This document shows, in pieces, positions 1 to 64,000 of a stretch of 64,000 bases of DNA. Positions within the stretch are counted from its first letter, which is position 1; each line of letters starts with the position of its first letter. Origin of the DNA: an uncultured Gammaproteobacteria bacterium (GTDB lineage: Bacteria; Patescibacteriota; Patescibacteriia; UBA9934; CAZDDW01); NCBI GenBank assembly GCA_964504365.1, contig CAZDDW010000005.1, positions 1,630 through 65,629 on the forward strand, in the 5' to 3' direction. Below the pieces are notes generated by a model, which saw nothing but the letters and a program-made list of their open reading frames with translations, ran no database searches and was not told where the DNA came from. The position numbers were made by a program, and so were the translations under genes.

Positions 1-98
1 CCCCTCCTTTCTAAGGAGGGGGTTAGGGGGAGGTTCTGTGTACAATTTGTCACTCAGAACCCCCCTTTAATCCCCCCTTGGAAAGGGGGGAGAGACAT
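1..98. repeat. G5/C5 multi-hairpin repeat element, copy A (three consecutive C-run/G-run hairpins; may be truncated at window edge)
   Basis: cccctcctttctaaggaggggg / gggggaggttctg...cagaacccccc / ccccccttggaaagggggg; same architecture recurs at 31745-31930 and partly at 38813-38853. Confidence 0.6.
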
Positions 99-102
99 AT
101 TT

Positions 103-1407
103 ATGAAAACATTTATAGAAAAACTACTTGCGATATTATCGCGCAAGACTATTTCGCGATATCAACCGCGGATTGTGGCTGTTACTGGATCTGTGGGCAA
201 AACATCAGTCAAGAACGCGATTGTAGCTGCGCTTGAGGGTCGTTTTGATTTACGCACTGGGCGTGAAAATTACAACACCGAGTTTGGTGTTCCTTTGACT
301 ATCATTGATGCTAAATCTCCAGGCCGATCTTCTGTTGGTTGGTTTTTTGTTTTGCTTAAAGGTTTTGCTTTGGCATACGGTCGGAAGCAAAAGTATCCGG
401 AGTTGTTAGTTTTGGAGTTTGGAGTAGACCATCCAGGAGATATGAAAAAACTGTGTTCTATCGCGCCTCCTGAGGTTGGGGTTGTTACTCGTATTTCACC
501 AGTGCATGTTGAGCATTTCGAGGGTGTCGAGCATTTGGCGCAAGAAAAGTCTGAGTTAATTAAAGCTCTAGATAAATCTGGTTTAGCTGTTTTAAATGCG
601 AATGACGAAACTGTCGCAGCCATGCACGAGCTTTCCAAAGCACCAGTGCAAACCTACGGGTTCGATATCGGGGCTGATGTAAAAGGTTCTGCTTTTTCTG
701 ACATGATGAAACTAGATAATAACTTCGAGGTCGGGGAGATTGCAGCAAATTCGATGTTCCGAGTTGAGGCTGGTGGCGAAGCGCTTGATATTGAGCTGCA
801 TAACATTGTTGGACAAGCTGCCTCTTCGTCCGCACTGGTTGCTTTTGCAGTTGGTCGACATTTTGGACTTGGTTTAAATCAGATCGCTGAAGGATTGCGC
901 AACTTTGTTCCAATGCCGGGTCGTTTACGTTTGCTCCCAGGAATTAAAGGTTCGTTGTTAATCGACGACTCTTACAATGCTGCACCGGCTTCGGTCATTG
1001 CTGCCTTGGATGTTCTGGAAGAGTTTGCACCGTTCGAAGGCGCCAGGCGCATTGCTGTTTTAGGAGACATGCTAGAACTTGGTTCGTTGACCGAAGATGA
1101 ACATGCGCGCGTTGGTCGCTACGCTTTCGAACACAAAGTTGATCTCTTGGTTGTTGCAGGAGAACGCGCCTTAGATATTGCACGCGGTGCACGCGAGGCT
1201 GGGATGGCAGATGATCAGATTCAGTCGTTTAAAAATTCAGAAGATGCTGGCCGCTGGCTGGATCCGAAAATAAAGTCTGGTGATATTGTGCTGGTCAAAG
1301 GATCGCAGGGTGCGCGCATGGAGATTGTAACAAAAGAACTCATGGCTGAACCGAATCGCGCAAAAGAATTGCTAGTCCGCCAGTATCCACCGTGGGTAAA
1401 AGAATAA
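103..1407 (+). CDS. murF: UDP-N-acetylmuramoyl-tripeptide--D-alanyl-D-alanine ligase (Mur ligase family)
   Basis: 434 aa; Mur ligase P-loop VAVTGSVGKTS near N-terminus; typical MurF length; GGAG-type SD supplied by end of repeat element. Confidence 0.8.
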   Translation: MKTFIEKLLAILSRKTISRYQPRIVAVTGSVGKTSVKNAIVAALEGRFDLRTGRENYNTEFGVPLTIIDAKSPGRSSVGWFFVLLKGFALAYGRKQKYPELLVLEFGVDHPGDMKKLCSIAPPEVGVVTRISPVHVEHFEGVEHLAQEKSELIKALDKSGLAVLNANDETVAAMHELSKAPVQTYGFDIGADVKGSAFSDMMKLDNNFEVGEIAANSMFRVEAGGEALDIELHNIVGQAASSSALVAFAVGRHFGLGLNQIAEGLRNFVPMPGRLRLLPGIKGSLLIDDSYNAAPASVIAALDVLEEFAPFEGARRIAVLGDMLELGSLTEDEHARVGRYAFEHKVDLLVVAGERALDIARGAREAGMADDQIQSFKNSEDAGRWLDPKIKSGDIVLVKGSQGARMEIVTKELMAEPNRAKELLVRQYPPWVKE

Positions 1408-1441
1408 TTGTAGGGGCGACCTTCATGGTCGCCCTTTTAGG

Positions 1442-1469
1442 TTGACAAAAATCGAAATCCTGCTAAGAT
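1442..1469 (+). promoter_or_regulatory. sigma70-like promoter TTGACA-16-TAAGAT for GC-rich ORF 1504
   Basis: gttgacaaaaatcgaaatcctgctaagat read directly. Confidence 0.5.
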
Positions 1470-1503
1470 CGACCTATCGAACCTTCAACATGGGAGAGGG
1501 ACA

Positions 1504-2178
1504 ATGTCCCAATTCAAATTGATCGCTCTGGTTGCTGAACCGGCCCGTGTCCGACGAACTCTGCTTCCAGCCCTGCTCGACTTCATCAGGGACAGCCCTG
1601 ACTTAGGGGCTTTGTTGCATTCGGTTGCCACAACAACGACAGACCAATTCTTGGCTGGACAACATCCACGACTGTTCAATTCAGTGCCAAATATTTCTCA
1701 GTTCAACATCATTGCAGACGCTGGTCTTTTTGTCTGCTACACCAGAACTGGTGAAGTTCGAAATGGTATCAAGCGAGGTGACATCGATCTGTTCTTGATG
1801 ACCGGTCATGTAATCGTGTTGGTCGGTCCGGAAGAGGCTGAACAGCTCAAGCAGAGCGAGTACACTGATCGACTGGAGATCATTGGGGTAACCATGGATG
1901 GCGAGGCTCGTCGTGAGGCCTTAGCCGAATCTCCACACATGGCTCCGTTGTACGAGGTCGAAGAAGCTGTTCGTGACTACATCAGGAACGAGCTGGAGGA
2001 AGACCATCGCTTCTTCGCTGAGAACAACAGGGGGGACGTGCTCACTCTGGTGCTTTTCCTGAGCGAGATGGGTGTGGTCAATATCGAGAGCGAGATGGCT
2101 GATCGGTTGACCACAGATGCCATGAGGATCCCGACTGGATACTGGGAGCCTGGTACTTCGCCGCCGTCCAAGCCCTAG
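1504..2178 (+). CDS. hypothetical protein (GC-rich islet orphan)
   Basis: 224-aa ORF with own promoter and terminator; elevated GC relative to flanks; no recognisable motif. Confidence 0.55.
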   Translation: MSQFKLIALVAEPARVRRTLLPALLDFIRDSPDLGALLHSVATTTTDQFLAGQHPRLFNSVPNISQFNIIADAGLFVCYTRTGEVRNGIKRGDIDLFLMTGHVIVLVGPEEAEQLKQSEYTDRLEIIGVTMDGEARREALAESPHMAPLYEVEEAVRDYIRNELEEDHRFFAENNRGDVLTLVLFLSEMGVVNIESEMADRLTTDAMRIPTGYWEPGTSPPSKP

Positions 2179-2212
2179 ACCCCACACCGCCCTTACCCGG
2201 CGGTTTTTCTAT

Positions 2213-2240
2213 TGACAAAAACCAAAAAAGTGAGTATACT
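2213..2240 (+). promoter_or_regulatory. promoter TTGACA-16-TATACT for tRNA-Glu
   Basis: attgacaaaaaccaaaaaagtgagtatact, about 20 nt upstream of tRNA. Confidence 0.6.
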
Positions 2241-2259
2241 CTCGACACAAACTAATCAA

Positions 2260-2334
2260 GGCCCCATCGTCTAGTGGTTAGGACGTAAGGTTCTCATCCT
2301 TGAAACCGGGGTTCGATTCCCCGTGGGGTCACCA
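2260..2334 (+). tRNA. tRNA-Glu (anticodon CUC), CCA encoded
   Basis: cloverleaf: acceptor GGCCCCA/TGGGGTC, anticodon loop TTCTCAT, T-arm GGGGTTCGATTCCCC, 3' ACCA. Confidence 0.85.
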
Positions 2335-2340
2335 ACAATC

Positions 2341-2367
2341 CGGCAGGCATCAGCCTGACGGGTTTTT
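2341..2367 (+). terminator. intrinsic terminator after tRNA-Glu
   Basis: caggc atcag cctg acgggttttt. Confidence 0.5.
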
Positions 2368-2480
2368 GATTTCCATGGGGATGAGAAGCCCGAATGGGTT
2401 CGATTGTCCGATCGAGCGAGAGGAGAGTCAAACTTGTTTGACCTCTCCCGAGCGAGGAGGCTCAATCCCGCCGTCGGCGG

Positions 2481-2500
2481 GATTCCCCGTGGGGTCACCA
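2481..2500 (+). repeat. 20-nt direct repeat of tRNA-Glu 3' end (att-like), followed by terminator 2501-2531
   Basis: gattccccgtggggtcacca identical to 2315-2334. Confidence 0.8.
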
Positions 2501-2542
2501 AAAAACCACCCGAGTAATCAGGTGGTTTTTTGTTTAAGTGTT

Positions 2543-3445
2543 TTATTCAGCTGGGACGTATTGCCGGTGGCAGGTATAGTCGTAAACATCATCAGCGACC
2601 CTTTCAGCATTATTGTCATAACTACCAGCACAGATTTCAATCAGATCAGGATGATATGTAGCTTCATCCATCTGGTAATAACTCCACCAACTATGTCCAG
2701 CGTCACCGTATCCAGTACCCACTAAATGCTCGCCGTTAAGTGCACGTGGGTAGAATGTGAAAGCAAAATCCATCATGGACGAGATTTGGTTATAATAACG
2801 GATACTGCCATAAGCCTTTCCTGGTGCATAGTCACCAATAACTAAACCAAAATTGCTAGTTGTAAAGGCAAAAAACAACTCATCATCATCTTTACAAATT
2901 CGTGACAAGTACAGATCACTGTAATAAGTCGATTCACTGGTCTCAACTAACGCAGCGATTAATATATCAATATCAATGTTAGCCGGGGCAAATTCAGTTA
3001 TCAAGTCATTAAATATTTCTGTTTCTACGTCAGCAAGATCAATGCCTCCGTAAGCCCGTTCTAGATCTGGGTGGTAATTAAGATCGTAACAATTATCAAA
3101 AGGCTCTTTATCCATGCTAGACAAATAAGTAACTTCTTGCCAAAGATTTGTCACTCCTGGATCAACATCGTCAGATGTAATTGTCCCAGAAACGTCGTAA
3201 AGAATTGTGGCATCGGTTGTTGTTTCTGGTTCGTCTGCTTCCACCAGCATCAGATCATCTGCGGTGATAAGATTTGGGTCGTTAGCCTCATCTGATTCCA
3301 TGTTTGTCCAAATCAGAGCGATTACAAGCACGGCGATGATGATAAATAAAATCGGACCAATGATCCAATGGGCGATATGTGATTTGCACTTTGACTTAAC
3401 CTCAACTTCAGGTGTGGTCTCAGTAAGGTCTTGCATATTTGGCAT
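2543..3445 (-). CDS. hypothetical membrane-anchored acidic secreted protein
   Basis: 300 aa, N-terminal TM (WIIGPILFIIIAVLVIALIW), D/E-rich ectodomain. Confidence 0.6.
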   Translation of the reverse strand: MPNMQDLTETTPEVEVKSKCKSHIAHWIIGPILFIIIAVLVIALIWTNMESDEANDPNLITADDLMLVEADEPETTTDATILYDVSGTITSDDVDPGVTNLWQEVTYLSSMDKEPFDNCYDLNYHPDLERAYGGIDLADVETEIFNDLITEFAPANIDIDILIAALVETSESTYYSDLYLSRICKDDDELFFAFTTSNFGLVIGDYAPGKAYGSIRYYNQISSMMDFAFTFYPRALNGEHLVGTGYGDAGHSWWSYYQMDEATYHPDLIEICAGSYDNNAERVADDVYDYTCHRQYVPAE

Positions 3446-3476
3446 AAAAGTATTTAATAATAATCTAAGTCTACCT

Positions 3477-3507
3477 TAAAAGAAAAAAGCGCTCAAGGAG
3501 CGCCTAG
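3477..3507 (-). terminator. intrinsic terminator (gcgctccttgagcgc + T-run) for gene 3550-3768; near-duplicate at 3860-3885
   Basis: aaaaaagcgctcaaggagcgcc and aaaaaagcgctcaaggcgctt. Confidence 0.55.
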
Positions 3508-3549
3508 GAGTAAGGGCCGGTACGATTGTTGTATAGGGTGAGTAGTCGG

Positions 3550-3768
3550 TCAGTTCAGACCGAGTTTTTCGAGACTCTTGAACGGGACGACTACCACCAT
3601 GTGGTTCTTGTCGTCAGTCTGGATACCAACGTCACTTTCACCGTCCGGAGAACCCACCTTGAAGCGACGTGACTCACACCATCCCATGGCAGCGGTCATG
3701 GCATTTGACCGTGCGGTCGGATCATCGGCAGCGAAGTCGACTGTATGTACTGCTCTTCTAAGATCCAT
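3550..3768 (-). CDS. hypothetical small protein (GC-rich islet; own TTGACA-17-TACAAA promoter at ~3800-3835 and AGGAGG SD)
   Basis: 72 aa from MDLRRAVHTVDF; SD aggagg 7 nt upstream. Confidence 0.45.
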   Translation of the reverse strand: MDLRRAVHTVDFAADDPTARSNAMTAAMGWCESRRFKVGSPDGESDVGIQTDDKNHMVVVVPFKSLEKLGLN

Positions 3769-3884
3769 TGGCCTTCCTCCTGTTGTTTTGATCAGCAGTA
3801 TGGTTAATCTGCAAAGGTTTTGTATCACAAAGTGTGGTAAATGTCAATCCCTTATACAATAAAAGAAAAAAGCGCTCAAGGCGC

Positions 3885-4370
3885 TTAGAAGCAGGAGTCG
3901 GTTCGGAGTGTACAGAATCGGCGTATACCTGGCAGGTGAGCCAATGGGACGATCAGTAGGAACAGGGCGCCACAGGCCAGGGAACAGAGTGGGACGTTGA
4001 GAAGGCTGAGGAAGAGCAGGGCACCACTGACGGTCATGGCTTCTGGTACAGCAAGCCTTAGATAGGTCAGCATGAAGCCGATCGGTATGACTGATCCGGT
4101 GATCAAAGCCGATCCGAAATGCTGTAATTGGAAGTCGGTCATCTCAGTAACACTCATTGCGGCTTGGAGACCAAGGAAGATTCCATAGCCACAGACCATG
4201 GCCGCAACAATGTCCAGTGAGCGATGCCACATGATCGCTTCCGGGTTGATCCAGTTGTGCGGGTAGCCGATGAGGTGCCCGGCAAGCAGGCTGACGACGA
4301 ACATGAGCCCGGCGACGATGAGTAGAAGAGTGGTAGACAAAAGCCAGTATTTGAACGAGCTGATGCGCAT
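3885..4370 (-). CDS. hypothetical integral membrane protein (4-5 TM)
   Basis: 161 aa, hydrophobic throughout. Confidence 0.55.
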   Translation of the reverse strand: MRISSFKYWLLSTTLLLIVAGLMFVVSLLAGHLIGYPHNWINPEAIMWHRSLDIVAAMVCGYGIFLGLQAAMSVTEMTDFQLQHFGSALITGSVIPIGFMLTYLRLAVPEAMTVSGALLFLSLLNVPLCSLACGALFLLIVPLAHLPGIRRFCTLRTDSCF

Positions 4371-4471
4371 CTTTTTCTCCAGGTAAAGGTCTTCACAAAA
4401 AGTATCTCATTTGTTAAGCTCTGTCAACCATTTGCTTTAAGTTTAAAGCAGTAGTAAAATAGAAACACTAT

Positions 4472-6298
4472 ATGAAATTTTATAAGCGTAAATTATTTTG
4501 GGTTGTTTTTGTTGTCTTAGCGATCGTGGTAATCGGCGGCATTATTTATGCACAGCGCGGAGAAGATCAGGAGATTGTTTCTGCTTTGGTTGAAAAGGGG
4601 ACTTTGATTCAGACTGTTGAAGGTACAGGTACGGTGGAAGCCGATCGTGAAATTGAGTTAGCTTTTGAAACTACTGGTTCAGTTGCCAGTATTTTAGTTT
4701 ACGCTGGTGATGAGGTTATTGCTGGTCAACCACTAATGACTTTGAGTGGTGCCAGCGCCTTGATCGGATTATCACAAGCACAAGCCACGCTTGACAAAGC
4801 TCAGGCAAACCTGAATCAAACCTTGGCTGGTGAATCTGATGAATCAGTTGGTGTGACTGAGGCTCAGCTGGCTGAGGCCGAGGCACTGCTTGATAAATAC
4901 GAAACAGATCTTGAAAATGCTACAGCTGTTTATGTTGCGGCAACTAAGGCGGCTCAGGTTACAGTTGATACTGAATATGATGATTGGGTGAACACACTTG
5001 CTGATAACACACAGGATCTGAGTGAGGTTTACGACGATGCTTTGACCATTATGCAAGCTGCTGTGATCAGCGTATCAGCTGGTCTTACTGAATCAGATAA
5101 TATACTTGGAATTGACAATGCAACGTTTAACATGGATTTCAAGGTTTATCTAAGTATCTTGAATAGTCAGTATTTGGTTGATGCAAATAATTCATACCCA
5201 ATTGCACGAGATAAAATGCTTGAGGTTGAAGACTTGTTAGAAGATTTGACTGTAGATTCTGCTGATGCTGATATCGCAGCTGCGGTAGCTGAGGCTCGGG
5301 CCATGCTCAATTATGCGCTAGAAACCTTGAACGACACTCGTCACGTTCTTGATGCAACTCAAGCCAACTCTGATATACCAGACGCAACACTAAGTACTTA
5401 CAAATCAAATATCGATACAGATCGAGATGCAGTAAATACAGATTTGACTGCATTGAATAATCAAGAGCAACTGATTAGTTCATCTACAATCGCGGCCCAG
5501 ACCGCAGAGGATTCGGCTGAAAATGCTTACGAAGCAGCAACTGTTGCATTGGAACAGGCTGAAGCAACTGAGGCTGACCAAGTGGCCAAGGCCGAGGCTT
5601 TGGTGGCTACACAGACTGCTGCTGTGGCAACAGCATCAGCAAATCTGGTTTACAAAGAGGCTGTTCCGCGTTCAGTTGATACAGCCGCGCTTGAAGCTCA
5701 GATTGATGAAGCTGGTGCAGCGTTGGCTTTGGCTCAAGAAGAATACAACAAGACCATAATAACGGCTCCGTTTGACGGGCAAGTGACAGATATTAATTAC
5801 GAGATTGGTGAGCAAGTTGCTTTGAGTACAGCGGCAATTGGTATGTTGGCCATGAATGAATTCCAGATTGTGACTGATATTGATGAGGCTGACATTATTA
5901 AACTGACATTAGATGATCCTGTTGAAGTAACTTTTGATGCTTTTGGAGATGATATGGTTTTTGATGCACGTGTAGCAAAGATTAATCCAGCAGAAAAATC
6001 TATCGAAGGTGTTGTTTACTATGAGGTCACTATTTTCTTGAATGAACCAGTTGAGCAGATCCGTTCTGGAATGTCTGCTGATATAACGATTATTACTGAG
6101 CAGATTGAAGACGCGGTCTTGATTCCAAGTAGGGCTGTGTTAACTGAGAATTTTGAAAAGTATACTCGGGTTTACGATGGTGAAGAGGTTCGTCAGCGTA
6201 TGCTAGAGATTGGAATTCGTGGAGATGCTGGAAAAACACAAGTAATTAATGGAGTGAATGAGGGTGAGGAGGTGGTGATCACTATTCGTGAAAAATAA
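4472..6298 (+). CDS. efflux periplasmic adaptor / membrane fusion protein (HlyD/MacA family) with long coiled coil
   Basis: 608 aa; N-terminal TM; long Ala/Glu/Gln-rich coiled-coil; C-terminal beta-barrel motif ITAPFDGQVTDINYEIGEQV. Confidence 0.7.
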   Translation: MKFYKRKLFWVVFVVLAIVVIGGIIYAQRGEDQEIVSALVEKGTLIQTVEGTGTVEADREIELAFETTGSVASILVYAGDEVIAGQPLMTLSGASALIGLSQAQATLDKAQANLNQTLAGESDESVGVTEAQLAEAEALLDKYETDLENATAVYVAATKAAQVTVDTEYDDWVNTLADNTQDLSEVYDDALTIMQAAVISVSAGLTESDNILGIDNATFNMDFKVYLSILNSQYLVDANNSYPIARDKMLEVEDLLEDLTVDSADADIAAAVAEARAMLNYALETLNDTRHVLDATQANSDIPDATLSTYKSNIDTDRDAVNTDLTALNNQEQLISSSTIAAQTAEDSAENAYEAATVALEQAEATEADQVAKAEALVATQTAAVATASANLVYKEAVPRSVDTAALEAQIDEAGAALALAQEEYNKTIITAPFDGQVTDINYEIGEQVALSTAAIGMLAMNEFQIVTDIDEADIIKLTLDDPVEVTFDAFGDDMVFDARVAKINPAEKSIEGVVYYEVTIFLNEPVEQIRSGMSADITIITEQIEDAVLIPSRAVLTENFEKYTRVYDGEEVRQRMLEIGIRGDAGKTQVINGVNEGEEVVITIREK

Positions 6299-6299
6299 T

Positions 6300-7061
6300 A
6301 TGGCAGATTGCTTGATTGAGGCAAAAAATCTGTACAAGCAATACGAAAATGATGAGGTCGTAACAAAAGTTTTGTTCGACCTCAATTTTAAAGTTGAGTG
6401 TGGTGATTTCTTGGCGCTGATGGGGCCATCCGGTTCTGGTAAGTCAACTCTGATGCATATCCTTGGTTTTTTGGATCGACTGACAACCGGTGAGTATTTA
6501 TTTAATGGCAAGAGCGTGCATTCAATGAACGATGATGAGCTGGCTCGAATGCGACGTGAAGAAGTCGGGTTTGTGTTTCAGGCTTTTAATTTGCTGGCTA
6601 AGACATCGGTTTTAGATAATGTTTTATTACCAACAATGTACACTGACATACCGTATGCTGAGCGTGAAAAACGTGCGAAGAAAGTTATTGAACAGGTTGG
6701 GTTATCGCATCGTTTAGATCATTTATCTAATCAGCTGTCTGGTGGTGAAAAGCAGCGTGTGTCAATCGCTCGAGCCATGATCAATGATCCTTCAATTATT
6801 TTTGCTGACGAGCCAACTGGAAACCTGGATAGTAAAACCACGATTCAGATTTTGAAGCTACTTCAAGATCTAAACAAAGAAGGACGAACGATTATCATGG
6901 TTACACATGAGCCAGAGCTGACTCCGTATACAAAGCGTATTTTAAATTTGCTTGATGGGCGCTTGATCAAAGATCGCCCAGCTCCGTTTAAAGATGTGAT
7001 AAAAGAGCCACCAGAAGCGTACACACAAAACGCATCTAGAATAAATGGTGGAGATTTATGA
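6300..7061 (+). CDS. ABC transporter ATP-binding protein (MacB/LolD-like)
   Basis: Walker [13 protein letters not shown] signature [14 protein letters not shown], Walker [13 protein letters not shown]. Confidence 0.9.
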
Positions 7062-8290
7062 AATTAGGAGACCTGATTCAATTATCTGGTGCAGGATTAA
7101 TGCGCAACAAGTCGCGCTCTATCTTGACCATGCTTGGGATTATTATTGGAATCGCTGCAGTGATGCTCATGCTTTCGATTGGAAAAGGTGCTGAAGGGCT
7201 GATTATTTCGCAGGTGGCAGATTTGGGTTCTGATTTAGTTTATGCCGAGCCAGGAAGCGGTGATGCTGATGAGGGGCCGCCAAATATTTTTGTTGAGCAG
7301 ACGCTAACCTTGGATGATGTTGAAGAACTGCGTAAGCACGATGGTTTTGTTGAGGTTGGTGCATTTTTGTATTCTGATGCTGTTGTTCAATACAGTACAG
7401 AAGAGGAGCGTTCGCAGATTGTTGGAACAACACCAGAGAATATTAGTATCTTCCCAGCAGATATGGCTGATGGGCGTTTTATTGATGAATCAGACGTTGA
7501 ATCAAATGCAACAGTGGCTGTGTTGGGAAGTCAGATTAAGCGGAAATTATTTGGTGATCAGGATCCGATTGGGCTGAGAATTAAAATTAAGAACACTCGT
7601 TTTAAAGTCATTGGTTACGTCGAAGAACAGGGAACACGCTTTTTTCAGAATTTAGATGAGCAGATTTATGTGCCAATTACCACGTTGCAAGATAAGGTTC
7701 TTGGCTTAGACTATATTAATTTCTTGGCTGCGCGCACGACTTTGCCGATTGATCTTGCTAAGGACGAAGTTCGCTTTGTGTTGCGTGATTCACATAACCT
7801 AGACAATCCAGAAGGGGATTTGAGTAAAGATGATTTCTTTGTCTCAACCCAGGAAGATGCGGTTGAGATTGTTGGTACAGTTACGAGTGTGCTAACTTTG
7901 TTGTTGTCGTCTGTTGCTGCAATTTCTTTGTTGGTTGGTGGAATTGGAATTATGAATATTATGCTTGTGTCAGTAACTGAGCGAACTCGTGAGATCGGAT
8001 TACGTAAAGCTGTTGGGGCTACTAGACAAGATATTCTAAGGCAGTTTTTGGCCGAAGCAGTTATGTTGACTTTGCTTGGGGGATTGATTGGAATTATTCT
8101 TGGTGGCGGCACTTCATTTTTGACCGCACTGGTATTGTCACAATTTTTAGAAGATTGGAAATTCTTTTTCCCGGCTGATGCTATGGTTTATGCGACCGTA
8201 ATTGCGGCGATTGTTGGTTTGGTATTTGGGATCTTCCCAGCTCGTCGAGCTGCGAAACTAGATCCGATTGATGCACTGCGGTACGAATAG
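7058..8290 (+). CDS. ABC transporter permease, FtsX/MacB-type with large periplasmic domain
   Basis: 410 aa; TM1, ~230-aa periplasmic domain, then 3 TM; translationally coupled to ATPase. Confidence 0.8.
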   Translation: MKLGDLIQLSGAGLMRNKSRSILTMLGIIIGIAAVMLMLSIGKGAEGLIISQVADLGSDLVYAEPGSGDADEGPPNIFVEQTLTLDDVEELRKHDGFVEVGAFLYSDAVVQYSTEEERSQIVGTTPENISIFPADMADGRFIDESDVESNATVAVLGSQIKRKLFGDQDPIGLRIKIKNTRFKVIGYVEEQGTRFFQNLDEQIYVPITTLQDKVLGLDYINFLAARTTLPIDLAKDEVRFVLRDSHNLDNPEGDLSKDDFFVSTQEDAVEIVGTVTSVLTLLLSSVAAISLLVGGIGIMNIMLVSVTERTREIGLRKAVGATRQDILRQFLAEAVMLTLLGGLIGIILGGGTSFLTALVLSQFLEDWKFFFPADAMVYATVIAAIVGLVFGIFPARRAAKLDPIDALRYE

Positions 8291-8312
8291 GTTTGATTTC
8301 TTTCGAAACATA

Positions 8313-8554
8313 GCGGAACCCTTCAGGGTTCCATTTTGTTTAGCCGGCCACGGATGACTCGGACATTCTTTTTGTGAGAAGCACTCGGCCTATTCGTAGA
8401 ATGATTAAAGAATGTTGTCAGGCCTCGTTCGGGTTCCGCCGGGACCGCCACCGTTAGTTGTAATACGAGATAATGATGTGGGCCCGGCTCCACATGTTCT
8501 CACAAAAAGAATATCCTCGTCATTTATATCTGACGATCAGAAAAGTGGCCGGCC
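8313..8554. repeat. ~210-bp TIR element (GCCGGCCAC...GTGGCCGGCC) with fused upstream terminator hairpin, copy 1
   Basis: near-identical copies at 27855-28300 and 41855-42090; internal inverted repeat ACATTCTTTTTGTGAGAA / TTCTCACAAAAAGAATAT. Confidence 0.8.
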
Positions 8555-8600
8555 AATTAAAAAGACCTCGCTGCGTGCGAGGTTTTGTGGTACGTGAGAT

Positions 8601-8903
8601 CTAGTCTTCGATCGGGATAGTGCAGAATCCTTCGGATTCGCGCGGCCCATCGAAGCTCAGCACGCCGAAAAACGGCTTGTTGTTGTGGGTGCCGAAGATC
8701 AGACCGCGACGATCAGGGAGGAGATGGTCGGTTCCATGGATTCTGACCGATACACTCTTCCAGCCGGTAGGATCAGTTTCGGATCCAGGTGGAATGAGTG
8801 AGATCATGATCGGAGCATCCATGTCCAGCGTTGCCTTGAGGTCGACCATGCTGTGGAACGTGTGCGAGATTCGTGTTGGGAATCGAACTGTATCTGGACT
8901 CAA
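8601..8903 (-). CDS. hypothetical small protein (GC-rich islet), probable TTG start after AAGGAGG
   Basis: ORF 8601-8939; SD aaggagg then attcca TTG; minus-strand TTGACA-17-TATTGT promoter overlapping kef promoter. Confidence 0.4.
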   Translation of the reverse strand: MSPDTVRFPTRISHTFHSMVDLKATLDMDAPIMISLIPPGSETDPTGWKSVSVRIHGTDHLLPDRRGLIFGTHNNKPFFGVLSFDGPRESEGFCTIPIED

Positions 8904-8973
8904 TGGAATCCTCCTTTGAAAACAGACAATATCATACACACCCCCTCATGTCAAGATATGCTATAATTAATCC

Positions 8974-10638
8974 ATGTTACACGAACTATTTTTTCAGATT
9001 GGGATAGTTTTAATTGTTGCGGCCGCGGCTTCAATGGTTATCTTCAGACTGCGCCAGCCTTTAATGATCGGCTACATTATTGCCGGTATTTTTGTTGGTT
9101 CAATTGTTTTTGGTTTTGCTAAAAGCACTGAGGCTTTTCAAGCCATGTCTGAGATCGGTGTGGCTTTCTTGTTGTTTACGGTGGGACTGAACTTGAATTG
9201 GCGTCGGGTAAAAGAGGTTGGTTGGATTTCACTTGCATCTGGTGTTGGTCAGGTTCTATTTACCACGATTATGGGTTATGCGATTGGGCTTGCTGTTGGC
9301 CTGGACTCGCTAACTAGTTTTTATCTTGGTCTGGCTTTCTCATTCTCAAGTACGATTATTATTGTTAAGTTGCTGGCAGACAAAGAAGACCTGGATCGGC
9401 TTTACGGAAAAATTGCTGTTGGTTTCTTGATTGTCCAGGACATTATCGCCATGATTGTGTTGCTGGTACTTGGCGCTCTTTCCGGCGGGTACGAGGTCCA
9501 GAATATTATCACCTTGGCTTTTGGAAAGGGAATTCTGGCCATTATCTTGCTTTGGTTGATTGCGACTTATATCGTTCCGCGCCTAGTTGCTTACGCTGCC
9601 CGGTCGCTTGAGCTCCTGTTCTTGTTCTCAATTGGTTGGTGTTTCTTAATCGCTGGTCTGCTTTACGTGCTTGGCTTCGGGGTTGAGGTTGGTGCACTGC
9701 TTGCTGGCGCTTCACTTGCTGGCACGATTTATCACAACGAGATCAATGCTCGAATCCGTCCGCTGCGTGACTTCTTCCTGATTATGTTCTTTATTATTCT
9801 CGGAGCACGGCTTGAGTTTGCTGCCTTAACTGAGATTTGGCTTCCAGTCCTGGCTTTCTCAGCTTTTGTTTTAATCGGCAATCCAATCGTGGTCATGTTG
9901 ATCATGCGTGTGCTCAAGTATCACCCGCGTACCAGCTTTTTAACCGGAAACACGGTTGGACAGATTAGTGAGTTTGGTTTTATTGTTCTGGCAGCCGGGA
10001 TCGCTTTGGGACACATAAGCCCACAAATGAATTCGCTAGCTGTGTTTGTGGCTTTGATTACTATTGCTGGGTCGGCTTATTTGATCAAGTATAACGAGTG
10101 GATATACGATGCTTTGCAACCAGTGTTGCGCTGGCTGGCTCCTACTGATGCAGATGTTCATGATAAAGCTGATCACAAAAAAGCAAAGCAAGTGCATACG
10201 ACTTTGATCGGATACGACCGTATGGGCGAAACAATTTTGCCAGAGATTCAAAAAATGAAAAAGTCTTTCCAGGTGATCGACTTAAATCCACAGACAATCG
10301 AAGAATTAGATGAAAAGGATATTGCTGCGGTTTATGGTGATGCTGGTGATAGTCGTTTCTTGTCTGAGATCGGGATTCAAAAAAGCAAGATGATCATTTC
10401 AACTATTGCTGATTTTACAATTAGTATTGATTTGTTGGGTTATCTGCGGCGCCGTAGTTATAAAGGGGTTATTGTTGTTGCCTGCCGTACTCCGCAAGAA
10501 GCACACAAGTTGTATGACAAAGGAGCAACCTTTGTTATTGTCCCAAGTATTTTGGGTGCTGAGCGTTTTGGTGATATCTTGAAGAAGAAAAAGGGAAGCA
10601 AGCAATCATGGTTAAAAGCCATTCCTAAAAAAGCCTAA
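8974..10638 (+). CDS. monovalent cation:proton antiporter (CPA2/Kef-type) with C-terminal TrkA-N/RCK domain
   Basis: 554 aa; ~12 TM N-terminal; C-terminal Rossmann-like segment LIGYDRMGETILPEI...; extended -10 TGcTATAAT immediately upstream (near-leaderless). Confidence 0.7.
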   Translation: MLHELFFQIGIVLIVAAAASMVIFRLRQPLMIGYIIAGIFVGSIVFGFAKSTEAFQAMSEIGVAFLLFTVGLNLNWRRVKEVGWISLASGVGQVLFTTIMGYAIGLAVGLDSLTSFYLGLAFSFSSTIIIVKLLADKEDLDRLYGKIAVGFLIVQDIIAMIVLLVLGALSGGYEVQNIITLAFGKGILAIILLWLIATYIVPRLVAYAARSLELLFLFSIGWCFLIAGLLYVLGFGVEVGALLAGASLAGTIYHNEINARIRPLRDFFLIMFFIILGARLEFAALTEIWLPVLAFSAFVLIGNPIVVMLIMRVLKYHPRTSFLTGNTVGQISEFGFIVLAAGIALGHISPQMNSLAVFVALITIAGSAYLIKYNEWIYDALQPVLRWLAPTDADVHDKADHKKAKQVHTTLIGYDRMGETILPEIQKMKKSFQVIDLNPQTIEELDEKDIAAVYGDAGDSRFLSEIGIQKSKMIISTIADFTISIDLLGYLRRRSYKGVIVVACRTPQEAHKLYDKGATFVIVPSILGAERFGDILKKKKGSKQSWLKAIPKKA

Positions 10639-10639
10639 T

Positions 10640-10897
10640 ATGAATGATGTAAATATTTGCCAATCATGCGGCATGCCAATGAAGGAGGAAGTGGACTACG
10701 GGAAGACTGAGGATGGGAGTCCGAGCTATGAGTACTGTGCTCATTGTTTTCAGGAGGGGAAATTTACTTTTGAATGTGGATCAGTGGAGGAGTTTGCCGA
10801 ACATGTGCTTGAGGCAATGGCTGGATCTGAGGAAGCACCTGAAATGGACAAAGAAGAAATGTTGGTTGTTTTGAAAGGGTTGGGGAGGTGGAAGTAA
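10640..10897 (+). CDS. zinc-ribbon domain small protein
   Basis: 85 aa; CxxC...CxxC (CQSCGM ... CAHCF). Confidence 0.5.
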   Translation: MNDVNICQSCGMPMKEEVDYGKTEDGSPSYEYCAHCFQEGKFTFECGSVEEFAEHVLEAMAGSEEAPEMDKEEMLVVLKGLGRWK

Positions 10898-10898
10898 A

Positions 10899-10970
10899 AA
10901 AGTAGAAAGTAGAAGGTAGATAGTAGAAAGATTCAAAATCTTTCTACTTTTAACTTTCTACTCTCTACTA
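10899..10970. repeat. palindromic array of GTAGAxA heptamers (copy 1)
   Basis: agtagaa agtagaa ggtagat agtagaa ag - loop - inverted copies; related arrays at 38006-38083 and 40392-40478. Confidence 0.8.
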
Positions 10971-10974
10971 AAAA

Positions 10975-12101
10975 CAACAAAAAAACAGGACAAATGTCCT
11001 GTAGAAAGTACTCGAGCCCAGGGGCAGCTAACGACGTCGTCGTTAGCGCCCGCTGGGCTCTTGAGGCTGCAGGCCAAGGGTCGGCCTGCGAGGGTCGGTT
11101 TGTTGTCACCGACAGGTCATGTCAGAGCTGGGACTCCGCGGCATGTGCGTAGCCGCGGTTGTATGTGCCAGGAGCACTAATCGAAGCCGTCGATCCACCA
11201 GTACCACATCGTGATACCTCCTCGAGGATGAACATGCAGTGACCGGCCCGTTACGTGGGCGGCGCGCGTCGTCGGTTCGTGGGCGCGCCGCCGCCGTCGG
11301 GGGTGCCGGTCTTGGTTCTTGCTTCTTCAGAAAAAGAGATCAGGGCATATCGGAGCCCCAGGCCGACAGTGGAGTCGCCTTGACTCCTCTGAGCCCGTTC
11401 ATGCGCAGCTGTCATTGTTGGCTGTCTTTTATCAAAGCCTAGCCAGCTGTTAACGAACGAGCTACCGTCTCTCGTAGAGGATCAGCATTCTGCACTCCTT
11501 GGTGCGGTTATTTGCGCCGTGTCCTCGGTGGCGCTCATACTCCTGAGGGGTTGCTGTGGCAAACATGTGCGCTAGCCACGTCGCGCGCGGGCTCACCCCG
11601 CAACGCATCAATAGCCAAAGTGACTCGGAAATCGACGCATGTCACCTCCGTCCTGCACGTCGGCAGGACCATCTTGCCCCTTGGTCCGGGGCTGACCTCG
11701 ATCCCACCTGCCCCGTTGTCCCGGGATCAGGTGCGTGCCCGGCAACCGTGCCAGGCAGGAGCGGCCGCAGGCGGCGGCGGTGGGGGTAGAAGTTCCAGAA
11801 CTCCCCATCGCCGCACACCTGCGACACACTCGTCGTCCACCGGGTAGGTCACCCGGTTCTCCGGAGCGCAGCGCTCGATCAGCGGGCTCATCTCGCCCGC
11901 CGCGCGTTGCGAACCATTGATCTCACCAGCTGTGTCTCGGCGGTCTTGCCGCCGTCAGCCAGTATCACCGGTGTTTTAGGCGGGTTGATCCCCGCGGTTT
12001 ACCGGTTGTTGTTGTGGCCCCGCTGGCCCAGCTCTTCGCCAGCGGATACCGATCAAAGGAACGCACGATCAGCGCGGATGTGTCGCCACCTCCGGAATCG
12101 T
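10975..12101 (-). ncRNA. GC-rich (~65%) ~1.13-kb transcription unit without convincing ORF: candidate large structured ncRNA (alternative: decayed pseudogene)
   Basis: minus-strand TTGACA-17-TATATT promoter at 12108-12136; minus-strand intrinsic terminator caggacatttgtcctg + U-run at 10971-11001; only short overlapping ORFs in all six frames. Confidence 0.4.
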
Positions 12102-12194
12102 GAAGGTAATATAGCACAAAATAGTGCATATGTCAACCCTCAGTCCTAGAAAAAGGCTTATTTTAGTCAAGAATTAAGACCCTGTGGAAAACTC

Positions 12195-12235
12195 TTGACA
12201 GGCTTAAATTAGCACTCTATAATTAAGAGTGCTAA
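12195..12235 (+). promoter_or_regulatory. hrcA promoter (TTGACA-17-TATAAT) overlapping CIRCE operator TTAGCACTC-N9-GAGTGCTAA
   Basis: cttgacaggcttaaattagcactctataattaagagtgctaa; perfect 9-nt inverted repeat with 9-nt spacer. Confidence 0.9.
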
Positions 12236-12242
12236 AACACCT

Positions 12243-12941
12243 ATGAACTCACGACAAGAAGCTGTTCTCAAAGCAATTGTAGAAAATTATATTAAAACCG
12301 CTGAGCCAGTGGGGTCTAAGTTCCTTGCTGAGCGCTGTGGTTTTTCTGTTTCGCCAGCAACATTGCGTAATGACATGGTTGTGCTTGATCAAGAAGGTTT
12401 TATCCGCGCTCCGCACACTTCAGCTGGTCGTGTACCAACTGAAAGAGGTTACGAGTTTTATTTGGCCAGTATCCGCAACATGCGTCGTCAGAGCTCTAAG
12501 CAACAGTTCACTGACGTGGTTTCTGAAGCCGATACTCAAGAAGGTGCGGTTAAACAAGTAGCCAAGAAGTTGGTTGATCTGTCTGGTGAAATGGCACTGG
12601 TTGCTTTTGATCCAAACTGGAGTTACTACACAGGAATTTCTAATTTGTTCACTAAGCCAGACTTTGCTCGACTTGGTTTGACTCAAGAGTTGTCAGAAAT
12701 GATGGATCGTTTTGATGAGGTGGTTAATTCTTTGTACGAGCATCTTCCAGAAGCACCACAAGTAATGATTGGTGGTGAAAACCCGTTTGGCCGCCGCATG
12801 AGTTCGATCATGGTCAAGTATGCCTTGCCAGATGATACATCGGTTCTGATCGGCTTGGTTGGACCGATTCGTATGGATTACAAAAAGAACATCGCTTTAC
12901 TTGAAGAAGCAATTGATTCGCTAACAGAAATTTATGAGTAA
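12243..12941 (+). CDS. hrcA: heat-inducible transcription repressor HrcA (short form)
   Basis: N-terminal wHTH EPVGSKFLAERCGFSVSPATLRNDM; operon position before grpE-dnaK-dnaJ; CIRCE upstream. Confidence 0.85.
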   Translation: MNSRQEAVLKAIVENYIKTAEPVGSKFLAERCGFSVSPATLRNDMVVLDQEGFIRAPHTSAGRVPTERGYEFYLASIRNMRRQSSKQQFTDVVSEADTQEGAVKQVAKKLVDLSGEMALVAFDPNWSYYTGISNLFTKPDFARLGLTQELSEMMDRFDEVVNSLYEHLPEAPQVMIGGENPFGRRMSSIMVKYALPDDTSVLIGLVGPIRMDYKKNIALLEEAIDSLTEIYE

Positions 12942-13404
12942 GAAACAAGACAACCAGATAACTGAACAACCAGATAACTGTGAACAATGCGAAGCATATC
13001 TCACTGGTTGGAAACGGGCCTTAGCAGATTACGATAATTTGCAAAAGGACTTGGCTCGAGAAAAAGAAAGCACACGTTTGTACCTGATCGAAGAGTTGGC
13101 AGATAAGTTAATCCCAATCACGGATCATTTCACGCAAGCCATGAAGCACGTTCCGGAAGGTGCGGAGGGCTGGCTAGACGGTATCAAGATGATCAAAAAA
13201 CAGATGATGGGTGTACTTGAATCATTTGAGTGTTACCCGATCGATCCGGTACGTAAAAAGTTTGATCCAAACGAGCATGAGGCCCTGGGAACTGAGAAAC
13301 GAAAAGATTCAGACGATGAGATAGTACTAGAGGTGGTCGAGCGCGGCTGGAAGCTTGGCCAAAAAGTAATCCGTCCAGCAAAGGTGATTATTAACAAAAA
13401 ATAA
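12934..13404 (+). CDS. grpE: nucleotide exchange factor GrpE
   Basis: 156 aa; coiled-coil N-term and GrpE C-terminal motif; operon context. Confidence 0.85.
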   Translation: MSKKQDNQITEQPDNCEQCEAYLTGWKRALADYDNLQKDLAREKESTRLYLIEELADKLIPITDHFTQAMKHVPEGAEGWLDGIKMIKKQMMGVLESFECYPIDPVRKKFDPNEHEALGTEKRKDSDDEIVLEVVERGWKLGQKVIRPAKVIINKK

Positions 13405-13538
13405 CCAATGACCAAATTCCAATGACCAAGATAATCACCCAGTGGTCTAATGATCAAAGGTTTCGATCATTCGGTCATTGATCATTACCTCGTTCATTGA
13501 TTATTGATCATTGGTCATTCGTGTAAAAGCAAACATTT

Positions 13539-15458
13539 ATGTCAAAGATATTAGGAATCGATCTTGGTACTACAAACTCTTGTATGGCCGTGATCGAAGG
13601 AGGTCAGCCAAAAGTGCTGGAAAACAAGGAAGGAAATCGAACCACGCCTTCAGCTGTTGCTGTAACCAAGAACGGTGAGCGTTTGGTTGGTCTGCCAGCT
13701 AAGCGTCAGGCAGTAACTAATCCGCAAGATACTTTGTTTTCGATCAAGCGTTTGATCGGCCGACGTTTTAATGATCCTGAAGTTAAACGTGATATCGAAC
13801 TAATGCCTTTCGAGATTGTTCAAGCCGGTGAGGGGGTTAAGGTGAAGATGTCTGATAAAGAGTACACACCGCGCGAAGTTTCTGCGATGTTGCTTCAGAA
13901 GATGAAAGCTGATGCTGAAGAGCGTTTGGGTGAGAAGATTGAAGAAGCTGTGATTACTGTGCCAGCATATTTTGACGACGCGCAGCGACAGGCAACCAAG
14001 GATGCTGGTGAAGTTGCTGGTTTGAAAGTTCGTCGCATTGTTAACGAGCCAACGGCAGCTGCACTTGCCTATGGTTTTGACAAAAAAGCCGGACAGCAAG
14101 TTGTTGTTTACGATCTTGGTGGTGGAACCTTTGATGTTTCTGTTCTCGATGTGACTGAAGATACTGTTGAGGTAAAATCAACTAACGGTGACACACATTT
14201 GGGTGGTGATGATTTTGACCAAGTGATTATTGAATGGATTTTGAATGAGTTTAAGAAAGATCAGGGAATTGATCTGGCCAATGATCCTTTGTCACTGCAG
14301 CGAATTAAAGAAGCAGCTGAGAAAGCTAAGATTGAACTTTCAACCGCACAGCAGACTGAGATCAACCAGCCGTTTATTACATCTGACTCTTCAGGTCCAA
14401 AGCACTTGGTCATGGCCATGACTCGAGCTAAGCTCGACGAACTGGTTGGTGATCTGGTTGAAAAAACTTTAGGTCCTGTTAAGACAGCGTTAGACGACGC
14501 AAAGATGAAGCCGGCAGATATCGAAGAGATCATTATGGTTGGTGGAATGACTCGTATGCCAATGGTTCAGAAGAAGGTTGAGGAGTTCTTCGGTAAGAAA
14601 CCAAACGTGACTGTGAATCCAGACGAGGTTGTTGCTATGGGTGCTGCTGTTCAGGCTGGTGTGTTGCAGGGTGAAGTTAAAGATGTTTTGCTACTTGATG
14701 TGACACCGTTGTCTTTGGGAATCGAAACTTTAGGTGGTGTGATGACGCAGTTGATCGAACGTAATACAACTATTCCTGCTTCAAAGTCACAGATTTTCTC
14801 AACTGCTGCTGATAATCAGAACACGGTTGAGATTCATGTGCAGCAAGGTGAGCGTTCAATGGTGAATGACAATAAGACTTTGGGACGATTTGTTTTGTCT
14901 GGAATTCCACCAGCACCACGTGGTGTGCCGCAGATCGAAGTTAAGTTTGATATCGACGCCAATGGAATCGTAAACGTTTCTGCTACAGACAAGGGAACTG
15001 GTACTTCACAGAATATTACTATTACTGGTTCAACTGGCGTGTCAGATGAAGAGATCGAGAAAATGAAAAAAGAAGCCGAGGCTCATGCCGAGGAAGATGC
15101 TAAGGCCAAGGAACGAATTGAACATCAGAACCTGGCGGATACAATGCTGTATACTACTGAGAAGATGTTGAAAGACGCTGGGGATAAAATTACTGATGAA
15201 GAGCGCAAAGAGGTTGAGGACAAAATGGAAGCTTTGAAAAAAGTTAAAGACTCAGACGATCACGAAGCGATTAAGAAAGCTGCAGATGAGTTGACCGATG
15301 CGGCGCAGAAAGTCGGGGCGAAGTTGTATGAGGGGCAGGCTGCAGAGCAACAGGCCCAGGCAGGTGCCGAGCAACCAGCCAGCGATCAGTCTGCGGCAGA
15401 TCAACCAAAGGAGGACGGCCCAGTCGACGCTGAGTTTGAGGAGAAGAAGGAAGAATAA
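13539..15458 (+). CDS. dnaK: molecular chaperone DnaK (Hsp70)
   Basis: [26 protein letters not shown] signatures; 639 aa. Confidence 0.97.
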
Positions 15459-15460
15459 AC

Positions 15461-16519
15461 ATGTCCAAAGATTACTATAAAATTTTAAATGTTGAACGAG
15501 GTGCTTCGCAGGATGAGGTAAAGAAAGCATTTCGCAAACAAGCGCACAAGTATCATCCTGACAAAGAGAATGGGGATGAGGCTAAGTTTAAGGAAGCGAA
15601 CGAGGCTTATCAGGTTCTTGGGGATGAGAAAAAACGTCAGACCTACGATCAGTTTGGATCGGCTGCTTTTGAAAATGGCGGACCTGGTGCTGGTGGTTTC
15701 GGAGGGTTCGGTGGCGCGCAAGGATTCTCAGGCTTTGAAGACCTGGGAGATCTTGGTGATATTTTCGGAGACGTGTTCGGGTTTGGTGGCACGCGGACCA
15801 AGACGCGGACAAAGGCCCGGCGTGGGCAGGATATTCAAGTTGATCTTGAACTAAGCTTTGATGAAGCGGTCTTTGGAACAGATCGCGATATTAAGTTGCA
15901 CAAAACGATTCGCTGTGAGCGTTGTTCTGGTTTAGGGGCAGAGCCAGGCACAAGCATGAATGAGTGTAAGACATGTAGTGGTTCCGGTGTGATTGATCGG
16001 GTGCAGAAAACAATCCTTGGACACGTGCGTACACGTGCGGCTTGTGATAATTGTGGTGGTGATGGAAAGATTCCAGAAAAGAAATGCACAGGTTGTAGTG
16101 GTGTTGGTGTTGAGAAAAAGCAAAAGACGGTTACCGTATCTGTTCCAGCTGGGATCGATAATAATCAAACAATTCGACTTCGTGGTGAAGGAGAGGCCGG
16201 TGTACATAACGGACCAGAAGGTGATTTATATCTTCGTATCTTTGTTAAACCAAGTAAAGATTTTGTACGTGAAGGGAATACAATTAGATCAGACGTTGAA
16301 ATTGGATTCACGCAAGCAGCGCTGGGTGACACAATCGAAGTTAAAACTGTTGATGGTAAGGTTGATCTAAAAATTCCTGCTGGTACACAAGCAGAAACCG
16401 AATTCCGTTTACGTGGAAAGGGGATTAGTGGAAGTGATCACATTGTTACCGCAAAAGTGGTAACGCCGAAGAAGTTATCGCGAAAACAAAAACAAGCGCT
16501 TAGTGATCTTGGTCTTTAA
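15461..16519 (+). CDS. dnaJ: molecular chaperone DnaJ
   Basis: J-domain HPD (KYHPDK), G/F-rich region, four CxxCxGxG zinc-finger repeats. Confidence 0.95.
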
Positions 16520-16571
16520 GAATGATTTCACGCTTTCATGATTTAATGTTTTCATGATATAATTTATCCAC

Positions 16572-17129
16572 ATGGAGGCAAACTTTGCAGAAATGTGGAA
16601 TAACATGGTGCAGTCATTCAACTGGGCGCAACCAAGTTGGGATATGTTTATTATCCTATTTTTTGTTATTGCCGCGTTGATTTACGGAGTCTCACTTGGG
16701 CGTGATCGGATTATAATTATCATCCTGTCGATTTATGTTGCACTTGCGATCGTGCACTACGCACCGTTTTTGACAGAGTTTACAGCTGTTGTTCAAGTTA
16801 GTGATTCGTTTGCGTTCCAGATCACCACGTTCCTAGGAACATTTATCTTGTTGTTCTTCTTGCTTTCACAAAGCGCGCTGTTGCGAACACTTGGGGAGAA
16901 CGCAGCACAAGGTGCTTGGTGGCAAGTTATCATTTTCTCGATCCTGCAGGCCGGGTTGTTAGCTAGTGTTACTTTGTCATTCCTGCCAGAAGAATCGCTG
17001 AATACCTTCGCAGAATTCACAAAACAATTTTTCATTTCAGACACAGCACGCAGTGTCTGGATTGTTGTACCAATAATTGCCATGGCCTTTATGCCAGGTC
17101 TACGCCACGACGACCACAGACGATATTAG
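16572..17129 (+). CDS. small integral membrane protein, possibly CvpA-family
   Basis: 185 aa, 4-5 TM; three TTTCA(C/T)GAT direct repeats in its promoter region 16520-16560. Confidence 0.35.
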   Translation: MEANFAEMWNNMVQSFNWAQPSWDMFIILFFVIAALIYGVSLGRDRIIIIILSIYVALAIVHYAPFLTEFTAVVQVSDSFAFQITTFLGTFILLFFLLSQSALLRTLGENAAQGAWWQVIIFSILQAGLLASVTLSFLPEESLNTFAEFTKQFFISDTARSVWIVVPIIAMAFMPGLRHDDHRRY

Positions 17130-17194
17130 GTTGACATAAAGGAGTTTTTCAATTAAGCTGATTTCTCAGCTCTTTTTTGTTAGGAGAACAGATC

Positions 17195-17965
17195 ATGCCT
17201 GATCCATATATCAGCATTACTGACTTCACGACCCGAGAACAAGTACTTGAGATGTTGCAGGTACTCATCAGGGCCCAGGGTGCCAGGCAAACACACAAGC
17301 TTGGTGTTGGGGTGATGATGAGTCACAAGACTCTGAATGGGTTGCCAACCAAGTGGGCCGATGTTTTTCCGCACAACGAAGATGTTGCTGGAATTTTCGT
17401 AGATCATCCCTTGGCCTTTGGTACACTCCACTACGCAGACTTCAAAGGGATCGACGTGGCAGCCAACCTGGCTCAGGCAACTGGGTTTGGCGGGCCGAAC
17501 ATGCATGCCTTGCAACTGGACATGATTTGGCCGGATTCGCAGGTGCTGATTGACTACCGGATCAGATATCCGAAAATCAAGATCATCTTGCAGATCAACT
17601 CGCGTTCGCTGGACATGGTTGACAACGACCCGCGCAAGCTCTTGCGCGTTCTACGTGCCTACAACACGACCGTTGATTACGTGCTCTTGGACAAGAGTAT
17701 GGGTCGCGGTCAAGGTATGCAGGCCGAAGTACTCATGCCGTTTGTAGAAGCGATCGTCATGCACCGGTCTGATCTGGAGATCGTGGTGGCTGGCGGGCTT
17801 GGTCCCGATACCATGCACCTGGCCGCACCGCTTGTTGAGCGTTCTCAGCGCCTGAGTTTCTGTGCACAGGGCCAGATGAGGGCCAGTGGCAATGCCTTGG
17901 ATCCGATCGAATGGGACCGGGCAACAGAATATCTGCGCCAGTCAGTGGCGCTGCTCAGGAGGTAA
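17195..17965 (+). CDS. TIM-barrel protein resembling phosphoribosylanthranilate isomerase (TrpF-like), GC-rich islet
   Basis: YVLLDKSMGRGQG...VVAGGLGPDT...LSFCAQGQMRASGNALDP matches the TrpF C-terminal phosphate-binding pattern (VLLD..GG.G / AGGL.PDN / GLD..SGVE..pG.KD); promoter TTGACA-17-TAAGCT at ~17118-17150. Confidence 0.4.
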   Translation: MPDPYISITDFTTREQVLEMLQVLIRAQGARQTHKLGVGVMMSHKTLNGLPTKWADVFPHNEDVAGIFVDHPLAFGTLHYADFKGIDVAANLAQATGFGGPNMHALQLDMIWPDSQVLIDYRIRYPKIKIILQINSRSLDMVDNDPRKLLRVLRAYNTTVDYVLLDKSMGRGQGMQAEVLMPFVEAIVMHRSDLEIVVAGGLGPDTMHLAAPLVERSQRLSFCAQGQMRASGNALDPIEWDRATEYLRQSVALLRR

Positions 17966-17996
17966 ACTCACAGGACCAGCAATGGTCCTTTTTTAA
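17966..17996 (+). terminator. intrinsic terminator
   Basis: caggaccagcaatggtcctttttt. Confidence 0.6.
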
Positions 17997-18132
17997 TTAA
18001 ACACCAAGCACCAAATAATAAATCCCAAACTATAAATGTTTGGAATTTGGATATTGGGATTTGGTGTTTCTCCATGTAACCTCTTGACTAATCCCGTGTA
18101 TACTATAGGGTAGCTAGACTCGAAAGAGTTTT

Positions 18133-18624
18133 ATGGCCAACAAACATAGACAATTCACAAAATTTTATAAGGCGAACATAAACCGAATCTATCGATTCGT
18201 GTTTTTTCGTGTAAATGATCAGGATATTGCAGAAGACCTGACCAGTGAAATTTTCATGAAAGCGCTTAATGCTTTTGATCGCTACGATGTTAAACAGTCT
18301 CGCTCAGCCTGGCTCTATGCAATCGCTCGCAATCATTTAATAAATTATTATCGAGACAAAAAAGAAACTATCGATATCGATAAAATTGAATTTGAGTTGG
18401 TTGGTGAAGACGGTCGAGATACAATGGAAAAGCAGTCAGCAGTTGAAACACTTAAACGAGCGTTGAATAAATTATCAGGTCATGAGCAGAAACTTGTAAC
18501 CATGAAGCACCTTGAGGGGTATACATATGCAGAGATGGCAGATGTTCTTGGAAAATCTGCTGGCTCACTCAAGGTCGCTACACACAGGGCTCTGATCAAG
18601 CTCAAGACCTTAATCGCGCGATAA
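18133..18624 (+). CDS. ECF-type RNA polymerase sigma factor (sigma-70 family region 2 and 4)
   Basis: 163 aa; region 2 DLTSEIFMKAL...SAWLYAIARNHLINYYR; region 4 HTH YAEMADVLGKSAGSLKVATHRA. Confidence 0.85.
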   Translation: MANKHRQFTKFYKANINRIYRFVFFRVNDQDIAEDLTSEIFMKALNAFDRYDVKQSRSAWLYAIARNHLINYYRDKKETIDIDKIEFELVGEDGRDTMEKQSAVETLKRALNKLSGHEQKLVTMKHLEGYTYAEMADVLGKSAGSLKVATHRALIKLKTLIAR

Positions 18625-19296
18625 GTGATATCACAAAGTATGTCTATTAAACAACAATTAAAAAAGTTACAACGTATGGCAAAACCAAGTAAGGGTTTTA
18701 AGAAAGAGTTGTATTCTAAATTATCTAATCAAATGCCAGCTGCAGAAAAAGCTTCGGTTGGTCTGAAGTATGCTGCAGCCGGAACACTTGGGTTAGTGCT
18801 TCTCTTGGGTGGTACCAGCGCTTATGCATACGGCAGTCCTGAGGTTAGTGAAGGTCACTTCTTACACCCGATCAAAGATGGGATCGAGCGTGTTGAGGGC
18901 GAGTTGCGTGACGGTAAGCCAGAAGGACGAGCCGGACATCATTTGAAAATGATGAAGCGCCGTTTGGACGAGGCTGACAAGCAAGAGTTTGAAGAACGCA
19001 AAGCTGAGTTGCTTGAACGTGCTTCTGAGGAACTTGGTCTAACAGAAGAAGAGCTCAAGGACGCCATGTTTGATCCTGAGCGGCGAGCCGAGATTATTGA
19101 AGAACTTGATTTAGAGAACGAGCGTTTTCTCGGAATGATCGGTCCACCTCCACACATGATGCCACCAGAAGTGTCAGAGAGAATGCATGAGAAGGGTGGG
19201 GATATTATGGAGAACGAAGATCTGAGTTGGGATGAAAAGCGGAACCAGATGCACGAGCGCATGCGCGCGCATTGGGAGGAAATGAATCAGGAATAG
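18625..19296 (+). CDS. putative membrane-anchored anti-sigma factor
   Basis: immediately follows ECF sigma (stop/start abut); single TM AAAGTLGLVLLLGG; charged coiled-coil ectodomain. Confidence 0.5.
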   Translation: MISQSMSIKQQLKKLQRMAKPSKGFKKELYSKLSNQMPAAEKASVGLKYAAAGTLGLVLLLGGTSAYAYGSPEVSEGHFLHPIKDGIERVEGELRDGKPEGRAGHHLKMMKRRLDEADKQEFEERKAELLERASEELGLTEEELKDAMFDPERRAEIIEELDLENERFLGMIGPPPHMMPPEVSERMHEKGGDIMENEDLSWDEKRNQMHERMRAHWEEMNQE

Positions 19297-19384
19297 GGAA
19301 TGACGCCCGCAAGGGCGTCATTTAAATTAAAACACCCCTACCGTTTCGTCCGGTGGGGGTTGTTGTGTTCTTGCGTTCGACGGC

Positions 19385-20119
19385 CTAGTCCTTGTCGTTG
19401 TCCTCGGGGATGAAGTCGACGGCGTACAACCGGACCTTGATGTCGTGTTCTCCGGTTTGCTCGACTTTGACCTCGACTATTCCGGCCCAGGCTTGGTTGA
19501 GCAGCAGGATCAGTTCTGTTGCCTGTTCCAGGTTCTCGAAGCCGTAGTTTTCGAGGTCTCTGAATTTGACCGAGAAGTCGTTGCATCCGCCGCGACGAGT
19601 GTTCTCGATCATGTGACTGAGTTCTTCCGGCAGTGTCCACCAGCCGTCGGGCTCGAGAGGGAACCAGCCCTTCTCTTCGGCAAAAGCCTGCAGTTCTTCC
19701 GGGATGCACTCCATCAGCTCCCGAACCATGTTCTCCCAGATTCGCTCGGCCAGGATCTGATGATGCCACTGCTCGTAGTGGGCGGCGGCCAAAGGCTTGG
19801 CCTTGACGTAGTCTCTCCAGCCTTTTTCGAACCAGTCCTTGAGGAGCTGAAGAGCCATCTGTGCCGGCTCGACTCCAGGTGCCAGTTGGATCCCCATGGT
19901 ATTTTCCAGAGTCTCCTCAGGAGTAAGCCGGGCCGCCCACCTGTTTTCGTTGTCCTTGGACAGGGTGATGGTCAGTTCAGAGCCGTGGGAGAGGACCACG
20001 ATTTCGGCTTGCGAGCACTCGGGATCCGCTGTTTCGGGGTGACGCACGTCGAAGATTGTTTCGGGAGGGAAGACGTATCCAGTAATCTTGCGAACCCAAT
20101 CCAAATCCAATTGTTCCAT
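19385..20119 (-). CDS. paralog A of GC-rich domain-shuffled family (shared N-domain, distinct C-terminal region)
   Basis: AEIVVLSHGSELTITLSKDNENRWAARL matches D AEVVVAGRNVTIELAEITPNSWAAWEV and B ADIVIDDIEYRLCLRLDSGAWRSHVF; GGAG SD; co-transcribed with B. Confidence 0.6.
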   Translation of the reverse strand: MEQLDLDWVRKITGYVFPPETIFDVRHPETADPECSQAEIVVLSHGSELTITLSKDNENRWAARLTPEETLENTMGIQLAPGVEPAQMALQLLKDWFEKGWRDYVKAKPLAAAHYEQWHHQILAERIWENMVRELMECIPEELQAFAEEKGWFPLEPDGWWTLPEELSHMIENTRRGGCNDFSVKFRDLENYGFENLEQATELILLLNQAWAGIVEVKVEQTGEHDIKVRLYAVDFIPEDNDKD

Positions 20120-20158
20120 GATTGTTCTCCAGTTTCTTGGCCTAGAAAGGACCGGTTT

Positions 20159-20791
20159 CTATCGGTTCAGTAGTGCCTGGCGGAAAGCCTCGAGGACCTC
20201 GCGCGCGGGTGTTGTGGAATCAAAGCCGTATGTACCCCAGTCTTCATCTGTCCCAAGTAGCGTGGCCTCCCATGGTCCAATGATCCCGTGTGACCTTCTG
20301 AAGCTGAAGCTCACCAGCTCGTACATTTGGACCGTGACCAGGAAGGTGTGCTCGAGTTCCGGGTGTGGCATGACTCGATGGTCTCCACCTTGCCAGACCT
20401 GTCCGACCAGAGCATCGAGCTCATCGCGGGTGATCAAGGGCAGGGCCGGCACTTCGGAATGGTTGGGCGTCGTCGTTTCCTGTTCTCGTCTATCGAGGGC
20501 AAAGGAGGCCAGTTCTCTGATGGCTCCGCTGAGTATTTCGTAGGGGTTGCAGGAACCAAATTTATCGGGGACGACCGTGGGATCCTCGTCGGTATTTGCG
20601 TCGTTGATGGTTGCTGAGAAGACATGACTTCGCCAAGCACCAGAATCGAGTCGTAGACAAAGTCGATATTCGATATCATCGATTACAATGTCAGCGTAGT
20701 AGGCATCAGGTTGTCCAAGGCAACCAACCTTCTTTACGTAGCTAGTGAAGGCGTCTCGGATCTCATTTTCGAAGAAGTGTGAATTCATCAT
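20159..20791 (-). CDS. paralog B (shared N-domain + shared C-domain)
   Basis: start MMNSHFFENEIRDAF; C-terminal ITRDELDALVGQVW...TTPAREVLEAFRQALLNR aligns with C and D; promoter TTGACA-17-TATCTT at 20847-20875 (minus). Confidence 0.6.
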   Translation of the reverse strand: MMNSHFFENEIRDAFTSYVKKVGCLGQPDAYYADIVIDDIEYRLCLRLDSGAWRSHVFSATINDANTDEDPTVVPDKFGSCNPYEILSGAIRELASFALDRREQETTTPNHSEVPALPLITRDELDALVGQVWQGGDHRVMPHPELEHTFLVTVQMYELVSFSFRRSHGIIGPWEATLLGTDEDWGTYGFDSTTPAREVLEAFRQALLNR

Positions 20792-21035
20792 TGTCTCGGA
20801 TTGTTGCGAGAATTTTATTGTTGAAATGACCGGAAAATTACTAAGCAAGATAACACAAAAATAAGCTCGTGTCAAGGCAAGCAAGCTTATTTGTAGGGTG
20901 TTTCTTGAAATTAAAGAACCCGCAGCGTTGCACTGCGGGTCTGAGCAAAGAAAGGGCCTTGGGGTTGGTCAAGAATACCTGCTCATTGAGATTGTTCGAT
21001 CAGCAATTATTACTAACAAATCTCAAGGTCGCTAT

Positions 21036-21722
21036 CTAGCCCATCAGTCTCTTCTTCAACCCAACCAGGATTTCTCTGGCCGAGGTGCTGTGATCCGTGG
21101 CACTTTCCAGGAATTTGCTCTGTGGCTCGTGGGCTCTCCACTGGCCGAGCGAAACGCTCATCTCGATGGTCATCAGCTCGAACATGAAGACATCGGCCTT
21201 GAACACCGGAGCTGCATCCGCACCTTCGTTCCTGGTAGCACGCACGTCATCGAAGACCTGCCTGACAGCAGTGTCGAACTGCTCCAGGGTCATGGGCGGA
21301 GGCGCGGGCAACTCTTCGCTCACGGGCGCTGCCGGCCGGCTTGCCTTCCTTGGTGCCGGGCTGGTGCTCTTGCCTTCGCGCAACGGGATGCGGGTGAGCA
21401 CACCATCTTCGGCAATCACACCTTCGGGCGTGACCTGGAAGAGCCAATCGTTGATCTGGATGTAGCACTGACGATCACGGTGACCGTACCAGAGATCGAC
21501 TACACCGTAATGGGCCGAAACACTGGCCGCGCTCAGGTACATGTATGGATCGCGGCGGGTTCCGCTGCCTCTTTCGTAAGGCTGTCCGGTGGATCCCTTG
21601 GAGTACCGACGATGCCGCCGTCTGGCGTCGTAGACATGATCCGGTTTGAGCGTGGTCGTCTGACCCTTGTGCGATGCGTGGATGTTCGGGGCTCGTGCTT
21701 GTGTTTCTCCGAAAGTCGGCAT
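21036..21722 (-). CDS. paralog C (distinct Arg-rich N-region, Pro-rich linker, shared C-domain)
   Basis: MTLEQFDTAVRQVFDDVR...STSAREILVGLKKRLMG aligns with D LSLDQFTAAIERVFNDVR...TTPYDVLKALKAKLMG; promoter TTGACA-17-TATGCT 21782-21810 (minus); terminator 20917-20947. Confidence 0.6.
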   Translation of the reverse strand: MPTFGETQARAPNIHASHKGQTTTLKPDHVYDARRRHRRYSKGSTGQPYERGSGTRRDPYMYLSAASVSAHYGVVDLWYGHRDRQCYIQINDWLFQVTPEGVIAEDGVLTRIPLREGKSTSPAPRKASRPAAPVSEELPAPPPMTLEQFDTAVRQVFDDVRATRNEGADAAPVFKADVFMFELMTIEMSVSLGQWRAHEPQSKFLESATDHSTSAREILVGLKKRLMG

Positions 21723-21862
21723 GGCTAGCTCCTTTGATTGGGTTGCAAGAATCGTGTTAGGAATGAACAGAAATAGATATCAGCATAGCATGAATAAGCC
21801 CGTTTGTCAAGGCAATTAAAACACCCCCACCGTTTCGTCCGGCGGGGGCGTTTGTTCTGGCT

Positions 21863-22555
21863 CTAGCCCATCAGTTTTGCTTTCAGGGCTTTGAGCACGT
21901 CGTACGGCGTGGTATCAGCTGACTCGGCGTGGACGCGGGTATTGCTCACAGGCTCGCGGGCCAGCCACTTGCCGTGCCAGAGACTGAGCTCGATGGTAAC
22001 TGGATCCATCATGACCACCTCAGCCATGAAGGTTGTTCTTTCCAGCCTTGGGCCTCGAACGTCGTTGAAGACCCGCTCGATTGCGGCTGTGAACTGGTCC
22101 AGGCTGAGCTTGTCTTGAGCAACCGGCTCAGGCTCGTTCTTGGGCAAGGGCTTGGCCGTCGTACTTGTGGCCGATGCCTTTTTCCGCCTGTTCGTTGGCG
22201 GTGGCACCCAGGGCGTAACCGCACCACGCATTGGTGCACTTGGCTGGGAGGGTCGAGGACTGGGCTGCGGACGTCCACCAAATTCAAGTACTGTTTTCAG
22301 ACTGACCAAAGCCATCCTGGATGACGACTGACCAGAAACCAGTGCTGGGTAAGGGTTGCCTGGAGCAACTTCCCAAGCAGCCCAGCTGTTAGGAGTTATC
22401 TCAGCTAGCTCGATCGTAACGTTTCTGCCAGCGACAACGACTTCTGCTTGAGGGATCCAGTTGCTACCAAGCGCGATGGTGTGTATTGAGACAACGTGCG
22501 CAAAGATCGCCCTGACTTCTGCTTCGAACCACCTGAGTATTTTGCTCTGGCTCAT
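21863..22555 (-). CDS. paralog D (shared N-domain, Pro-rich linker, shared C-domain)
   Basis: start MSQSKILRWFEAEVRAIF; promoter TTGACA-17-TATGCT 22596-22624 (minus); terminator 21815-21855 nearly identical to terminator of A (19335-19375). Confidence 0.6.
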   Translation of the reverse strand: MSQSKILRWFEAEVRAIFAHVVSIHTIALGSNWIPQAEVVVAGRNVTIELAEITPNSWAAWEVAPGNPYPALVSGQSSSRMALVSLKTVLEFGGRPQPSPRPSQPSAPMRGAVTPWVPPPTNRRKKASATSTTAKPLPKNEPEPVAQDKLSLDQFTAAIERVFNDVRGPRLERTTFMAEVVMMDPVTIELSLWHGKWLAREPVSNTRVHAESADTTPYDVLKALKAKLMG

Positions 22556-22674
22556 GATTGATTCCTGTTGGTTGATTGAATAGAACGAAGAAACCAGCAT
22601 AGCAATTTTTGTGCCGCTTGTCAAGCTTATACACTAGTTGTTTAAGCTTGATTATGTTAAACTGAATCCATTGT

Positions 22675-24054
22675 ATGCAGCTCAAACTCTACAACACTCT
22701 CACAAGAAAAAAAGAGATATTTAAGCCAATAACTAAGGGAAAGGTTGGGTTATACACATGTGGCCCGACTGTTTATTGGTTTGCTCATATTGGGAATATG
22801 CGTTCTTATATTTTTGCAGATCTGTTGCGTCGCACGCTTGAGTATAATGATCTCAAGGTCAAGCAAATAATGAACGTGACTGATGTAGGACATTTAACAA
22901 GTGATGAAGATGAGGGTGAAGACAAGATGATTATTGCTATGCGTCGTGAAGGAAAGTCGGCTTATGATGTTGCTGGGTTTTATGCGACTAAGTTTTTTCA
23001 AGATTTGAAGTCGTTGAATGTTAAAGAAGCAACTGAGTATCCGCGAGCCACTGATCACATTAAGGAGCAGATCGATTTGGTCAAGAAATTAGAAGAGAAA
23101 GAATTTACTTATCGCACTGATGATGGGATTTATTTTGATACTTCGAAGCTGAAAGATTATGGCAAGTTGTCTAAGCAGTCGGCTAAGGACAAGAAAGCTG
23201 GTGCGCGGACTGAGATGCGTGACAAAAAGAATCCAACTGACTTTGCTTTATGGAAGTTTTCGCCAGAAGGTGAGAAGCGAGAAATGGAATGGGATTCGCC
23301 TTGGGGAGTTGGTTTTCCTGGTTGGCATTTAGAATGTTCAGCCATGTCTGTTAAGTATCTTGGCATCCCGTTTGATATTCATACTGGCGGTGTGGATCAC
23401 ATTGCTGTACATCATGAGAACGAGATTGCACAATCTGCCGGTGCTTTTGATGAATTGCAGGCAAATGTTTGGATGCACAACGAATTCATCGCTGTTGATG
23501 ACACTAAAATGTCAAAGTCGCTTGGTAATTTGTATTTGGTTGATGATTTAGAAAAGAAAGGTTTTGAGCCATTGGCTTATCGATACTTTTTGCTCGGGGC
23601 ACACTATCGGACAAAGCAGAATTTTACTTGGGAAGCTGTCGAGGCTGCACAGAATGCTTTGAATAATTTGCGCGACGCAGTGCGAGATTGGGACAAACCA
23701 AAGGGTGCTTGTGCCGAGTGTGAGAAGAGGTTCTTAAGCGCAGTTAATGATGACTTGGATATGCCTAAGGCTTTGTCGATAGCTTGGAAATTAGTTCAGA
23801 AAGAAGAAAAGCCAACTGCGGCACGAGCTGCTTCGTTATTAAAGTTTGATCAGATTCTTGGGCTCAGGCTTGATAAATATGTGGCCAAGCCTCTTAAAGT
23901 TCCAACCAAGGTTAAGGTGTTAGTTGAAGCTCGAGAAAAAGCACGCGAAGAAAAAGATTTTGCCAAAGCCGATGAAGTTCGAGACAAGATCGAAGAGGCT
24001 GGGTTTATTGTTGAAGACGCTGCAGACGGCAGCAAGCTGCGCGAGAAACACTAA
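22675..24054 (+). CDS. cysS: cysteine--tRNA ligase
   Basis: class I HIGH (FAHIGNMRSY) and KMSKS (KMSKSLGN) motifs; Zn-binding Cys CGPTVY / HLECS. Confidence 0.95.
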   Translation: MQLKLYNTLTRKKEIFKPITKGKVGLYTCGPTVYWFAHIGNMRSYIFADLLRRTLEYNDLKVKQIMNVTDVGHLTSDEDEGEDKMIIAMRREGKSAYDVAGFYATKFFQDLKSLNVKEATEYPRATDHIKEQIDLVKKLEEKEFTYRTDDGIYFDTSKLKDYGKLSKQSAKDKKAGARTEMRDKKNPTDFALWKFSPEGEKREMEWDSPWGVGFPGWHLECSAMSVKYLGIPFDIHTGGVDHIAVHHENEIAQSAGAFDELQANVWMHNEFIAVDDTKMSKSLGNLYLVDDLEKKGFEPLAYRYFLLGAHYRTKQNFTWEAVEAAQNALNNLRDAVRDWDKPKGACAECEKRFLSAVNDDLDMPKALSIAWKLVQKEEKPTAARAASLLKFDQILGLRLDKYVAKPLKVPTKVKVLVEAREKAREEKDFAKADEVRDKIEEAGFIVEDAADGSKLREKH

Positions 24055-24077
24055 TTTATGCTACAATAAAGCTATCT

Positions 24078-24596
24078 ATGCCTAATCCGTTGCGGAAAAA
24101 TACAGCCGAAGAAGTAAAGCCAGAGGTTGCACCCGTTGCTAAGCCTGAAGTTGAGGTAAAAAAGGAGGTTGCTGAAAAACCAGTGGAAGCGCCTAAGGAA
24201 GTTAGAAAAGACGATGAGGTTGCTGAGGTGTCACGTAAGGCTGCGCCGGCCCAAGCGAAGGATGATCAGGTAAGTGTTCTTCCTGAAGAAGACGCGCTGA
24301 CCGAAGAGGTTGAGGATATTTTAGAAGAAGATTTGGACGAAATGTATCATCAGTTACCACCGGACAAACAGCTTGAATTCAAGACTAAAGGTGAAGAAAC
24401 GGTTGGAATGATTACTCAGATGGTTGAATCAACTAAAGTGAAGAGTGGTAAGATTGTTGGCTGGATCAAGGGTTGGTTAAAGTTGATTCCAGGAGTAAAT
24501 AAATTTTTCTTAGAACAAGAGGCAAAAATAAAAACAGATAAAATTCTCTTACTTGCTGATGAAGAAAAAAAGAAGCGGGGAGAGATGATTGATTAA
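24078..24596 (+). CDS. hypothetical acidic protein with amphipathic C-terminal segment, upstream of T4CP-like ATPase
   Basis: 172 aa; KPEVxxKxEV repeats; overlaps next gene by 8 nt. Confidence 0.5.
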   Translation: MPNPLRKNTAEEVKPEVAPVAKPEVEVKKEVAEKPVEAPKEVRKDDEVAEVSRKAAPAQAKDDQVSVLPEEDALTEEVEDILEEDLDEMYHQLPPDKQLEFKTKGEETVGMITQMVESTKVKSGKIVGWIKGWLKLIPGVNKFFLEQEAKIKTDKILLLADEEKKKRGEMID

Positions 24597-27159
24597 CATG
24601 ATTTTGCAAGCACAATTTGGTATTGAACAAACGGCTGAGCTAGGGTTAGCTCCTGACCTAACTGGTCAGGCCACATCCTTGCTTCCGTTTTTGATCGTTC
24701 TGGCTGTCCTGGCAGTTATTTTTATTATTGTTTTATTTTCAGTACGTGCTTGGTTACGACGTCGAACTCGCGCCCATGGAGCCTCGTTTGAGCGTGTTGT
24801 TATTCTGGTGGCTATTCCAAAGTTTAAGAGTCAAGAAGATACTAAAAAGGAAGGCACACAGGATGTTCAGCAGCTTATTGATGATGCGGAAAGTTTTTTT
24901 GCAGCTGTTGGTGGATTAAAATCTCAAAAGGGAATTGTTAAATGGTTTACAGGTCGCAATGATGCAATGACTTTTGAAATCGTCACCCATGAAGGGCTGA
25001 CTAAATTTTATTTTTCTGTTCCGCGATCGGTAAAAGATTATGTTGAAGAGCAGTTGTTGGCCCGTTATCCAGATGCACATATTGAGGAAATGGAAGATTT
25101 TAATATTTTTAATCCAACCGGAGCGATTGTTGGTAGTTATCTAACTTTCAAGCGCCCATACGCCTTTCCGATCAAGACTTATAAGAAAATGGAGAACGAT
25201 CCGCTGGATGGTCTAACAAATGCACTTTCTAAAGTGCCTAAGGATGCTGGTGTGGCGATTCAGTTTGTTGCTCGTTCAGCGCGGCCGGAATGGCGTAAGC
25301 GTGGTTTGAAAATTGCCCGTAGCATGCAGCAAGGAATGAAAATGGAAGATGCTATTAAGGGTAAGAAGAAAGGGAAGAAGGGTGTTGTTCAGGATCTGTT
25401 TGGTTCAACCAAGCCAGAACAACAAGTCGAAAAAACTCCGTATCGATTGTCACCGTTGGAAGAAGAGGCGGTAAAGGGCCTTGAGGAAAAGGCGTCCAAG
25501 GCTGGTCTGAGTTTGAATGTGCGCATTGTTGCTTCATCACAAAATGCAGCTGCTGCTCAACAAGCGTTAAATAATGTCATTTCTTCTTTTGCCCAATACA
25601 ACGTTTATCAGTTTGGAAATAATTTTTCAAAAAAGGTTCCGCGTTCTGCAAAACGGATTGTCCGTGATTTTATTTATCGACATTTTGATGAGAAGTTTAA
25701 GATTGTTGTTAACGCGGAAGAGATGGCTAGTTTGTGGCACTTGCCACTACCAACCACAGAAACACCGAACATTCACTGGCTTGGTGCTCGCCGTGCATCT
25801 GCACCGCCAACTGTGCCAAGCGAAGGTGATTTGTATTTAGGAATAAATGAGTTCCGTGGAATTAAAAAGAAATGTTACATGAAACGCGCCGACCGGCAGC
25901 GACACATGTATATCATTGGTAAATCTGGTACTGGTAAATCTGTTTCCATGCGCAGCATGATTGTTCAAGATATTAAGAATGGTGAAGGTGTTTGTGTTGT
26001 TGATCCTCATGGTGATTTGGTAGAATCCGTTCTCGGACACATTCCTGAAGAACGCATTGATGATGTTATTGTTTTTAATCCAAGTGATTTAGAACGTCCA
26101 ATGGGATTGAACATGTTAGAGGCTAAGGGTCCGGATCAGATGGACTTTGTGGTGCAGGAGATGATTGCTATTTTCTATATGTTGTTCCCACCGGAAATGA
26201 TTGGGCCATTGTTTGAGCACTACATGCGAAACGTTATGCTGACCTTAATGTCTGACCAGGAAAATCCAGGTACGATCGTTGAAATTCCACGCATGTTCTC
26301 TGACCAAACGTTTGCTGATGGTTGGATTAAGAAGGTTAAAGATCCGGTTGTTCGAGCTTATTGGGAAAAAGAAATGGCCAAGACTTCAGATTTTCACAAG
26401 TCTGAAATGCTTGGTTATCTGATTTCCAAAGTTGGTCGTTTTGTTGGAAACGAAATGATGCGTAACATCATCGGACAATCAAAATCAGCTTTTGATTTTC
26501 GTGAAGTGATGGATAAACAAAAGATTTTACTGGTGAATTTGTCTAAAGGTAAAACTGGTGAGGTCAACTCAAGTTTGCTCGGAATGATTATTGTTTCTAA
26601 GTTGCAGATGGCCGCTATGGGCCGGGCAGACATGCCAGAAGAAGAGCGCAAAGATTTTTACTTGTACATGGATGAGTTTCAGAACTTTGTCACTGAATCG
26701 ATCGCCACGATTCTGTCTGAGGCTCGTAAGTATCGTTTAGATCTGATCATGGCTCACCAGTATTTGGGACAGTTGATTAGTGAAGGTGGAAAGACTGAGG
26801 TGCGTGATGCAGTGCTTGGTAACGTGGGAACAATGATGGTTTGTCGTGTTGGTGTAGAAGATACAGAGGTTTTGGCCAAAGAGTACGAACCAGTATTTTC
26901 TGGGTATGATTTGGTAAATGCAGACAAGTTTACTTGGTACGTAAAGATGATTGTGGATAATTCTACACAAAAGCCATTTACCATGAAAAGTCCTTGGACA
27001 GACAATGGAGACACTAAGTTGGCAGAGTCAATCAAGGAGCTTTCCCGCTTAAAATACGGTCGAGACAGGGGAGTTGTTGAGGCTGATATTATGGAACGCA
27101 CGCAGCTTGGAGCAACGAATACCGCACCTCCGCCACCAACTGGGGAGAGTACGGCCTAG
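24589..27159 (+). CDS. VirD4/TraD/TraG-like type IV coupling-protein family P-loop ATPase (membrane anchored)
   Basis: 856 aa; N-terminal 2 TM; Walker A IIGKSGTGKSV; Walker B FYLYMDEFQNF; C-terminal LDLIMAHQYLGQL motif typical of TraG/VirD4. Confidence 0.6.
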   Translation: MINMILQAQFGIEQTAELGLAPDLTGQATSLLPFLIVLAVLAVIFIIVLFSVRAWLRRRTRAHGASFERVVILVAIPKFKSQEDTKKEGTQDVQQLIDDAESFFAAVGGLKSQKGIVKWFTGRNDAMTFEIVTHEGLTKFYFSVPRSVKDYVEEQLLARYPDAHIEEMEDFNIFNPTGAIVGSYLTFKRPYAFPIKTYKKMENDPLDGLTNALSKVPKDAGVAIQFVARSARPEWRKRGLKIARSMQQGMKMEDAIKGKKKGKKGVVQDLFGSTKPEQQVEKTPYRLSPLEEEAVKGLEEKASKAGLSLNVRIVASSQNAAAAQQALNNVISSFAQYNVYQFGNNFSKKVPRSAKRIVRDFIYRHFDEKFKIVVNAEEMASLWHLPLPTTETPNIHWLGARRASAPPTVPSEGDLYLGINEFRGIKKKCYMKRADRQRHMYIIGKSGTGKSVSMRSMIVQDIKNGEGVCVVDPHGDLVESVLGHIPEERIDDVIVFNPSDLERPMGLNMLEAKGPDQMDFVVQEMIAIFYMLFPPEMIGPLFEHYMRNVMLTLMSDQENPGTIVEIPRMFSDQTFADGWIKKVKDPVVRAYWEKEMAKTSDFHKSEMLGYLISKVGRFVGNEMMRNIIGQSKSAFDFREVMDKQKILLVNLSKGKTGEVNSSLLGMIIVSKLQMAAMGRADMPEEERKDFYLYMDEFQNFVTESIATILSEARKYRLDLIMAHQYLGQLISEGGKTEVRDAVLGNVGTMMVCRVGVEDTEVLAKEYEPVFSGYDLVNADKFTWYVKMIVDNSTQKPFTMKSPWTDNGDTKLAESIKELSRLKYGRDRGVVEADIMERTQLGATNTAPPPPTGESTA

Positions 27160-27210
27160 AATTGTGGTATAATAATTGCAATCGAAACAAAAGAAAACAG
27201 AAATCAAACT

Positions 27211-27828
27211 ATGGATTACGAGGAGGAAGAACTGGAGGGTTTTTCACCTGAACCAGATTTCGAGGATGAATCGCCCGGGGACGGCATTGATCCACGAACC
27301 GAGTTAGCCAAACAAATTTTAACGCAAGTTCACGAGACAATTGGGAACGTTATAAATTTGCTTGAAGGCGGCTCTGTTGAAGCTGGTAGACAGCAGCTGA
27401 CTGATTTGATTACTTCAAAACAAGGTTTGGCTTCTGCAGCCGGAGGAAATGCAGGACAAGTTGTTGAAGGTGTTTTTGATGGACAGAACATGGTTGGTTC
27501 TGATGGTAAGACTTACACAGTGCCAGCAAATTACGCTAGTAAATCTCGATTAGTCGAAGGTGACATTTTGAAGCTCGTTATCAAGGATGACGGGGCTTTT
27601 GTTTTTAAACAGATCGGTCCGATTGAGCGACGACGGGAAACAGGAAAGTTGGCTTATGATGCAGCTACTGGCGGGCATGTAGTAATGGGAGAGGATGATC
27701 AGACTTGGAAGGTGATTACTGCGTCCGTGACATTCTTTAAAGGTGAGCCAGGGGATGAGGCCGTGGTCTTGGTACCAAAGTCAACACCTTCAACCTGGGC
27801 TGCGCTTGAGAACATTGTGAAGAAATAG
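27211..27828 (+). CDS. hypothetical acidic protein with possible OB-fold segment
   Basis: 205 aa; D/E-rich N-term; Gly-rich beta segment VVEGVFDGQNMVGSDGKTYTV. Confidence 0.45.
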   Translation: MDYEEEELEGFSPEPDFEDESPGDGIDPRTELAKQILTQVHETIGNVINLLEGGSVEAGRQQLTDLITSKQGLASAAGGNAGQVVEGVFDGQNMVGSDGKTYTVPANYASKSRLVEGDILKLVIKDDGAFVFKQIGPIERRRETGKLAYDAATGGHVVMGEDDQTWKVITASVTFFKGEPGDEAVVLVPKSTPSTWAALENIVKK

Positions 27829-27854
27829 GGAATGACAGACTTTAGTCTGTCATG

Positions 27855-28300
27855 GTCAGAAACGTAGCGGAACCCTTTAGGGTTCCATTTTGTTTTTGGC
27901 CGGCCATGAGGACTCAGACATTCTTTTTGTGAGAAACACTCGGCCAGGACTAGGTAAAGTGAAAGAAAGATATCAAGGCCTCGTTCGATGTTCCGCCGGG
28001 ACCGCCACCTTTATGTGATTAAACGAGATGATGGTGTGGGCCCGGCTCCACGTGTTCTCTCAAAAAGAATATCCTCGTCCTTTAATATGGCCGGCCACCC
28101 ATCTTGCCGTAAGAATAAAATGACGAAGGGTTTTGAATTGAGGTACGATCGGAGGCCGGGCTGCCAATATTTCTTCGAGGTCCCCACAACGGTAATCGTC
28201 CGGCCGACGCCGAGTGAGGCCCGATATCATCCCTTCATCACACCACGAATAGGCCGAACGCTACCACAATCAAAACCCTGAGTCATTCAGTGGCCGGCCA
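27855..28300. repeat. TIR element copy 2 with fused terminator hairpin and a ~200-bp nested insertion bounded by GGCCGGCC
   Basis: module 27898-28098 matches copies 1 and 3; extra module 28099-28300 ends in a second GTGGCCGGCCAATAAAG end. Confidence 0.75.
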
Positions 28301-28332
28301 ATAAAGTTAAAGACTGGTAAGCTTAAGAGGCC

Positions 28333-28361
28333 TTGACAATCGGCCTCTTTTGTGTTATTTT
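28333..28361 (+). promoter_or_regulatory. promoter TTGACA-17-TATTTT for ORF 28422
   Basis: ggccttgacaatcggcctcttttgtgttatttt. Confidence 0.5.
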
Positions 28362-28421
28362 TAAGCGTCTCTTGCACCTGCAAGGGTTGTTCGTTTAACG
28401 GCTTTTTGCCAAAGCAACAAG

Positions 28422-29999
28422 TTGATTGGAGAAAGAATGTCCCGTTACATGCACATCACCATCGGTATCCTGATCACAATGAGCCTGGCCGCAACAGCCG
28501 TGGCCAAGCCGCGCATCATGCGCGCGGAAAATTTCCATCGTACCTGCGACCTCGAGTCCTTCCAGAACTACAACGACCTGCAGCTGGAAACCGAGCATTT
28601 CACTCTGGGCGCGCCGATCTGTATGGGCGAAGGCTCTGTGGCCTACGACCCGGATTATCTGAGTAGCGCCGATCGTCTGGACAGAAGGCTGCTTCACGAG
28701 GAGATTCGAGTGGTCAGCCAGGCTTACCTGGATGTACTCGAGCGCATGGTCCATGCCAACTGGGGTCGTGACGATTACGCCGACGCCTACCTGGGCTCGT
28801 CCATCCGTCAGCTACGTCTAGGCATGTGCTTTCCACACCGCACCTATGAGGTAGACGATGGCAGCGTACGCATGTGGGCTCACTTCGTGTCCGATCCGAG
28901 TGGCGCAATCAAGGGGCCGAGCTACCTCAACCTGCTTCTCGAGCGAGCGGTCGAACTGCGTGACCGTGATGCAGTCGAGGCCTTGCTCTATCTGTTCACG
29001 GTCATTCGCAAGAATGATCCCATTAGCGCAGCCAGCAACTGCGAGTACTTGCAGAACAGCCTGTTCGAGAACGAGCTGGCCGGCTACCTCTACGCCGGAG
29101 ACTTGGAGGCGGCTGATGCTTTCGTCCAGGAATTCGGTTTCCTAGCCGACTCAAGTGCCTTCTCGGTCTACGAGTTCTATAGTGATCGTGTCTGGGGTGA
29201 CCAGGTCAAGATGGTCGCCAGTGACATCTACGAGGATCACCTGCAGGCTGGTGACTATGATCTGGCCGATGCTTTGGTCAAGCACTACGGACTGGCTCCA
29301 CCACAGTGCGCCACCAGCATCCAGGAAACCATGCGCCAGCACTTCAGGCAGGCCTTCCTGGACTACGATTTGGATACTCCGGATGAGGTTCTGGAGATGA
29401 TGGCTCGTTACGACTACGACGTCAAGATGGTCGAGTGGGCTCGTGAGTGGGGCTACGCCTACGCTGGCTACGCCCTGATGGAGCCATGTTCGGAGCTCGA
29501 ACCACGTTCGGATGAGCTGGACTGCCGATGGCAGATCGAGCTGCGTCTGGATGACATGCCCATGGCCAGTAGGATCCATGTGGTCGAGGCTTCGCTCAGC
29601 TGGTACAGCGGAATTACTGTCGACGATCTGGTGTACAAGCATCAGCTGATGAAGGCCCTCAAGGTCGACATGGACCTGGTCATGCCCAAGCTGGCCGAGG
29701 AGCTCAAGGAGAATGCTCAGCTGGCTTTCGGTGATCTCCTCGATGGGATGGATCATTGGCAGTACACCACGGCCATCTACTACGCCATGGAAGAGATGGG
29801 TTACGAGCCTTTGCTCGATTACCCGAATCCGGTGTTCAGCTGCGACATTCTGCCCTACGGGAACTCGTCGCGCGAGTCCGGGATCTGGTTCCTCCAGTGC
29901 GCTGGCGGCATCGACTACGTCGAGCTCATTGCCACTGGCGAGCAGCACGGCGAGGACTACCGTCAGGCCGTAGAATCCGGTCAGACCTTCATGGACTGA
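28422..29999 (+). CDS. hypothetical secreted protein (signal peptide), GC-rich islet
   Basis: 525 aa; N-terminal signal ITIGILITMSLAATAVA; acidic, Tyr/Asp-rich; long antisense ORF 29151-30002 judged a GC shadow. Confidence 0.55.
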   Translation: MIGERMSRYMHITIGILITMSLAATAVAKPRIMRAENFHRTCDLESFQNYNDLQLETEHFTLGAPICMGEGSVAYDPDYLSSADRLDRRLLHEEIRVVSQAYLDVLERMVHANWGRDDYADAYLGSSIRQLRLGMCFPHRTYEVDDGSVRMWAHFVSDPSGAIKGPSYLNLLLERAVELRDRDAVEALLYLFTVIRKNDPISAASNCEYLQNSLFENELAGYLYAGDLEAADAFVQEFGFLADSSAFSVYEFYSDRVWGDQVKMVASDIYEDHLQAGDYDLADALVKHYGLAPPQCATSIQETMRQHFRQAFLDYDLDTPDEVLEMMARYDYDVKMVEWAREWGYAYAGYALMEPCSELEPRSDELDCRWQIELRLDDMPMASRIHVVEASLSWYSGITVDDLVYKHQLMKALKVDMDLVMPKLAEELKENAQLAFGDLLDGMDHWQYTTAIYYAMEEMGYEPLLDYPNPVFSCDILPYGNSSRESGIWFLQCAGGIDYVELIATGEQHGEDYRQAVESGQTFMD

Positions 30000-30095
30000 C
30001 AACTACACGCGAGCGACTTGCGTTCGAGCATCTGAAAAGGTGCTCTTTTTCTTTTTAAGCTCAGGTTTGGCTTATTCGTCTGGCTCTGATAAAAT

Positions 30096-31715
30096 ATGGC
30101 CGATATGTCAGAAACACTTTATCGCAAATATCGACCAACCAGGTTTAAGGACGTGGTTGGACAGGAGCATGTAGTGACAACCCTGGGCAATCAGCTCAAG
30201 AATGGGTCAGTTGCTCATGCTTATTTGTTTACTGGACCGCGGGGAGTGGGGAAGACCACACTCGCTCGTTTGTTGGCTAAGGCTGTTAACTGTGAGAAGC
30301 GTGGAGAAGACCATGAGCCGTGTAATAAGTGTGATGCTTGTAATGAGGTTAATCTTGGTAACTCGCTTGATGTCTATGAAATCGACGCCGCCTCGCACAC
30401 CGGAGTTGATAATGTGCGTGAGAATATTATCGAATCAGTCCGATTTGCTCCGAACCAACGTAAGTTCAAGGTGTATGTGATCGACGAGGTGCACATGCTT
30501 TCAACATCTGCTTTTAATGCGTTGTTGAAAACATTGGAAGAGCCACCAGCACACGCTTTGTTTATTTTGGCTACGACCGAGATTCATAAGGTTCCTGAGA
30601 CTATCATTTCTCGCTGTCAGCGATTTGATTTCAAAAGAATTCGAACACCAGAATTGATTAAGCGTCTTAAAGGGCTGATTAAGAAAGAAGAGGTTGAAGT
30701 TGATGAAGCAGTCTTGTCAGAGGTGGCGCGACATTCTGAAGGATGCTTGCGCGATGCTGAGAGTATGATGGGGCAGATTCTGGCAATCGGAGAAAAGAGG
30801 ATTGGGATTGATGAGGCCTCATTAGTTTTGCCAACAACAAATATAAATTTTGTGATTGATTTTGTTGATGCGGTTGGCCGGTCTGATGCATCTGAGGCTG
30901 TGCGAATGATCAATAAATTTGTGGATGAAGGGGTGGATCTGGGGCATTTCGCAGAAGATACTGTATCGGTGCTGCGTTCAATGTTATTTGCAAGTCTTGG
31001 TGGGCTGGATCAGTTCCATCAGGAATATGATGCTGATATTACCAAACGGCTTGAGCAAAGCTTAAAGAATTTTACTAGTCAGAAGTTGTCTGAGGCGATC
31101 AACCTCCTCCTTGACGCCAGACGAGGGCTGCGGCTAGAAAAAATTCCTCAGCTCCCACTCGAGCTCGCGGTTGTAGAGTTGACCAAGCAACCAGTCAACC
31201 AGAAAACCAGTCAACCAGAAAACCAAATAACCGCAGAACCTGCGGAAGAGAAGGGGCCCCCACTCCCAAAAGTGCAGGCTAAGGAGGAAGTTCTTGAGGT
31301 TGAGGAGGTTTCGAGTGTTTCGAAGGTTGCGAGTGTTGCTGAGGTTCCAGAGACCCTCGAAACTCCCGACACTCCCGAAACCCTCAGTACCCCCGCAACC
31401 CACGTAACCCTCGACACTATCAAAACTCGCTGGAACGAAGTGTTTGAACTGATCGCGCAGAGCAACGGCTCGTTACCACTGATTCTGCAGTCAACAGAGA
31501 TCCTGTCTTTTGAAGGCGGAACACTTGAACTAGGTTTCCAGTTTGCTTTTCATGCAGACATGATCAATGATCAAAAAAATAACGTTAAGATCACAGAGGT
31601 AATAAGTGAAGTGTTTGGATCAAAGATATTGATCAAGGCCGTGCATCGTGCAAGTGCCAAAGACGAGGTGGTTGCAGATTTAGTGGCTGAGTTTGGGGGA
31701 AAGGTTGTTGGATAA
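30096..31715 (+). CDS. dnaX: DNA polymerase III subunit gamma/tau
   Basis: RFKDVVGQEHVV, Walker A GPRGVGKTT, Zn module CNKCDACNE, sensor SRCQRFDF; repetitive Pro/Glu/Thr linker near C-term. Confidence 0.93.
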   Translation: MADMSETLYRKYRPTRFKDVVGQEHVVTTLGNQLKNGSVAHAYLFTGPRGVGKTTLARLLAKAVNCEKRGEDHEPCNKCDACNEVNLGNSLDVYEIDAASHTGVDNVRENIIESVRFAPNQRKFKVYVIDEVHMLSTSAFNALLKTLEEPPAHALFILATTEIHKVPETIISRCQRFDFKRIRTPELIKRLKGLIKKEEVEVDEAVLSEVARHSEGCLRDAESMMGQILAIGEKRIGIDEASLVLPTTNINFVIDFVDAVGRSDASEAVRMINKFVDEGVDLGHFAEDTVSVLRSMLFASLGGLDQFHQEYDADITKRLEQSLKNFTSQKLSEAINLLLDARRGLRLEKIPQLPLELAVVELTKQPVNQKTSQPENQITAEPAEEKGPPLPKVQAKEEVLEVEEVSSVSKVASVAEVPETLETPDTPETLSTPATHVTLDTIKTRWNEVFELIAQSNGSLPLILQSTEILSFEGGTLELGFQFAFHADMINDQKNNVKITEVISEVFGSKILIKAVHRASAKDEVVADLVAEFGGKVVG

Positions 31716-31744
31716 CAGGATCAACAGGCGTAAGCCTGTCTTTT

Positions 31745-31930
31745 GTTTGCCCGGCCACAGGGAGCCTCCCCGTACCAGACGCCCCGCGTCGGTACGGGGC
31801 AGGCAGGGTTTGTTGTTTCCCCCTCCTTTCGAAGGAGGGGGCTAGGGGGTGGTTCTGGTTATAAAATAGTCTCAGTACGATTGTACCCAGAACCCCCTCC
31901 TAACCTCCCCCTTAGAAAAGGGGGAGGGAA
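31745..31930. repeat. G5/C5 multi-hairpin repeat element, copy B (plus preceding GC hairpin)
   Basis: ccccctcctttcgaaggaggggg / gggggtggttctgg...cccagaaccccctcc / tcccccttagaaaagggggaggg. Confidence 0.7.
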
Positions 31931-31979
31931 CAAAAGGTTTTCCTAATAAAAAATCCCCGATTATGATCGGGGGGGGGTG

Positions 31980-32267
31980 CTATACGCGCTCGACCCAGTT
32001 GTACTTGTGCCACAGGTCTCCTGCAAATGGGATCAGTCCAAGCTTCTGAAAGCTGTAGAAACCTGGAAATTCAGCAAATCGTATCTGCTGATCTTGTTCA
32101 CTGATTTCAGCAATCGTAACTGTGTTTACACGGATTTCTTTCAGCCTGAAGATGTAAACATGGATCCTAACCCGCTGCCCAACAGTGAGTCCTTCCGGGC
32201 TCATTATTTGTTTTGGTCCTCGTGGCAGTCGTTTTCGAGACTGAAGTGCGTCTCTACGAAAGTGCAT
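31980..32267 (-). CDS. hypothetical small protein downstream of trmH-like gene (strand choice uncertain)
   Basis: 95 aa; abuts methyltransferase stop; minus-strand terminator ccccgatcataatcgggg + T6 at 31945-31975; competing + ORF 31977-32279. Confidence 0.35.
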   Translation of the reverse strand: MHFRRDALQSRKRLPRGPKQIMSPEGLTVGQRVRIHVYIFRLKEIRVNTVTIAEISEQDQQIRFAEFPGFYSFQKLGLIPFAGDLWHKYNWVERV

Positions 32268-32275
32268 TTGCCTCC

Positions 32276-33067
32276 TTAATCGTTGTGTATCTTATGTAAC
32301 ACTATTCCTGCGCTAATTGCAACATTTAGAGATTCCATGTTATTTGACATCTTGATCCTAATAAATTCATCACTTAAAGCTCGAACATCTTCACTTATTC
32401 CATGAGCTTCGTTTCCAAAAACAATACAAAAGGTTTCTTTTTCAGCAAGCTGATTTAGTTTGGGTGATCCATCAAGCGCGGTTGAAATAATTGGTATTTG
32501 TTTTTTGATTTGTTTTAGGATTGTTCGATCATGGTCATCTTGCTGAATATCAAGACTGAAAATTGCACCGCGTGCAGCTTGAACTACTTTTGGATTGTAA
32601 ATATCAACGCATTCTGCGTCGACTATGACCGTAGTTATGTTAAAAGCAAGCGCGGTACGAAGGATTGTGCCTAAGTTGCCAGGGTCAGAGATTGCGTTGA
32701 GATAGACGATGGGGTTGTCTGGTTTTCTGGTTTTCTGGTTTTCTGGTTGTTTGACTGAGTAAACTGCTGCAATTCCTGCTGGCGTATCAAGTTCAGAAAA
32801 GGCTTTGTTTACTTTTTCGTCGATCAAGTAAAATTCATCTAGCCCGCAGTCCTTTTCAATCTCAGTCCAGCGATCCACATCCTGGTCAATAAATTCTTGA
32901 GTTACAAAAAGGGAAGTTGGCTTAGAGCCGCTTTTTAGGGAATCAAGAAGAATAATCACGTTTTCAACCAGAAACTCACCAAACTCTTGGCGGTACTTTT
33001 TCATTGATAACTTTTTCAGTTTCTTGATTTTCTCGTTATCTTTGCTGGTGATTTCATTTACTTTCAT
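32276..33067 (-). CDS. SpoU/TrmH-family RNA 2'-O-methyltransferase (RlmB-like)
   Basis: NAISDPGNLGTILRTALAF and FGNEAHGISE...NVAISAGIVLH motifs; contains (GGTTTTCT)x3 in-frame repeat. Confidence 0.75.
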   Translation of the reverse strand: MKVNEITSKDNEKIKKLKKLSMKKYRQEFGEFLVENVIILLDSLKSGSKPTSLFVTQEFIDQDVDRWTEIEKDCGLDEFYLIDEKVNKAFSELDTPAGIAAVYSVKQPENQKTRKPDNPIVYLNAISDPGNLGTILRTALAFNITTVIVDAECVDIYNPKVVQAARGAIFSLDIQQDDHDRTILKQIKKQIPIISTALDGSPKLNQLAEKETFCIVFGNEAHGISEDVRALSDEFIRIKMSNNMESLNVAISAGIVLHKIHND

Positions 33068-33335
33068 ATTTTGACAGAAATTGTTTAGTTGCTTTTAAAG
33101 CCTTGGAATATACACTAATTTTTTGAATCGAGCAAGTGCCCCGGACCACTAGTTGCAGGCCACCGCTACGCTCCTTGACTCGAACCGATTGCTTAGCATT
33201 GCGCACTTGCTGGATTATACCGAGCGAAATCTTAGTTACTTCATCACGCCGCATAAGCTCTCGCACAATCGGCAAAGCAGGCTCAATCACACTTGAGTGC
33301 TTGCTTATCTTTTTGCCTGCAATATGTTTGGCCAT
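33054..33335 (-). CDS. hypothetical basic small protein, operon with trmH-like gene
   Basis: ~93 aa from MAKHIAGKK; overlaps downstream gene by 14 nt. Confidence 0.35.
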   Translation of the reverse strand: MAKHIAGKKISKHSSVIEPALPIVRELMRRDEVTKISLGIIQQVRNAKQSVRVKERSGGLQLVVRGTCSIQKISVYSKALKATKQFLSKYESK

Positions 33336-33421
33336 ATGTAAAGATGATATCATAACAAGCTTAAATTATAACATTTCGTAACCGGTCGGTTATGAAATGT
33401 TATGTGAGCTTGAGTCAAGTA

Positions 33422-33450
33422 TTGATATTTTTTGTTAAATAAGTTATACT
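33422..33450 (+). promoter_or_regulatory. promoter TTGATA-17-TATACT for tRNA-Gln
   Basis: attgatattttttgttaaataagttatact. Confidence 0.55.
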
Positions 33451-33472
33451 CTCGGCGATAAATAAAATTTAT

Positions 33473-33546
33473 TCCGGGATCGTCTAATGGCAGGACACGT
33501 GGTTCTGGTCCACGGTATCGGGGTTCGAATCCCTGTCCCGGAGCCA
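33473..33546 (+). tRNA. tRNA-Gln (anticodon CUG), CCA encoded
   Basis: acceptor TCCGGGA/TCCCGGA, anticodon stem CGTGG/CCACG with loop TTCTGGT, T-arm GGGGTTCGAATCCC, GCCA 3' end. Confidence 0.85.
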
Positions 33547-33703
33547 AGGAAAACTGCTCAGCTTTTGCTGAACGGTTTTTCTTTTCTGTCTGGACCATGG
33601 GTTGAGAACCTCGCTGGTTCGCCCGGCGAGGATAGCGAGAAGAAAGTTTAAGCTCATTTAAACTTTCTCGAGCGACACAGCCGGTCCTTGGCCGTAGGCC
33701 AAA

Positions 33704-33718
33704 AATCCCTGTCCCGGA
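33704..33718 (+). repeat. 15-nt direct repeat of tRNA-Gln 3' end, followed by terminator 33725-33758
   Basis: aatccctgtcccgga identical to 33528-33542. Confidence 0.75.
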
Positions 33719-33787
33719 ATCAAAAGGGCCGCACTTTAAAAAGTGTGGCTTTTTTGTTATGATAAGCAGAGAAAATAATATATTTTT

Positions 33788-35281
33788 ATGGTCAGAAAAA
33801 GAAAGTTGGCGATACTGGTCGCCATAATCGCTGCTCTTGTAGTTGGGATAGCAGTAATAATATTTTTAATCACAGATGGGGGCGAGGAAACCGGAGGGGT
33901 TGATTGTGATATCAATCAGGATGGGCAAGTTGATGAGCGTGAAAGTCGATTGTGCTTTGAGGATGATATTTTAGGTATTGATCAAAGCGATGGTCGTGTA
34001 GAGGAAGAAGGAACGATTGATTTGCGTTTGCCGTCAGCAGGAGCCGATGGTGGAACTTTGGCCGTTCGGCTGTATATTCCAGATGAGCCGCGGTATGAGG
34101 AAGGGGCACCGGTGATTATTTGGGTACCTGGAGGGTATGAAATGAAAGGGATTAATCATGATTTGCCAAAGACTGCTGATGATGTCATTGTGGCCACGTT
34201 TATCTTTCCTGGTGTGACTGATGAATGGTCAGGCTTTTATTCAGATGGTGAATACGATTGGCGCGGAGAGGATTGTATTCGTGCTATGGCTGATGTGATC
34301 CTATTTGCTGCTGGCCAGCTTGAAGATTCAGAAGGGAATACTATCGATGATTTGTCACCGGTACCAGTGATCCATGACAACATTGGAGCGATTGGTGCAT
34401 CAAACGGCGGTAACTTGCCTGTGGCTGCAGCTGCTTTACATGGACATGAATTCGCAGACTATTTTCGCTATATTATTCAATGGGAAACGCCAGTTTCCTC
34501 TCAGGTGGCCAACCGGGACTTCGGTCGGGTTTGGGTAAAAGAAGGCGGTCCAAAGAACGATTATTTTAATTTGCGCTACGCTGGGTATGGTGACTATGAA
34601 TTCGCCAGCGACTATTCAGATTTAACTTACGATCCAAATCAGGAGTATCATCCAATTTTTCACGATGGTGACGGCGACGGAGTTTACACAACTACACCAG
34701 ACTATTTTGGAACATCGATCAGCGGTCCTGATGTGGATTCTGATGGCATGTTGTCACTTGATGAAGATTTTCCTTTGGATGGATATCAGGGCGGGGAAGA
34801 TGGAGATGTTTGGTTTTTCTCACGTCCGGTAACCCATGCCATGGCTGATAATAATATTTTTGCTGATTATGGATGGCCAGATGATGTTGCTACTCCAAGC
34901 CAAGCCGATGCCTATTGGGATGTTCGTGAATCGGTTTATCTTTACGAAGATGCGTTAGATAATATTCCAGATCTTGAGGCCATGGTTCTGGCCGGGGTTG
35001 TTGATCACGTGCAGACCAACTCAGAAAAGCCGCACATTCGCCAAGCACTTGAGGGGTGGCTTGATAATGGTGTGTCTTGGGTGCAACTGAACCCAAGTCC
35101 GGAATACATGGTTGAGGCATATCCTGGATATCGGCGTCGTGATGATTTGCCAGATAATGTTCCAAACAAGGCTCCAAAAGATTGGGTCGATATCGAAGCT
35201 TACTCTATACCAGAAGATATAGAAGAGCCTGCTTATCAACTCGGTGCTGTTTATCAAATGATGGATCGCGCACAAAATTAA
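33788..35281 (+). CDS. membrane-anchored secreted protein, possible alpha/beta-hydrolase-like (paralog 1)
   Basis: 497 aa; N-terminal TM; GAIGASNGGN (GxSxG-like elbow); acidic. Confidence 0.45.
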   Translation: MVRKRKLAILVAIIAALVVGIAVIIFLITDGGEETGGVDCDINQDGQVDERESRLCFEDDILGIDQSDGRVEEEGTIDLRLPSAGADGGTLAVRLYIPDEPRYEEGAPVIIWVPGGYEMKGINHDLPKTADDVIVATFIFPGVTDEWSGFYSDGEYDWRGEDCIRAMADVILFAAGQLEDSEGNTIDDLSPVPVIHDNIGAIGASNGGNLPVAAAALHGHEFADYFRYIIQWETPVSSQVANRDFGRVWVKEGGPKNDYFNLRYAGYGDYEFASDYSDLTYDPNQEYHPIFHDGDGDGVYTTTPDYFGTSISGPDVDSDGMLSLDEDFPLDGYQGGEDGDVWFFSRPVTHAMADNNIFADYGWPDDVATPSQADAYWDVRESVYLYEDALDNIPDLEAMVLAGVVDHVQTNSEKPHIRQALEGWLDNGVSWVQLNPSPEYMVEAYPGYRRRDDLPDNVPNKAPKDWVDIEAYSIPEDIEEPAYQLGAVYQMMDRAQN

Positions 35282-35282
35282 T

Positions 35283-36653
35283 ATGAAACCAAGAAATCAA
35301 AAATTACTTTTATTCTTTGTTCTTCCAGCTGTTATTCTGATTGCGGCTGTGTTGATTGTCTGGCTTCTGCTTCCAGATGCTGTTGAAACACCACCTGAAC
35401 AAACTTATGGCCCAGGTGAAGAATTTGTTACGCATGTTAATTCAAAAGGTATTGGCGAGGTTGCTATTTTGGTCAGTATTCCCGAAGTACCACGCTATCC
35501 AGAAGGCGCACCAATTATTTTTGATGTCTCAACCTGGTTTGCTGGGTTAGTTGGTTTTCATGACAAATTTGATGCCACAGCCATTGGTGCAATCAATATC
35601 AATCATCTTTGGCCTGGTAATTGTGATCACATTCATGATATTTGCTCTGATGGTGAAAACGATTATGGTGGACCTGATTCTATGACTTCGTTGCGTGATG
35701 CAATCCGTTTTGCTGTTGGTCAGATTCCAAACGTTGATGGCTACTATATTGATGATCTACTTGAAGTAACTCCGTTGCTGGATAATGTTGGACTCTACGC
35801 TTCTTCACACTCTGGTGTTGTGGCCACCAATGTAATAGCGTACTATGGCGACGAATTTCCAGAGGTTAGGTATTTTATCGGGCGAGAGAACCCGACCTTG
35901 CCAGAAATGTATCCGCTAGAAATTGGGCACTGGGGTGAAAGACGTCAGCCGATTTATAATCCATTTTATAATGCAGATGGCTATGCTCGTGATTCGATCG
36001 ATGTTGATTATTCAACGGTTGGTTGGATTAAGAATTCAGAATATCCAGAGGGTAGGCCATATCACAAGGTTGAAGGTGGTCAGGATTATGTTCTTGATGA
36101 TAAAGGTCCGAACATGTGGGGTAAGCGCTACTTTTCAATTAATCTGACACAGGCAATTTGGGATAACGAAGGTTTTACAAAAGCAACCTGGCCAGAAGAT
36201 GTGGCAACACCTGATGAAGTGAAGGATGTTTGGCCATATCGAACAGCAGCAACTAATTATCCATTGCTTGTCGATACTTTGCCGGACGACTTCAAAGTCA
36301 TGCTTGTTTTTTCTTTTGATGATCATGTACAAACCGCTCTAGATAGACCACATATTCGGCAGGCCTATGATGGGTTTTCTAAGACCGCTGGTGTAGATTG
36401 GGTTCGTTTGAATCCTGATTTAGAATATGCACAGCAGCTTGATCCTGGTTTCAGATCAGCACAATTTTCTGATAATGCAGCTAATACTGAACCAGATGAC
36501 TGGGGTGATTCAAAGGGTTGGGGTCATCCGTATTCAGGAGACACAATAGAGCCAATGTCACAAGCTAGTATGGCAGAGATGTGTGACCGCGTGCAATTTG
36601 ATAATTGGTCGGATAATTTAGATAGTGTTTTATACGAATACCAAGTACAATAG
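35283..36653 (+). CDS. membrane-anchored secreted protein, paralog 2 of 33788-35281
   Basis: shared blocks PRYxEGAPxI, DHVQT...PHIRQA...W.LNP..EY. Confidence 0.45.
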   Translation: MKPRNQKLLLFFVLPAVILIAAVLIVWLLLPDAVETPPEQTYGPGEEFVTHVNSKGIGEVAILVSIPEVPRYPEGAPIIFDVSTWFAGLVGFHDKFDATAIGAININHLWPGNCDHIHDICSDGENDYGGPDSMTSLRDAIRFAVGQIPNVDGYYIDDLLEVTPLLDNVGLYASSHSGVVATNVIAYYGDEFPEVRYFIGRENPTLPEMYPLEIGHWGERRQPIYNPFYNADGYARDSIDVDYSTVGWIKNSEYPEGRPYHKVEGGQDYVLDDKGPNMWGKRYFSINLTQAIWDNEGFTKATWPEDVATPDEVKDVWPYRTAATNYPLLVDTLPDDFKVMLVFSFDDHVQTALDRPHIRQAYDGFSKTAGVDWVRLNPDLEYAQQLDPGFRSAQFSDNAANTEPDDWGDSKGWGHPYSGDTIEPMSQASMAEMCDRVQFDNWSDNLDSVLYEYQVQ

Positions 36654-36659
36654 AAAAGT

Positions 36660-45894: not shown

Positions 45895-47000
45895 ATTTTT
45901 TCGAACAACGTGACTAATTCTACATGTGGAGTGTGGGGAAATAAATCCAGTGCCTGCATCTTGCTGATCTTGTAGTGTCGAGTCAAGGCAGGTAGTTCTT
46001 TGGCAAAACGCTCGTAGTTGCATGAAATGTAAACGATTCGGTCAGGTAGGGCAGAGCGAAGCGTGTCAAGCACCTTGTAATGTGTGCCAGAGCGTGGTGG
46101 GTCTACAATAACCACATTTGGTTTTATTCCAGCCCAATCGAATTTTTCTGCCTCAGATACATGATACTCCACGTTGGCGATATTGTTTAGCTCTGCATTG
46201 GTCCTGGCGTTCTCGATTCCTGATGGATCCAGTTCGATTCCAACGGTTCGTTTACAGTCGTTAGCAAAAGCAACAGAGAAAAAACCAGAGCCGCAGAATA
46301 GATCAAGTAGGGTTTTGTCTTTGAGGTCGCCACAGAATTCTTTGACAGTGTCCTGGAGCTTAGCTGCCATGACTGAGTTTGTTTGAAAGAATGAGTTTGG
46401 GTGAATGCGGTACCGGTAACCATTGATGGTCTCTTCAAGCCAAGGGTTTCCGTGTACAGGAATAATTGTTCCAGCACGTGATACATCGGATTTTTCATTG
46501 TTAATCCCGAGCACGATCGAAGTGCATAGGTCTGATAAAACATTTCGTAAGCTATCGACATGTTTATCATCAAGTCCTTGTGAAGTAATAATCATGACCA
46601 TGCGTTCGTTGGTGTTCTTGCCTTCGCGAATCACACAATGACGAAGCATGCCCTTGCCTTTGCGTTGATCCCAGCCGGAAAGGCCTGAGTCCTTAGCCCA
46701 AGATCGTATGTGTTGCATTACCTCGCTGGCCTGTTCAGATAACAGATAACACTGATCTAAATCAACCACCTGATCCCAGTGCCCGGTTTCTTTGAGACCA
46801 AACTCGCCATTAGGACCAAAAGCAAAATCCATGCGATTGCGATAATAAAAAAGTTCCGGACAAGGAATTACCTCGATATCGGATTCTAGGGTTTGATTTA
46901 TTTTTTGTTTTTTCTGCTCCAGCTGCGCAGCATACTCCAGGTCAAACCAAGGGCATCCACCACACTTGCCAGCAAACAGGCATTTGTCTTTCATCTTCAT
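45891..47000 (-). CDS. 23S rRNA (uracil-5)-methyltransferase RlmD/RumA-like
   Basis: N-terminal Cys cluster CLFAGKCGGCPW; class I SAM MTase motifs DLFCGSGFFS, IVDPPRSG. Confidence 0.75.
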   Translation of the reverse strand: MKMKDKCLFAGKCGGCPWFDLEYAAQLEQKKQKINQTLESDIEVIPCPELFYYRNRMDFAFGPNGEFGLKETGHWDQVVDLDQCYLLSEQASEVMQHIRSWAKDSGLSGWDQRKGKGMLRHCVIREGKNTNERMVMIITSQGLDDKHVDSLRNVLSDLCTSIVLGINNEKSDVSRAGTIIPVHGNPWLEETINGYRYRIHPNSFFQTNSVMAAKLQDTVKEFCGDLKDKTLLDLFCGSGFFSVAFANDCKRTVGIELDPSGIENARTNAELNNIANVEYHVSEAEKFDWAGIKPNVVIVDPPRSGTHYKVLDTLRSALPDRIVYISCNYERFAKELPALTRHYKISKMQALDLFPHTPHVELVTLFEKI

Positions 47001-47051
47001 AACGTGGCTTAATATAACAAAAAAGACCCTGCTTGAACAGGGTCTGAGTGG

Positions 47052-47582
47052 TTACTGGCCGAGACAGGTCAGGTAGACCGATCGTTCGGCTGCCAGGATC
47101 GGGTCGTCGATCTGCATCTCATGTGGACAGGCTTCTACTTGGCTGACCTCGGTTTGACACTGGTGTTCTACTTCGGGCAGGGTCAGGTGAGCACCAGCGT
47201 GAACCAGACTGGCCGCGATCCGGCAGAGCTCTTGTTGTTGTCCGTCATCACTGTCGAATAGCTCGACATTGACGATGATCTCGTCCGGAAATGTGTCTGG
47301 GATCGCTTCTTCACTGATTCGTTGGTCAACAGGCAGGCCGCAGGAGATGATACTCTGCTCAGCCGCGCTGATTGCCTGACTCAGTTTGAGCGAGGTCGGC
47401 TCAGGCCACTCATGCTTGAAACGCTGAGTTGCCAGGTCCTCGAGGTCCTTGGCCGTGTCCAAAGCCAGGTCCAGGCTCTGACATTGATCCGAGTCGCATT
47501 CGGCAAACCAATGCCAGTCATCGAAGACACAGCCACTGGTGCCGAGTGTGCAGACAAGTAAGATGAAAAAGATCGGACGCAT
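47052..47582 (-). CDS. hypothetical acidic Cys-containing lipoprotein (GC-rich islet)
   Basis: signal + lipobox LGTSGC; 176 aa. Confidence 0.5.
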   Translation of the reverse strand: MRPIFFILLVCTLGTSGCVFDDWHWFAECDSDQCQSLDLALDTAKDLEDLATQRFKHEWPEPTSLKLSQAISAAEQSIISCGLPVDQRISEEAIPDTFPDEIIVNVELFDSDDGQQQELCRIAASLVHAGAHLTLPEVEHQCQTEVSQVEACPHEMQIDDPILAAERSVYLTCLGQ

Positions 47583-47690
47583 GTGGTTCTCCCCTCATTT
47601 GAGTTGGTAATGCAGGAGTCTACAGGAAGCAGAAAAACTTGTCAAGTGGTTTGTGGGTAAATTTTGGTAGTTATGCTAAAATATTCAAGT

Positions 47691-48425
47691 ATGCTATCGA
47701 TTGTAATTATTACTAAAAATGAGGAGCATGATCTGCCAGATCTACTGGCTTCGATTAAGGGACAAACGTTGCGGCCGGATGAGATTATTGTTGCTGATGC
47801 TAAGTCAACTGATAAAACGCGTCAGATCGCGCGTGCTGCGGGTTGTAAAGTTGTTAATGGTGGTTTGCCAAGTCCAGGGCGTAATTTGGGAGCTAAGGCA
47901 GCGACTCAAGAATATGTTTTGTTTCTTGACGCTGATGTGCAGTTGTTGGATCCGAAGTTGCTTGAGACCTCGATGAAAGAGGTGAAGAAGCGTAAGTTGG
48001 ATTTTGCTACATATGATGTGGCCCCGCTTGATGGTGGTATTTATGATGAGTTCTCGCACTGGTTATATAACAAGTACTGTCGGTTAATCGCACCGTTACA
48101 TCAGCACGCTGCTGGGTTTTGTATTTTGGTCCGTCGGGATTTTCATGAGCGGGTTGGTGGGTTTGATGAACAGATCACGTTTTGTGAAGATCATGAGTAT
48201 GCTGTTAGGGCGAACAAGGCAGGGAAGTACGGCATTTTGTCGCCAAAGGTTCATACTTCAGTGCGCCGCTTTGATCGTGATGGACGTTTTAATATTGCGA
48301 TTAAGTATGTGTTGGCCGAACTGCACTTTTGGTTTATTGGTCCGATCTACGGGGATAAGTTCAAATATAAAATGGTGCTTTCCAAAGAAGAGCGGGAAGC
48401 CGTGCGGAATAAGAAAAAGAAGTGA
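47691..48425 (+). CDS. glycosyltransferase family 2
   Basis: LSIVIITKNEEHDL, DAD motif LFLDADV. Confidence 0.8.
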   Translation: MLSIVIITKNEEHDLPDLLASIKGQTLRPDEIIVADAKSTDKTRQIARAAGCKVVNGGLPSPGRNLGAKAATQEYVLFLDADVQLLDPKLLETSMKEVKKRKLDFATYDVAPLDGGIYDEFSHWLYNKYCRLIAPLHQHAAGFCILVRRDFHERVGGFDEQITFCEDHEYAVRANKAGKYGILSPKVHTSVRRFDRDGRFNIAIKYVLAELHFWFIGPIYGDKFKYKMVLSKEEREAVRNKKKK

Positions 48426-48849
48426 TATGGAGATTAAAATGTTTGCTGCAACCAAGGCGTTTGTCATGCACGACGGAAAGGTGCTTGTTCTGCGAGAATC
48501 AAACAAATATGAAGACGGTTCGAATTGTGGTAGTTTTGACGTGGTTGGTGGGCGAGTTGAGCCGGGTCAGCATTTTGGCGAGAGCTTGATTCGAGAAATT
48601 AAAGAAGAAACAGGTTTAGATGTTGAGATAGGACGACCGTTTTTTGTAAATGAGTGGCGACCTCAGGTCCGCGGGGAACAGTGGCATATCGTGGCCACGT
48701 TTTTTGTTTGCCACGCGAGGTCACTGAACGTTATCTTGAGCGAGGATCATGATCAGCATCTTTGGATCAATCCAGTTGAATACCATGACCATCCTTTAAT
48801 CGAAAATTTACACCCAGCCTTTGAGGCGTATTTAGATATTCACAAGTAG
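48426..48849 (+). CDS. NUDIX hydrolase
   Basis: Nudix box GGRVEPGQHFGESLIREIKEETGL. Confidence 0.9.
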
Positions 48850-48922
48850 ACTGTTGACATGAGTGATTTTTGCTGCTGTAATTAAACAAAGACCCCGCAA
48901 GTTTTTGCGGAGTTTTATTTTT

Positions 48923-49489
48923 ATGATAGACAAATCAGAAGCGATCTCAGCAACAAAAGAATATTTCTTGGATCTTCTACACATGTTCGGCGTTTTCTTA
49001 ACGTCGGGATATTCTATTCCACCACAATTTGCATGTGACCGATATGCCTATCAAAGATATTGTGAGCGTTGGGAACGAGTTGAGCGGAACCGTATTTTAT
49101 ATGATTTAAGAAAGCAGAAGCTAATGAAGTTGGAGGAGAGGGGAGATGAGGTGATTGTTGAATTAACTCAGAAAGGCAGAACTGAGGCTTTAAAACAGAA
49201 AATACTCTGCGAGAAAAAAGAATTATCAAAAGGTAATGTTTGTTTGGTTGGTTTTGATATTCCTGAATATACCAGGAAGACAAGATCGGTTTTTCGGCAG
49301 TTTTTGAAAAAGGTTGGATTTAAGCAGTTGCATCAAAGTGTTTGGTACTCTGAGTTAGATTTGGTCGTTCCTTTATGTGAGTTAATTAAGCAGTTGGATA
49401 TTGAGAAATGGGTAGTAGTGTTTAAGGCTGAGATAACCAGTTCTGATTTGTCTTTTGATCCGGCCGTACCAAAAGACCGATCGGTGTAG
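48923..49489 (+). CDS. putative regulator with N-terminal winged helix and C-terminal Cas2/VapD-like (PaaX-C-like) domain
   Basis: ILYDLRKQKLMKLEERGDEVIVELTQKG (wHTH); VCLVGFDIPEYTRKTRSVFRQFLKKVGFKQLHQSVWYSE resembles Cas2 beta1-alpha1-beta2 pattern. Confidence 0.4.
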   Translation: MIDKSEAISATKEYFLDLLHMFGVFLTSGYSIPPQFACDRYAYQRYCERWERVERNRILYDLRKQKLMKLEERGDEVIVELTQKGRTEALKQKILCEKKELSKGNVCLVGFDIPEYTRKTRSVFRQFLKKVGFKQLHQSVWYSELDLVVPLCELIKQLDIEKWVVVFKAEITSSDLSFDPAVPKDRSV

Positions 49490-49565
49490 TAATCAGGGTA
49501 AGTGCTCGTACATGTTTATAAAGCCAGATGACCTCTTTCTTGGATTATGATAAAATAAGCTTAGT

Positions 49566-50660
49566 ATGAAGTGGATTTTATCCACATGTTTGTTGTTAAT
49601 CTTATCTCCGTTGATGGTTTTAGCCTCAACGGCTGATTTGAGTATTGTGGCCAGCAGTATTACTTTTTCAGAAGAAACATTGGTTGTTGGTGATAGTGTT
49701 CGTATTTATGCACAGGTCAGAAATGTTGGTGATGTTGATGTTTCTGGATATGTTTCGTTTTATCAAGGGACTGTGCCAATTGGCGACTCTCAAGTTGTAT
49801 CAGTAAGGGCCAGTGGTCAGGCAGACGAGGTTTATGTTGATTTCATAGTTCCATCTGGTGCGTTTAATATTCTAGCTCAGATTCGTGGTACTGATCCGCA
49901 AGATGCAAATTCATCAAATGATGAAGCTGTCACGCCTTTATACACTCCGATCTATGATGATGATCAAGATGGAATAGAAAATGGGGAAGATAATTGTCCA
50001 AATGATTCAAATGCTGATCAGGCTGATTCAGACGGGGATGGTCTGGGCGATGTTTGTGATAATGATGATGACAATGATGGGGTTAGTGATTCTGAAGACG
50101 AATTTCCGTATGATCCTGAGCGCCAGACAACTGAAACCGAAACGGAAGAGGAGGTTGTGGTCGAGCCAGTGGTTGTGTCTGAGTCAGAGACCAGTGAGAC
50201 AGGAACTGATACAGAAACAGGATCAACAACTGAATCTGAACAAGAAGCTGAGACTGTGATCGATCAAGTAATCAATTTAGTCAGCGACGATGTTCCGGCT
50301 CGACGCAGTTTGCATGTCTCTCCAGAAGCAACATTTACTTATGAGCAAATGGATTGGAACACCTATCAGTTTAAGGCTCAGGTTCCAGCTGATCCAGAGT
50401 ACACTTTTGAATGGGATTTTGGTGATGGTGTGACTTCAAGCCGGAGTGAGGTTGAACACACTTTCCACGGTTATGGTGAATTCACAGTTACCTTGCGAGT
50501 AACTGATCCGGCTGGACAGATTTCACATGATGCAGCAGACGTTAGTGTTTCGTTTTTCAACTTGCACAACCGCATGGTTCAGAGCTTGATTGGGATCTTG
50601 GCGGTAATATTAGTCATTGCGGTATCAGTTCTACTACGTTCCGGACGCAGCCGACAATAA
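49566..50660 (+). CDS. cell-surface protein with thrombospondin type-3 Ca-binding repeats and PKD domain, C-terminal TM anchor
   Basis: signal peptide; DxDxDGxxDxxDNCPxxxNxDQxDxDGDGxGDxCDND repeats; WDFGDG PKD motif; C-terminal hydrophobic helix. Confidence 0.7.
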   Translation: MKWILSTCLLLILSPLMVLASTADLSIVASSITFSEETLVVGDSVRIYAQVRNVGDVDVSGYVSFYQGTVPIGDSQVVSVRASGQADEVYVDFIVPSGAFNILAQIRGTDPQDANSSNDEAVTPLYTPIYDDDQDGIENGEDNCPNDSNADQADSDGDGLGDVCDNDDDNDGVSDSEDEFPYDPERQTTETETEEEVVVEPVVVSESETSETGTDTETGSTTESEQEAETVIDQVINLVSDDVPARRSLHVSPEATFTYEQMDWNTYQFKAQVPADPEYTFEWDFGDGVTSSRSEVEHTFHGYGEFTVTLRVTDPAGQISHDAADVSVSFFNLHNRMVQSLIGILAVILVIAVSVLLRSGRSRQ

Positions 50661-50661
50661 C

Positions 50662-52281
50662 ATGCTTTTAAAATTACTTAATGGAAAATCAAAATCAATT
50701 GCCAGCGCGGCAGCAATCGTCGCGTTTATGTCTTTTGTTAGTCGTTTGGTTGGTTTGTTGCGTGACCGCACCTTGGCTGGTGAATTTGGGGCAGGAGATG
50801 TGCTGGATGTTTACTACGCTGCTTTCCGTGTACCGGATTTGACATTCACTTTATTAGTCACTGGCGCTTTATCCGCCAGTTTTATTCCGTTATTTAGTAA
50901 ACGACTGCTCAGCGTTAGTCGTCGTCGCACTGCTTGGCGTTTGACCAATAGTATTTTGAACATTCTTGGAGTGGTATTTTTGATTATCGCTATCTTGGGT
51001 ATTATTTTTGCCGACCCTCTGGCTGGGTTAATTGCACCAGGATTTAACGAATATAAGCAGGGAATAGTTGCTTCGTTCATGCGAGTGATGTTTATTTCAA
51101 ACTTCTTGCTTGGTTTGTCCACAGTGTTCGGAAGCGCGTTACAAGGCTTAAAGCGTTTCTTTTTGTTCTCTCTCGCACCAGTGCTATATAACATAGGAAT
51201 CATTATAGGAGTTGTTTTCTTTGTGGATTGGTTTGGTACGATTGGCTTGGCCTGGGGAGTTGTTCTTGGTGCATTCTTACATCTGCTGACCCAACTTTAC
51301 GGTGTGATGCAATCGGGCTATCGGTACAAGTGGTTGTTTGATTGGCATGATCCAGATACCAAGGCAGTTGGTAAATTAATGCTTCCGCGTGCGCTTGGAC
51401 TCGGTATCTGGCAGATCAACTTCATTATCATGACCATTATTGCGTCGACTTTGGCTGCTGGATCTGTTGCTGTGTTCCAGTTTGCGTTTAATCTCGAATA
51501 TTTTGCCATTGGCATCTTTGGAATTTCTTTTGCTATCGCTGCTTTCCCATCACTTTCTGAATATGCCCAGGCGCACAAAACCGAAAAATTCATTGAAACA
51601 TTTTCTAACACTGCTCGGCAGATGTTGTTTTTTATCATTCCAGCCTCGTTGTTGTTTTTGATTTTACGTGCACAGATCGTTCGTGTGGTTCTTGGTGCTG
51701 GTGTGTTTAGTTGGGCGGATACGATTCTGACTGCTGATGTTTTGGCTTTTTTTGCTTTGAGCTTTTTTGCACAAGCCTTGATCTTCCTGCTCGTGCGCGG
51801 TTACTTTGCATATCAGGACACAGTTACGCCGTTGTACACTGGAATCATTAGCGCGATCATAAATATTTTTGCCGCGCTGTACTTCACAAAAGAGTTCGGG
51901 GTCGTCGGTCTTGGTATTGCTTATTCGATCTGGGCAGTTATGAACATGGCCATGCTTTGGATCCCGTTACGTAATCGTGTTGGGCATTTAGACGAAGTTC
52001 GTATCTTGCGCTCGTTGTTTATCATGACCACGGCTGGCTTATTTGCTGGAGTGGTTATGCAGATCATGAAGAGTGTGGTTGTCCAGTTTATTGCCTTAGA
52101 AACTTTCTGGGGCGTGTTAGCCCAAGGTCTGATCGCCGGAGGATGCGGTCTTTTAGTCTATCTTGGAATTTCCTGGCTCTTCCGTAGTCCGGAATTAAAG
52201 TCTCTAATCGCTGGCCTGCGCGTTCGGCTTCTCAAAAAAGCCAAGACCGAAGAAACCATCTCCGAAGCCACAGGAGTATAA
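50662..52281 (+). CDS. murJ: lipid II flippase MurJ/MviN
   Basis: ~14 TM; N-terminal SRxxGxxRD motif (FMSFVSRLVGLLRDRTLA). Confidence 0.85.
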   Translation: MLLKLLNGKSKSIASAAAIVAFMSFVSRLVGLLRDRTLAGEFGAGDVLDVYYAAFRVPDLTFTLLVTGALSASFIPLFSKRLLSVSRRRTAWRLTNSILNILGVVFLIIAILGIIFADPLAGLIAPGFNEYKQGIVASFMRVMFISNFLLGLSTVFGSALQGLKRFFLFSLAPVLYNIGIIIGVVFFVDWFGTIGLAWGVVLGAFLHLLTQLYGVMQSGYRYKWLFDWHDPDTKAVGKLMLPRALGLGIWQINFIIMTIIASTLAAGSVAVFQFAFNLEYFAIGIFGISFAIAAFPSLSEYAQAHKTEKFIETFSNTARQMLFFIIPASLLFLILRAQIVRVVLGAGVFSWADTILTADVLAFFALSFFAQALIFLLVRGYFAYQDTVTPLYTGIISAIINIFAALYFTKEFGVVGLGIAYSIWAVMNMAMLWIPLRNRVGHLDEVRILRSLFIMTTAGLFAGVVMQIMKSVVVQFIALETFWGVLAQGLIAGGCGLLVYLGISWLFRSPELKSLIAGLRVRLLKKAKTEETISEATGV

Positions 52282-52304
52282 TAGAAATAAAAAAGGACCG
52301 AACG

Positions 52305-52685
52305 TCAGACGTCGGTCTTTTGAGTTTTTGATACTGCTCTACACAACATCATAAAGCAGAATAGGAGAAACATGCTTCCGAGCATAACCTGAAAAGCGGG
52401 TCTCACCAGCATGTGTTTTGGGATCAGGATTGTTGGTGGTAAATAAATGATGCACAGACCAATCAGCCAGTCACGAGACATTTTCGCATACGCTCGTGAC
52501 ATAATACGAATACCGTTGAAAATTGTTGGTACAGTGGTAAAAAACTCTTTAAACATCTTGATGTGGCGATAAAAGCTCAGGATAATTAAAATGATCACTG
52601 TGGTATCCCAGATCGCCTGAGCATGGTCTCTCCAGTGCATGTACATCTGAATGGCCCGAGTTTCATACACGAGTTCGCCGAACAT
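52305..52685 (-). CDS. hypothetical small membrane protein
   Basis: 126 aa, 3 TM. Confidence 0.45.
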   Translation of the reverse strand: MFGELVYETRAIQMYMHWRDHAQAIWDTTVIILIILSFYRHIKMFKEFFTTVPTIFNGIRIMSRAYAKMSRDWLIGLCIIYLPPTILIPKHMLVRPAFQVMLGSMFLLFCFMMLCRAVSKTQKTDV

Positions 52686-52781
52686 GGTCCTCCTTTGTTA
52701 AGGTTGTAAGGGCCGCATAAGAAAGTTATCAAGAATTTAGGCTTAAGTCAATTTGTTCTTTTTGCGTAAACCAGCTATACT

Positions 52782-54530
52782 TTGTGCATGACTGTTGACG
52801 AGTTAAGGCAGAAATATCTGGAGTTTTTTAAGCAGAAGGGACATAAGGTGATCCCTTCGGCTTCTTTGGTTCCAGAGAATGATCCGTCAACCTTGTTTAT
52901 CACTGCTGGCATGCAGCCGTTAGTGCCTTATTTGATGGGAGAAAAGCATCCACAAGGCAATCGGTTGGTGAATTATCAGAAATGTGTGCGAACTGGAGAC
53001 ATTGATGAGATTGGTGACAGTACTCACGTAACGTTTTTTGAAATGTTGGGTAATTGGTCGCTTGGAGACTATTTTAAGGATGATTCGATTCAAATGAGTT
53101 ATGATTTTCTGACGCAGAAAGAATGGCTTGGGATTGATCCGAGTAAATTGGCCGTGAGTGTATTCGCTGGAGATGCTAACGCAGAGTTCGATCAAGAGGC
53201 TTACGACAAGTGGCTTGCTCTTGGAATTTCTGAAGCACGAATTGCAAAATTAGATAAAGAAGAGAACTGGTGGCCAGCTGGTGGAAAGAATCCAGGACCG
53301 CAGGGGCCAGACACGGAAATCTTTTATTGGACTGGTAAGGATGAGGCGCCAGCAGAGTTTGATCCTGATAACGAGACTTGGGTTGAGATTTGGAATAACG
53401 TTTTCATGCAGTTTAATCGAGACGAAGCTGGAAAACTATCGCCGCTTGAAAAAAAGAATGTTGATACAGGAATGGGTCTTGAGCGAACGATCGTTGCTTT
53501 AAATGGGCTAGACAATATTTACGAGACAGAAACCATGAAGCCGATTGTGGAAAAGGTTCTGGGGTTGTCTAAGAACGAATCTGAGCTTTCTGTGCGGGTG
53601 ATTGCGGATCATGTTCGAGCTGCAGTAATGATTATGGGAGATGACAGGGGGATTGCTCCAAGTAACGTGGATCAGGGCTATGTTGTGCGCAAATTGCTGC
53701 GTCGAGCAATTCGCCATGGAAAGACTTTGGGGATTGAAGATGATTTTTGTAAGACCATTGCCGAGGTGGTGATTAATTTGTTTAAGGATACTTATGCTGA
53801 GGTTGGTAAGAATCAGAAGTTTATCTTGTCTGAGATTGATAAGGAAGAAGCTAAGTTCCGAGCTACGTTGTCACAGGGATTAAAAGAGATGAAGAAGTTC
53901 GGCAAGAAGATGTCAGCCAAAGACGCATTTTATCTGTACCAATCATTTGGTTTCCCGCTTGAGCTTATCAACGAAGAGCTGGCTGAGCATGAAATTGAAA
54001 TCAACGAGGACGAGTTCAATAAAGAATATGAAGAGCACAAGAAATTGTCTCGTGCTGGGTCTGAGCAAAAATTCAAAGGCGGGTTGGCTGATCAAAGTGA
54101 AAAGACAACACAGCACCACACAGCTGCACACCTGATGCTTGAAGCATTGCGTCGTGTGTTGGGAGACCATGTGCAACAAAAGGGAAGTAACATTACGGAA
54201 AAACGAATTCGTTTTGATTTTTCACATTCAGAGAAGTTAACTGATGAACAAAAGGAAGAAGTTGAGAAGCTGGTCAACGAAGCAATCACAGCAGATCACA
54301 AAGTGACCTGTGAAGAAATGACCGTGGACGAGGCCAAAAAACTCGGTGCCACAGGTGTATTTGATGACCGATATGGTGAAAAAGTTAAGGTTTATACGAT
54401 TGGTGATTTCAGTAAAGAAATCTGTGGAGGCCCTCATGTTGAGAAAATTGGTGGGCTAGGACACTTTAGGATTACCAAGCAACAAGCGTCATCAGCAGGA
54501 GTTCGGAGGATAAAAGCAGTTTTAGAATAA
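52782..54530 (+). CDS. alaS: alanine--tRNA ligase, short form lacking C-terminal C-Ala domain
   Basis: class II AlaRS N-terminus FITAGMQPLVPY; editing-domain HTAAHLML (HxxxH); 582 aa. Confidence 0.85.
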   Translation: MCMTVDELRQKYLEFFKQKGHKVIPSASLVPENDPSTLFITAGMQPLVPYLMGEKHPQGNRLVNYQKCVRTGDIDEIGDSTHVTFFEMLGNWSLGDYFKDDSIQMSYDFLTQKEWLGIDPSKLAVSVFAGDANAEFDQEAYDKWLALGISEARIAKLDKEENWWPAGGKNPGPQGPDTEIFYWTGKDEAPAEFDPDNETWVEIWNNVFMQFNRDEAGKLSPLEKKNVDTGMGLERTIVALNGLDNIYETETMKPIVEKVLGLSKNESELSVRVIADHVRAAVMIMGDDRGIAPSNVDQGYVVRKLLRRAIRHGKTLGIEDDFCKTIAEVVINLFKDTYAEVGKNQKFILSEIDKEEAKFRATLSQGLKEMKKFGKKMSAKDAFYLYQSFGFPLELINEELAEHEIEINEDEFNKEYEEHKKLSRAGSEQKFKGGLADQSEKTTQHHTAAHLMLEALRRVLGDHVQQKGSNITEKRIRFDFSHSEKLTDEQKEEVEKLVNEAITADHKVTCEEMTVDEAKKLGATGVFDDRYGEKVKVYTIGDFSKEICGGPHVEKIGGLGHFRITKQQASSAGVRRIKAVLE

Positions 54531-54573
54531 TAGGCTTAAATAAGCCACAAAAATTAGTTATCCATAATAAACT

Positions 54574-54659
54574 TGACAAGAATTTGAAATAAGCATAAAA
54601 TAGGCGCGCTCTGCATTATCCACAAAGGGCTTGCCAAATTTTCGCTTATTTGATAGAAT
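54574..54659 (+). promoter_or_regulatory. tandem promoters for infA-ribosomal protein operon (TTGACA-16-TAAAAT and TTGCCA-17-TAGAAT)
   Basis: read directly from sequence. Confidence 0.5.
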
Positions 54660-54671
54660 TCTGGCACATTT

Positions 54672-54896
54672 ATGCCTGATAAAGGAACTAAGGAATTTAT
54701 TGAAGCGCGGGGCACTGTGGAAGAACTTCTTCCATCAACTACTTTCAAGGTTCGACTTGAGAACGATCAAGTCATCACAGCTCATCTATCTGGGAGGATG
54801 CGGAAATTCCGCATTCGAATTAGTGTTGGTGATGAGATAAAAGTAGAGATGTCTCCGTACGACCTAACAAAGGGTCGAATAACTTATAGGTTTTAA
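54672..54896 (+). CDS. infA: translation initiation factor IF-1
   Basis: 74 aa S1-like; [32 protein letters not shown]. Confidence 0.95.
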
Positions 54897-54911
54897 TAAC
54901 AAACACGACGT

Positions 54912-55025
54912 GTGAAAGTTCGAGCTTCGGTGAAGAAAATTTGTCGAGACTGTAAAGTCATCCGCCGGAAAGGGCGGGTCGTTGTTGTTTGTAAGAACCC
55001 ACGTCATAAACAACGTCAAGGATAA
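54912..55025 (+). CDS. rpmJ: 50S ribosomal protein L36 (GTG start)
   Basis: [37 protein letters not shown]; not in ORF track because <60 aa. Confidence 0.85.
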
Positions 55026-55027
55026 TT

Positions 55028-55414
55028 ATGGCCCGAATTGCTGGTGTTACACTTCCAAATGACAAGCGTATCGTGATTGCCCTCACGTATATTTATGGTA
55101 TTGGCAACAGTCGTTCGAAAAAGATTTTGAAAACTGCTTCTGTTGATGAGAATATTCGTACTAAAGATTTGGATGATGCTCAGGTTAAGGCGATTAGTAG
55201 CCAGATTGGTGAAGAATATCGAGTAGAAGGTGAGTTGCGACGTGAGGTTTTGGGAAACATTAAGCGTTTGAAAGAAATTGGATGTTATCGTGGCGACCGA
55301 CACAGTAAGAATCTTCCTGTTCGTGGACAACGCACAAAGACTAACTCACGCACAAAGCGTGGTAATGTTCGTAAGACCATGGGAAGTGGTCGTCGAGCCC
55401 TGACTAAGACATAA
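55028..55414 (+). CDS. rpsM: 30S ribosomal protein S13
   Basis: [26 protein letters not shown]. Confidence 0.95.
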
Positions 55415-55415
55415 T

Positions 55416-55811
55416 ATGGCAGCAAGTAAGCAAAAAGTTTCTCGAAAGAAAAAAGCAGTACGTCACGTCTCACAAGGGCGAGCATATATTCAAGCTACAT
55501 ATAACAACACAATTGTTACTTTAACCGATTTGAACGGAAATACTTTGGCCTGGGCAAGCGCAGGTCATTGTGGTTTTAAAGGACCAAAAAAAGCTACTCC
55601 ATATGCAGCTAGTGTGATTGTTAAGAAAGTTGCTGAGAAAGTTGCTGAAACTGGTTTACGAGAAGTTGCTGTATTTGTTAAAGGTGTTGGCTCTGGGCGT
55701 GACTCAGCTATACGCGCGCTTAATGCTAACGGTTTTAATATCACTGGAATTAAGGATCAAACTCCGATTCCACATAATGGTTGTCGTCCACCTGGACCAC
55801 GTCGAGTATAA
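55416..55811 (+). CDS. rpsK: 30S ribosomal protein S11
   Basis: 131 aa; conserved S11 core. Confidence 0.95.
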   Translation: MAASKQKVSRKKKAVRHVSQGRAYIQATYNNTIVTLTDLNGNTLAWASAGHCGFKGPKKATPYAASVIVKKVAEKVAETGLREVAVFVKGVGSGRDSAIRALNANGFNITGIKDQTPIPHNGCRPPGPRRV

Positions 55812-55814
55812 AAT

Positions 55815-56426
55815 ATGGGAAAGACTTTGAAGCCAACTTGTAAGATGTGTCGACGCGAAGGCGTTTCACTTTGTGGTAAAGAACGTTGTGCAGTAAAACG
55901 ACGTAATTATCCACCAGGAGCACATGGTCAAGGACGTCGTCCACGTTTAACTGCTTATGGAGTTCAGTTGCGTGAAAAGCAGAAAGCAAAGCGTTTTTAC
56001 AATGTCATGGAAAAGCAGTTTAGTAACTACTTTAAGAAAGCCTCAAAGTCTAAAGGGAATACAGGAGAGGTTTTGGTGCGTTTGCTTGAGGAGCGTTTAG
56101 ATAACGTAATTTATCGACTAGGTTTTGCTAAGACTCGTCGCCAGGCTCGTCAGATGGTTAATCACGGATTTTTCCAGATCAATGGAAAGAAAGTCGATAT
56201 CCCTTCTTATCAGGTCAAGGTAGGTGATGAGATTACTATCAAAGATTCCAAGACAGAGAAAGGTATCTTTCATGAGTTGGATAACCGTTTGAACAAACAG
56301 GAAACACCAGGCTGGTTGTATATTGATGCTGGTAGTAAAACAGGAAAGGTTACTTCTCACCCAGAAGACAATGATTTAAAACAAATTTTTGACCCAAAGC
56401 TTATCGTTGAGTTTTATTCACGATAA
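55815..56426 (+). CDS. rpsD: 30S ribosomal protein S4
   Basis: 203 aa; N-terminal Zn ribbon CKMCRREGVSLCGKERC; S4 domain. Confidence 0.95.
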   Translation: MGKTLKPTCKMCRREGVSLCGKERCAVKRRNYPPGAHGQGRRPRLTAYGVQLREKQKAKRFYNVMEKQFSNYFKKASKSKGNTGEVLVRLLEERLDNVIYRLGFAKTRRQARQMVNHGFFQINGKKVDIPSYQVKVGDEITIKDSKTEKGIFHELDNRLNKQETPGWLYIDAGSKTGKVTSHPEDNDLKQIFDPKLIVEFYSR

Positions 56427-56435
56427 CCCATAACT

Positions 56436-57200
56436 ATGGAAAACATTCTTTTACCAAACAAGATCACCTTTGAGGCAGGAAGCCATGATCATGAGCAAGT
56501 CATGATTGTTGAGCCTTGCTTTTACGGTTATGGTACGACACTCGGAAACGCGCTGCGACGCGTGTTACTTTCTTCATTACCGGGTGCTGCGGTCACTGCT
56601 GTTAAGATCAGTGGTGCAACGCACGAGTTTTCCTCTTTAGAAAATGTTAAGGAGGACGTTTTAGAAATTATTCTTAATCTCAAAGGTCTGCGTATGAAGG
56701 TTCATGTTGATGAGCCAGTCAAGCTGACTTTGAAGACTTCCGGTTCAAAAAGTGTTACTGGAAAGGATATTGAAGCTAATGCAGATGTAGAGATCGTGAA
56801 TACAGATATGCACATCGCTACTCTGACTGATGACAAAGCAGAGATTGAGATGGAGCTGACTGTTGAACGCGGTCGAGGTTTTGTGCCAACAGAAGAGCGT
56901 AAGGGAGAGAGCGGGGAGCTTGGTGTGATTGCCATTGATGCTTTGTTTTCGCCAGTACGTAACGTTGCTTACAAAGTTGAGAACACCCGTGTTGGTGAAA
57001 TTACCAACTTTGACAAGTTGGTGATGACTATTGAGACTGATGGAACTATTACACCTGAGGATGCTGTTAAAGAGTCAGCACAGGTTTTACTTGGTTACTT
57101 CTCATTGCTTACTCCAGAGGCTATGGAAAAGGCTGCTCAGCCTGAAGTGGCTGAGGAAGAAGAGGTTGTTGAAGAAGAAATTGAAACCGAGGAAGAATAA
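56436..57200 (+). CDS. rpoA: DNA-directed RNA polymerase alpha subunit, short form without canonical CTD
   Basis: 254 aa; alpha NTD; acidic tail; operon position. Confidence 0.85.
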   Translation: MENILLPNKITFEAGSHDHEQVMIVEPCFYGYGTTLGNALRRVLLSSLPGAAVTAVKISGATHEFSSLENVKEDVLEIILNLKGLRMKVHVDEPVKLTLKTSGSKSVTGKDIEANADVEIVNTDMHIATLTDDKAEIEMELTVERGRGFVPTEERKGESGELGVIAIDALFSPVRNVAYKVENTRVGEITNFDKLVMTIETDGTITPEDAVKESAQVLLGYFSLLTPEAMEKAAQPEVAEEEEVVEEEIETEEE

Positions 57201-57206
57201 AGAACT

Positions 57207-57557
57207 ATGCGCCACCGAAATACTACAAAGAGTTTGGGACGAAAAGTTGGACCACGTAAGGCTTTGATGAAAAGTTTGGCGCAGAATTTGATTTTACATG
57301 AAAAGATTAAGACCACTGAGGCCAAGGCTAAAGTGTTGCGACCGTATGTTGAGCGAATGGTAACCACTGCTAAGAAGGGTGACCTTACTGCTCGTCGTGC
57401 CTTGATGAAGGATTTGACCACTGAGGGTGCTGTTAAGAAAGCTCTTGAAGTAATTGGTCCTCGTTATAAGACTCGGGCAGGTGGTTATACACGAATTATT
57501 AAAGTTGGTACTCGTCAAGGTGATGGTGCTGAAATGGTTCAGATTGAATTTGTATAA
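57207..57557 (+). CDS. rplQ: 50S ribosomal protein L17
   Basis: MRHRNTTKSLGRKVGPRKALMKSLAQNLILHEKIKTT. Confidence 0.95.
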   Translation: MRHRNTTKSLGRKVGPRKALMKSLAQNLILHEKIKTTEAKAKVLRPYVERMVTTAKKGDLTARRALMKDLTTEGAVKKALEVIGPRYKTRAGGYTRIIKVGTRQGDGAEMVQIEFV

Positions 57558-57558
57558 T

Positions 57559-57921
57559 ATGGCATTAAAAGCAGATCGAAAAACACAACAGCTAGATGCA
57601 ACCGACCAGGCTATGGGTCGATTGGCTTCTGAGATTGCTCAGATTTTGATTGGCAAGCACAAGCCCGAGTATGTGCCACATTTTGATATGGGTGATAGCG
57701 TTGTTGTTTCTAATATCGATAAAATGAAAGTGACTGGAAAGAAGATGGAGCAGAAAGAGTACATCCGACATACTGGATATCCAGGTGGAATTCGACGAGT
57801 TTTGCTCGGCAAGCTCTGGGGTACAAAAGGTCCTGCTGAAGCTTTGCGACGTGCTGTATATAATATGCTTCCAAAGAATAAATTGCGAAATGGTCGTATG
57901 AAGCGATTGATTATCAAGTAA
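57559..57921 (+). CDS. rplM: 50S ribosomal protein L13
   Basis: start MALKADRKTQQLDATDQ. Confidence 0.9.
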   Translation: MALKADRKTQQLDATDQAMGRLASEIAQILIGKHKPEYVPHFDMGDSVVVSNIDKMKVTGKKMEQKEYIRHTGYPGGIRRVLLGKLWGTKGPAEALRRAVYNMLPKNKLRNGRMKRLIIK

Positions 57922-57923
57922 TT

Positions 57924-58328
57924 ATGGCTGATACTAAGAAAAAATATATTGAGGCAATTGGGCGACGCAAAACTGCTATTGCACGTGTGCGATTGTTTGA
58001 AGGCGGAAAAGGAAACTTTGAAGTAAATGAGAAAGAAGCTAACGTATTTTTTCCAGTTTACGAACATCAGGAAATGTTAACCGCGCCATTTACCGCAGTT
58101 GGTCAGGATGGAAAGTTTGATATAACAGTACATGTTCGCGGTGGTGGAATTAATGGTCAGGCTGAGGCTGTTCGATTGGGAGTTGCTCGTGCTTTGGAAA
58201 AGTATAATCCAGAATTCCGAGCCAGTTTGAAAAAGCTTGGTTACCTGAAGCGAGATGACCGAAAGCGCGAACGAAAGAAACCGGGATTGAAAGCAGCTCG
58301 TCGCGCACCACAGTGGAGCAAGCGATAA
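57924..58328 (+). CDS. rpsI: 30S ribosomal protein S9
   Basis: C-terminal KKPGLKAARRAPQWSKR. Confidence 0.95.
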   Translation: MADTKKKYIEAIGRRKTAIARVRLFEGGKGNFEVNEKEANVFFPVYEHQEMLTAPFTAVGQDGKFDITVHVRGGGINGQAEAVRLGVARALEKYNPEFRASLKKLGYLKRDDRKRERKKPGLKAARRAPQWSKR

Positions 58329-58339
58329 ATTTAAAAACA

Positions 58340-58372
58340 AAAAAGACGCCTTCTAGGGCGTCTTTTTGATTC
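58340..58372 (+). terminator. intrinsic terminator after rpsI (second hairpin 58385-58410 serves minus-strand gene)
   Basis: agacgccttctagggcgtctttttg. Confidence 0.7.
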
Positions 58373-58407
58373 AATAGGTCAAATAAAAATCCGCTCAACA
58401 GAGCGGA

Positions 58408-59517
58408 CTAGAAGCGGAAGGTGGGTCCGAACTGGACACCAGCCCAGAAGCCGCGGCGGTCGCCACCGACTGTGGCCTCCAGGTTCAGGCCGAACTTGTC
58501 GGTTAGCATCAGGTCGATTCCACCGATGAGCACACCACCAGGCGCGGTCATCTCAGCACCGAAGCTGATCAGGAACGCGCCTCCGACGTAGGGTTGAGCC
58601 TTCTTGTCGCCGAAGCGATATCGGGCGCCAACACGGGCATGGGGCATGAGCATCAGCCAGCCACCAAGGTCAGACTCGAAGCGGACCATGTTGGCACCGC
58701 CACCGAGATCCAGCTCCAGACCCTTGACCAAGCGGACGTGTCCTCGCAGGCCGAAGTTCAGGTACTGGGCACCGTGTGCCTGGGCAAAGCCGATCACGCC
58801 GAGAGAAAGACCACCAGGACTTGGCTTGTCACCGTTCCCGTTGGTCACTGGCGGATCCGGCTCACGGTAGACCTGGACCAACAGTTTGTCACCACTGACA
58901 TTGACCACTCGCGTGAATACGCCTTGAGTGGTTGCATACTGGATTACGTGGATGCCTGGTCGAATCGGGATCGTGCCCGATACGCCAGGGTTGCGTGCTG
59001 TGCCATCCAAGGAGAAGTAGAGCACATCATCGTCGATCAAGTCGTAGTTGAGCTCGATCAACGGAAGTGCCATCACTTCACCCTTGGCAATCAGGAAAGC
59101 CTGCTGCGGATCTGGTGGGTAGTCAGTGTCCCAGGGCAAGGTCGGGTCGATGATCAGTGCACGTCGAAAGTTGTTCAGCGCGCCCTCGCGATCACCAGCG
59201 TTGAAGCTGGCCATGCCTTGGAAGTAGAACAGGTTGATCAGGGTATCTCGATCAATGTCCAGGTCGTTCATGCAGGACAGAGCAGTCATTGCCCGTCCGA
59301 GCGTGCCGCGGGCATTCTCGTCGCTCAGAGCATCGATCAGCTCGATTCCTCGAGCCAACTCAGCGGCAATGTCCAACCCGATCAGAGACGAGTCAAGGCA
59401 GGTTATTTCCTGGAAATCGCCGATGATCTGTACGAACTCTGGCGGATCTTCACTCTCCTGTGCTCCCACAGGCAAGCAGAAACTGAACAGTGCGAGAATT
59501 GCAGTATATCGCAACAT
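58408..59517 (-). CDS. secreted protein with N-terminal TPR-like region and Gly/Ala-rich beta-rich C-terminal domain ending in Phe (OMP beta-barrel-like), GC-rich islet
   Basis: signal MLRYTAILALFSFCLPVGAQ; C-terminus ...GVQFGPTFRF; alternating hydrophobic pattern in last ~200 aa. Confidence 0.5.
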   Translation of the reverse strand: MLRYTAILALFSFCLPVGAQESEDPPEFVQIIGDFQEITCLDSSLIGLDIAAELARGIELIDALSDENARGTLGRAMTALSCMNDLDIDRDTLINLFYFQGMASFNAGDREGALNNFRRALIIDPTLPWDTDYPPDPQQAFLIAKGEVMALPLIELNYDLIDDDVLYFSLDGTARNPGVSGTIPIRPGIHVIQYATTQGVFTRVVNVSGDKLLVQVYREPDPPVTNGNGDKPSPGGLSLGVIGFAQAHGAQYLNFGLRGHVRLVKGLELDLGGGANMVRFESDLGGWLMLMPHARVGARYRFGDKKAQPYVGGAFLISFGAEMTAPGGVLIGGIDLMLTDKFGLNLEATVGGDRRGFWAGVQFGPTFRF

Positions 59518-59650
59518 CTTTGGTCTCCTGATGATGTTGAAAAGTCCTAACGTAGTGGTGATTAAACTTACTATATTAAGCGGGCTCTGTCAAGCCCATC
59601 TGAGCTTATCTGCGGTTTCCAAGAACGTAAAATTGTAGTAAAATAAGCCT

Positions 59651-61079
59651 ATGAGTGATACAAGTATTGCGAAAAATACCATGTATTTAACAGCAGCATC
59701 TATCGGTCAGAAGGTGCTTGCTTTTGTTTATTTCATGTTTATTGCCAGGGTGATGAAGGTTGAAGGAACTGGCGCATACTTTTTGGCCTTGTCCTTAACG
59801 ACGATCTTTTCGATCATAGCCGACTTTGGATTGCAACCTGTGATAATCCGCGAGATTGCCAAGGGTAAGGAAGTTGGGCGGCTGATTCGGACCGTACTTG
59901 GAATCAAGATTCCATTAATGCTCTTGGCTTTTTTGTCTGTTATCGTTGCTGCGTATCTACTTGGATATGATCCATTGGTTCGCACGCTAGTTACCTTGGC
60001 TGCTGTTGTTATGGTTCTTGACAGTGTTTCTCTAACGTTTTACGGAATCCTCCGCGGTCAGCAATTGCTAAAGTATGAGTCACTTGGCGTTTTTATCGGA
60101 CAAGCAATTATCTTGATTTTTGGCGGATCTGTATTGTTCTTGGCTCCGTCGCTTCCGATGTTAATCGTTGCGTTAATCTTCGGTAGTTCGTTCAACGCAA
60201 TCTTCTCGATTTCAATGGTGCTCAAACGTTTCGGGCGAAAAGCTTTTATTCCAAGTTGGGACAGTGCATTCGTGCGTCGTGTGTTAAAGATCGCTTTACC
60301 ATTTGCCTTGGCCGGTGTGTTTGTTAAAGTTTATTCGTACATCGACACTGTGCTTTTGTCACAGTTTCATGGTGAAGCTGCAGTTGGGCTTTATGCAGTG
60401 GCCTACAAGTTTACCTACGCTTTCCAGTTCTTGCCAATGGCTTTTGTGGCTGCCTTGTATCCAGGAATCAGTTCGCTCTTAGTTAAGGACCGTGAACGTG
60501 TTGTCTATGTGTTTGAAGACGCGATGTGGTACATGATGCTCTTGGTCACCGATCGTGCTTGGGATTTGGAGCATTGCCGATCAGATGATCCCAGCTTTTG
60601 TTGGTTCAGAATTTATTGGATCAATTTTACCACTTCAGATTTTGGTCTTCGTACTCTTTTTTATCTTTCTTGATTTTCCGATTGGTGCCTTGCTAAACGC
60701 AGCGGATCGACAGGTTACCAAAACTGCGATCATGGGTGTGACCATGGTTGTCAATGTCATTCTGAACTTTTTGTTAATCCCAGTTTACAGTGTGATTGGT
60801 GCCACTATCGCCGCTTTAGGTAGCTTCTTTGTTTTGTTCGCAGGAGGTCTGTATTTCGTACCACAGATCATCTCATGGAAACCAAGTCGGCTAATCCGCC
60901 GGTTACTCCCGATCCTGGTCAGCGGTCTTATTATGGCTGCGGTTGCAGTTTTATTGAAATCCCAGCTACATTTTGTGCTTGTCATTGTTGTTGCGGCAGT
61001 GGTCTATTTTGCTTTACTTTTTGCCTTTAAGGCGGTAAGTTGGAAACAGATTAAACAAGGATTAAGCCTGGTTAAATAG
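59651..61079 (+). pseudogene. Wzx-like polysaccharide flippase interrupted by a frameshift near 60525-60555 (or sequencing error)
   Basis: ORFs 59651-60673 and 60555-61079 are consecutive parts of one ~470-aa MOP-family protein in different frames; shifted reading of ctcttggtcaccgatcgtgcttggg continues as ...PIVLGIWSIADQ. Confidence 0.55.
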
Positions 61080-61080
61080 T

Positions 61081-62187
61081 ATGCGACGTATCTTGCTTCT
61101 CACTCTAGATTTTCCTCCACGACGGGGTGGTGTGGCCCGATATCTTTATGGTTTGGCTGAACATTGGAAAGATCAGATTTTTGTAGTTGCTCCACCAGAG
61201 ACTGGCTCGATCGGGCCAGACCAGGCTGCACCGTTTGAAATTAAGCGCGAGAAGATGCTTTACGATCGCTTCTGGCCGCGCTGGTTTAAATCGTTCCGCA
61301 CTGTTTCAAAATATCGAAGCAAATTTGACACACTCTGGATCAGTCACATTTTGCCCTTAGGAACAGTCGCTTTACTTGCTAAATGGTTTTTGCGAAAAGA
61401 CTATTTTATTTTTATGCACAGCATGGACTTTGCTTTGGCTACACGCAACGGTTGGAAGCGCTGGTTAACTGCAATGATTTTACGAGGAGCAAAGTTGGTG
61501 GTTACAAATTCGCATGCTCTTGAGGCCCGGGCTCAGGATTTTGTCGGTTCTGATTTTAAAACTTTAGTTGTTTATCCTTTTGTCCATCACGGCTTGGTGC
61601 GAGCAGACCTTGAAGATTCAGAGCAAGAGCCAAGGTCAATGTTAACCATGTTGACTGTTGGGCGTCTAGTTGGACGCAAAGGGCATCACAAGGTTCTTGA
61701 AGCAATGTCAAAATTAGTCGCAGCTGGCATGAACCAGATTCAGTACGTTATTGTTGGTTCAGGAATGGAGTATCACAGTTTGCTCAAGCATGCTCAAAAG
61801 TTAAACATCGAACCATTAGTTAAGTTTTATCAGAATGTTGGTGATGAGGATCTGCCGAGGATGTATCGCCAGGCAGATGTTTTTGTTATGCCAACAGAAG
61901 TGAAGGGGCGTGATCTTGAGGGCTTTGGAATTGTTTATTTAGAGGCTGGTTTGTCTGGTTTGCCAGTGATTGCTTCTAAACTACCTGGTGTAGATGAGGC
62001 CGTTGTCCATGGTCAGACCGGCGTCCTGGTTGAAGCGGGGAACTCAGATCAGATTGCGGCAGCGATTCGCTTCCTGGCAGAAAGTCCAGAAATGCGCACA
62101 CACTACGGTCGACTTGGTCGCAAGCGGGTTATGGAAGAATTCCTGTGTGAACATCAGGCCAAGAAACTAACACCATTCATGACATGA
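61081..62187 (+). CDS. glycosyltransferase family 4
   Basis: EGFGIVYLEAGLSGLPVIAS GT4 motif. Confidence 0.85.
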   Translation: MRRILLLTLDFPPRRGGVARYLYGLAEHWKDQIFVVAPPETGSIGPDQAAPFEIKREKMLYDRFWPRWFKSFRTVSKYRSKFDTLWISHILPLGTVALLAKWFLRKDYFIFMHSMDFALATRNGWKRWLTAMILRGAKLVVTNSHALEARAQDFVGSDFKTLVVYPFVHHGLVRADLEDSEQEPRSMLTMLTVGRLVGRKGHHKVLEAMSKLVAAGMNQIQYVIVGSGMEYHSLLKHAQKLNIEPLVKFYQNVGDEDLPRMYRQADVFVMPTEVKGRDLEGFGIVYLEAGLSGLPVIASKLPGVDEAVVHGQTGVLVEAGNSDQIAAAIRFLAESPEMRTHYGRLGRKRVMEEFLCEHQAKKLTPFMT

Positions 62188-62894
62188 ATCCTTTGATCTC
62201 AGTTATAATTCCGACTTGGAACGATGGCCCGGTTTTGGGTCGTTGTTTAGATTCCGTGTTTAATCAAACTTTGAAGGATTTCGAAGTGATTGTGGTCAAT
62301 GATGCTTCAACCGATAATACCCCTGAAGTTCTAGAGTCTTATCGTGATCGGATCACTTTGATAAACAATCCACCAAACCTAGCTCGCAATCCCAACCCAA
62401 CCCGAATGCGTGGATTTCAAGAAGCCAAGGGAAAATTCTTACTCTTTCTTGATTCTGATATCAAGATGCGTCAGGATATGCTTGAGTTGCTGCACCAGGC
62501 CTTGGTTGATCATCCAGAAGCGTCGTATGCTTATGGCTCGTTTCGCTTCGGTGGGAAGTTGTTTAAAGGATTTGAATTCGATCCTGATCGATTGCGTCAG
62601 GTGAATTACATTCACACTTCGGCGCTGATTAGGCGTGAGGATTTTCCAGGGTTTGATCCGATAATCAAAAAGTTTCAGGATTGGGATGTTTGGTTGACCA
62701 TGTTGGAGCACGGGAAGCATGGGGTGTTTGTTGATCAGATCTTGTTCCAGGCCGCAGTTGATGATCATAGTATTTCCAACTGGATGCCAAAGATTGCATA
62801 CAAGTTGCCTTGGAATCTGATTGGCTGGAAACCAAAGCGGATTAAACGATACGAAGAAGCGCAAGAAATTATTCGGCGCAAACACAATCTATGA
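62184..62894 (+). CDS. glycosyltransferase family 2
   Basis: ISVIIPTWND; DSD motif FLDSDI. Confidence 0.8.
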   Translation: MNPLISVIIPTWNDGPVLGRCLDSVFNQTLKDFEVIVVNDASTDNTPEVLESYRDRITLINNPPNLARNPNPTRMRGFQEAKGKFLLFLDSDIKMRQDMLELLHQALVDHPEASYAYGSFRFGGKLFKGFEFDPDRLRQVNYIHTSALIRREDFPGFDPIIKKFQDWDVWLTMLEHGKHGVFVDQILFQAAVDDHSISNWMPKIAYKLPWNLIGWKPKRIKRYEEAQEIIRRKHNL

Positions 62895-63748
62895 CAGATG
62901 TTTCGATAATCATTGTTAACTATAAAGTGGCTGACCTGGTTGAGCGCTGCATTGCTTCGGTTTACGAACACACGAAGGGTGTGAAGTTTGAGATTTATCT
63001 GATCGATAACGCGTCAGGTGATGATGTTGTTCCGCGAATCAGTGCAAAATTTCCCGAAGTTAATATCATCGCCAATAATGAGAATCTTGGTTTTGCTTCT
63101 GCGTGTAACCAAGGAATCCAGCTTTGTCGCGGTGAATTCGTGCTACTTTTGAATCCTGATACAGAATTAAAGGATGACGCAATTTCAAAAGTAGTCGATA
63201 AGATGCGAGGCGAGCAAGATGTTGGGATTGCTGGGATTCACTTACTAAACACTGATGGTACACACCAAAGCTCTGGTGTGCGACATTTTCCAAAACCACT
63301 GGATCAACTTCTGATCATGCTCAAGGTTCCACATCTGCTTGGTGATATCGGACCGGTTCGGAAGTACATGATGCACGATTTTGACTATCGCGATACACAG
63401 GACGTGGACCAGGTCATGGGTGCTTTTTATTGCGTCCGTCGAAAACTGATCGAACAAATTGGTCCGTTAGATCAAGGATTTTTTATCTGGTTCGAGGAGG
63501 TTGATTTTTGTCGCCGCGCCAAGAACGCTAACTGGCGCATCAGATATTATCACGATGTCGAAGCTTATCATCATCGTGGCACCAGCTTTGGTCAAGTTTC
63601 GACATTTAGAAAACAAGCCTGGATCCGCCGCAGCCTACGTCGCTACATGAAAAAACATCACGGCCCAGCGGCTTGGCTCTTGTTCGTGATCCTGGAGCCA
63701 GTATTTATTATCCTTGCCGCCGGCGCCCAAATAATAAAACCAAAATAA
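62891..63748 (+). CDS. glycosyltransferase family 2
   Basis: VSIIIVNYKVADL; DPD motif LLNPDT. Confidence 0.8.
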   Translation: MTDVSIIIVNYKVADLVERCIASVYEHTKGVKFEIYLIDNASGDDVVPRISAKFPEVNIIANNENLGFASACNQGIQLCRGEFVLLLNPDTELKDDAISKVVDKMRGEQDVGIAGIHLLNTDGTHQSSGVRHFPKPLDQLLIMLKVPHLLGDIGPVRKYMMHDFDYRDTQDVDQVMGAFYCVRRKLIEQIGPLDQGFFIWFEEVDFCRRAKNANWRIRYYHDVEAYHHRGTSFGQVSTFRKQAWIRRSLRRYMKKHHGPAAWLLFVILEPVFIILAAGAQIIKPK

Positions 63749-63751
63749 AAT

Positions 63752-64000
63752 ATGTGTTTCACTCCTAAGGTTTCCATAGCTACCGCGATTATTGAATTGA
63801 TTTTTGCTTGCATTATCTTTTTCAGATACAAAAAATCAAAGATTGCAAAGTTTGCTGCGTTGTTTGTTTTGCTGCTCGGGTTTTATCAGTTCACAGAATT
63901 CATGCTCTGTACTACTGGCAATACGCAGCTTTGGGGCAAGCTTGGATTTATCACTTACACAATCTTACCAGCGCTTGGTCTGCACCTGACGTTAAAGCAC
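63752..64000 (+). CDS. hypothetical membrane protein, truncated at window end
   Basis: hydrophobic N-terminus; ORF runs off window. Confidence 0.4.
   Translation, partial: MCFTPKVSIATAIIELIFACIIFFRYKKSKIAKFAALFVLLLGFYQFTEFMLCTTGNTQLWGKLGFITYTILPALGLHLTLKH

Follow-up and report, generated by a model that had tools for sequence, protein, structure and literature searches.

Short GC-rich islets at operon junctions in a chromosomal segment of Candidatus Uhrbacteria

The 64,000-nt stretch of DNA analysed here (the window) is a chromosomal segment on a metagenome contig from a population of Candidatus Uhrbacteria (Patescibacteria/CPR). Its operon junctions hold about fourteen GC-rich units, short and for the most part monocistronic. 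The backbone of the window consists of conserved housekeeping operons and is AT-leaning, at about 43.7% GC, and the compositionally foreign share of the window is ~15%. We consider it probable that horizontal transfer from GC-richer organisms brought in these islets piecemeal, as accessory genes that have since been partly ameliorated. Single units would have been gained at different times, each of them fixed autonomously with a host-type sigma-70 promoter, ribosome-binding site and terminator, and would by now be ameliorated towards host composition only in part; some may have been duplicated after their acquisition (GC6a-d), and some may be decaying, as the strain indels in GC6c and GC6d would suggest.

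Composition and codon usage of the units

The original prediction had described ten blocks of about 58-66% GC. All ten are indeed GC-rich, at lower values than announced, 52.9-62.1% (in coordinate order 52.9, 53.0, 54.1, 62.1, 54.2, 54.9, 57.6, 59.5, 55.7 and 57.9%), against 43.8% in the window outside them; 59-71% is reached only in short 200-nt windows. The block at 19385-22555 (54.9%) consists of four paralogous genes rather than one block, that at 10975-12101 contains no ORF and no codon periodicity, and one GC-rich unit, at 3885-4370 on the minus strand (m161), had not been listed. The units are given below with their predicted promoters and terminators.

GC1, 1442..2204 (+): promoter 1442-1469; ORF 1504-2178, 224 aa, GC 52.9%, GC3 0.59; terminator 2186-2204
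GC2, 3487..3849 (-): promoter 3849-3821 (TTGACA-N17-TACAAA); SD AGGAGGAAGG; ORF 3550-3768, 72 aa, GC 53%; terminator 3505-3487
m161, 3870..4427 (-): promoter 4427-4399; ORF 3885-4370, 161 aa, GC 54.5%, GC3 0.67; terminator 3886-3870
GC3 unit, 8565..8954 (-): promoter 8954-8926; SD AAGGAGGA; ORF 8601-8903 with a TTG start at 8903, 100 aa, GC 54.1%, GC3 0.62; terminator 8583-8565
NC11k, 10985..12136 (-): non-coding; promoter 12136-12108 (11/12 consensus plus TG); terminator 11002-10985
GC5, 17131..17989 (+): promoter 17131-17159; ORF 17195-17965, 256 aa, GC3 0.64; terminator 17972-17989
GC6b-GC6a bicistron, 19334..20875 (-): promoter 20875-20847; GC6b 20159-20791, 210 aa; GC6a 19385-20119, 244 aa, GC3 0.72; bidirectional terminator 19334-19360
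GC6c, 20917..21810 (-): promoter 21810-21782; ORF 21036-21722, 228 aa, GC3 0.70; terminator 20941-20917
GC6d, 21831..22624 (-): promoter 22624-22596; ORF 21863-22555/22600; terminator 21831-21850
GC7, 28333..30045 (+): GCCTTGACAA promoter 28333-28361; ORF 28437/28449-29999, 516-520 aa, GC 57.9%, GC3 0.74; terminator 30026-30045
Candidate small RNA, 42105..42362 (-): ~200 nt, GC 53%; GCCTTGACAA promoter 42362-42334; terminator 42126-42105
GC8, 42435..42821 (-): promoter 42821-42793; SD AAGGAGGA; ORF 42460-42768, 102 aa, GC 59.5%; terminator 42452-42435
GC9, 47024..47645 (-): promoter 47645-47617; ORF 47052-47582, 176 aa, GC3 0.64; terminator 47045-47024
GC10, 58388..59593 (-): promoter 59593-59565; ORF 58408-59517, 369 aa, GC 57.9%, GC3 0.68; terminator 58409-58388

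Backbone genes have a mean GC of 43.4% (sd 2.0, maximum 47.1%), and the GC-rich units sit 4.7-8 sd above it. The separation is complete at the third codon position, where the 13 GC-rich ORFs reach a GC3 of 0.548-0.743 and the 52 backbone genes are all at or below 0.520 (Mann-Whitney p=1.6e-8), so that the compositional deviation on which a mosaic reading depends is highly significant. GC at the first and second codon positions is ordinary, the units being GC-rich mainly because C- or G-ending codons are used. The relative synonymous codon usage of the GC-rich set does not correlate with that of the backbone (r=-0.09); it correlates with that of a 70%-GC contig (r=0.73) and of high-GC Uhrbacteria (r=0.55-0.63).

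A different origin, which we regard as unlikely, is that these are native, vertically inherited and fast-evolving lineage-specific genes whose C/G-rich codon usage is maintained by some force specific to these genes, such as selection on mRNA structure, GC-biased gene conversion, or little or no selection for the AT-ending codons of highly expressed genes. The lowest GC3 in the window belongs to ribosomal protein genes (0.20-0.33), which indicates that a preference for AT-ending codons tied to expression is at work, and a C3 > G3 bias is common to all of the GC-rich units, as a native class would lead one to expect; however, other hypothetical lineage-specific genes of the backbone (hyp300, 497, 456, 217, 183, 208 and 364) have an ordinary GC3 of 0.30-0.46, and the lack of overlap between the two GC3 distributions also argues against it.

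Predicted transcription units and their products

As originally predicted, a TTGACA-N17-TAnnnT promoter, a GGAG-type ribosome-binding site and an intrinsic terminator of its own are present in almost every unit. The pattern TTGAC[AT]-N15-19-TAnnnT occurs at 22 sites in the window, 21 of them intergenic and 13 directly upstream of GC-rich units; a GGAG-type ribosome-binding site precedes 11 of the 13 starts of GC-rich ORFs, and intrinsic terminators lie 3' of essentially every GC-rich unit. On these signals the islets have the anatomy of transcription units, and their expression and function are predicted from sequence. The signals are host-type and AT-rich, high GC being limited to the transcribed body, a distribution for which the mere insertion of foreign fragments is not a sufficient explanation; the host-type promoters also speak for native genes. 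The long antisense shadow ORFs that had been foreseen are present as well, for example at 29151-30002(-), 58594-59550(+) and 19445-20173(+).

Promoter-ORF-terminator modules of deviant GC also have the anatomy of phage morons, and the units might be the cargo of mobile elements, that is, morons, remnants of integrative elements or cassettes of a capture system with a standard promoter. CCTTGACA is found four times in the window, always within promoters of GC-rich units, and again in an independent cassette of a related genome (L047, see below); MITE-like repeats adjoin the GC3, GC7 and GC8 units; and at 2481-2500, adjoining GC1, GC2 and m161, the 3' end of tRNA-Glu is repeated exactly over 20 nt, in the manner of an att scar. 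This repeat, the only flanking direct repeat found, encloses only 146 nt, however, and the shared promoter context is partly due to paralogy (GC6b, c and d). Moreover, the window holds no integrase, transposase, phage structural or replication gene, an absence that also weighs against horizontal acquisition and suits native genes, searches against PHROGs, PADLOC and phage and plasmid collections, IMG/VR included, gave no match for any unit, and the units are dispersed singly across 58 kb rather than clustered; we therefore judge mobile cargo improbable.

GC7, GC9, GC10 and m161 probably encode envelope or secreted proteins and GC5 probably an enzyme; several further products have no assignment. 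Secreted proteins and lipoproteins had been expected in several cases; reading of the protein sequences places signal peptides in only three products (GC7, GC9, the latter with a lipoprotein-like N-terminus LGTSGC, and GC10) and suggests that m161 is a multi-pass membrane protein. GC5 shows weak similarity to PRAI/RPE-like (beta-alpha)8-barrels and is no orphan, since CPR bacteria contain a widespread TIM-barrel family of more than 1400 clusters that includes it. A new domain of ~90 aa is the building block of the four paralogues GC6a-d, and the GC6 structure model is confident (pLDDT 93); GC6d has two such domains with a Pro-rich linker between them. GC6d varies between strains, with 17 nt inserted and 75 nt deleted in domain 1, and one strain has a 14-nt deletion spanning the GC6c start codon. 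GC7 is an orphan: a search of 5.8 billion clusters found no match to it but itself. GC1 has no match in Pfam, NCBIfam, PHROGs, PADLOC, PDB, phage or plasmid collections, and neither GC2 nor the other small ORFs match the family libraries; for GC1, GC2, GC3, m161, GC6, GC8 and GC9, orphan is meant with respect to family libraries only.

NC11k is a predicted non-coding transcription unit of ~1.1 kb and 62% GC, with a promoter at one end and a terminator at the other: its minus strand has no ORF longer than 75 aa and no codon periodicity, and its predicted structure exceeds that of coding controls. In the sister species L005 its promoter is conserved together with the initial 18 nt of the putative transcript, and NC11k is found at 100% identity in three other independent assemblies; it may be a decayed unit. 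The candidate small RNA, with no ORF longer than 24 aa, has a predicted closed rod-like fold (z -3.8).

That one block is non-coding, that long ORFs arise on both strands of GC-rich DNA and that the source is a metagenome contig could point to assembly chimeras, contaminant DNA or chance ORFs, an explanation to which we give hardly any weight and which, as far as the coding units are concerned, is refuted. A JGI contig matches the window at 100% identity and at least four independent assemblies do so at 99.6% or more, the same junctions recurring at 99.6-100% in different samples and centres; the phase pattern GC3 > GC1 > GC2 by codon position lies on the strand that bears promoter, SD and terminator; a 516-codon ORF at the composition of GC7 has, by our own estimate, a chance of about 1e-8; and GC5, GC6 and GC10 have protein homologues, the models of GC6 and GC10 being confident.

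Synteny, relatives and origin

About 30 Uhrbacteria genomes share the gene order m185-sigma-antisigma-(variable gap)-CysS-p172-VirD4-p205-DnaX, with m185 directly next to sigma and p205 directly next to DnaX. Relative to this order, GC5 (17195-17965), the GC6 array (19385-22600) and GC7 (28449-29999) are insertions. GC5 and the GC6 family are confined to the source organism and L005, with one distant GC5 copy in L023, and GC7 to the source organism; about 25 relatives have no such gene between p205 and DnaX. L047, whose DnaK is 93% identical, is without GC5 and GC6 and carries in its dnaK-dnaJ gap a different GC-rich cassette (GC 64%, GC3 0.80) with a CCTTGACAA / CCCTTGACAA promoter. Such insertions and differences between species, and the host GC of the variable-gap genes at the same junction (m185-sigma-antisigma/CysS) in other Uhrbacteria, argue against native genes.

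The GC5 orthologue of L005 is syntenic and 62% identical in amino acids. Had relatives carried the same genes at host-like GC, acquisition would be doubtful; the only relative that shares cassettes has elevated GC3 (GC5 0.46 and GC6 0.50, against 0.30-0.39). With synonymous sites saturated between this relative and the source organism (dS 1.2 to infinity), either a very GC-rich donor or a force maintaining GC3 is needed; the latter would suit native genes, and the former is compatible with a rough decay estimate. The nearest named relative of GC5 is from Candidatus Parcubacteria, and since its family is common in CPR bacteria any transfer may have been within this group.

A foreign origin is directly shown for one unit, GC10, which has a foreign, diderm-type homologue set. 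Its only relatives, full length and ~45% identical, lie on 70%-GC non-CPR contigs, where they adjoin ybaB-recR in conserved local synteny, at odds with a native class; at this identity the true donor must be unsampled. In the host, GC10 follows rpsI in 10 of 10 contigs with an identical S9 protein. The protein comprises a signal peptide, TPR-like helices, a beta-sandwich, an 8-stranded OmpA-like beta-barrel and a terminal FRF; the barrel is modelled as OmpA/OmpX-like (pLDDT 75), with OmpA, OmpX, NspA and OmpW as top Foldseek matches (E ~1e-5, TM to target 0.6-0.68). For the other units we infer a foreign origin, as well as the direction and timing of all transfers. The original suggestion of horizontally acquired or lineage-specific accessory genes is thus borne out by the insertions in synteny, the L047 cassette and the relatives of GC10.

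Comparison with known systems

Like barrels of the OmpA/OmpX/NspA type, GC10 has a signal peptide, eight antiparallel strands and a C-terminal aromatic residue. Unlike them, it carries a TPR-like domain at the N-terminus and a beta-sandwich, both fused to the barrel, and is encoded by a CPR bacterium; sequence identity to solved barrels is only 11-16%. CPR bacteria are generally considered to be without an outer membrane.

Phage morons, a concept associated with Hendrix and Juhala, are reportedly autonomous promoter-ORF-terminator modules of deviant GC between conserved genes. The units share with them a promoter and terminator of their own, a single gene, deviant composition and presence or absence among relatives, but lie on a bacterial chromosome between housekeeping operons rather than in a prophage, and no phage genes or homologues were found. 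Classical tRNA-linked genomic islands are likewise of atypical GC with accessory or secreted products, and the tRNA-Glu with its direct repeat beside three units recalls them, whereas the units have no integrase, are shorter than 2 kb and dispersed, and the repeat encloses so little.

The islets are a new example of a known phenomenon in CPR bacteria. Horizontally transferred genes and islands are reported, in a recent survey, to make up to 13% of Patescibacteria genomes, with donors that are mostly other Patescibacteria and in some cases diderm (mSystems 2025, PMC12455944). The foreign share of the window and the one unit with diderm-type relatives agree with this picture. For the units of the window no donor was recovered; they are single-gene, 0.3-1.7 kb long, equipped with their own promoter and terminator and all GC-rich in a 44% genome, and their synteny and promoter-level anatomy are resolved more finely than in the passages of that survey considered here.

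Composition, expression signals and authenticity of the GC-rich units

The GC heterogeneity of the window (45.7% GC overall) is far beyond chance, with ten GC-rich blocks of 52.9–62.1% GC in a remainder of 43.8%. The original prediction had set blocks of about 58–66% against a backbone of about 42–45%; the strong heterogeneity holds, but the higher range is reached in short sub-windows only, and 10975–12101 is the sole whole block above 60%. All ten predicted ORFs or blocks are indeed GC-rich; this same block contains no ORF, and one further unit of the class, at 3885–4370 on the minus strand, was absent from the list. Including the non-coding block, the class occupies 9.8 kb, or 15% of the window.

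GC-rich units of the window (GC1 to GC10 are names of units; GC at codon positions is spelled out in the text)
1504–2178, plus strand: GC1
3550–3768, minus strand: GC2
3885–4370, minus strand: m161, the additional unit
8601–8903, minus strand: GC3
10985–12136, minus strand: NC11k, the non-coding block
17195–17965, plus strand: GC5
19385–22600, minus strand: GC6a to GC6d, a tandem array
28437/28449–29999, plus strand: GC7
42460–42768, minus strand: GC8
47052–47582, minus strand: GC9
58408–59517, minus strand: GC10

The compositional check proposed with the prediction separates the units from the backbone, that is the 52 genes that are not GC-rich. Backbone genes have a mean GC of 43.4% (sd 2.0, maximum 47.1%), against 52.9–59.7% in the units, and the excess lies almost wholly at third codon positions, first and second positions being ordinary. 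The 13 GC-rich ORFs have a third-position GC of 0.548–0.743, and none of the 52 backbone genes exceeds 0.520 (Mann-Whitney p=1.6e-8, with U at its maximum). The codon usage of the unit set is unrelated to that of the backbone (RSCU, r=-0.09) and resembles that of GC-rich genomes, with r of 0.55–0.63 for high-GC Uhrbacteria, a group ranging from about 40% to 60% GC, and 0.73 for a 70%-GC contig; matching against these two did not pinpoint a donor.

That most units have their own promoter, Shine-Dalgarno sequence and terminator was borne out. The pattern TTGAC[AT]-N15-19-TAnnnT occurs at 22 sites in the window, 21 of them intergenic, and lies directly upstream of GC1, m161, GC3, NC11k, GC5, GC6b, GC6c, GC6d, GC7, GC8, GC9, GC10 and a small RNA-like unit; genes preceded by it elsewhere include tRNA-Glu, hrcA, rpsM and that of the sigma factor, and the GC2 promoter reads TTGACA-N17-TACAAA. 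The sequence CCTTGACA is present in exactly four copies in the 64 kb, all within promoters of GC-rich units. GGAG-type ribosome-binding sites precede 11 of 13 starts, intrinsic terminators lie 3' of the units and only GC6b-GC6a looks bicistronic. The long antisense shadow ORFs are present as predicted; the phase pattern (third position > first > second) runs on the strand of the promoter, Shine-Dalgarno sequence and terminator, where protein homology, if available, is also found. From these signals, the units are probably expressed.

A chimeric assembly can be ruled out, because independent assemblies reproduce the blocks. The cysteinyl-tRNA synthetase (CysRS) of the window was found on JGI contig Ga0118720_1000196 (98.5 kb), of which 21.4 kb are 100% identical to the window, and assemblies of other samples at ENA and JGI match it at 99.6–100% identity. 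Moreover, GC10 adjoins the S9 gene in all ten contigs that encode the identical ribosomal protein S9, and NC11k is identical in three further assemblies. With at least 99.6% identity and a handful of variants, the strain assemblies offer too few differences for strain-level dN/dS.

Gene order, relatives and origin of the units

The nearest genomes by CysRS are Candidatus Uhrbacteria MAGs, the best being L005 of genome JBDRNK01, a sister species (76% identity; others 55–64%). When metagenomes were scanned with HrcA, all relatives retrieved were at or below 50% identity, the source contig itself not being among the matches, and no closer synteny was gained. Comparison with about 30 Uhrbacteria loci, covering 10 kb on either side of two marker genes, gives the conserved order m185-sigma-antisigma-[variable gap]-CysS-p172-VirD4-p205-DnaX, in which m185, p172 and p205 are backbone proteins and the gap between antisigma and CysS measures 0.7–2.2 kb at host GC. 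As the synteny check suggested at the outset was meant to reveal, GC5, the GC6 array and GC7 interrupt this order and are patchily present among relatives. GC5, between m185 and sigma, occurs in this organism and L005 only, plus a distant copy in a further Uhrbacteria locus (L023); the GC6 domain, in a profile search of all ORFs of the fetched loci, occurs in this organism and L005 only; GC7 is found in this organism only, and p205 abuts DnaX in the other loci. L047, from the related Uhrbacterium genome CAYZPO01, whose DnaK and HrcA are 93% and 80% identical to those of the window, lacks GC5 and GC6 and carries a different 0.5-kb GC-rich cassette (L047 3284–3826) between dnaK and dnaJ, two genes that lie side by side in the window. 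This cassette has 64% GC, a third-position GC of 0.80 (0.35–0.39 in flanking genes), a 118-aa Cys-rich ORF, a CCCTTGACAA promoter and its own Shine-Dalgarno sequence. GC-rich single-gene cassettes have therefore been gained or lost at different junctions within the clade.

Two further observations concern this region. The L047 CysRS is only 54% identical to that of the window although DnaK is 93% identical, which hints that its cysS may have been replaced. The gene at 24589–27159 (plus strand) encodes a VirD4/TraG-like coupling ATPase with DUF8128, and its Uhrbacteria-conserved cluster p172-VirD4-p205 may belong to a machinery by which CPR bacteria transfer DNA or protein.

The GC5 family comprises 1438 clusters at 50% identity, including a protein of Candidatus Parcubacteria (CPR). 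Its likeness to PRAI and ribulose-phosphate-epimerase (beta-alpha)8 barrels appears weak: NCBIfam PRAI matches GC5 at E=0.0017 (17.8 bits, cut-off 181), the family profile finds RPE and PRAI in the PDB at E=0.03–0.05 over the C-terminal phosphate-binding part only, and Pfam PRAI matches three of 50 family members. GC6a to GC6d are paralogues of one another (E down to 1e-15 in blastp), and L005 has a related gene with three domains (E 1e-23). Their common domain of about 90 aa, predicted as a helix, five strands and a helix (pLDDT 93), has no significant match in PDB or BFVD and, as modelled, would be a new domain. For GC7 the protein search returned only GC7 itself, and GC1, GC2, GC3, m161, GC8 and GC9 have no match in family libraries, PDB, phage or plasmid collections. 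No match came from tblastn of the concatenated unit proteins against plasmids and phages or from IMG/VR scans with GC7 and GC1, and PADLOC, PHROGs and NCBIfam returned nothing for the unit proteins but the weak PRAI match of GC5.

Variants between strains are few and concentrated in GC6c and GC6d, with a 14-nt deletion spanning the start codon of GC6c and, in GC6d, an insertion of 17 nt plus a deletion of 75 nt, a concentration consistent with dispensable genes. The indels of these near-identical strains, some of which may be assembly artefacts, lie at 21713–21726, 22439–22513, ~22465 and 27112–27127, namely in the GC6c start codon, GC6d domain 1 and the C-terminus of the VirD4-like gene.

GC10 (369 aa) is the unit whose closest homologues lie in a distant taxon. 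Its six relatives, of about 500 aa each and ~45% identical over the full length, sit only in 70–71% GC non-CPR contigs, for example in GCA_964644235.1, beside ybaB-recR, opp transporter and TPR genes, a local synteny kept across three lineages. Since the relatives lie there with conserved synteny, sequence comparison points to transfer of GC10 into this Uhrbacterium from that clade or one related to it. The AF2 model (pLDDT 75) has TPR-like helices, a beta-sandwich and an eight-stranded barrel (strands at 235–368), and its top Foldseek matches are OmpA (1qjp), OmpX, NspA and OmpW (E 1e-5 to 1e-4). The N-terminus is a hydrophobic leader and the C-terminus reads FRF; by model and sequence, GC10 has the eight antiparallel strands, the C-terminal aromatic signature and the signal peptide of an OmpA-like protein. 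CPR bacteria are not known to have an outer membrane, and there is no BamA-like gene in the 64-kb window.

Repeated horizontal acquisition from GC-richer organisms is the simplest account of the units. GC-rich genes would have been acquired repeatedly, fixed as autonomous units and partially ameliorated, with local duplication (GC6) and decay following. The main difficulty is that the GC5 and GC6 orthologues of L005 are still enriched in third-position GC though dS between the species is saturated; a rough decay calculation would allow this if donor third-position GC was near 0.9. The same calculation equally allows the main rival, in which the units are a native class kept GC-rich at third positions by gene-specific codon bias; we consider this improbable, as it leaves both the insertion pattern and the relatives of GC10 unexplained, and other lineage-specific genes have ordinary third-position GC.

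The non-coding block, repeats and mobility signals

NC11k is, by its sequence signals, a defined transcription unit without coding potential: its minus-strand promoter has 11 of 12 consensus matches plus TG and a terminator is present, but it has no ORF, stop codons fall at random density and there is no codon phase. A pseudogene found no support, the stop-free fragments having no Pfam match and the tblastx matches being scattered and composition-driven. Folding is more stable than in shuffles: the minus strand has a mean z-score of -3.1, and GC-rich coding controls range from -0.5 to -1.8, a difference that is no more than suggestive of a structured RNA. Rfam returned nothing for NC11k, not even at E<=1. 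The alignment with L005 is limited to the promoter and the first 18 nt of the transcript; the ~190 nt that follow there are GC-rich, look non-coding and cannot be aligned. In L047 the promoter is conserved as well. Beyond those 18 nt, the comparison revealed no cross-species conservation of the transcript's sequence or structure. The promoter stands back-to-back with that of hrcA, which bears a perfect CIRCE-like operator, TTAGCACTC-N9-GAGTGCTAA, kept in three Uhrbacteria species (window 12195–12240, L005 ~290–340, L047 ~150–197). NC11k also holds a mini-ORF of 10 codons, three of them for Trp, that encodes MWYWWIDGFD (11177–11209, minus strand); a strong Shine-Dalgarno sequence, GAGGAGG, precedes it at 11218–11224, and it has nothing downstream to regulate.

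Repeats and small elements
8310–8574 (plus), 27863–28125 (plus), 28304–28076 (minus), 41846–42110 (plus): ~260-nt repeat family, window
8149–8330 (plus), 8516–8311 (minus): ~260-nt repeat family, L047
2315–2334 and 2481–2500: last 20 nt of tRNA-Glu(CTC) and their exact repeat
42105–42362 (minus): candidate small RNA
1–45, 52–92, 31820–31864, ~31885–31930, 38813–38857: CCCCTCCTTTCGAAGGAGGGG-type hairpin element
10892–10969, 38008–38081, 40390–40467: AT-rich palindromes of AGTAGAAAG/CTTTCTACT units

The copies of the ~260-nt family, 80–87% identical, have ~45-nt imperfect terminal inverted repeats (GCCGGCCAC…GTGGCCGGC), a long predicted stem and no Rfam match. They always lie right behind the stop codon of a plus-strand gene, adjoin GC3, GC7 and GC8 and pair up tail to tail both in the window and in a second Uhrbacteria species; by sequence, the family looks MITE-like. 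The tRNA-Glu repeat, 166 nt downstream of the original (0 matches expected by chance), looks like an att scar left by an integrated element, although it encloses only 146 nt and has no integrase nearby. These two are the candidate mobility signals; the ORF and Pfam survey of the window found no integrase or transposase, and Rfam searches of the whole window (gathering and E-value thresholds) and of sub-regions found two tRNAs only.

The candidate small RNA, of ~200 nt, has its own GCCTTGACAA promoter and terminator, no ORF >24 aa and pairing ends that close a predicted rod-like fold (-87 kcal/mol, z -3.8); no Rfam family matches it, and an identity with SRP or 6S RNA is unsupported. One hairpin copy lies within a RimK-like ORF (38071–39003, minus strand), where it encodes …PPPVPPSKGGR… and suggests an in-frame insertion of the repeat into a coding gene. 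The long palindromes lie between convergent genes and resemble a recurring element that terminates transcription in both directions.

The anatomy of the modules, the CCTTGACA context shared by four unit promoters, the MITE-like repeats nearby and the repeated tRNA-Glu 3' end suggest a mobile-element or 'moron' mechanism; against it, neither mobility or phage genes nor homologues of such genes turned up. A broader reading, which we consider very unlikely as a whole, is that this Uhrbacteria clade captures and expresses foreign DNA in a standardised manner. If this Uhrbacterium is an episymbiont, as is putative, its host may be a diderm of ~70% GC and the source of the GC-rich fragments. At operon junctions, which differ between sister species, these would come under the control of one shared type of promoter, sCCTTGACAA; the OmpA-like barrel of GC10 would act on the host's outer membrane, and NC11k would be either a recent capture that does not yet code for protein or a large RNA of a new kind.

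Significance and comparison with known systems

The genomes of CPR bacteria are tiny and streamlined, and the cells probably live attached to others; genes acquired from neighbouring organisms offer some of the few hints as to who the partners are and how the contact works. Here, about 15% of 64 kb consists of autonomous GC-rich units whose insertion is readable against a conserved gene order. Noteworthy among them are the predicted outer-membrane-type beta-barrel of GC10 in an organism in which no outer membrane is expected, the confidently folding new domain of GC6, expanded to four tandem genes, and the 1.1-kb non-coding transcription unit NC11k; the MITE-like family is also worth following.

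Like phage morons, the units have a single gene of deviant GC flanked by a promoter and a terminator of its own. Morons, however, reside in phage or prophage genomes, whereas these units are chromosomal: they neighbour murF-like, ABC transporter, hrcA-grpE-dnaK-dnaJ, cysS, dnaX and ribosomal protein genes, and have no PHROGs, phage or IMG/VR matches that would place them in a phage or prophage. For Patescibacteria, one report (PMC12455944) describes horizontally transferred genes and islands that make up as much as 13% of genome length and come mostly from other Patescibacteria. Set beside these systems, the window is a well-resolved new example of Patescibacteria gene transfer rather than a new kind of system; it does not overturn current views and adds to them a well-documented case and testable leads.

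Follow-up and report, generated by a model that had tools for sequence, protein, structure and literature searches.

Conserved, structured, tRNA-linked cassettes behind the two tRNA genes of a 64-kb stretch of bacterial DNA

What kind of element separates an intact tRNA-Glu gene from a second, exact copy of its own 3′ end, and recurs in the same arrangement behind a tRNA-Gln gene of the same stretch of DNA? The window considered here (that is, the whole stretch analysed, 64 kb in length) holds two tRNA genes only, according to ARAGORN and Rfam, both on the + strand, which is the strand of all features given below unless otherwise stated. The tRNA-Glu gene (anticodon CTC, 2260–2334, called by both programs) is intact, encodes its CCA and is preceded by a sigma-70-like promoter, TTGACA-17-TATACT (2212–2240, 11/12 matches), the sole promoter-like site upstream of the insert, hereafter cassette E1. 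The last 20 nt of this tRNA, GATTCCCCGTGGGGTCACCA (2315–2334), comprise the end of the T-loop, the T-stem 3′ strand, the acceptor 3′ strand, the discriminator and the CCA. An earlier, sequence-only reading had claimed that they recur exactly at 2481–2500, and they indeed have exactly two occurrences in the 64 kb, with no match expected by chance (100 shuffles, up to 3 mismatches tolerated). The same reading had placed a terminator and a strong hairpin between the two copies and a second terminator after them, all of which are found: a terminator-like hairpin with a T-run forms the first component of E1 (about 2340–2369), the strong hairpin lies at 2422–2448, and the second terminator (2499–2535, assigned to neither strand) consists of an inverted repeat with 15-nt arms (2499–2532), with an A-run before it and a T-run after it, given which it could conceivably act in both directions. 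A convergent ORF of 300 aa is also terminated by this element.

Behind the tRNA-Gln gene (anticodon CTG, 33473–33546, ARAGORN and Rfam; promoter TTGATA-17-TATACT at 33422–33450) the arrangement is reproduced, as had also been noticed. A terminator-like hairpin with its T-run (33556–33581) opens cassette E2, the 3′ 20 nt of the tRNA recur at 33704–33723 in 18 of 20 positions, both mismatches destroying the discriminator/CCA (GCCA to ATCA), and a second terminator, read by eye and not flagged by the terminator scan, follows at 33724–33756. The two inserts are related by motifs: the pattern AGCGAGA-N(15–45)-CGAGCGA occurs in the window only within them (0.01 occurrences expected), and a covariance model (see below) finds no third copy in the window. 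Neither a second tRNA nor a pseudo-tRNA is called in 2335–2535 or 33547–33760 (ARAGORN; Rfam to E 10). A tmRNA or permuted tmRNA was also rejected, RF04321 reaching 20.1 bits versus a gathering score of 47 with a match that spans the real tRNA 3′ end, and ARAGORN calling no tmRNA. Similarity to annotated phages amounts to chance matches to the terminator only. The window belongs to a contig from a marine metagenome. The neighbours are ordinary chromosomal genes (Mur ligase, DnaX, DnaK/DnaJ, CysRS, AlaRS, MurJ); the closest proteins to the SpoU methylase of the window come from Uhrbacteria and other Patescibacteria, and the window is syntenic with a Candidatus Uhrbacteria MAG (L064).

A conserved family and its fold

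Almost certainly, both inserts belong to a family that is conserved, structured and linked to tRNAs. The wider search that had been proposed for the insert gives only the two copies in the window and about 28 further loci beyond it. Scans with exact patterns, derived from the motifs common to both window copies, returned true members from three sets: 12 of 58 hits in species-representative genomes, 15 of 102 in metagenomes and 1 of 19 in viral sequences, the remaining hits being chance matches in GC-rich coding DNA. Since such scans require exact motifs, these counts under-represent divergent members and the true taxonomic range. The covariance model (R1), built from 18 cores, scores all members at 53–80 bits and detects partial second units as well. 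Going by record titles, the family, whose cassettes recur behind many tRNA genes of ultra-small (CPR) bacteria, occurs in Saccharibacteria (Nanosynbacter and Nanosyncoccus among them), Peregrinibacteria/Peribacteria, Uhrbacteria and unclassified Patescibacteria; further member-bearing MAGs are labelled Gammaproteobacteria (two) and Alistipes (one), and one member contig (L118) is probably a phage or prophage, judging from its terminase-like and methylase genes. Subclasses of the module cut across phyla, host phylogeny and tRNA types. No conserved partner protein was found near the modules, where an all-against-all BLAST of neighbouring ORFs gave within-lineage synteny only. For 13 members (the two window inserts and 11 others) Rfam 15 contains no match at gathering score, and a description of the cassette fold was not found in full-text literature searches, which is not proof of its being undescribed.

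Each unit measures roughly 170 bp, with a core of about 110 nt, and encodes no protein. Read 5′ to 3′ on the tRNA strand, it opens with a GC-rich, terminator-like hairpin and a U-run, which precede the fold by 8–15 nt in every family member. Then come the 5′ strand of helix P1, GA, the hairpin P2 (GAACC-loop-GGUUC), G(A) and the 5′ strand of P3, from which a linker of 6–8 nt leads to AGCGAGA, the variable hairpin P4 and CGAGCG(A); another linker, the P3 3′ strand, a second variable hairpin (P5), the P1 3′ strand and a tail of 6–9 nt complete the unit. The fold has five helices and about 35 invariant nucleotides, with GAGAAC, GGUUCG, AGCGAGA and CGAGCG as its invariant motifs.

In E1, the P1 5′ strand (TTCCATGGGGA, 2371–2381) pairs with 2484–2494, inside the second repeat copy, whose 3′ tail reads TCACCA. 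The invariant GAGAA...GGTTCG (2383–2402) forms P2, in which GAA(G)CCC (2385–2391) pairs with GGGTTC (2396–2401) with GA on either side, and the P3 5′ strand GATTG (2402–2406) pairs with CAATC (2463–2467). Between the two strands of P3 lie the invariant AGCGAGA (2415–2421), P4 (the strong hairpin at 2422–2448 mentioned above) and the invariant CGAGCGA (2449–2455), so that this block occupies 2415–2455; the flanks of P4 provide a G-C and a C-G pair, a tandem G.A and one more G-C pair. Hairpin P5, CCGCCG-T-CGGCGG, follows at 2468–2480, and in the relatives L007 and L064 it is swapped for a different, fully complementary hairpin. The fold of E2 (33592–33723) has the same parts: P1 (33592–33603 with 33704–33714, bulged), P2 (33606–33610 with 33616–33620), P3 (CCGGC, 33623–33627, with GCCGG, 33680–33684), AGCGAGA (33634–33640), P4 (33641–33668), CGAGCGA (33669–33675), P5 (33688–33693 with 33697–33702) and, as its end, the tRNA-Gln copy that has lost its CCA.

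The helices of this model, which is deduced by sequence comparison, are backed by compensatory variation in independent lineages. Almost every lineage has its own P3 sequence (CCGGC/GCCGG, UUUGCC/GGCAAA, UCGCC/GGCGA, CACUC/GAGUG, GAUGAC/GUCAUC, CCGCGC/GCGCGG, GGAAUC/GAUUCC, AAAUGC/GCAUUU), and P3 is only 3–5 bp long in the subclass of E1. The pairing energy of P1 is –14.0 kcal/mol for a member's own strands versus –9.5 kcal/mol with the 3′ ends of other members (Wilcoxon p = 3e-4), the own 3′ end ranking first or second among the partners in 10 of 18 cases, and for P3 the own-strand value is –6.8 versus –4.3 with the strands of other members (p = 0.002). When pairs are counted by our own script on a hand-fitted, structure-guided alignment of 18–19 distinct sequences, the paired fractions of P1, P3 and P4 reach 76, 83 and 81%, versus 58, 39 and 55% in shuffles, and 0 of 500 shuffles attain the observed values, figures that are biased toward the model because the alignment was partly fitted to it. 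Shifted registers give much lower pairing. On plain MAFFT alignments, RNAalifold recovers P4, P2 and the invariant G-C, C-G and G-C pairs around the tandem G.A; P3 does not appear there because the linker lengths vary.

The counts of G.U and A.C (25 versus 16 in P1, 7 versus 9 in P4) reveal no strand asymmetry, so that the helices alone do not tell which strand folds, nor RNA from single-stranded DNA. It can be imagined, although we hold it to be improbable, that the unit is a recombination site made of folded single-stranded DNA, in which a recombinase would meet the tRNA-end core in duplex form, as part of P1. Such a site would agree with the conservation of the helices as structure and not as sequence, with the missing bias of G.U over A.C that is expected for RNA, and with the fact that the P1 duplex rebuilds exactly the segment of the tRNA gene that is used as insertion point (see below); however, many of the invariant bases are unpaired, terminators flank the unit, and there is no sign of a single-stranded DNA stage or of a matching recombinase. 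The known sites of this type, integron attC and the attP of CTX phage, are simple imperfect hairpins. They share with the cassette that hairpins conserved in structure and variable in sequence stand beside a recombination core, but the cassette is a multi-helix junction whose invariant bases may be paired or unpaired.

The conserved fold also bears on the earlier suggestion that the repeats are the scar of an excised or decayed element, that is, functionless attL and attR remnants of a gene-stripped prophage or island, now adjacent. The layout is the classic one for such a scar (intact tRNA, element DNA, partial tRNA 3′-end repeat, another terminator), and similar small, unrelated inserts with partial tRNA-end repeats are present behind tRNA-Gln in relatives. 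Repeated decay to one size of about 170 bp is not expected, however, nor are the invariant nucleotides and the compensatory helices that extend across Uhrbacteria, Saccharibacteria, Peregrinibacteria and others, and we consider a scar very unlikely. With an insert that is a conserved covarying fold in several phyla, the claim of decay was given up, and another proposal of the same reading, a small RNA sharing the tRNA 3′ end, fits the fold in this respect.

Resemblances to known RNA motifs were followed as well. The core of the hammerhead ribozyme is CUGANGA ... GAAA around three helices; in the cassettes GAUGA precedes P2, but the base after the ‘G’ on the 3′ side is variable, C3 and U4 are absent and there is no Rfam hit. 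Hammerhead, T-box and k-turn readings of GAUGAGAA were rejected too, the defining bases being absent and no T-box Rfam hit being obtained. UGAGA and UUCGA around the short hairpin fit the U...A pattern of T-loops, and binders of the tRNA elbow with interdigitated T-loops (T-box stem I, RNase P, L1 stalk) have two unpaired pentanucleotide T-loops (PMC4810234); this ‘double T-loop’ idea is weakened because RNAalifold pairs GAACC with GGUUC. A riboswitch or leader was rejected since the downstream genes are not consistently co-oriented.

The copied tRNA end as a strand of the fold

About 15 of the 19 distinct loci have a tRNA gene on the same strand, 49–127 nt upstream (mostly 50–60 nt), the partners being tRNAs for Glu, Gln, Ser, Asn and Arg. 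The element ends in an 11–20-nt copy of the 3′ end of this tRNA, which always starts in the last bases of the T-loop, with the identity beginning right after TTCG(A). The first 8–11 nt of the copy (T-loop end, T-stem 3′ strand and first acceptor bases) make up the P1 3′ strand, and the P1 5′ strand, directly 5′ of GAGAA, is different for every tRNA. The copy is not a passive repeat, as it doubles as a strand of the closing helix P1 that is matched to each tRNA. The P1 5′ strand resembles the T-stem 5′ strand, and P1 regularly reaches past the T-stem; the fold looks like a T-arm in which the loop has been replaced by the core. In one locus (L142) the copy has diverged from its tRNA but has kept its match to the P1 5′ strand of the same unit. 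Mutations of the terminal CCA are present in 5 of 18 copies, E2 included, so the extreme end is less constrained than the P1 part. Two members, L043 and L132, have no tRNA nearby, the former being located between rsmF and a kinase-like gene.

A tRNA-type 3′ end, GGUUCGA and, in most copies, CCA are shared with tRNA-like RNAs such as tmRNA, YrlA/Y RNA and viral tRNA-like structures. The cassette differs from them in lacking an acceptor 5′ strand, a cloverleaf and any Rfam hit, and its GGUUC pairs with GAACC, so that no T-loop is formed.

A structured segment followed by a stretch of identity to a genomic sequence is also the layout of guide RNAs in TnpB/Cas12 systems, in which a scaffold of about 110 nt precedes a 3′ segment of 15–20 nt matching the genomic target. 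If the cassette were an omega-RNA-like guide of a nuclease or transposase, the core would be the scaffold, the copy an 18–20-nt guide and the T-loop GGTTCGA the adjacent motif, and both the scaffold-plus-15–20-nt layout and the invariable start of the identity directly past TTCG(A) suit this idea. The omega-RNAs of TnpB and IscB, whose structured scaffold leads into about 20 nt of identity with the genomic target, likewise occur as stand-alone copies. But no nuclease gene adjoins any member of the family, the first 8–11 nt of the would-be guide are locked in P1, so that the ‘guide’ is partly paired, in L007 a 37-nt hairpin splits it, and the target stands intact next door, where an active nuclease would cut the neighbouring tRNA gene; a guide function is highly improbable.

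Accessory behaviour and recombinase islands

At E1, E2 and other loci, the direct repeat of the tRNA 3′ end bounds the insert and the tRNA is left intact. Units are gained, lost and amplified among related genomes. The search for an empty site in relatives, as had been advised, had a different outcome at the two genes. For E2, the Uhrbacteria relative L190 has tRNA-Gln(CTG) without the module, and in another relative, L192, the same tRNA gene is followed by a different small hairpin element. In the MAG with E1-type units the tRNA-Gln gene is inverted; behind it lie a terminator, then a simple hairpin, in which a T-stem-like strand pairs with an 8-nt copy of the T-stem 3′ strand, and then an IS1595-like zinc-ribbon ORF. 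For E1 no empty site was found: both examinable tRNA-Glu relatives, L007 and L064, carry the cassette, in inverted orientation. In L007, whose neighbouring proteins are 84–93% identical, the same tRNA-Glu and insert are inverted with respect to the flanks, and the extra hairpin of 37 nt interrupts the tRNA-like end.

Tandem units are perfect in L163 (179 nt each), and in Saccharibacteria loci units are fused to partial units. In L078 an array broke the assembly, and the terminator after the last unit is a different one, which is what the insertion of units between the tRNA and the terminator it originally had would produce. L064 has three units, the first two of which enclose an excisionase-like HTH gene and a 208-aa ORF, with GGTCACCA as the far-side boundary; its second unit bears a variant of the tRNA-Glu end that is foreign to the tRNA of the host. 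No integrase was found in the L064 cargo or in the phage contig L118; the proteins recognised there are DNA methylases, terminase-like proteins and one excisionase-like HTH protein only. The 38 window ORFs that were scanned (10, plus 28 of at least 200 aa; ORFs shorter than 200 aa are mostly outside this set) include no recombinase, transposase or reverse transcriptase. Tandem arrays could also be produced by unequal crossing-over, without any recombinase.

Peregrinibacteria strains that have tRNA-Gln(TTG), the module and the copy in common diverge exactly after the copy. In L088/L089 the gene of a 483-aa large serine recombinase runs toward the cassette, and in L089 its stop codon is the TCA of the degenerate CCA of the copy, i.e., the last 3 nt of the copy; in the other strain type (L188) a homologous recombinase is found 2.4 kb away. 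The family of this recombinase is represented in CPR bacteria by about 7,900 hits at E ≤ 1e-30, and in four other loci the homologous gene terminates within the 3′ end of a genuine, oppositely oriented tRNA gene. The inserting recombinase family normally targets tRNA 3′ ends, and the position of the L089 island at the copy, together with that of its homologues at tRNA ends, shows that the copied tRNA end was used as an insertion point. Two intact serine-recombinase islands, searched over 10 kb, yielded neither the module nor a repeated tRNA end of 10 nt or more, and viral contigs contain no close relatives of the L089-type recombinase. The suggestion that the repeats are att sites of a tiny tRNA-targeting element is partly supported, in that the repeat behaves like a junction- or att-type repeat of accessory DNA: the cassette varies among relatives at tRNA-Gln, occurs in tandem and encloses cargo with an excisionase-like gene, and the L089 island starts precisely where the copy ends.

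The distribution has to be weighed against the possibility that nothing here is mobile, and that core and copy form a resident small-RNA gene of the chromosome, co-transcribed with the tRNA in the manner of a 3′ external-transcribed-spacer RNA. Such an RNA would need the tRNA-like 3′ end, and the identity of the repeat would be held by selection on P1 or by gene conversion. Its conserved core covaries across phyla, E1 is present in all three related Uhrbacteria loci, the L142 copy has drifted from the tRNA and not from its own P1 5′ strand, and the L043 fold stands between housekeeping genes with no tRNA, all of which speak for this explanation. On the other hand, E2 is absent or replaced in relatives, units are tandem, partial and rearranged, the second unit of L064 ends in a tRNA variant foreign to its host, subclasses are at odds with host phylogeny and tRNA type, the CCA is mutated in more than a quarter of the copies, and a terminator separates the tRNA from the core, so that we regard a resident gene as unlikely, though a serious contender. 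Mobility had been said to be contradicted if the segment belonged to a conserved functional RNA gene in relatives, and in a sense this is what was observed. The conserved element is no tRNA, however, and with its patchy distribution and flanking repeats the mobile reading stays alive.

Proposed origin and related systems

The explanation that we favour, and whose correctness we would call an even bet, is that E1 (about 2335–2500) and E2 (about 33547–33723) are integrative cassettes without a recombinase that carry a predicted structured RNA. The tRNA 3′ end would be the recombination hot spot at which the cassettes reside, and the copy would be an att-type junction repeat resulting from recombination of a unit, or of a larger island ending in a unit, into this tRNA end. 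The same copy would act as the P1 3′ strand, opposite a cassette-borne 5′ strand complementary to the T-stem 3′ strand and the first acceptor bases. Site-specific recombinases, supplied in trans by islands or phages with tRNA 3′ ends as their target, may have moved or duplicated the units; alternatively, the units may have multiplied by unequal crossing-over between the repeats of 15–20 nt. As for the core, it would be a folded transcript, produced by read-through from the strong tRNA promoter and working as RNA. No promoter for the core itself is visible in E1 or E2, and the terminator ahead of each core counts against its strong expression. Other points against this composite reading are the recombinase missing from the scanned ORFs, the E1 site found only occupied, the tRNA-less members L043 and L132, and the two recombinase islands with no module in 10 kb.

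Among known systems, the closest match would be, by analogy, a tRNA-targeting integrative element reduced to an att-flanked cassette without recombinase. Islands and prophages at tRNA 3′ ends are well known, and include att-flanked derivatives that have no recombinase, such as cis-mobilisable elements and ccr-less pseudo-SCC cassettes. As in these, the tRNA is intact, a direct repeat bounds the insert, a new terminator comes with the insert, tandem arrays build up and small units occur without a recombinase. By contrast, the cassette is only about 170 bp in length and is almost wholly a single covarying fold, common to several phyla and to five tRNA species, and its repeat is built into the fold as a strand of P1. 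The islands of CPR bacteria with large serine recombinases (L194–L199, L089) have the same target, the last roughly 10–20 nt of the tRNA gene, and the L089 island sits at the copy of a cassette and not at the tRNA; they differ in their recombinase gene, of which there is no counterpart among the scanned ORFs of the window. Moreover, the att sites of serine integrases usually share a short core only, whereas 15–20 nt are repeated at the cassettes.

A bolder version, which we regard as a long shot, is that the core is a new class of functional RNA, catalytic or programming a recombinase, that defines a mobile cassette without proteins and would present or select the tRNA 3′ end as integration site through the pairing of P1. 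If true, CPR bacteria and their phages would have a way of targeting tRNA genes that is specified by RNA. CPR bacteria are largely uncultured, and their non-coding RNAs and the choice of target by their mobile DNA are almost unstudied; here, a compact, strongly conserved fold flags the 3′ side of numerous tRNA genes across several CPR phyla, has a physical link to a recombination hot spot and contains the target sequence as part of its structure. An RNA that acts in integration, in immunity to integration or in tRNA handling would constitute a new functional class, and any such role could be tested directly in the cultivable Saccharibacteria. Were the fold merely a passenger motif, it would still be a marker for island boundaries and for assembly breaks at CPR tRNA genes.

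Surroundings of the tRNA-Glu gene and the copied tRNA end

The stretch from the 224-aa gene to the HlyD-like gene is, on sequence comparison, a variable hot spot, because the block of promoter, tRNA-Glu and cassette lies in the window (2200-4400) in the orientation opposite to that of both related genomes (L007, 3900-4900; L064, 1600-7600), because two minus-strand ORFs adjoining the tRNA-end copy in the window, of 300 aa (2543-3445) and 92 aa (3550-3828), are without counterparts in L007, and because the equivalent interval of L064 is filled by about 6 kb of unrelated ORFs. In L007 the copy of the tRNA end is itself interrupted (3999-4050, minus strand), with a 37-nt hairpin separating the T-stem part (ATTCCCCG) from the acceptor part (GTGGGGTCACCA). 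This insertion begins with a second CCCCGTA, which looks as if it were the product of a local duplication.

Divergent and rearranged members of the family, and a hairpin lacking the core

A divergent yet convincing member (32 bits) is found at 7600-7760 of L043, a locus from a MAG labelled Alistipes, where its neighbours are rsmF and a deoxynucleoside-kinase-like gene. Its closing helix P1 is long, its inner helix P3 is formed by AAAUGC and GCAUUU, its 3' end is not tRNA-like, and a tRNA gene is absent within 7.6 kb. In another family locus, L077 (1940-2064, minus strand), a short stretch, GCTCGCTCGTCGTAG, lies between tRNA-Asn and the module; it is the reverse complement of the CGACGA-AGCGAG region of the same module and appears to be the remnant of an inverted unit.

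One Uhrbacteria MAG has units of the same type as the tRNA-Glu cassette (E1) and, at its tRNA-Gln(CTG) locus (L192, 3128-3300, plus strand), a terminator behind the tRNA gene with a long hairpin next to it. The stem of this hairpin joins GACAGGGAU to AUCCCUGUC, which repeats the 3' strand of the T-stem, and its loop is just 6 nt. The fold is highly stable (z = -9), and the hairpin amounts to a "P1 without the core". Downstream of it lies an IS1595-like zinc-ribbon ORF (3316-3729, plus strand).

Large serine recombinases at tRNA 3' ends

The large serine recombinase family is CPR-wide, with about 7,900 matches at E <= 1e-30. Recombinase genes in a Peregrinibacteria locus (L089, 6604-8070) and in the homologue loci L194-L199 converge on tRNA genes (Gln, Gly) and terminate within the tRNA 3' end, or in L089 within the cassette's copy of it. 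The homologues are 483 to 540 aa long and differ at the C-terminus, a pattern that would fit an attachment site inside the 3' end of the recombinase gene.

Other genes and layout of the window

An 856-aa protein (24589-27159, plus strand) carries VirD4/TraG-type coupling-protein domains (T4SS-DNA_transf, TrwB_AAD_bind), and its homologue is close to the SpoU/DnaX block in relatives. A 208-aa protein (48863-49489, plus strand) matches the central "Cas2-like" domain of PaaX (E = 2.5e-12). The whole window (1-64000) probably lies inside one replichore, since its cumulative GC skew rises near-monotonically and the plus strand carries most of the long ORFs.

Follow-up and report, generated by a model that had tools for sequence, protein, structure and literature searches.

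Among the repeats of bacterial genomes, MITEs (for example Correia/NEMIS, ERIC/IRU, RUP and Nezha) are short intergenic sequences without coding capacity that occur in several copies, carry terminal inverted repeats, fold into long hairpins and often lie at gene 3' ends. Transposition of the RAYT/Y1 type is not known to leave a target-site duplication. The genomes of CPR/Patescibacteria, about 1 Mb in size, are usually thought to be poor in repetitive or mobile DNA, and our literature search returned no description of MITE-like or REPIN-like repeats in this group. REPINs are extragenic elements of 71-110 bp with two conserved inverted ends, in which the pairing of the spacer is kept by compensatory changes (PMC3116915). 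In the present study, we analysed a stretch of 64 kb (the window), part of the 98.5-kb marine metagenome contig JGI 3300009374 Ga0118720_1000196, and found an element which is likewise extragenic, with inverted conserved ends and a spacer whose pairing is kept by compensatory changes. With slightly better than even confidence, we regard it as a non-autonomous, non-coding foldback repeat family, MITE/REPIN-like, in a clade of marine Candidatus Uhrbacteria (Patescibacteria/CPR). In their source records, the homologues of the MacB-type permease in the window bear the name Candidatus Uhrbacteria or Patescibacteria, and the gene content of the window is chromosomal (DnaK, DnaX, AlaRS, CysRS, ribosomal proteins, RpoA, MurJ).

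An earlier note on this DNA had described three copies of a repeat of about 210 bp with more than 85% identity. The repeat is real and measures about 212 bp in the copies 8343-8554 and 41879-42090, and the quoted termini, subterminal arms and conserved core were recovered as described when the sequences were read and aligned. The number of copies, however, is four at three loci, as the segment 27898-28300 consists of two copies, one of them inverted; the profile search of the window returned exactly these four. Copy c1 (8343-8554, + strand; nhmmer E=5.6e-75, CM 247 bits) belongs to subfamily A, has the long right end and is located between a MacB-type permease gene (7058-8290) and a small minus-strand ORF. 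Copy c3 (41879-42090, + strand; CM 250 bits), also of subfamily A, is found downstream of a beta-CASP RNase gene (40475-41827). The remaining locus holds c2a (27897-28097, + strand; CM 175 bits), a subfamily A copy with the short right end ...TTTAATATGGCCGGCC, and c2b (28089-28299, - strand; nhmmer E=7e-63 on the minus strand, CM 194 bits), a diverged, inverted copy of subfamily B. These two are joined tail-to-tail, and a single GGCCGGCC at 28089-28096 is common to both. In the 64 kb there are four GGCCGGCC sites against 0.47 expected, all at element ends. The identity of more than 85% applies to c1 and c3, which are 87% identical without gaps and 90% identical in the model-based alignment. 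It does not extend to the other two, as in the latter alignment c2a is 76-78% identical to c1, c3 and c5 (described below) and c2b about 65% identical to copies 1 and 3.

Five further copies (c5, c6, L052, L054a and L054b) were obtained outside the window from metagenome contigs, which belong to the same marine Candidatus Uhrbacteria or to related ones. Copy c5 (L021:1160-1370), from the same population as the window, and copy c6 (L031:187-397), from a Tara Oceans sample, were traced via the spurious forward-frame ORF calls P0001 and P0003, respectively; c6 shows 71-72% identity and has a short right end like c2a. The L052 copy, which is partial, of subfamily B and in + orientation, lies at the MacB locus of a relative with 90% amino acid identity and is 73% identical to c2b. 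L054a and L054b form a tail-to-tail inverted pair with one GGCCGGCC in common, in a relative with 82% amino acid identity. All nine copies are bounded by the termini (TT)GGCCGGCCAC and GTGGCCGGCC(AA), giving a unit of about 200-212 bp, and the flanks beyond these termini are unrelated between copies, so that the homology boundaries are sharp. A covariance model run over all loci collected detected these nine copies only, with no further diverged ones. In comparison, REPINs typically occur in tens to hundreds of copies per genome with a unit of about 50-110 bp. The copy density here was four in 74 kb (the window and 10 kb upstream on the same contig, in which no extra copy was found) plus one on a separate contig.

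The search for more copies in public data gave little. Scanning of public genome contigs with the pattern CCGGGACCGCCAC-N(20-45)-GTGGGCCCGG returned only chance matches in high-GC Actinobacteria. A first scan of public metagenomes gave zero matches, the collection evidently being without the source samples, and a second gave only the already known Tara contig of c6. Three viral scans returned nothing beyond one chance 18-mer, the element was unmatched by blastn against phage and plasmid collections, and a reverse-frame ORF search for more copies had no result. Several metagenome contigs (L004, L040, L047-L049) end inside the element, as is expected of a repeat, because repeats break assemblies.

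The element is non-coding. No reading frame stays open through every copy, as one-base indels and stops break each of them, and a protein-coding element was rejected on this ground. The view that the ORFs inside the copies are not conserved as coding was therefore correct, and the only two ORF calls inside copies in the protein databases are both spurious. At the gathering score, Rfam detected only two tRNAs in the window and did not match the element; when Rfam was applied to the element up to E=10, only spurious terminator-type matches appeared (E of about 1-5). Avoidance of restriction sites, or a decoy for them, was rejected since GGCC, CCGG and GCCGGC are as frequent genome-wide as expected, and DGR, CRISPR and TIGR arrays were dismissed as neither an array nor an RT or Cas gene is present.

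All nine copies fold into the same branched hairpin, in which a closing stem is followed by a long stem and two local hairpins, and the folding energy is -80 to -94 kcal/mol for every copy (-85 kcal/mol for c1, z=-6.4). The 9-bp closing stem is made by the termini and the long stem measures about 20-27 bp; the multiloop (three-way junction) carries two hairpins, a local one in the left half and a longer, apical one in the right, and 'long' variants have an additional small hairpin ahead of the 3' terminus. On the + strand of c1, the left terminal inverted repeat (8343-8351, GCCGGCCAC) pairs with 8545-8553 (GTGGCCGGC). This repeat is the best-conserved sequence block across the nine copies, and 5 of the 9 pairs in helix 1 are invariant. 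The 5' arm of the long stem (8354-8380, + strand) pairs with 8497-8523 and is 89% complementary to it. In this helix 2, both sides have changed in 13 of 18 pairs, and the arm sequence differs between the subfamilies while the pairing is kept. The local hairpin P3 (8383-8428, + strand; 8383-8391 paired with 8420-8428) carries an invariant 2x2 internal loop TC/TC, read as tandem GA/GA on the other strand. The apical hairpin (helix 6) with the conserved box GTGGGCCCGGCTCCAC spans 8438-8493 on the + strand, the box itself being at 8478-8493. The parts conserved in sequence are the termini, the TC/TC loop of P3, CCTC..TC at the junction and the box GTGGGCCCGGCTCCAC. The loop and the box are kept between copies that are only 55-60% alike, and the box is identical in the diverged Tara copy c6.

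The fold is unusually well preserved, and it is maintained by compensatory substitutions. In the model-based alignment of the nine copies, standard pairs were present in 91.5% of cells and changes on both sides were found in 27 of 61 pairs, compared with 4-9 in controls slid by 1-3 columns; none of 500 shuffles reached the observed values. Since such an alignment is fitted to the structure, the count was repeated on a structure-blind MAFFT alignment, where double changes were found in 16 of 29 pairs (controls, 3-7) and the paired cells amounted to 91.9%. The covariation extends beyond the terminal arms into local, non-terminal hairpins, and in P3 (helix 3) it was seen in 4 of 7 pairs, with up to three pair types, and equally on the structure-blind alignment.

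With regard to the strand, the stems contain 27 G-U against 29 A-C mismatches, counted over the union of the pairs predicted on both strands. Taken copy by copy, the MFE slightly favours the + strand (7 of 8 copies); the energy of the consensus fold contradicts this trend, with -64.8 on the reverse strand against -53.9 on the + strand. With a strand-specific RNA, G-U should be tolerated and A-C avoided, and the symmetry thus points to a constraint on complementarity as such, that is, to folded DNA or the use of both strands and not to a single RNA product. The equality of G-U and A-C favours neither strand and speaks against an sRNA gene.

Structured small RNA genes, a family of which the earlier note had offered as an alternative, or a cis-acting 3' UTR RNA module are unlikely; in either, the branched hairpin would be the product that functions, and its unpaired boxes would bind a protein or another RNA. 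The strong covariation throughout the helices, local hairpins included, and the invariant TC/TC loop and conserved boxes beside covarying stems would suit such an RNA, as would the lower per-copy MFE of the + strand; the element L054a, which begins 2 nt past the MacB stop codon, would be co-transcribed there. Besides the parity of G-U and A-C and the better consensus energy of the opposite strand, however, the family has no Rfam match. No promoter is conserved across copies (the candidate GTGAGA-17-TAGAAT of c1 is degenerate in the others, and a built-in promoter was rejected), the orientation relative to the neighbours varies, the orthologous site in close relatives is without the element, and c1 lies between facing terminators, where little transcription should enter.

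These terminators are a regular feature of the surroundings. An intrinsic-terminator-like hairpin with a T-run (8312-8341, + strand) abuts the left end of c1. As a 30-nt segment, AGCGGAACCCTT(C/T)AGGGTTCCATTTTGTTT, it recurs before c2a at 27866-27895 with a difference at the loop base only, and a different hairpin (41843-41878) precedes c3. The earlier statements that each copy follows a stem-loop and T-run, and that copies 1 and 2 have one hairpin in common and copy 3 another, accordingly hold for the three window loci, and at each of them the hairpin and T-run belong to the upstream + strand gene. The 30-nt segment is found nowhere else in the window, the elements behind it (c1 and c2a) are only 78% alike, and both of these copies have the five-T form of the left arm, which suggests gene-conversion mosaicism extending beyond the element or a short flank that moves with it. 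On the right, a minus-strand terminator (8557-8583; A-run and hairpin 8565-8583) abuts c1, which is thus located between two facing terminators, and an A-run with a hairpin of this kind lies within 5-16 nt of the right ends of c1, c3, c5 and c6. Every solitary copy touches at least one T- or A-tract of a terminator, and the copies adjoin these tracts from either side, with no fixed orientation to the genes around them. There is no terminator hairpin on the left side of c5, c6, L054a and L052. The upstream hairpin is therefore a neighbour and not a general part of the element, and the idea of a built-in terminator finds no general support; with regard to the proposal that the element either carries a terminator or targets terminator 3' ends, most copies show a preference for a place right beside T/A-tracts.

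Several other sequences were observed around the copies. The exact 10-mer GGGAATGACA (27828-27837, 41829-41838 and L021 1088-1097) is placed 50-72 nt upstream of c2a, c3 and c5 and is absent elsewhere in the window, and both window copies of it directly follow the upstream gene's stop codon. A 46-nt palindrome, TGTGAACAAAAAGTCGCCGGCCGGACATCTTTTGTTCACA, is located at 42376-42421, about 290 nt beyond c3 on the downstream side, with a GCCGGCC centre and arms that resemble the subterminal arms of the element in right-end/left-end order. Outside the copies there is no other intergenic palindrome centred on GCCGGC, and this one may be a relic or a junction-like remnant. A 525-aa ORF without a Pfam match (28422-29999) directly follows the c2a/c2b pair; its stretch has 56% G+C against the window mean of 46%, and the region may be foreign DNA.

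The adjacency to terminators would also suit a cis-acting, bidirectional DNA/transcript barrier, in which large hairpins after terminators would insulate transcription units or stabilise upstream mRNAs, as proposed for ERIC and REP/BIME; the copies would then have spread by duplication or gene conversion and not by transposition. The contact of each solitary copy with at least one terminator T- or A-tract agrees with this, the equally good fold on both strands is what a bidirectional barrier requires, and the same loci are occupied in all population samples. Against it, proper terminators already flank c1-c3, which makes an extra barrier look redundant; a generic hairpin leaves the strict GGCCGGCCAC ends and the internal boxes unexplained; and close relatives manage without the element at the same site. 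We consider a barrier of this kind quite improbable.

The occupancy of one site was compared across relatives in the spacer between the MacB and Na-H exchanger genes, and it was found to be patchy. In the window (100% amino acid identity in MacB) the spacer holds a terminator, the subfamily A copy c1 and the small minus-strand ORF. At 90% identity, L052 has a copy of subfamily B in + orientation, and in L055/L056, also at 90%, the element is absent and a 23S-rRNA-IVP-family gene and a 113-aa ORF are present. L054 (82%) carries the A-like and B-like copies tail-to-tail with no cargo gene, and the spacers of L050 and L057 (both 76%) are empty, with 82 bp and 92 bp, respectively. The species that carry the diverged subfamilies share only about 76-82% DNA identity in the flanking gene. 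The copies c1, c3 and c5 of one genome are 88-90% alike, and c1 and the L052 copy at the same site are 61% alike. This discordance between element phylogeny and locus orthology is as predicted from turnover by insertion, replacement or gene conversion, and a vertically inherited functional locus would not give it. No presence/absence polymorphism was seen among about eight population samples, in all of which the copies are at the same loci. No filled and empty pair at high identity was obtained among the loci compared, so no insertion event was directly documented.

Because this spacer holds different small genes in different relatives, the copies could be seen as attC-like recombination sites or cassette boundaries, at which a site-specific recombinase shuffles small hypothetical genes into intergenic hot spots. 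In attC sites, as in the present element, an imperfect palindrome keeps its folded structure and the short inverse core sites at its ends, with the remainder variable, and the window elements adjoin Pfam-unmatched ORFs, the 525-aa ORF (56% G+C) among them. However, no integrase is present nearby and there is no cassette array or consistent adjacent cargo. L054 has an element pair without cargo and L055 cargo genes without an element; the small ORFs of the site show no homology to one another, and a shared cargo gene there was accordingly rejected. The element is also branched, and its 200-212 bp exceed the length of known attC sites; we hold this explanation to be very improbable.

Other repeats of the window are described here for completeness. 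A second intergenic family (10887-10969, 38008-38081, 40385-40472 and also 45842-45871), placed right after gene ends, consists of hairpins of degenerate heptamers GTAGAAA/GTAGAAG/GTAGATA ... CTTTCTAC. In L055, similar heptamer-repeat arms, GAGTTTTGAGTTATGAGTT and AACTCATAACTCAAAACTC, flank the 23S_rRNA_IVP-family gene inserted after MacB, which hints that a small gene cassette may use the heptamer hairpins as its sites, some empty and some occupied. A third repeat, about 41 nt long and with runs of C6/G6 (ACTCAGAACCCCCCTTTAATCCCCCCTTGGAAAGGGGGGAG), is found at 52-92 and 38813-38853, 88% complementary to each other, and has a relative at L021 1110-1150, directly upstream of c5. Finally, two terminator-like hairpins (19325-19366 and 21814-21855; AATTAAAACACCCC..ACCGTTTCGTCCGG..GGGGG) are 88% identical and bracket about 2.5 kb in which long ORFs of the two strands overlap and the G+C content is 54%.

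We return to the mobile, foldback reading. A target-site duplication was searched for at offsets from -8 to +5 and no direct repeat was found outside the palindromic termini, in which the GGCC/CCGG palindrome could hide one. A partner enzyme was looked for as well. By Pfam, 50 window ORFs of at least 110 aa were scanned and four more were covered via precomputed contig annotation, and there was no transposase-family match among these 54, in agreement with the earlier statement that the window has no transposase. No recognisable transposase or recombinase was detected in the window or in the 10 kb upstream on the same contig, and no RAYT (PF01797) gene in these 74 kb of the window genome. In about 150 kb of related loci the only transposase Pfam match was an unlinked Y1_Tnp in L050 (GCA_965231015.1, OZ246408.1), a 1.0-Mb Uhrbacteria-like genome, in which a gene of 290 aa with PF01797 (2880-3752) adjoins a cold-shock-domain gene. 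In the 21 kb of L050 examined there was no element copy and no GGCCGGCC site, and this gene was not accepted as the partner, as related repeats were not found around it. Two small PaaX_M (Cas2-like) domain proteins (window 48863-49489 and L026 4755-5264) are also encoded in the window genome, with no obvious link to the repeats.

When these results are set against the described systems, the likeness to MITEs made in the earlier note is supported in its main lines. The element is multi-copy, non-coding, intergenic and below about 500 bp, with terminal inverted repeats in all full-length copies, both orientations and a patchy site, and like MITEs it folds into a long hairpin and is often found at the 3' side of genes; on the other side, no TA or other target-site duplication was seen outside the termini, no cognate transposase and no parent IS with matching ends were found in the loci covered, and the subterminal arms covary and are not conserved in sequence. 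The label PATE, also used in that note, is a misfit. These IS200/IS605-derived elements are likewise non-autonomous, with no target-site duplication and with structured single-stranded DNA, often near hairpins, but they are without terminal inverted repeats and have left-end and right-end hairpins in direct orientation, whereas the present termini are perfect inverted repeats of 9-12 bp. In logic the element is closer to REPINs than to MITEs, as it shows no target-site duplication and as diverged subfamilies persist in related genomes in both systems. It differs from REPINs in being two to three times longer and in having a three-way junction and conserved internal boxes in place of a simple hairpin. 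Its conserved end is only about 12 nt, and no RAYT was found, the sole PF01797 gene met being that of L050.

On the preferred reading, an enzyme acting in trans would recognise the conserved GGCCGGCC(AC) ends and perhaps the internal boxes too, and its substrate would be the folded single strand, as in REPIN/RAYT or other HUH-type systems. Such a substrate would explain why pairing is kept over sequence and also why the sites show no duplication. We infer movement as a folded single strand from the covariation and the symmetry between strands, together with this missing duplication. Copies may survive, or may be targeted, right beside the T/A-tracts of intrinsic terminators, where genes would stay undisturbed, and gene conversion between copies would produce mosaics. 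Against this reading stand the negative results on a transposase and a target-site duplication, the uniform occupancy among the population samples and the small number of nine copies. The conservation of unpaired boxes and the local covariation also exceed the needs of a decaying selfish element, and because of these conserved unpaired boxes and local covarying hairpins the rival explanations keep some weight. It is also conceivable, although we think it unlikely, that the hairpin is a functional single-stranded module whose ends, loop and box would be read by a putative CPR recombinase or nuclease, or that it acts as a guide-like or bridge-like RNA itself. If so, the family would represent a new class of mobile or recombination elements that depend on structure and are kept by vertical descent in streamlined Patescibacteria genomes.

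For work on this lineage, the element matters because it breaks the metagenome assemblies, and its invariant GGCCGGCC ends would provide a simple handle for finding the partner enzyme in complete genomes. The presence of diverged subfamilies across species, with the whole fold kept, suggests a long-lived resident of the REPIN type or a functional folded DNA or RNA module in these genomes.

Follow-up and report, generated by a model that had tools for sequence, protein, structure and literature searches.

The 64,000-nucleotide stretch of DNA analysed here (the window) contains, at three boundaries between genes, arrays in which a seven-nucleotide unit of the form GTAGANN is repeated head to tail and followed, after a spacer, by the same unit in inverted orientation. 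This raises the question of what kind of element these arrays are, how they came to lie where they do and whether they serve the genes that they separate. Heptanucleotide repeats have been known since 1990, when the STRR repeats of cyanobacteria were reportedly described by Mazel et al. They are the most common long simple-sequence repeat (SSR) in bacteria. In the account of Mrazek (2007) that is given in PMC4679880, they are the most abundant class of long SSR in most genomes. The known kinds comprise the STRRs, the long SSRs of Mrazek, the TAACTGA repeats and the promoter-proximal repeats of Nostoc, the role of which is still called unresolved (PMC4679880; bioRxiv 10.1101/2022.06.06.494920). 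The window offers a clean and datable case in a small Patescibacteria genome, where three related palindromic arrays were inserted at junctions that relatives keep compact. The arrays, the genes next to them and the canonical terminators of the window are as follows:

2499-2532, canonical terminator, short and GC-rich with T-run
10640-10897, + strand, Zn_ribbon_2 gene with TAA stop codon at 10895-10897
10899-10970, copy 1: four GTAGANN units (10902-10929), apical loop near 10934-10936, four inverted units (10941-10968)
17973-17997, canonical terminator, short and GC-rich with T-run
36660-38006, + strand, DUF6938 gene with TAG stop codon at 38004-38006, within the first, degenerate unit of copy 2
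38003-38085, copy 2: degenerate GTAGGA at 38003, four GTAGANN units (38009-38036), spacer of 17 nt (38037-38053), four inverted units (38054-38081)
38071-39003, - strand, RimK-family ligase gene, convergent with the DUF6938 gene, TAG stop codon at 38071-38073
39961-40410, + strand, VKOR gene with TAG stop codon at 40408-40410
40392-40472, copy 3: five GTAGANN units (40393-40427), spacer of 11 nt (40428-40438), four inverted units (40439-40466), TTTTTT (40467-40472)
40475-41827, + strand, beta-CASP metallo-hydrolase gene, ATG 2 nt past the T-run of copy 3
41849-41865, canonical terminator, short and GC-rich with T-run

The original prediction had named three loci of palindromic heptamer arrays, and all three are present essentially where it had placed them, each with four or five tandem units, a spacer and four inverted units. 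On the + strand of copy 1, GTAGA starts at 10902, 10909, 10916 and 10923 and TCTAC at 10943, 10957 and 10964, the second unit from the loop in the right arm being degenerate (TTAAC). In copy 2, GTAGA starts at 38009, 38016, 38023 and 38030, and inverted units were found at 38056, 38070 and 38077 together with one degenerate unit (TCAAC). The five GTAGA of copy 3 lie at 40393-40425 and its four inverted counterparts at 40441-40466. Six A residues ahead of copy 1 on the + strand correspond to T6 after the array on the - strand, and the T-run that had been noticed behind copy 3 is the TTTTTT listed above; inspection of the flanks of copy 2 revealed a T-run on neither strand. A motif search of the window for GTAGANNGTAGA returned 15 occurrences compared to 0.05 +/- 0.22 expected, a number reached in 0 of 100 shuffles, and all 15 were confined to the three array loci. 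Lone GTAGA was not enriched in the window (89 vs 76 expected). Tandem Repeats Finder reported period-7 arrays in every arm, with 4.1-5.1 copies per arm. Motif counts and period thus bear out the claim that the loci form a repeat family. The proposed consensus of the unit was about right as well: GTAGA is intact in 23 of 25 in-register units, position 6 varies (A in 15, G in 7, T in 3, C in 1) and position 7 is mostly A (22).

An inverted-repeat finder returned arms of 33 nt with 85% complementarity for copy 1, of 23 nt with 87% for copy 2 and of 36 nt with 83% for copy 3. For each copy and on either strand, RNA folding predicted one long imperfect, A/U-rich hairpin of ~30 bp, with energies on the two strands of -35.0 and -33.4 kcal/mol (copy 1), -39.4 and -30.4 kcal/mol (copy 2) and -38.3 and -36.5 kcal/mol (copy 3). 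The z-scores of these folds ranged from -3.9 to -8.8 across copies and strands, with 0 of 200 shuffles being equally stable, and the imperfect hairpins of 30-35 bp that had been read from the letters are upheld by arms and folds alike. When in-register units were compared, variable positions that oppose each other in the stem did not carry compensatory changes. Pairing alone is therefore insufficient to explain the conserved GTAGA core. The sequence of the arrays was identical across several independent metagenome assemblies, so that an assembly artefact is excluded. The source samples are JGI 3300009374/3300009375, the SUTE22-1 and SCRA20-1 assemblies and the mesopelagic of TARA station 39. 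The identity extends over contigs L001-L004 and L252/L253, which are 99.9-100% identical overall; compared to relatives at 60-80% protein identity, the array content is wholly different.

The genes that flank the arrays code for a transporter, a Zn-ribbon protein, DUF6938, RimK, VKOR and beta-CASP proteins, and the arrays lie between the ORFs, with an overlap of at most 18 nt with any ORF end. The arrays had been called intergenic; this holds insofar as they mark boundaries between genes, but three stop codons fall within them (38004-38006, 38071-38073 and 40408-40410). The stop codon of the Zn_ribbon_2 gene is 4 nt before copy 1. In copy 2, the right arm takes in the TAG stop and the final few codons of the RimK gene, and the left arm of copy 3 encodes the TAG stop and the final six codons of VKOR. 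For annotation, this means that neighbouring genes take their stop codons from the arrays, which can also change the final few codons of these genes. The start codon of the beta-CASP gene behind copy 3 is backed by an alignment to a relative (MRLSFHG vs MKLSFHG). The nearest named homologues of RimK and of the Na+/H+ exchanger belong to Candidatus Uhrbacteria or Patescibacteria MAGs, with up to 80% identity, and cluster members come from a TARA mesopelagic sample. To judge from these proteins, the host is most likely a marine member of Candidatus Uhrbacteria (Patescibacteria).

The three copies have more in common than the unit. All three left arms contain GTAGAAGGTAGANAGTAGA, with a common unit order of xA-AG-xA-rA. 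In the right arm, one unit is degenerate at the matching position of copy 1 (GTTAA) and copy 2 (GTTGA), and the loops of copies 1 and 3 are similar. The shared unit order, degenerate unit and loops indicate related copies, not three independent local expansions. By these sequence features, the three loci are one small, lineage-specific dispersed family of quasi-palindromes of 70-85 bp. Its size is three copies in ~74 kb (the window plus 10 kb), no further copy being found in the 10 kb left of the window.

The corresponding junctions of relatives date the arrays. In the contigs L245, L249/L250 and P0012, the VKOR and beta-CASP genes overlap by 4 nt (ATGA); the VKOR and beta-CASP proteins of L245 are 74% and 82% identical, respectively, to those of the window. 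The C-terminus of VKOR in the relatives differs from that in the window and overlaps the next gene by these 4 nt, which shows copy 3 to have been inserted at the operon junction, in place of the former C-terminus of VKOR. Copy 3 sits within a conserved three-gene operon. The RimK and DUF6938 genes overlap by 29 nt in L249. At the site of copy 1, the relative L260 (exchanger 82% identical) has a small canonical terminator, GACACCC-GTAA-GGGTGTC-TTTT, after the Zn-ribbon gene, and in L258 (exchanger 80%), where a Zn-ribbon gene was not called, a canonical terminator follows the exchanger gene. This comparison showed that all three copies are absent from the corresponding junctions of the relatives, and by that measure they were gained recently at gene boundaries. 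Other repeats are found in the relatives. The convergent RimK/DUF6938 junction of L247 (1740-1870; RimK 65% identical) holds a different hairpin, with GAGATATTG units ~20 nt apart followed by inverted CAATATCTC, and L251 carries a heptamer array, GTTAAAA / TTTTAAC, at 17608-17674, a site other than those of the window copies. In L258 (80% relative), the locus at 10095-10165, after dnaJ, consists of a one-armed TCTAC/TCCTAC heptamer array of 4.6 units (10112-10143) between the arms of an inverted repeat of 8 bp, TATAACAC / GTGTTATA. The lineage thus has GTAGA-type units in another architecture as well, and the presence of other repeats in relatives that are devoid of the window arrays at these sites points to a fast turnover of the elements.

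In order to place the arrays in a wider class, ~1.5 Mb of loci were collected via GTAGA arrays, with gene contexts taken from crude ORF calls. The genome matches listed for GTAGA heptamer arrays belong to Acidobacteriota, Gemmatimonadota, Chloroflexota, Bacteroidota, Cyanobacteria and Patescibacteria. In this sample, seven was the commonest period reported by Tandem Repeats Finder (777 of 1966 rows), and the 228 neighbouring pairs of period-7 arrays included 86 inverted complements and 16 direct pairs. Among the matches listed, 31 of 125 GTAGA arrays in genomes and 17 of 122 in metagenomes had an inverted partner downstream, compared to 2 and 0, respectively, with one upstream. Exact patterns in the ~1.5 Mb sample gave a ratio of 29:1 for 5'-GTAGA...TCTAC-3' over 5'-TCTAC...GTAGA-3'. 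Palindromic arrays of other heptamers in the same sample had a purine-rich 5' arm in 20 cases and a pyrimidine-rich one in a single case; a stop codon was present in the 5' arm only in 14 and in the 3' arm only in 4 of these arrays. The purine-first polarity was kept in units devoid of stop codons, at ~7:1 on small numbers. Such a polarity is not predicted by a strand-symmetric mutational process alone. According to the crude ORF calls, the arrays of the sample lie in 23 convergent, 25 co-directional and 8 divergent contexts, and at least 5 T within 8 nt after the stem were found on 2.7% of strand-sides of the wider class. The asymmetry that strand-specific selection on the RNA via G-U wobble would leave was not found: of the 25 co-directional contexts, 9 had the more stable fold on the sense strand and 16 on the antisense strand (p = 0.37).

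In a literature search, which had most subscription journals outside its reach, inverted heptamer arrays of fixed polarity were not found to have been described. The search likewise did not find two rules described that emerge from the sample, namely that adjacent arrays are mostly inverted pairs and that, on both strands, the purine-rich arm precedes the other. Both rules would constrain the explanation of heptamer repeats if they were confirmed on annotated genomes.

How do the arrays compare with known repeats? The REP/BIME and REPIN elements of proteobacteria are short imperfect palindromes at gene ends or between the genes of operons, which can make the mRNA upstream of them more stable and can terminate transcription weakly. 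The window arrays are dispersed imperfect palindromes at gene ends and within an operon like these, whereas REPs are GC-rich, present in hundreds of copies, tied to RAYTs and free of heptad substructure. STRRs and long SSRs consist, as do the window arrays, of head-to-tail 7-nt units in 3-10 copies, largely outside genes and sporadic over phyla. In contrast to them, the window arrays are paired with an inverted counterpart into a long hairpin, have a fixed purine-first polarity and make up a dispersed family with a common unit order; their host is a Patescibacterium, and the GTAGARA unit is not among the named STRRs. The TAACTGA heptamers of marine Beggiatoaceae also carry stop codons, with an overlap with ORF ends limited to 18 nt (MacGregor 2015, PMC4679880). 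They are intergenic, occur in several phyla and are suspected of a role at the RNA level, in all of which they are like the window arrays; unlike these, they are direct repeats just upstream of start codons, with one inverted case among 170 sets (PMC4679880). TAACTGA itself was not enriched in the window (10 vs 7.3 expected). On the strength of unit and arrangement, the arrays are the palindromic form of the heptanucleotide simple-sequence repeats of the STRR or long-SSR type that are found in many phyla.

As to what the arrays do, we propose that this palindromic heptanucleotide SSR acts as a leaky, REP-like RNA hairpin at gene ends and not as a classical terminator, a reading to which we give a probability of about one half. 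At all three copies, the purine-rich arm leads whichever strand is read. Since 7 is not a multiple of 3, TAG occurs in all three frames of this arm, which ends any incoming ORF within 18 nt. Three units suffice for a stop in each frame, as MacGregor also noted for TAACTGA (PMC4679880), and with the purine arm leading on both strands this applies to ORFs from either side. These all-frame stops would make an insertion at a gene end, or a few codons into it, tolerable. The arrays may have been born by slippage of 7-nt units together with copying between the arms or dispersal of a master copy. Transcription from either direction would then produce the A/U-rich hairpin of ~30 bp, the 3' arm of which is rich in pyrimidines. 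This hairpin could serve as a leaky transcription stop or attenuator that is independent of a U-tract and could shield the RNA against 3' exonucleases. During the zipping of the long stem, pyrimidine-rich RNA would be paired only weakly with purine-rich DNA, and this would account for the purine-first polarity. Since copy 3 lies between two genes of an operon, it would have to let most transcription through. Several results count against this reading: strand-specific selection on the RNA left no sign, the variable positions are uncompensated across the stem, U-tracts are rare and only three copies were found in ~74 kb. The copy 3 hairpin, moreover, ends 2 nt before a start codon, where it may equally well do harm or have no effect. 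The polarity itself may have either of two explanations, namely that stop-rich 5' arms are tolerated at the ends of ORFs, or that the weak hybrid allows termination that does not need a U-tract. We lean slightly towards the latter because the polarity is kept in the stop-free units, although their numbers are small.

The leaky hairpin has to be weighed against the bidirectional terminators of the original prediction, i.e. efficient intrinsic terminators in which a hairpin and a flanking T-run halt RNA polymerase from either side. The position at gene ends speaks for such terminators, as do the canonical terminator of L260 at the place of copy 1 and the bias of the wider class towards convergent and away from divergent junctions. 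Stable hairpins lie directly 3' of stop codons, copies 1 and 2 are where a terminator is expected, copy 2 at a convergent junction, and T6 tails follow copy 3 on the + strand and copy 1 on the - strand, so that stem-loop and tail resemble those of intrinsic terminators on two strand-sides. A terminator scanner returned an inner sub-hairpin of copy 1 with a T-rich tail, and nothing at copies 2 and 3. However, a U-tract is missing on four of the six strand-sides, two of which are those of the convergent copy 2, and the 2.7% of strand-sides with a T-run in the wider class point in the same direction. The stems of ~30 bp are A/U-rich and 3-4 times longer than those of intrinsic terminators, and differ from the canonical terminators of the window itself, which are short, GC-rich and followed by T-runs; instead of a short GC-rich stem of about 5-12 bp with a small loop, arms of 23-36 nt rich in A/T were found. 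Copy 3, moreover, sits in a conserved operon, and the beta-CASP gene that starts 2 nt after it is itself intact and conserved. The terminators of the original prediction are thus only partly borne out, and efficient bidirectional termination is unlikely in our judgement. We find it possible, if doubtful, that the arrays have no function at all: slippage of 7-nt units in replication, followed by template-switch copying between the arms, would have left them behind as neutral or selfish by-products, kept only where they do little harm. The absence of the copies from the matching sites of relatives and the rapid turnover, with another repeat at the junction in L247 and arrays elsewhere in L258 and L251, agree with this, as does the like behaviour of many different heptamers across many phyla; neither wobble asymmetry nor compensatory changes were detected, the all-frame stops render an insertion at a gene end harmless, and slippage has already been proposed as the origin of heptamer repeats (PMC4679880). 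Strand-symmetric mutation, however, would not be expected to yield a purine-first polarity of 20-29:1, or the weaker one of stop-free units, nor is it expected that substitutions cluster at position 6 while GTAGA stays intact, and the unit order common to the three copies argues for the copying of a master sequence and against independent local growth.

Conservation of the core beyond the needs of pairing is also what speaks for the binding array that had been proposed, in which a sequence-specific protein would read one GTAGA per 7 nt, either on DNA in the manner of the omega repressor or on RNA in the manner of HutP or cold-shock proteins. The five-base core is near-invariant with position 6 free to vary and uncompensated, the units are contiguous, direct and then inverted, and UAG is repeated at 4-nt spacing. 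There are precedents for such binding: the omega repressor of plasmid pSM19035 binds contiguous 7-bp heptad iterons with the unit WATCACW, the RNA site of HutP is UAG-N4-UAG, with two sets of three UAG triplets separated by 4-nt spacers, and cold-shock proteins have a footprint of about 7 nt. The omega heptads, like the window arrays, are 7-bp units without gaps between them, some direct and some inverted, but lie in promoters or centromere sites of the plasmid with the gene of the cognate ribbon-helix-helix protein adjoining, and none of this was found at the window arrays, which are at gene ends and in an operon and not at promoters. The first arm in the window fits UAG-N4, but the second arm reads CUA and not UAG in the same RNA. 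For the TAACTGA repeats, MacGregor proposed Csp, S1 or CsrA as binders (PMC4679880). Here, no candidate binder was found among the tested flanking proteins and no CspA- or HutP-like ORF in the window, the HutP result carrying little weight as its query sequence was approximate. The window also holds palindromic heptamer arrays with unrelated units (13400-13520 and 18000-18070), and other phyla have many units, so that many proteins would be needed; unrelated units with the same architecture in one genome favour an explanation that is independent of sequence. We therefore hold a dedicated binding protein to be quite improbable. About as much of a long shot is the broader proposition that purine-first inverted heptamer arrays are a widespread undescribed gene-end class, be it of U-tract-independent bidirectional terminators, in which a long stem would, as it zips, readily strip pyrimidine-rich RNA from purine-rich DNA, or of cooperative sites for an RNA-binding protein that is near-universal and covers 7 nt (e.g. 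cold-shock); if such a terminator or RNA-binding class were real, the excess of 7-nt (STRR-type) repeats in bacterial genomes, so long without an explanation, would have a function. Least of all do we expect REP/REPIN- or MITE-type elements that are moved by a transposase elsewhere in the genome, e.g. a hairpin-recognising Y1 enzyme (RAYT/IS200-like). A dispersed family with shared idiosyncrasies that is absent at the matching sites of relatives would suit mobile elements, and a Y1_Tnp gene lies just past the right window end in the sister assembly L257. This transposase, however, has its own unrelated GC-rich hairpins (ACCCCGGG...CCCGGGG), which are absent from the window; the three copies have neither target-site duplications nor separate terminal inverted repeats, their flanks merely extending the palindrome, a heptad substructure is foreign to REPs, and only three copies were found in ~74 kb.

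Some other identities were considered and rejected. A link to REP/RAYT was dismissed because the sole Y1_Tnp seen, in L257, is bounded by the unrelated CCCCGGG hairpins, and a MITE because no target-site duplication flanks any copy. A CRISPR-like reading fails as the units are contiguous and devoid of spacers, and a phage origin as just 2 matches were obtained among viral contigs, both of them direct arrays unrelated to the family. Rfam 15 at gathering threshold returned two tRNAs alone in the window and nothing at the arrays; in E-value mode, copy 1 gave sub-threshold matches to generic long-hairpin miRNA precursors, which reflect the long hairpin. The IS200-like Y1 transposase of L257 (148 aa; gene at 3058-3504) lies between ACCCCGGG-N-CCCGGGG hairpins at 2975-3538, and the JGI contig ends ~430 nt short of the place of this gene.

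The two arrays with unrelated units in the window are themselves palindromic. Between grpE and dnaK (13400-13520), CCAATGA-type units are followed by inverted TCATTGR, in resemblance to the cyanobacterial STRR2 (TTGGTCA), and the predicted fold of the - strand is far more stable there (-51 vs -32 to -35 kcal/mol). At 18000-18070, just past the canonical terminator at 17973-17997 and upstream of the gene of an ECF-type sigma factor (18133-18624), a heptamer hairpin is made of CCAAA-type and then TTTGGRA units. Tandem repeats of 8/16 nt containing AACCAGA are present at the hrcA/grpE junction both in the window (12950-12980) and in L258 (5047-5083; 80% relative), and similar 8-mer arrays at 31188-31232 and 32713-32748 lie within annotated ORFs even though their period is not a multiple of 3.

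A 1.1-kb GC-rich stretch (about 60%) at 11000-12100 is devoid of a credible ORF and is bounded on the - strand by a promoter-like site (12136-12108) and a terminator-like hairpin (11002-10985). This GC-rich non-coding stretch and a hairpin at 11014-11060 are also found at the matching place in L258 and L260. A search of the stretch against Rfam gave no match, and it may be a large non-coding RNA. Upstream of hrcA, the span 12195-12234 combines a perfect promoter (TTGACA-17-TATAAT) with an overlapping inverted repeat of the CIRCE type, TTAGCACTC-N9-GAGTGCTAA, and is conserved in L258. Three further GC-rich islands (19400-21700, 28400-30000 and 58600-59500), with 51-56% in 2-kb windows compared to about 45% overall, contain long ORFs that overlap on both strands, none of them with a Pfam match. 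A segment of ~150 nt occurs twice in opposite orientation (8319-8465 and 41853-42003) with 90% identity, each time adjoining a terminator-like hairpin, and may be a dispersed repeat or a small RNA gene.

Follow-up and report, generated by a model that had tools for sequence, protein, structure and literature searches.

A Uhrbacteria-like Patescibacterium carries a 1.1-kb block of GC-rich DNA without a recognisable gene, located between a zinc-ribbon gene and the hrcA-grpE-dnaK-dnaJ operon. The question is whether this block encodes an RNA, encodes very short peptides or has no function at all. It was analysed within a stretch of 64,000 nucleotides (the window), where the first-pass annotation had described it as a candidate large structured ncRNA or, failing that, a decayed foreign gene. 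The reading developed below, to which we give an even chance, is that the unit is a new, fast-evolving structured RNA gene whose action is coupled to ribosome loading.

A predicted transcription unit divergent from hrcA

The first-pass annotation proposed a stand-alone, ORF-less transcription unit on the minus strand. The prediction is borne out at both ends: promoter and intrinsic terminator have the sequences and positions that it gave (Table 1). Transcription would start at about 12101, yielding a predicted transcript of 1,123 nt with 62.2% GC in a genome of 46% GC. The GC content is 62.8% over 11003-12100, compared with a window mean of 45.7%; the earlier figure of ~65% applies to 11500-12050 only and is too high for the whole block. 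The GC discontinuity is sharp. The inverted repeat reported near the RNA 3' end is real, with coordinates about 10 nt off (arms at 11014-11036 and 11038-11060, not 11003-11050). The region contains six promoter-like sites (1.4 +/- 1.2 in shuffles) and eight terminator-like sites (2.2 +/- 1.6 in shuffles).

On the zinc-ribbon side, an AT-rich hairpin is probably the terminator of that gene and a second barrier to minus-strand read-through. On the other side, the locus is bounded to the right by a conserved element, the hrcA promoter with its CIRCE operator. A palindrome-like sequence between the two back-to-back promoters is a candidate regulator-binding site. The RNA (11979-11970) and the start region of hrcA share a 10-nt match, no more than chance would produce. 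No paralogs of the element were found within the 64-kb window.

Table 1. Predicted features of the locus, in window coordinates
Feature	Position	Strand	Details
AT-rich hairpin	10901-10969		33-nt arms; between RNA terminator and convergent zinc-ribbon gene
RNA gene (predicted)	10979-12101	-	No real protein ORF; GC, ORF, periodicity and folding analyses
Intrinsic terminator	10979-11002	-	7-bp stem, 4-nt loop (stem 11002-10985), then U7 to 10979
Long near-perfect hairpin	11014-11060	-	Near RNA 3' end; 23-nt arms, 87% complementary
Tiny ORF c	11177-11223	-	SD GAGGAGG, 7-nt spacer, AUG, MWYWWIDGFD, stop (ORF 11209-11177)
Weak internal terminator-like hairpin	11331-11360	-	Followed by U-run
Tiny ORF b	11462-11500	-	SD AAGGAG, 6-nt spacer, AUG, MLILYERR, stop (ORF 11488-11462)
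RNA 5' half with excess local structure	11546-12105	-	z = -2.4, -2.9, -4.8, -2.3 in four consecutive 140-nt windows
Tiny ORF a	11608-11649	-	SD GGAGGUGAC, AUG, MRRFPSHFGY, stop (ORF 11640-11608)
Conserved RNA 5' end	12085-12102	-	CACGAUUCCGGAGGUGGC; only transcript part common with relatives (L031/L032)
Divergent sigma-70-type promoter	12105-12136	-	11/12 consensus matches; -35 TTGACA 12136-12131, 17-nt spacer, extended -10 TGcTATATT 12116-12108 (TATATT 12113-12108)
Palindrome-like site	12155-12168		GGCTTATTTTAGTC on + strand (consensus GNCTAAAWWTWNGC); between back-to-back promoters; in 7/7 aligned lineages
hrcA promoter	12195-12235	+	TTGACA 12195-12200, TATAAT 12218-12223; overlaps CIRCE operator 12209-12235

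Absence of protein-coding genes and known RNA families

The block contains no substantial ORF, as first described. The longest ORF in any frame encodes 111 aa (plus strand, 11512-11847). Each frame has 6-15 stops in ~390 codons, compared with ~11 expected for the composition, and the stop types are mixed as in random sequence. The 3-base periodicity is low (P3 = 2.0, compared with 9.5-44 in real genes), and no Pfam domain is present in the six frames. When the six translated frames were concatenated and searched against 5.8 billion proteins, no protein homolog appeared among the 8000 candidates listed, a list which low-complexity words may have filled. An exhaustive HMMER search with the 111-aa ORF gave two matches only; both are artefacts because they are sums of ~26-bit matches over 12-21 tandem Ig-like repeats. 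The only 45-codon ORF led by a Shine-Dalgarno (SD) motif has its AUG changed to CUG by a within-species SNP. With no long ORF, relic frame, periodicity or protein homolog, a protein-coding gene or recent pseudogene is rejected, and the idea of a still-transcribed decayed foreign gene finds no support.

A search of Rfam 15 at gathering score finds two tRNAs and no other family in the whole window. Inside the block, no family matches at E<1. When permissive filters are used at E<=1 over 10000-13000, the only matches are miRNA-model noise; these fall on the AT-rich hairpin outside the block (10901-10969) and are far under gathering score. The covariance models of OLE, GOLLD, ROOL, HEARO and raiA do not match the window element, and ARAGORN finds no tRNA or tmRNA in the block. 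RNase P RNA, tmRNA, 6S RNA and SRP RNA are ruled out by covariance models and ARAGORN. A group II intron, ORF-less forms included, is also rejected: no Rfam intron family matches at E<=1, and the predicted RNA starts with ACGAUUCC, not GUGYG. The Rfam check proposed in the first-pass annotation thus agrees with its statement that no known family can be recognised in the block. The gaps of five relatives likewise have no Rfam match.

A homolog search had also been proposed. It detected no homolog of the 1.1-kb body by blastn, by k-mer sharing (which is at chance level) or with covariance models. No close homolog of the body was recovered because the contigs of the closest relatives (94% HrcA and 92% zinc-ribbon identity) end at the element. 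A metagenome scan with the conserved 5' 18-mer gave at least 120 matches; among the matches listed, all are chance matches on GC-rich soil contigs, and none has promoter or CIRCE context. The element matches no plasmid or phage in a 'distant' blastn search, and two exact-segment scans of viral contigs also gave no match.

A conserved slot with variable contents

Relatives with 70-80% HrcA identity share the same layout: zinc-ribbon gene, gene-free GC-elevated gap, divergent promoter and CIRCE-hrcA-grpE-dnaK. Their gaps measure 492-1345 nt, with GC raised by 5-20 points; the GC content of the window block exceeds that of every relative's gap. The divergent promoter is kept as GGTTGACA-N17-TGnTAnnnT in six of seven lineages, and in every relative examined the slot holds a predicted promoter-to-terminator RNA. 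The 5' end common to the window RNA and L031/L032 reads CACGATTCCGGA[AG]GTGGC. Past the first ~20 nt, the window body does not match the relatives.

The relatives' RNA at this locus forms a family (family A: L031, L032, L039/L040 and L162-L164). Here, 94% of cells pair, compared with 34-48% with slid partners, and 16 pairs have double changes, compared with 5.3 +/- 1.9 in shuffles (0/500); the test uses four sequences, and the structure was derived from the same four. Sequence comparison thus indicates that the RNA which relatives encode at this locus has a structure supported by covariation. The RNA core is 85% identical between L031 and L039, compared with 77.5% for hrcA DNA.

The window RNA has in common with family A the slot (by synteny), the divergent promoter (by alignment), the 5' end (L031/L032), raised GC content, the order tiny ORF then hairpin, and the long terminal hairpin with U-run. 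It differs in being about twice as long and more GC-rich, with a body lacking sequence or covariance-model similarity. A cmsearch with modules R1 and R2 recovers the family members, all at E<=1e-18, and finds nothing in the window element at E<=10. The window body is therefore rejected as a family A member, since it has neither a covariance-model match nor blastn and k-mer sharing above chance.

RNA bodies differ between lineages and cannot be aligned even within a genus. Two MAGs, L031 and L032, share 99.87% identity across a 3.1-kb stretch that includes hrcA, but their RNA middles are unalignable. A same-species comparison over 12.7 kb found two SNPs only, both inside the element (chance ~0.008). 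These alignments mark the locus as hypervariable. In L008, L026-L030 and L161, the contig ends in or beside the element. Hypervariability is also the pattern of a neutrally evolving or junk region.

Folding of the window RNA

The whole transcript has a predicted minimum free energy of -552 kcal/mol, whereas dinucleotide shuffles reach -456 +/- 10.5, so that z is -9.2. The antisense strand also folds well (z = -5.8), in line with what GC-rich palindromic DNA should do. The sense z lies below the antisense z in all seven transcripts tested. Structure is unevenly distributed along the RNA. Excess local structure is found in the 5' half (Table 1), and the long 3' hairpin with the terminator reaches z = -9.1 in its own window; the 420 nt at 11126-11545 have z near 0 in 140-nt windows. 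As this part folds no better than shuffles, one global architecture of the OLE, GOLLD or ROOL kind is not established. The initial description as a large structured ncRNA thus stands in part: the unit is ORF-less, belongs to no known family and folds far better than shuffles as a whole transcript, while the single OLE/GOLLD/ROOL-like fold is not upheld. No diverged homolog of the body was found, and support for its modelled fold is thermodynamic; covariation is seen in the non-homologous family A. The only within-species variants, at 11660 and 11672, affect the loop of a hairpin and an AUG that is left unpaired in this predicted fold.

Tiny Shine-Dalgarno-led ORFs

All lineages have SD-led ATG ORFs of 6-11 codons, each adjoining a hairpin. 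The three in the window have 10, 8 and 10 codons (a, b and c, respectively), and for each of them the distance between stop codon and hairpin start is 0-4 nt. In ORF a this distance, counted from the stop codon's first base, is 4 nt; in ORF b the stop codon forms part of the hairpin; in ORF c the hairpin begins inside the stop codon.

Such ORFs are more frequent than expected. There are 12 SD-ATG ORFs, compared with 3.0 +/- 1.8 in dinucleotide shuffles (~4-fold), and 11 with at most 11 codons, compared with 1.0 expected (~11-fold; P<1/2000); this pattern was noticed before testing, and the SD motif list was chosen by the analyst. The window alone has three, compared with 0.36 expected (P ~0.01). 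By strand, the count is 17 sense and one antisense. Because of this enrichment, the label 'pure ncRNA' may be incomplete.

Conservation is also seen at the peptide level. The C-terminal G-F-x-stop of ORF c is common to tiny ORFs of L034, L036 and L038. Where the tiny-ORF cores vary, it is mostly the third codon position that changes: in G-F-x-stop, Gly is GGA, GGG or GGC and Phe is TTC or TTT; in an x-F-I-R-Y core, ATC alternates with ATA and TAT with TAC. ORFs with G-F-x-stop and F-I-R-Y cores keep their exact lengths. An SD-like motif precedes only 6 of the 35 real genes of the window; SD-dependent initiation is thus not the host norm, and the tiny ORFs are only candidates for translation. 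Several SD-like tracts are paired in predicted folds.

Proposed mechanism and alternative explanations

In the proposed mechanism, an RNA gene of ~1.12 kb on the minus strand, separately transcribed and without a conventional protein product, would occupy a fixed slot between the zinc-ribbon gene and the hrcA-grpE-dnaK-dnaJ operon in one Uhrbacteria-like clade of Patescibacteria. A strong conserved promoter (6/7 lineages), pointing away from that of hrcA, would drive an RNA with raised GC content and many hairpins, which in each lineage would end in a long hairpin and an intrinsic terminator. RNA bodies would turn over or be exchanged, both across lineages and among strains that are nearly identical, and so form allelic 'types', of which the window RNA would be a unique, expanded one. 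The types would have in common a design rather than a sequence, namely stable hairpins interspersed with tiny ORFs of 6-11 codons, each with a strong SD and with a hairpin located at or close behind its stop codon. Most likely, the transcript would act as RNA, and ribosomes loading or stalling at these ORFs would remodel the adjoining hairpins or protect the RNA; its fold, stability or activity would thereby be tied to translation status. What the analysis documents is the layout of the unit, the conserved locus and promoter, the missing coding signal, covariation in one type found in relatives, folding energy beyond that of shuffles, hypervariability and an excess of tiny ORFs; transcription of the RNA gene, translation of the tiny ORFs and a link between translation and folding are inferred.

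One alternative, credible but less than probable in our view, is a large ncRNA of the OLE, GOLLD or ROOL kind with a purely structural or regulatory role, which would work through its fold alone and in which the tiny ORFs are incidental or serve as RNA motifs. In AT-richer genomes, long GC-rich intergenic regions have proved to predict structured ncRNAs (PMC6429828). The whole-transcript z of -9.2, the covariation in relatives, the paired SD-like tracts and the sparing use of SD motifs by the host also fit. This alternative does not account for the strand-specific excess of short SD-led ORFs (~4-fold for all, ~11-fold for <=11 codons) or for third-position changes that spare the G-F-x-stop and F-I-R-Y cores and exact ORF lengths. 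Furthermore, known large ncRNAs hold a core across distant taxa, whereas these bodies are unalignable within a genus.

It is rather improbable that the block is non-functional DNA, either a high-GC foreign fragment or ancient pseudogene inserted where a resident promoter and terminator would have it transcribed by chance, or a spacer that evolves fast and neutrally. The window body is indeed a singleton without a homolog, its GC content is above that of every relative's gap, SNPs are concentrated in the element and the locus is a replacement hotspot. However, recently acquired DNA is mostly coding, and the expected coding periodicity and protein similarity are absent. The folding z of -9.2 also counts against this reading, three SD-led tiny ORFs abut hairpins in the same design as in relatives, the relatives examined all have a predicted promoter-to-terminator RNA in the slot, and the sequence is identical in at least six samples.

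A micro-peptide mRNA is unlikely. Its products would be peptides of 6-11 residues, for example strain-specific signals or peptides that act on ribosomes, while the hairpins would only stabilise the RNA and tune translation. This would suit the enrichment and peptide-level conservation of the tiny ORFs, the allelic hypervariability (as in pherotype-style loci) and a conserved MacB-type ABC exporter operon found ~2.5 kb upstream in all relatives. However, less than 10% of the transcript would be coding, and hairpins outside the ORFs show covariation and exceed neighbouring genes in conservation. The locus has no linked genes for processing, export or a receptor, and the peptides are wholly different between types.

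A leader-peptide attenuator or regulated antisense RNA, in which tiny-ORF translation controls read-through into the convergent zinc-ribbon and Na+/H+-exchanger genes, is very unlikely. The order of tiny ORF, hairpins and terminator does recall ribosome-dependent attenuators such as msrDL (PMC10314930), and ORF c contains many Trp, Tyr and Phe residues, like amino-acid leader peptides. However, no gene lies downstream on the same strand, both candidate targets being convergent; two consecutive terminator hairpins (10979-11002 and 10901-10969) block read-through; and a 1.1-kb leader would be unprecedented. Finally, an assembly chimera or contaminant, as the sharp GC discontinuity might suggest, is practically refuted: the locus recurs, with both junctions spanned and at 99.9-100% identity, in seven contigs that stem from independent assemblies (JGI, ENA and Logan).

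Comparison with known systems

OLE, GOLLD, ROOL, HEARO and raiA RNAs resemble the predicted ribosome-coupled RNA in several respects: they are several hundred to ~1,000 nt long, GC-rich, ORF-less and hairpin-rich, have their own promoter and terminator, and were found via the same GC and intergenic-length signature (PMC6429828). In contrast to those families, whose core is conserved across phyla, only the promoter and ~20 nt of 5' end are common here, close strains have exchanged bodies, and tiny ORFs led by an SD recur.

The trpL, ermCL and msrDL attenuators share the combination of a strong SD, a few-codon ORF, a hairpin at or after the stop codon and a downstream terminator. In msrDL, a ribosome stalled at the stop codon of the MYLIFM hexapeptide prevents terminator formation (PMC10314930). 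The window RNA has the SD-led short ORFs with adjacent hairpin or terminator and lacks a regulated gene downstream on the same strand. Unlike these attenuators, it carries several tiny ORFs, and the transcript is ~10x longer than a leader.

SD-led minigenes of a few codons are known to cause peptidyl-tRNA drop-off and sequester tRNA or to tune neighbouring translation (PMC2490762, PMC8708949). Like minigenes of the lambda bar type, engineered 3-8-codon minigenes and axe-txe, the window RNA has few-codon ORFs with a strong SD, three in all, on what is predicted to be a strongly transcribed RNA. Minigenes are isolated phage or plasmid elements, whereas these ORFs are embedded in a long structured chromosomal RNA and show peptide-level conservation.

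Staphylococcus aureus RNAIII, with hld, is a structured regulatory RNA that contains a small translated ORF, is divergent from the neighbouring operon and belongs to an allelically variable locus. The window RNA is similar to this dual-function sRNA in its structure, small ORFs (translation being predicted here), divergent transcription and variable locus. The RNAIII ORF has 26 codons, and its locus also supplies a sensor and processing proteins of its own; partner genes of this kind are not seen at the window locus.

Significance

Genomes of CPR/Patescibacteria are tiny (~1 Mb) and contain very little non-coding DNA. A strongly promoted, gene-free slot of 0.5-1.3 kb kept throughout a clade is expensive in such genomes and probably functional. 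To our knowledge, hardly any non-coding RNA biology has been described in this phylum. If real, the element would add an orphan large RNA to the CPR/Patescibacteria. It would be a rare RNA gene with hypervariable alleles and a conserved promoter and design, and would offer a natural system of tiny SD-led ORFs in a structured RNA within a host that seldom uses Shine-Dalgarno sites. In practical terms, the locus breaks metagenome assemblies and could act as a strain marker.

A wider generalisation is possible, and we put it forward tentatively as something more likely to fail than to hold: the locus may represent a new class of element, a chromosomal 'RNA cassette' slot in CPR, in which a fixed promoter and 5' handle are combined with interchangeable, strain-specific structured RNAs carrying ribosome-recruiting or ribosome-stalling tiny ORFs. 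If this is true, diversifying selection and recombination of alleles would suggest that the cassette serves in conflict or recognition (involving phage, host or kin) or in stress-linked translation control beside the heat-shock operon.

Organization of the GC-rich unit

The segment between the Zn-ribbon gene and hrcA (the slot) has a GC content of 62.8% over 11003-12100, compared with a window mean of 45.7%. Its longest ORF in six frames has 111 aa, and each frame contains 6-15 stops per ~390 codons, with ~11 expected at the same composition; the first-pass annotation had rightly described it as GC-rich and ORF-less. The minus-strand promoter and terminator of that annotation are both recovered by a consensus scan. 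The inverted repeat reported there exists, but its arms had been placed about 10 nt away from their true position.

Features of the window and tiny ORFs of related lineages
Feature	Position	Strand	Details
Divergent promoter	-35 12136-12131; -10 12113-12108	-	TTGACA, 17-nt spacer with TG, TATATT; consensus scan
Intrinsic terminator	stem 11002-10985	-	stem plus U7; consensus scan
Near-perfect inverted repeat	arms 11014-11036 / 11038-11060
Predicted transcript	~12101 to 10979	-	1,123 nt, 62.2% GC
Tiny ORF a	11640-11608	-	MRRFPSHFGY
Tiny ORF b	11488-11462	-	MLILYERR
Tiny ORF c	11209-11177	-	MWYWWIDGFD
Tiny ORFs, L031			MFDRHI, MTFIRYIQ
Tiny ORFs, L039			MYGRHV, MNFIRYKR
Tiny ORF, L034			MNLSGFT
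Tiny ORFs, L036			MPPYPSGFL, MHASGFV
Tiny ORFs, L038			MHLSGFV, MRMSYPLLYPG
Palindrome-like site	12155-12168		consensus GNCTAAAWWTWNGC; between back-to-back hrcA and RNA promoters
hrcA	12243-12941		~232 aa
~245-nt repeat, three copies	8319-8563; 27859-28084; 41853-42101	+	84-88% identical
~245-nt repeat, partial inverted copy	28200-28301
Second stand-alone unit	42096-42362	-	promoter TTGACA-17-TATACT (11/12 matches); ~233-nt predicted RNA, long 5'/3' stem; terminator 42126-42105
Third unit	8565-8954	-	promoter TTGACA-17-TATTGT with TG (8954-8926); 82/112-aa ORF (8601-8939); terminator 8583-8565
GC-elevated stretches	19385-22624; 28422-30002		57-62% GC; long overlapping ORFs on both strands
Overlapping opposite-strand ORFs, examples in these stretches	19385-20119(-) with 19445-20173(+); 20898-21728(+) with 21036-21722(-)

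The locus in relatives

HrcA homologs place the host among Uhrbacteria-like Patescibacteria. HrcA is equally short throughout the clade; set against the ~340 aa of a typical HrcA, it would be a shortened version. In relatives with 31-52% HrcA identity, the CIRCE operator is the one element ahead of hrcA that is shared with the window. At 70-80% identity the gene order is kept (MacB-type ABC operon, Na+/H+ exchanger, Zn-ribbon, gene-free gap, hrcA-grpE-dnaK-dnaJ); the gap spans 492-1345 nt and its GC content is above that of the local genome. Alignment outward from CIRCE gives a common order: CIRCE and hrcA promoter, palindrome-like site, divergent promoter, GC-rich segment, long hairpin, U-run. 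The divergent promoter has the consensus GGTTGACA-N17-TGnTAnnnT in 6 of the 7 aligned lineages, and the first ~20 bases of the predicted window RNA (CACGATTCCGGAGGTGGC) are common to L031 and L032 (L-numbers denote related contigs or MAGs). Past these bases, the RNA body in the window resembles that of no relative by blastn, k-mer sharing or two covariance models.

The palindrome-like site occurs at the equivalent position in 7/7 lineages (window, L008, L031, L034, L036, L038, L039), is as conserved as CIRCE, and is perfect in L038 (GGCTAAATTTAGCC); it is a candidate operator through which a regulator would act on the hrcA promoter, the RNA promoter or both. The L038 slot (8000 down to 6777; gap 1-1224) holds two tandem promoter-RNA-terminator units, the second with promoter GGGTTGACA-N17-TATTCT at approximately gap position 708; their 5' ends resemble each other, which suggests that the slot can grow by duplication. 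The hrcA 5' leader (CIRCE to start codon) of L039/L040, L034, L026 and L033 carries 60-230 nt of short tandem repeats that the window leader lacks; the units are ATTGTTA(A/G) in L039 and TTGAAAAT in L034, and in L039/L040 they occupy gap 1-230 (RNA-sense numbering).

The RNA body is hypervariable. L031 and L032 share 99.87% identity across a 3.1-kb stretch that runs from hrcA-grpE through the first 258 nt of the locus. Beyond it, BLAST fails to align the two RNA middles, and the 3' parts agree at 92%. By-eye comparison of the middles shows that loops are kept while entire stems are swapped. At least five related populations (L008, L026-L030, L161-L164) have contigs that end inside the element or within 35-220 nt of it: L008 directly past the divergent promoter, L026-L030 near the hrcA promoter, and L161 34 nt past the Zn-ribbon stop codon. 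From these breaks we infer a coexistence of several alleles in those populations, which would disrupt the assembly graph. L001, from the window's own species, differs from the window over 12.7 kb by only two SNPs (11660 and 11672), both inside the element (chance ~0.008); in RNA sense, one falls within a hairpin loop; the other turns the AUG of a 45-codon ORF into CUG.

RNA structure

Family A is an alignable RNA type at the same locus in relatives (L031, L032, L039/L040, L162-L164). Its consensus structure of 54 pairs, derived from the same four sequences on which it is scored (L031, L032, L039, L163), has 94% of cells paired, compared with 34-48% with slid partners. In these four, both sides have changed in 16 pairs versus 5.3 +/- 1.9 after shuffling (0/500); sliding the partners gives 1-3. 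L031 and L039 agree at 85% in the RNA core, compared with 77-81% in hrcA, dnaK and exchanger DNA. The four sequences argue that the slot encodes a functional RNA.

The window transcript is clearly hairpin-rich in predicted folds, with an MFE of -552 kcal/mol versus -456 +/- 10.5 for dinucleotide shuffles (z = -9.2 sense, -5.8 antisense); sense is more negative in 7/7 transcripts tested. In 140-nt windows, z is -2.3 to -4.8 in the 5' half, -9.1 at the 3' hairpins and ~0 over 11126-11545. Of the large structured ncRNA first proposed, these folds support the hairpin-rich character rather than a single global architecture.

Tiny Shine-Dalgarno-led ORFs

The predicted transcript of every lineage contains ATG ORFs of 6-11 codons behind a Shine-Dalgarno (SD)-like pentamer. 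Tested after the pattern had been spotted, five independent lineages contain 12 SD-ATG ORFs versus 3.0 +/- 1.8 in dinucleotide shuffles (P<1/2000), 11 of the 12 with <=11 codons versus 1.0 +/- 1.0 expected (P<1/2000); the window alone has three tiny ORFs versus 0.36 (P about 0.01). Seventeen SD-ATG ORFs are sense and one antisense. Within types, most substitutions fall on third codon positions and preserve length and stop codon: the [S/D]-G-F-x-stop core has Gly GGA/GGG/GGC and Phe TTC/TTT variants, the x-F-I-R-Y-x-x-stop core ATC/ATA and TAT/TAC, and stops vary as TAG/TAA. In each of the three window ORFs a stable hairpin starts 0-4 nt from the stop, and the layout is the same in relatives.

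Among 35 ATG-start ORFs >=150 aa across the whole window (the survey additionally covered the Zn-ribbon gene), six (17%) have an SD-like pentamer at -16..-4, versus a 4.7% background. Most window genes start behind AT-rich leaders; initiation in the host is therefore largely SD-independent. SDs could be needed specifically for ribosome loading onto a GC-rich structured RNA, or the SD-like motifs could be something other than translation signals.

Proposed mechanism and alternatives

Our preferred reading, to which we give about an even chance, is a free-standing structured RNA: ribosomes that load on the tiny ORFs, or stall at them, would be coupled to its fold, its stability or its activity. 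The nearest mechanistic precedents are of two kinds. One is leader-peptide attenuators; in msrDL, which encodes a hexapeptide, the stalled ribosome keeps the terminator from forming (PMC10314930). The other is SD-led minigenes, whose effects are tRNA sequestration or tuning of nearby translation (PMC2490762, PMC8708949). Unlike the usual attenuator, the window unit has no same-strand downstream gene and is closed by two hairpin terminators.

Among the alternatives, we consider a purely structural ncRNA, in which the tiny ORFs would be incidental or would be RNA motifs, unlikely. Long, GC-rich, ORF-less structured RNAs recognisable by intergenic signature are a known kind of element (PMC6429828). 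The segment fits none of the described RNA families: the Rfam search proposed in the first-pass annotation gives no match at gathering score (Rfam 15) and none inside the segment at E<=1, and ARAGORN finds neither tRNA nor tmRNA there.

Transcribed junk or foreign DNA is improbable. The fallback of a decayed foreign gene finds no coding signature: three-base periodicity is P3 = 2.0 versus 9.5-44 for window genes, local frame plots are flat, six frames contain no Pfam domain, and a six-frame concatenated query against 5.8 billion proteins has no match among the up to 8000 candidates considered, which low-complexity words may have filled. Stop codons of mixed types in all frames make a recoded gene unlikely. 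Neither blastn against plasmids and phages nor two exact scans of viral contigs match the segment. An exhaustive HMMER scan with the 111-aa ORF gave two proteins and no others; both are artefacts, their scores adding up matches of ~26 bits across 12-21 tandem Ig-like repeats.

A micro-peptide mRNA is improbable too. Regulated antisense is very unlikely. Assembly artefact is virtually excluded: the segment is spanned, at 99.9-100% identity, by seven contigs that carry the exact proteins HrcA and Zn-ribbon and come from independent assemblies (JGI, ENA and Logan).

Other elements in the window

The ~245-nt repeat may be a MITE, or else a small RNA present in several copies. All copies lie in gene-poor gaps; the ends are complementary (GCCGGCCAC...GTGGCCGGC), the consensus fold is a long rod of 58 pairs, few of them varying, and Rfam gives no match. 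Its spurious minus-strand ORFs yield near-identical peptides (MEPGPH...FFNHSTNRPSASHK). The second stand-alone unit directly adjoins one copy and is a candidate novel small RNA; its predicted fold has an MFE of -87.4 kcal/mol (z = -3.4), with no Rfam match at E<=1. The third unit also adjoins a copy, and its ORF has no recorded Pfam domain; in JGI 3300072015, a relative at 73% identity, an 82-aa minus-strand gene lies within the hrcA-upstream gap.

Significance

To our knowledge the combination of features seen in this CPR clade has no precedent: the slot, its promoter and the 5' end are conserved, the bodies are swapped between alleles, and SD-led tiny ORFs recur next to hairpins. Tentatively, the locus might stand for a hitherto undescribed class of RNA cassettes, both hypervariable and ribosome-engaging.
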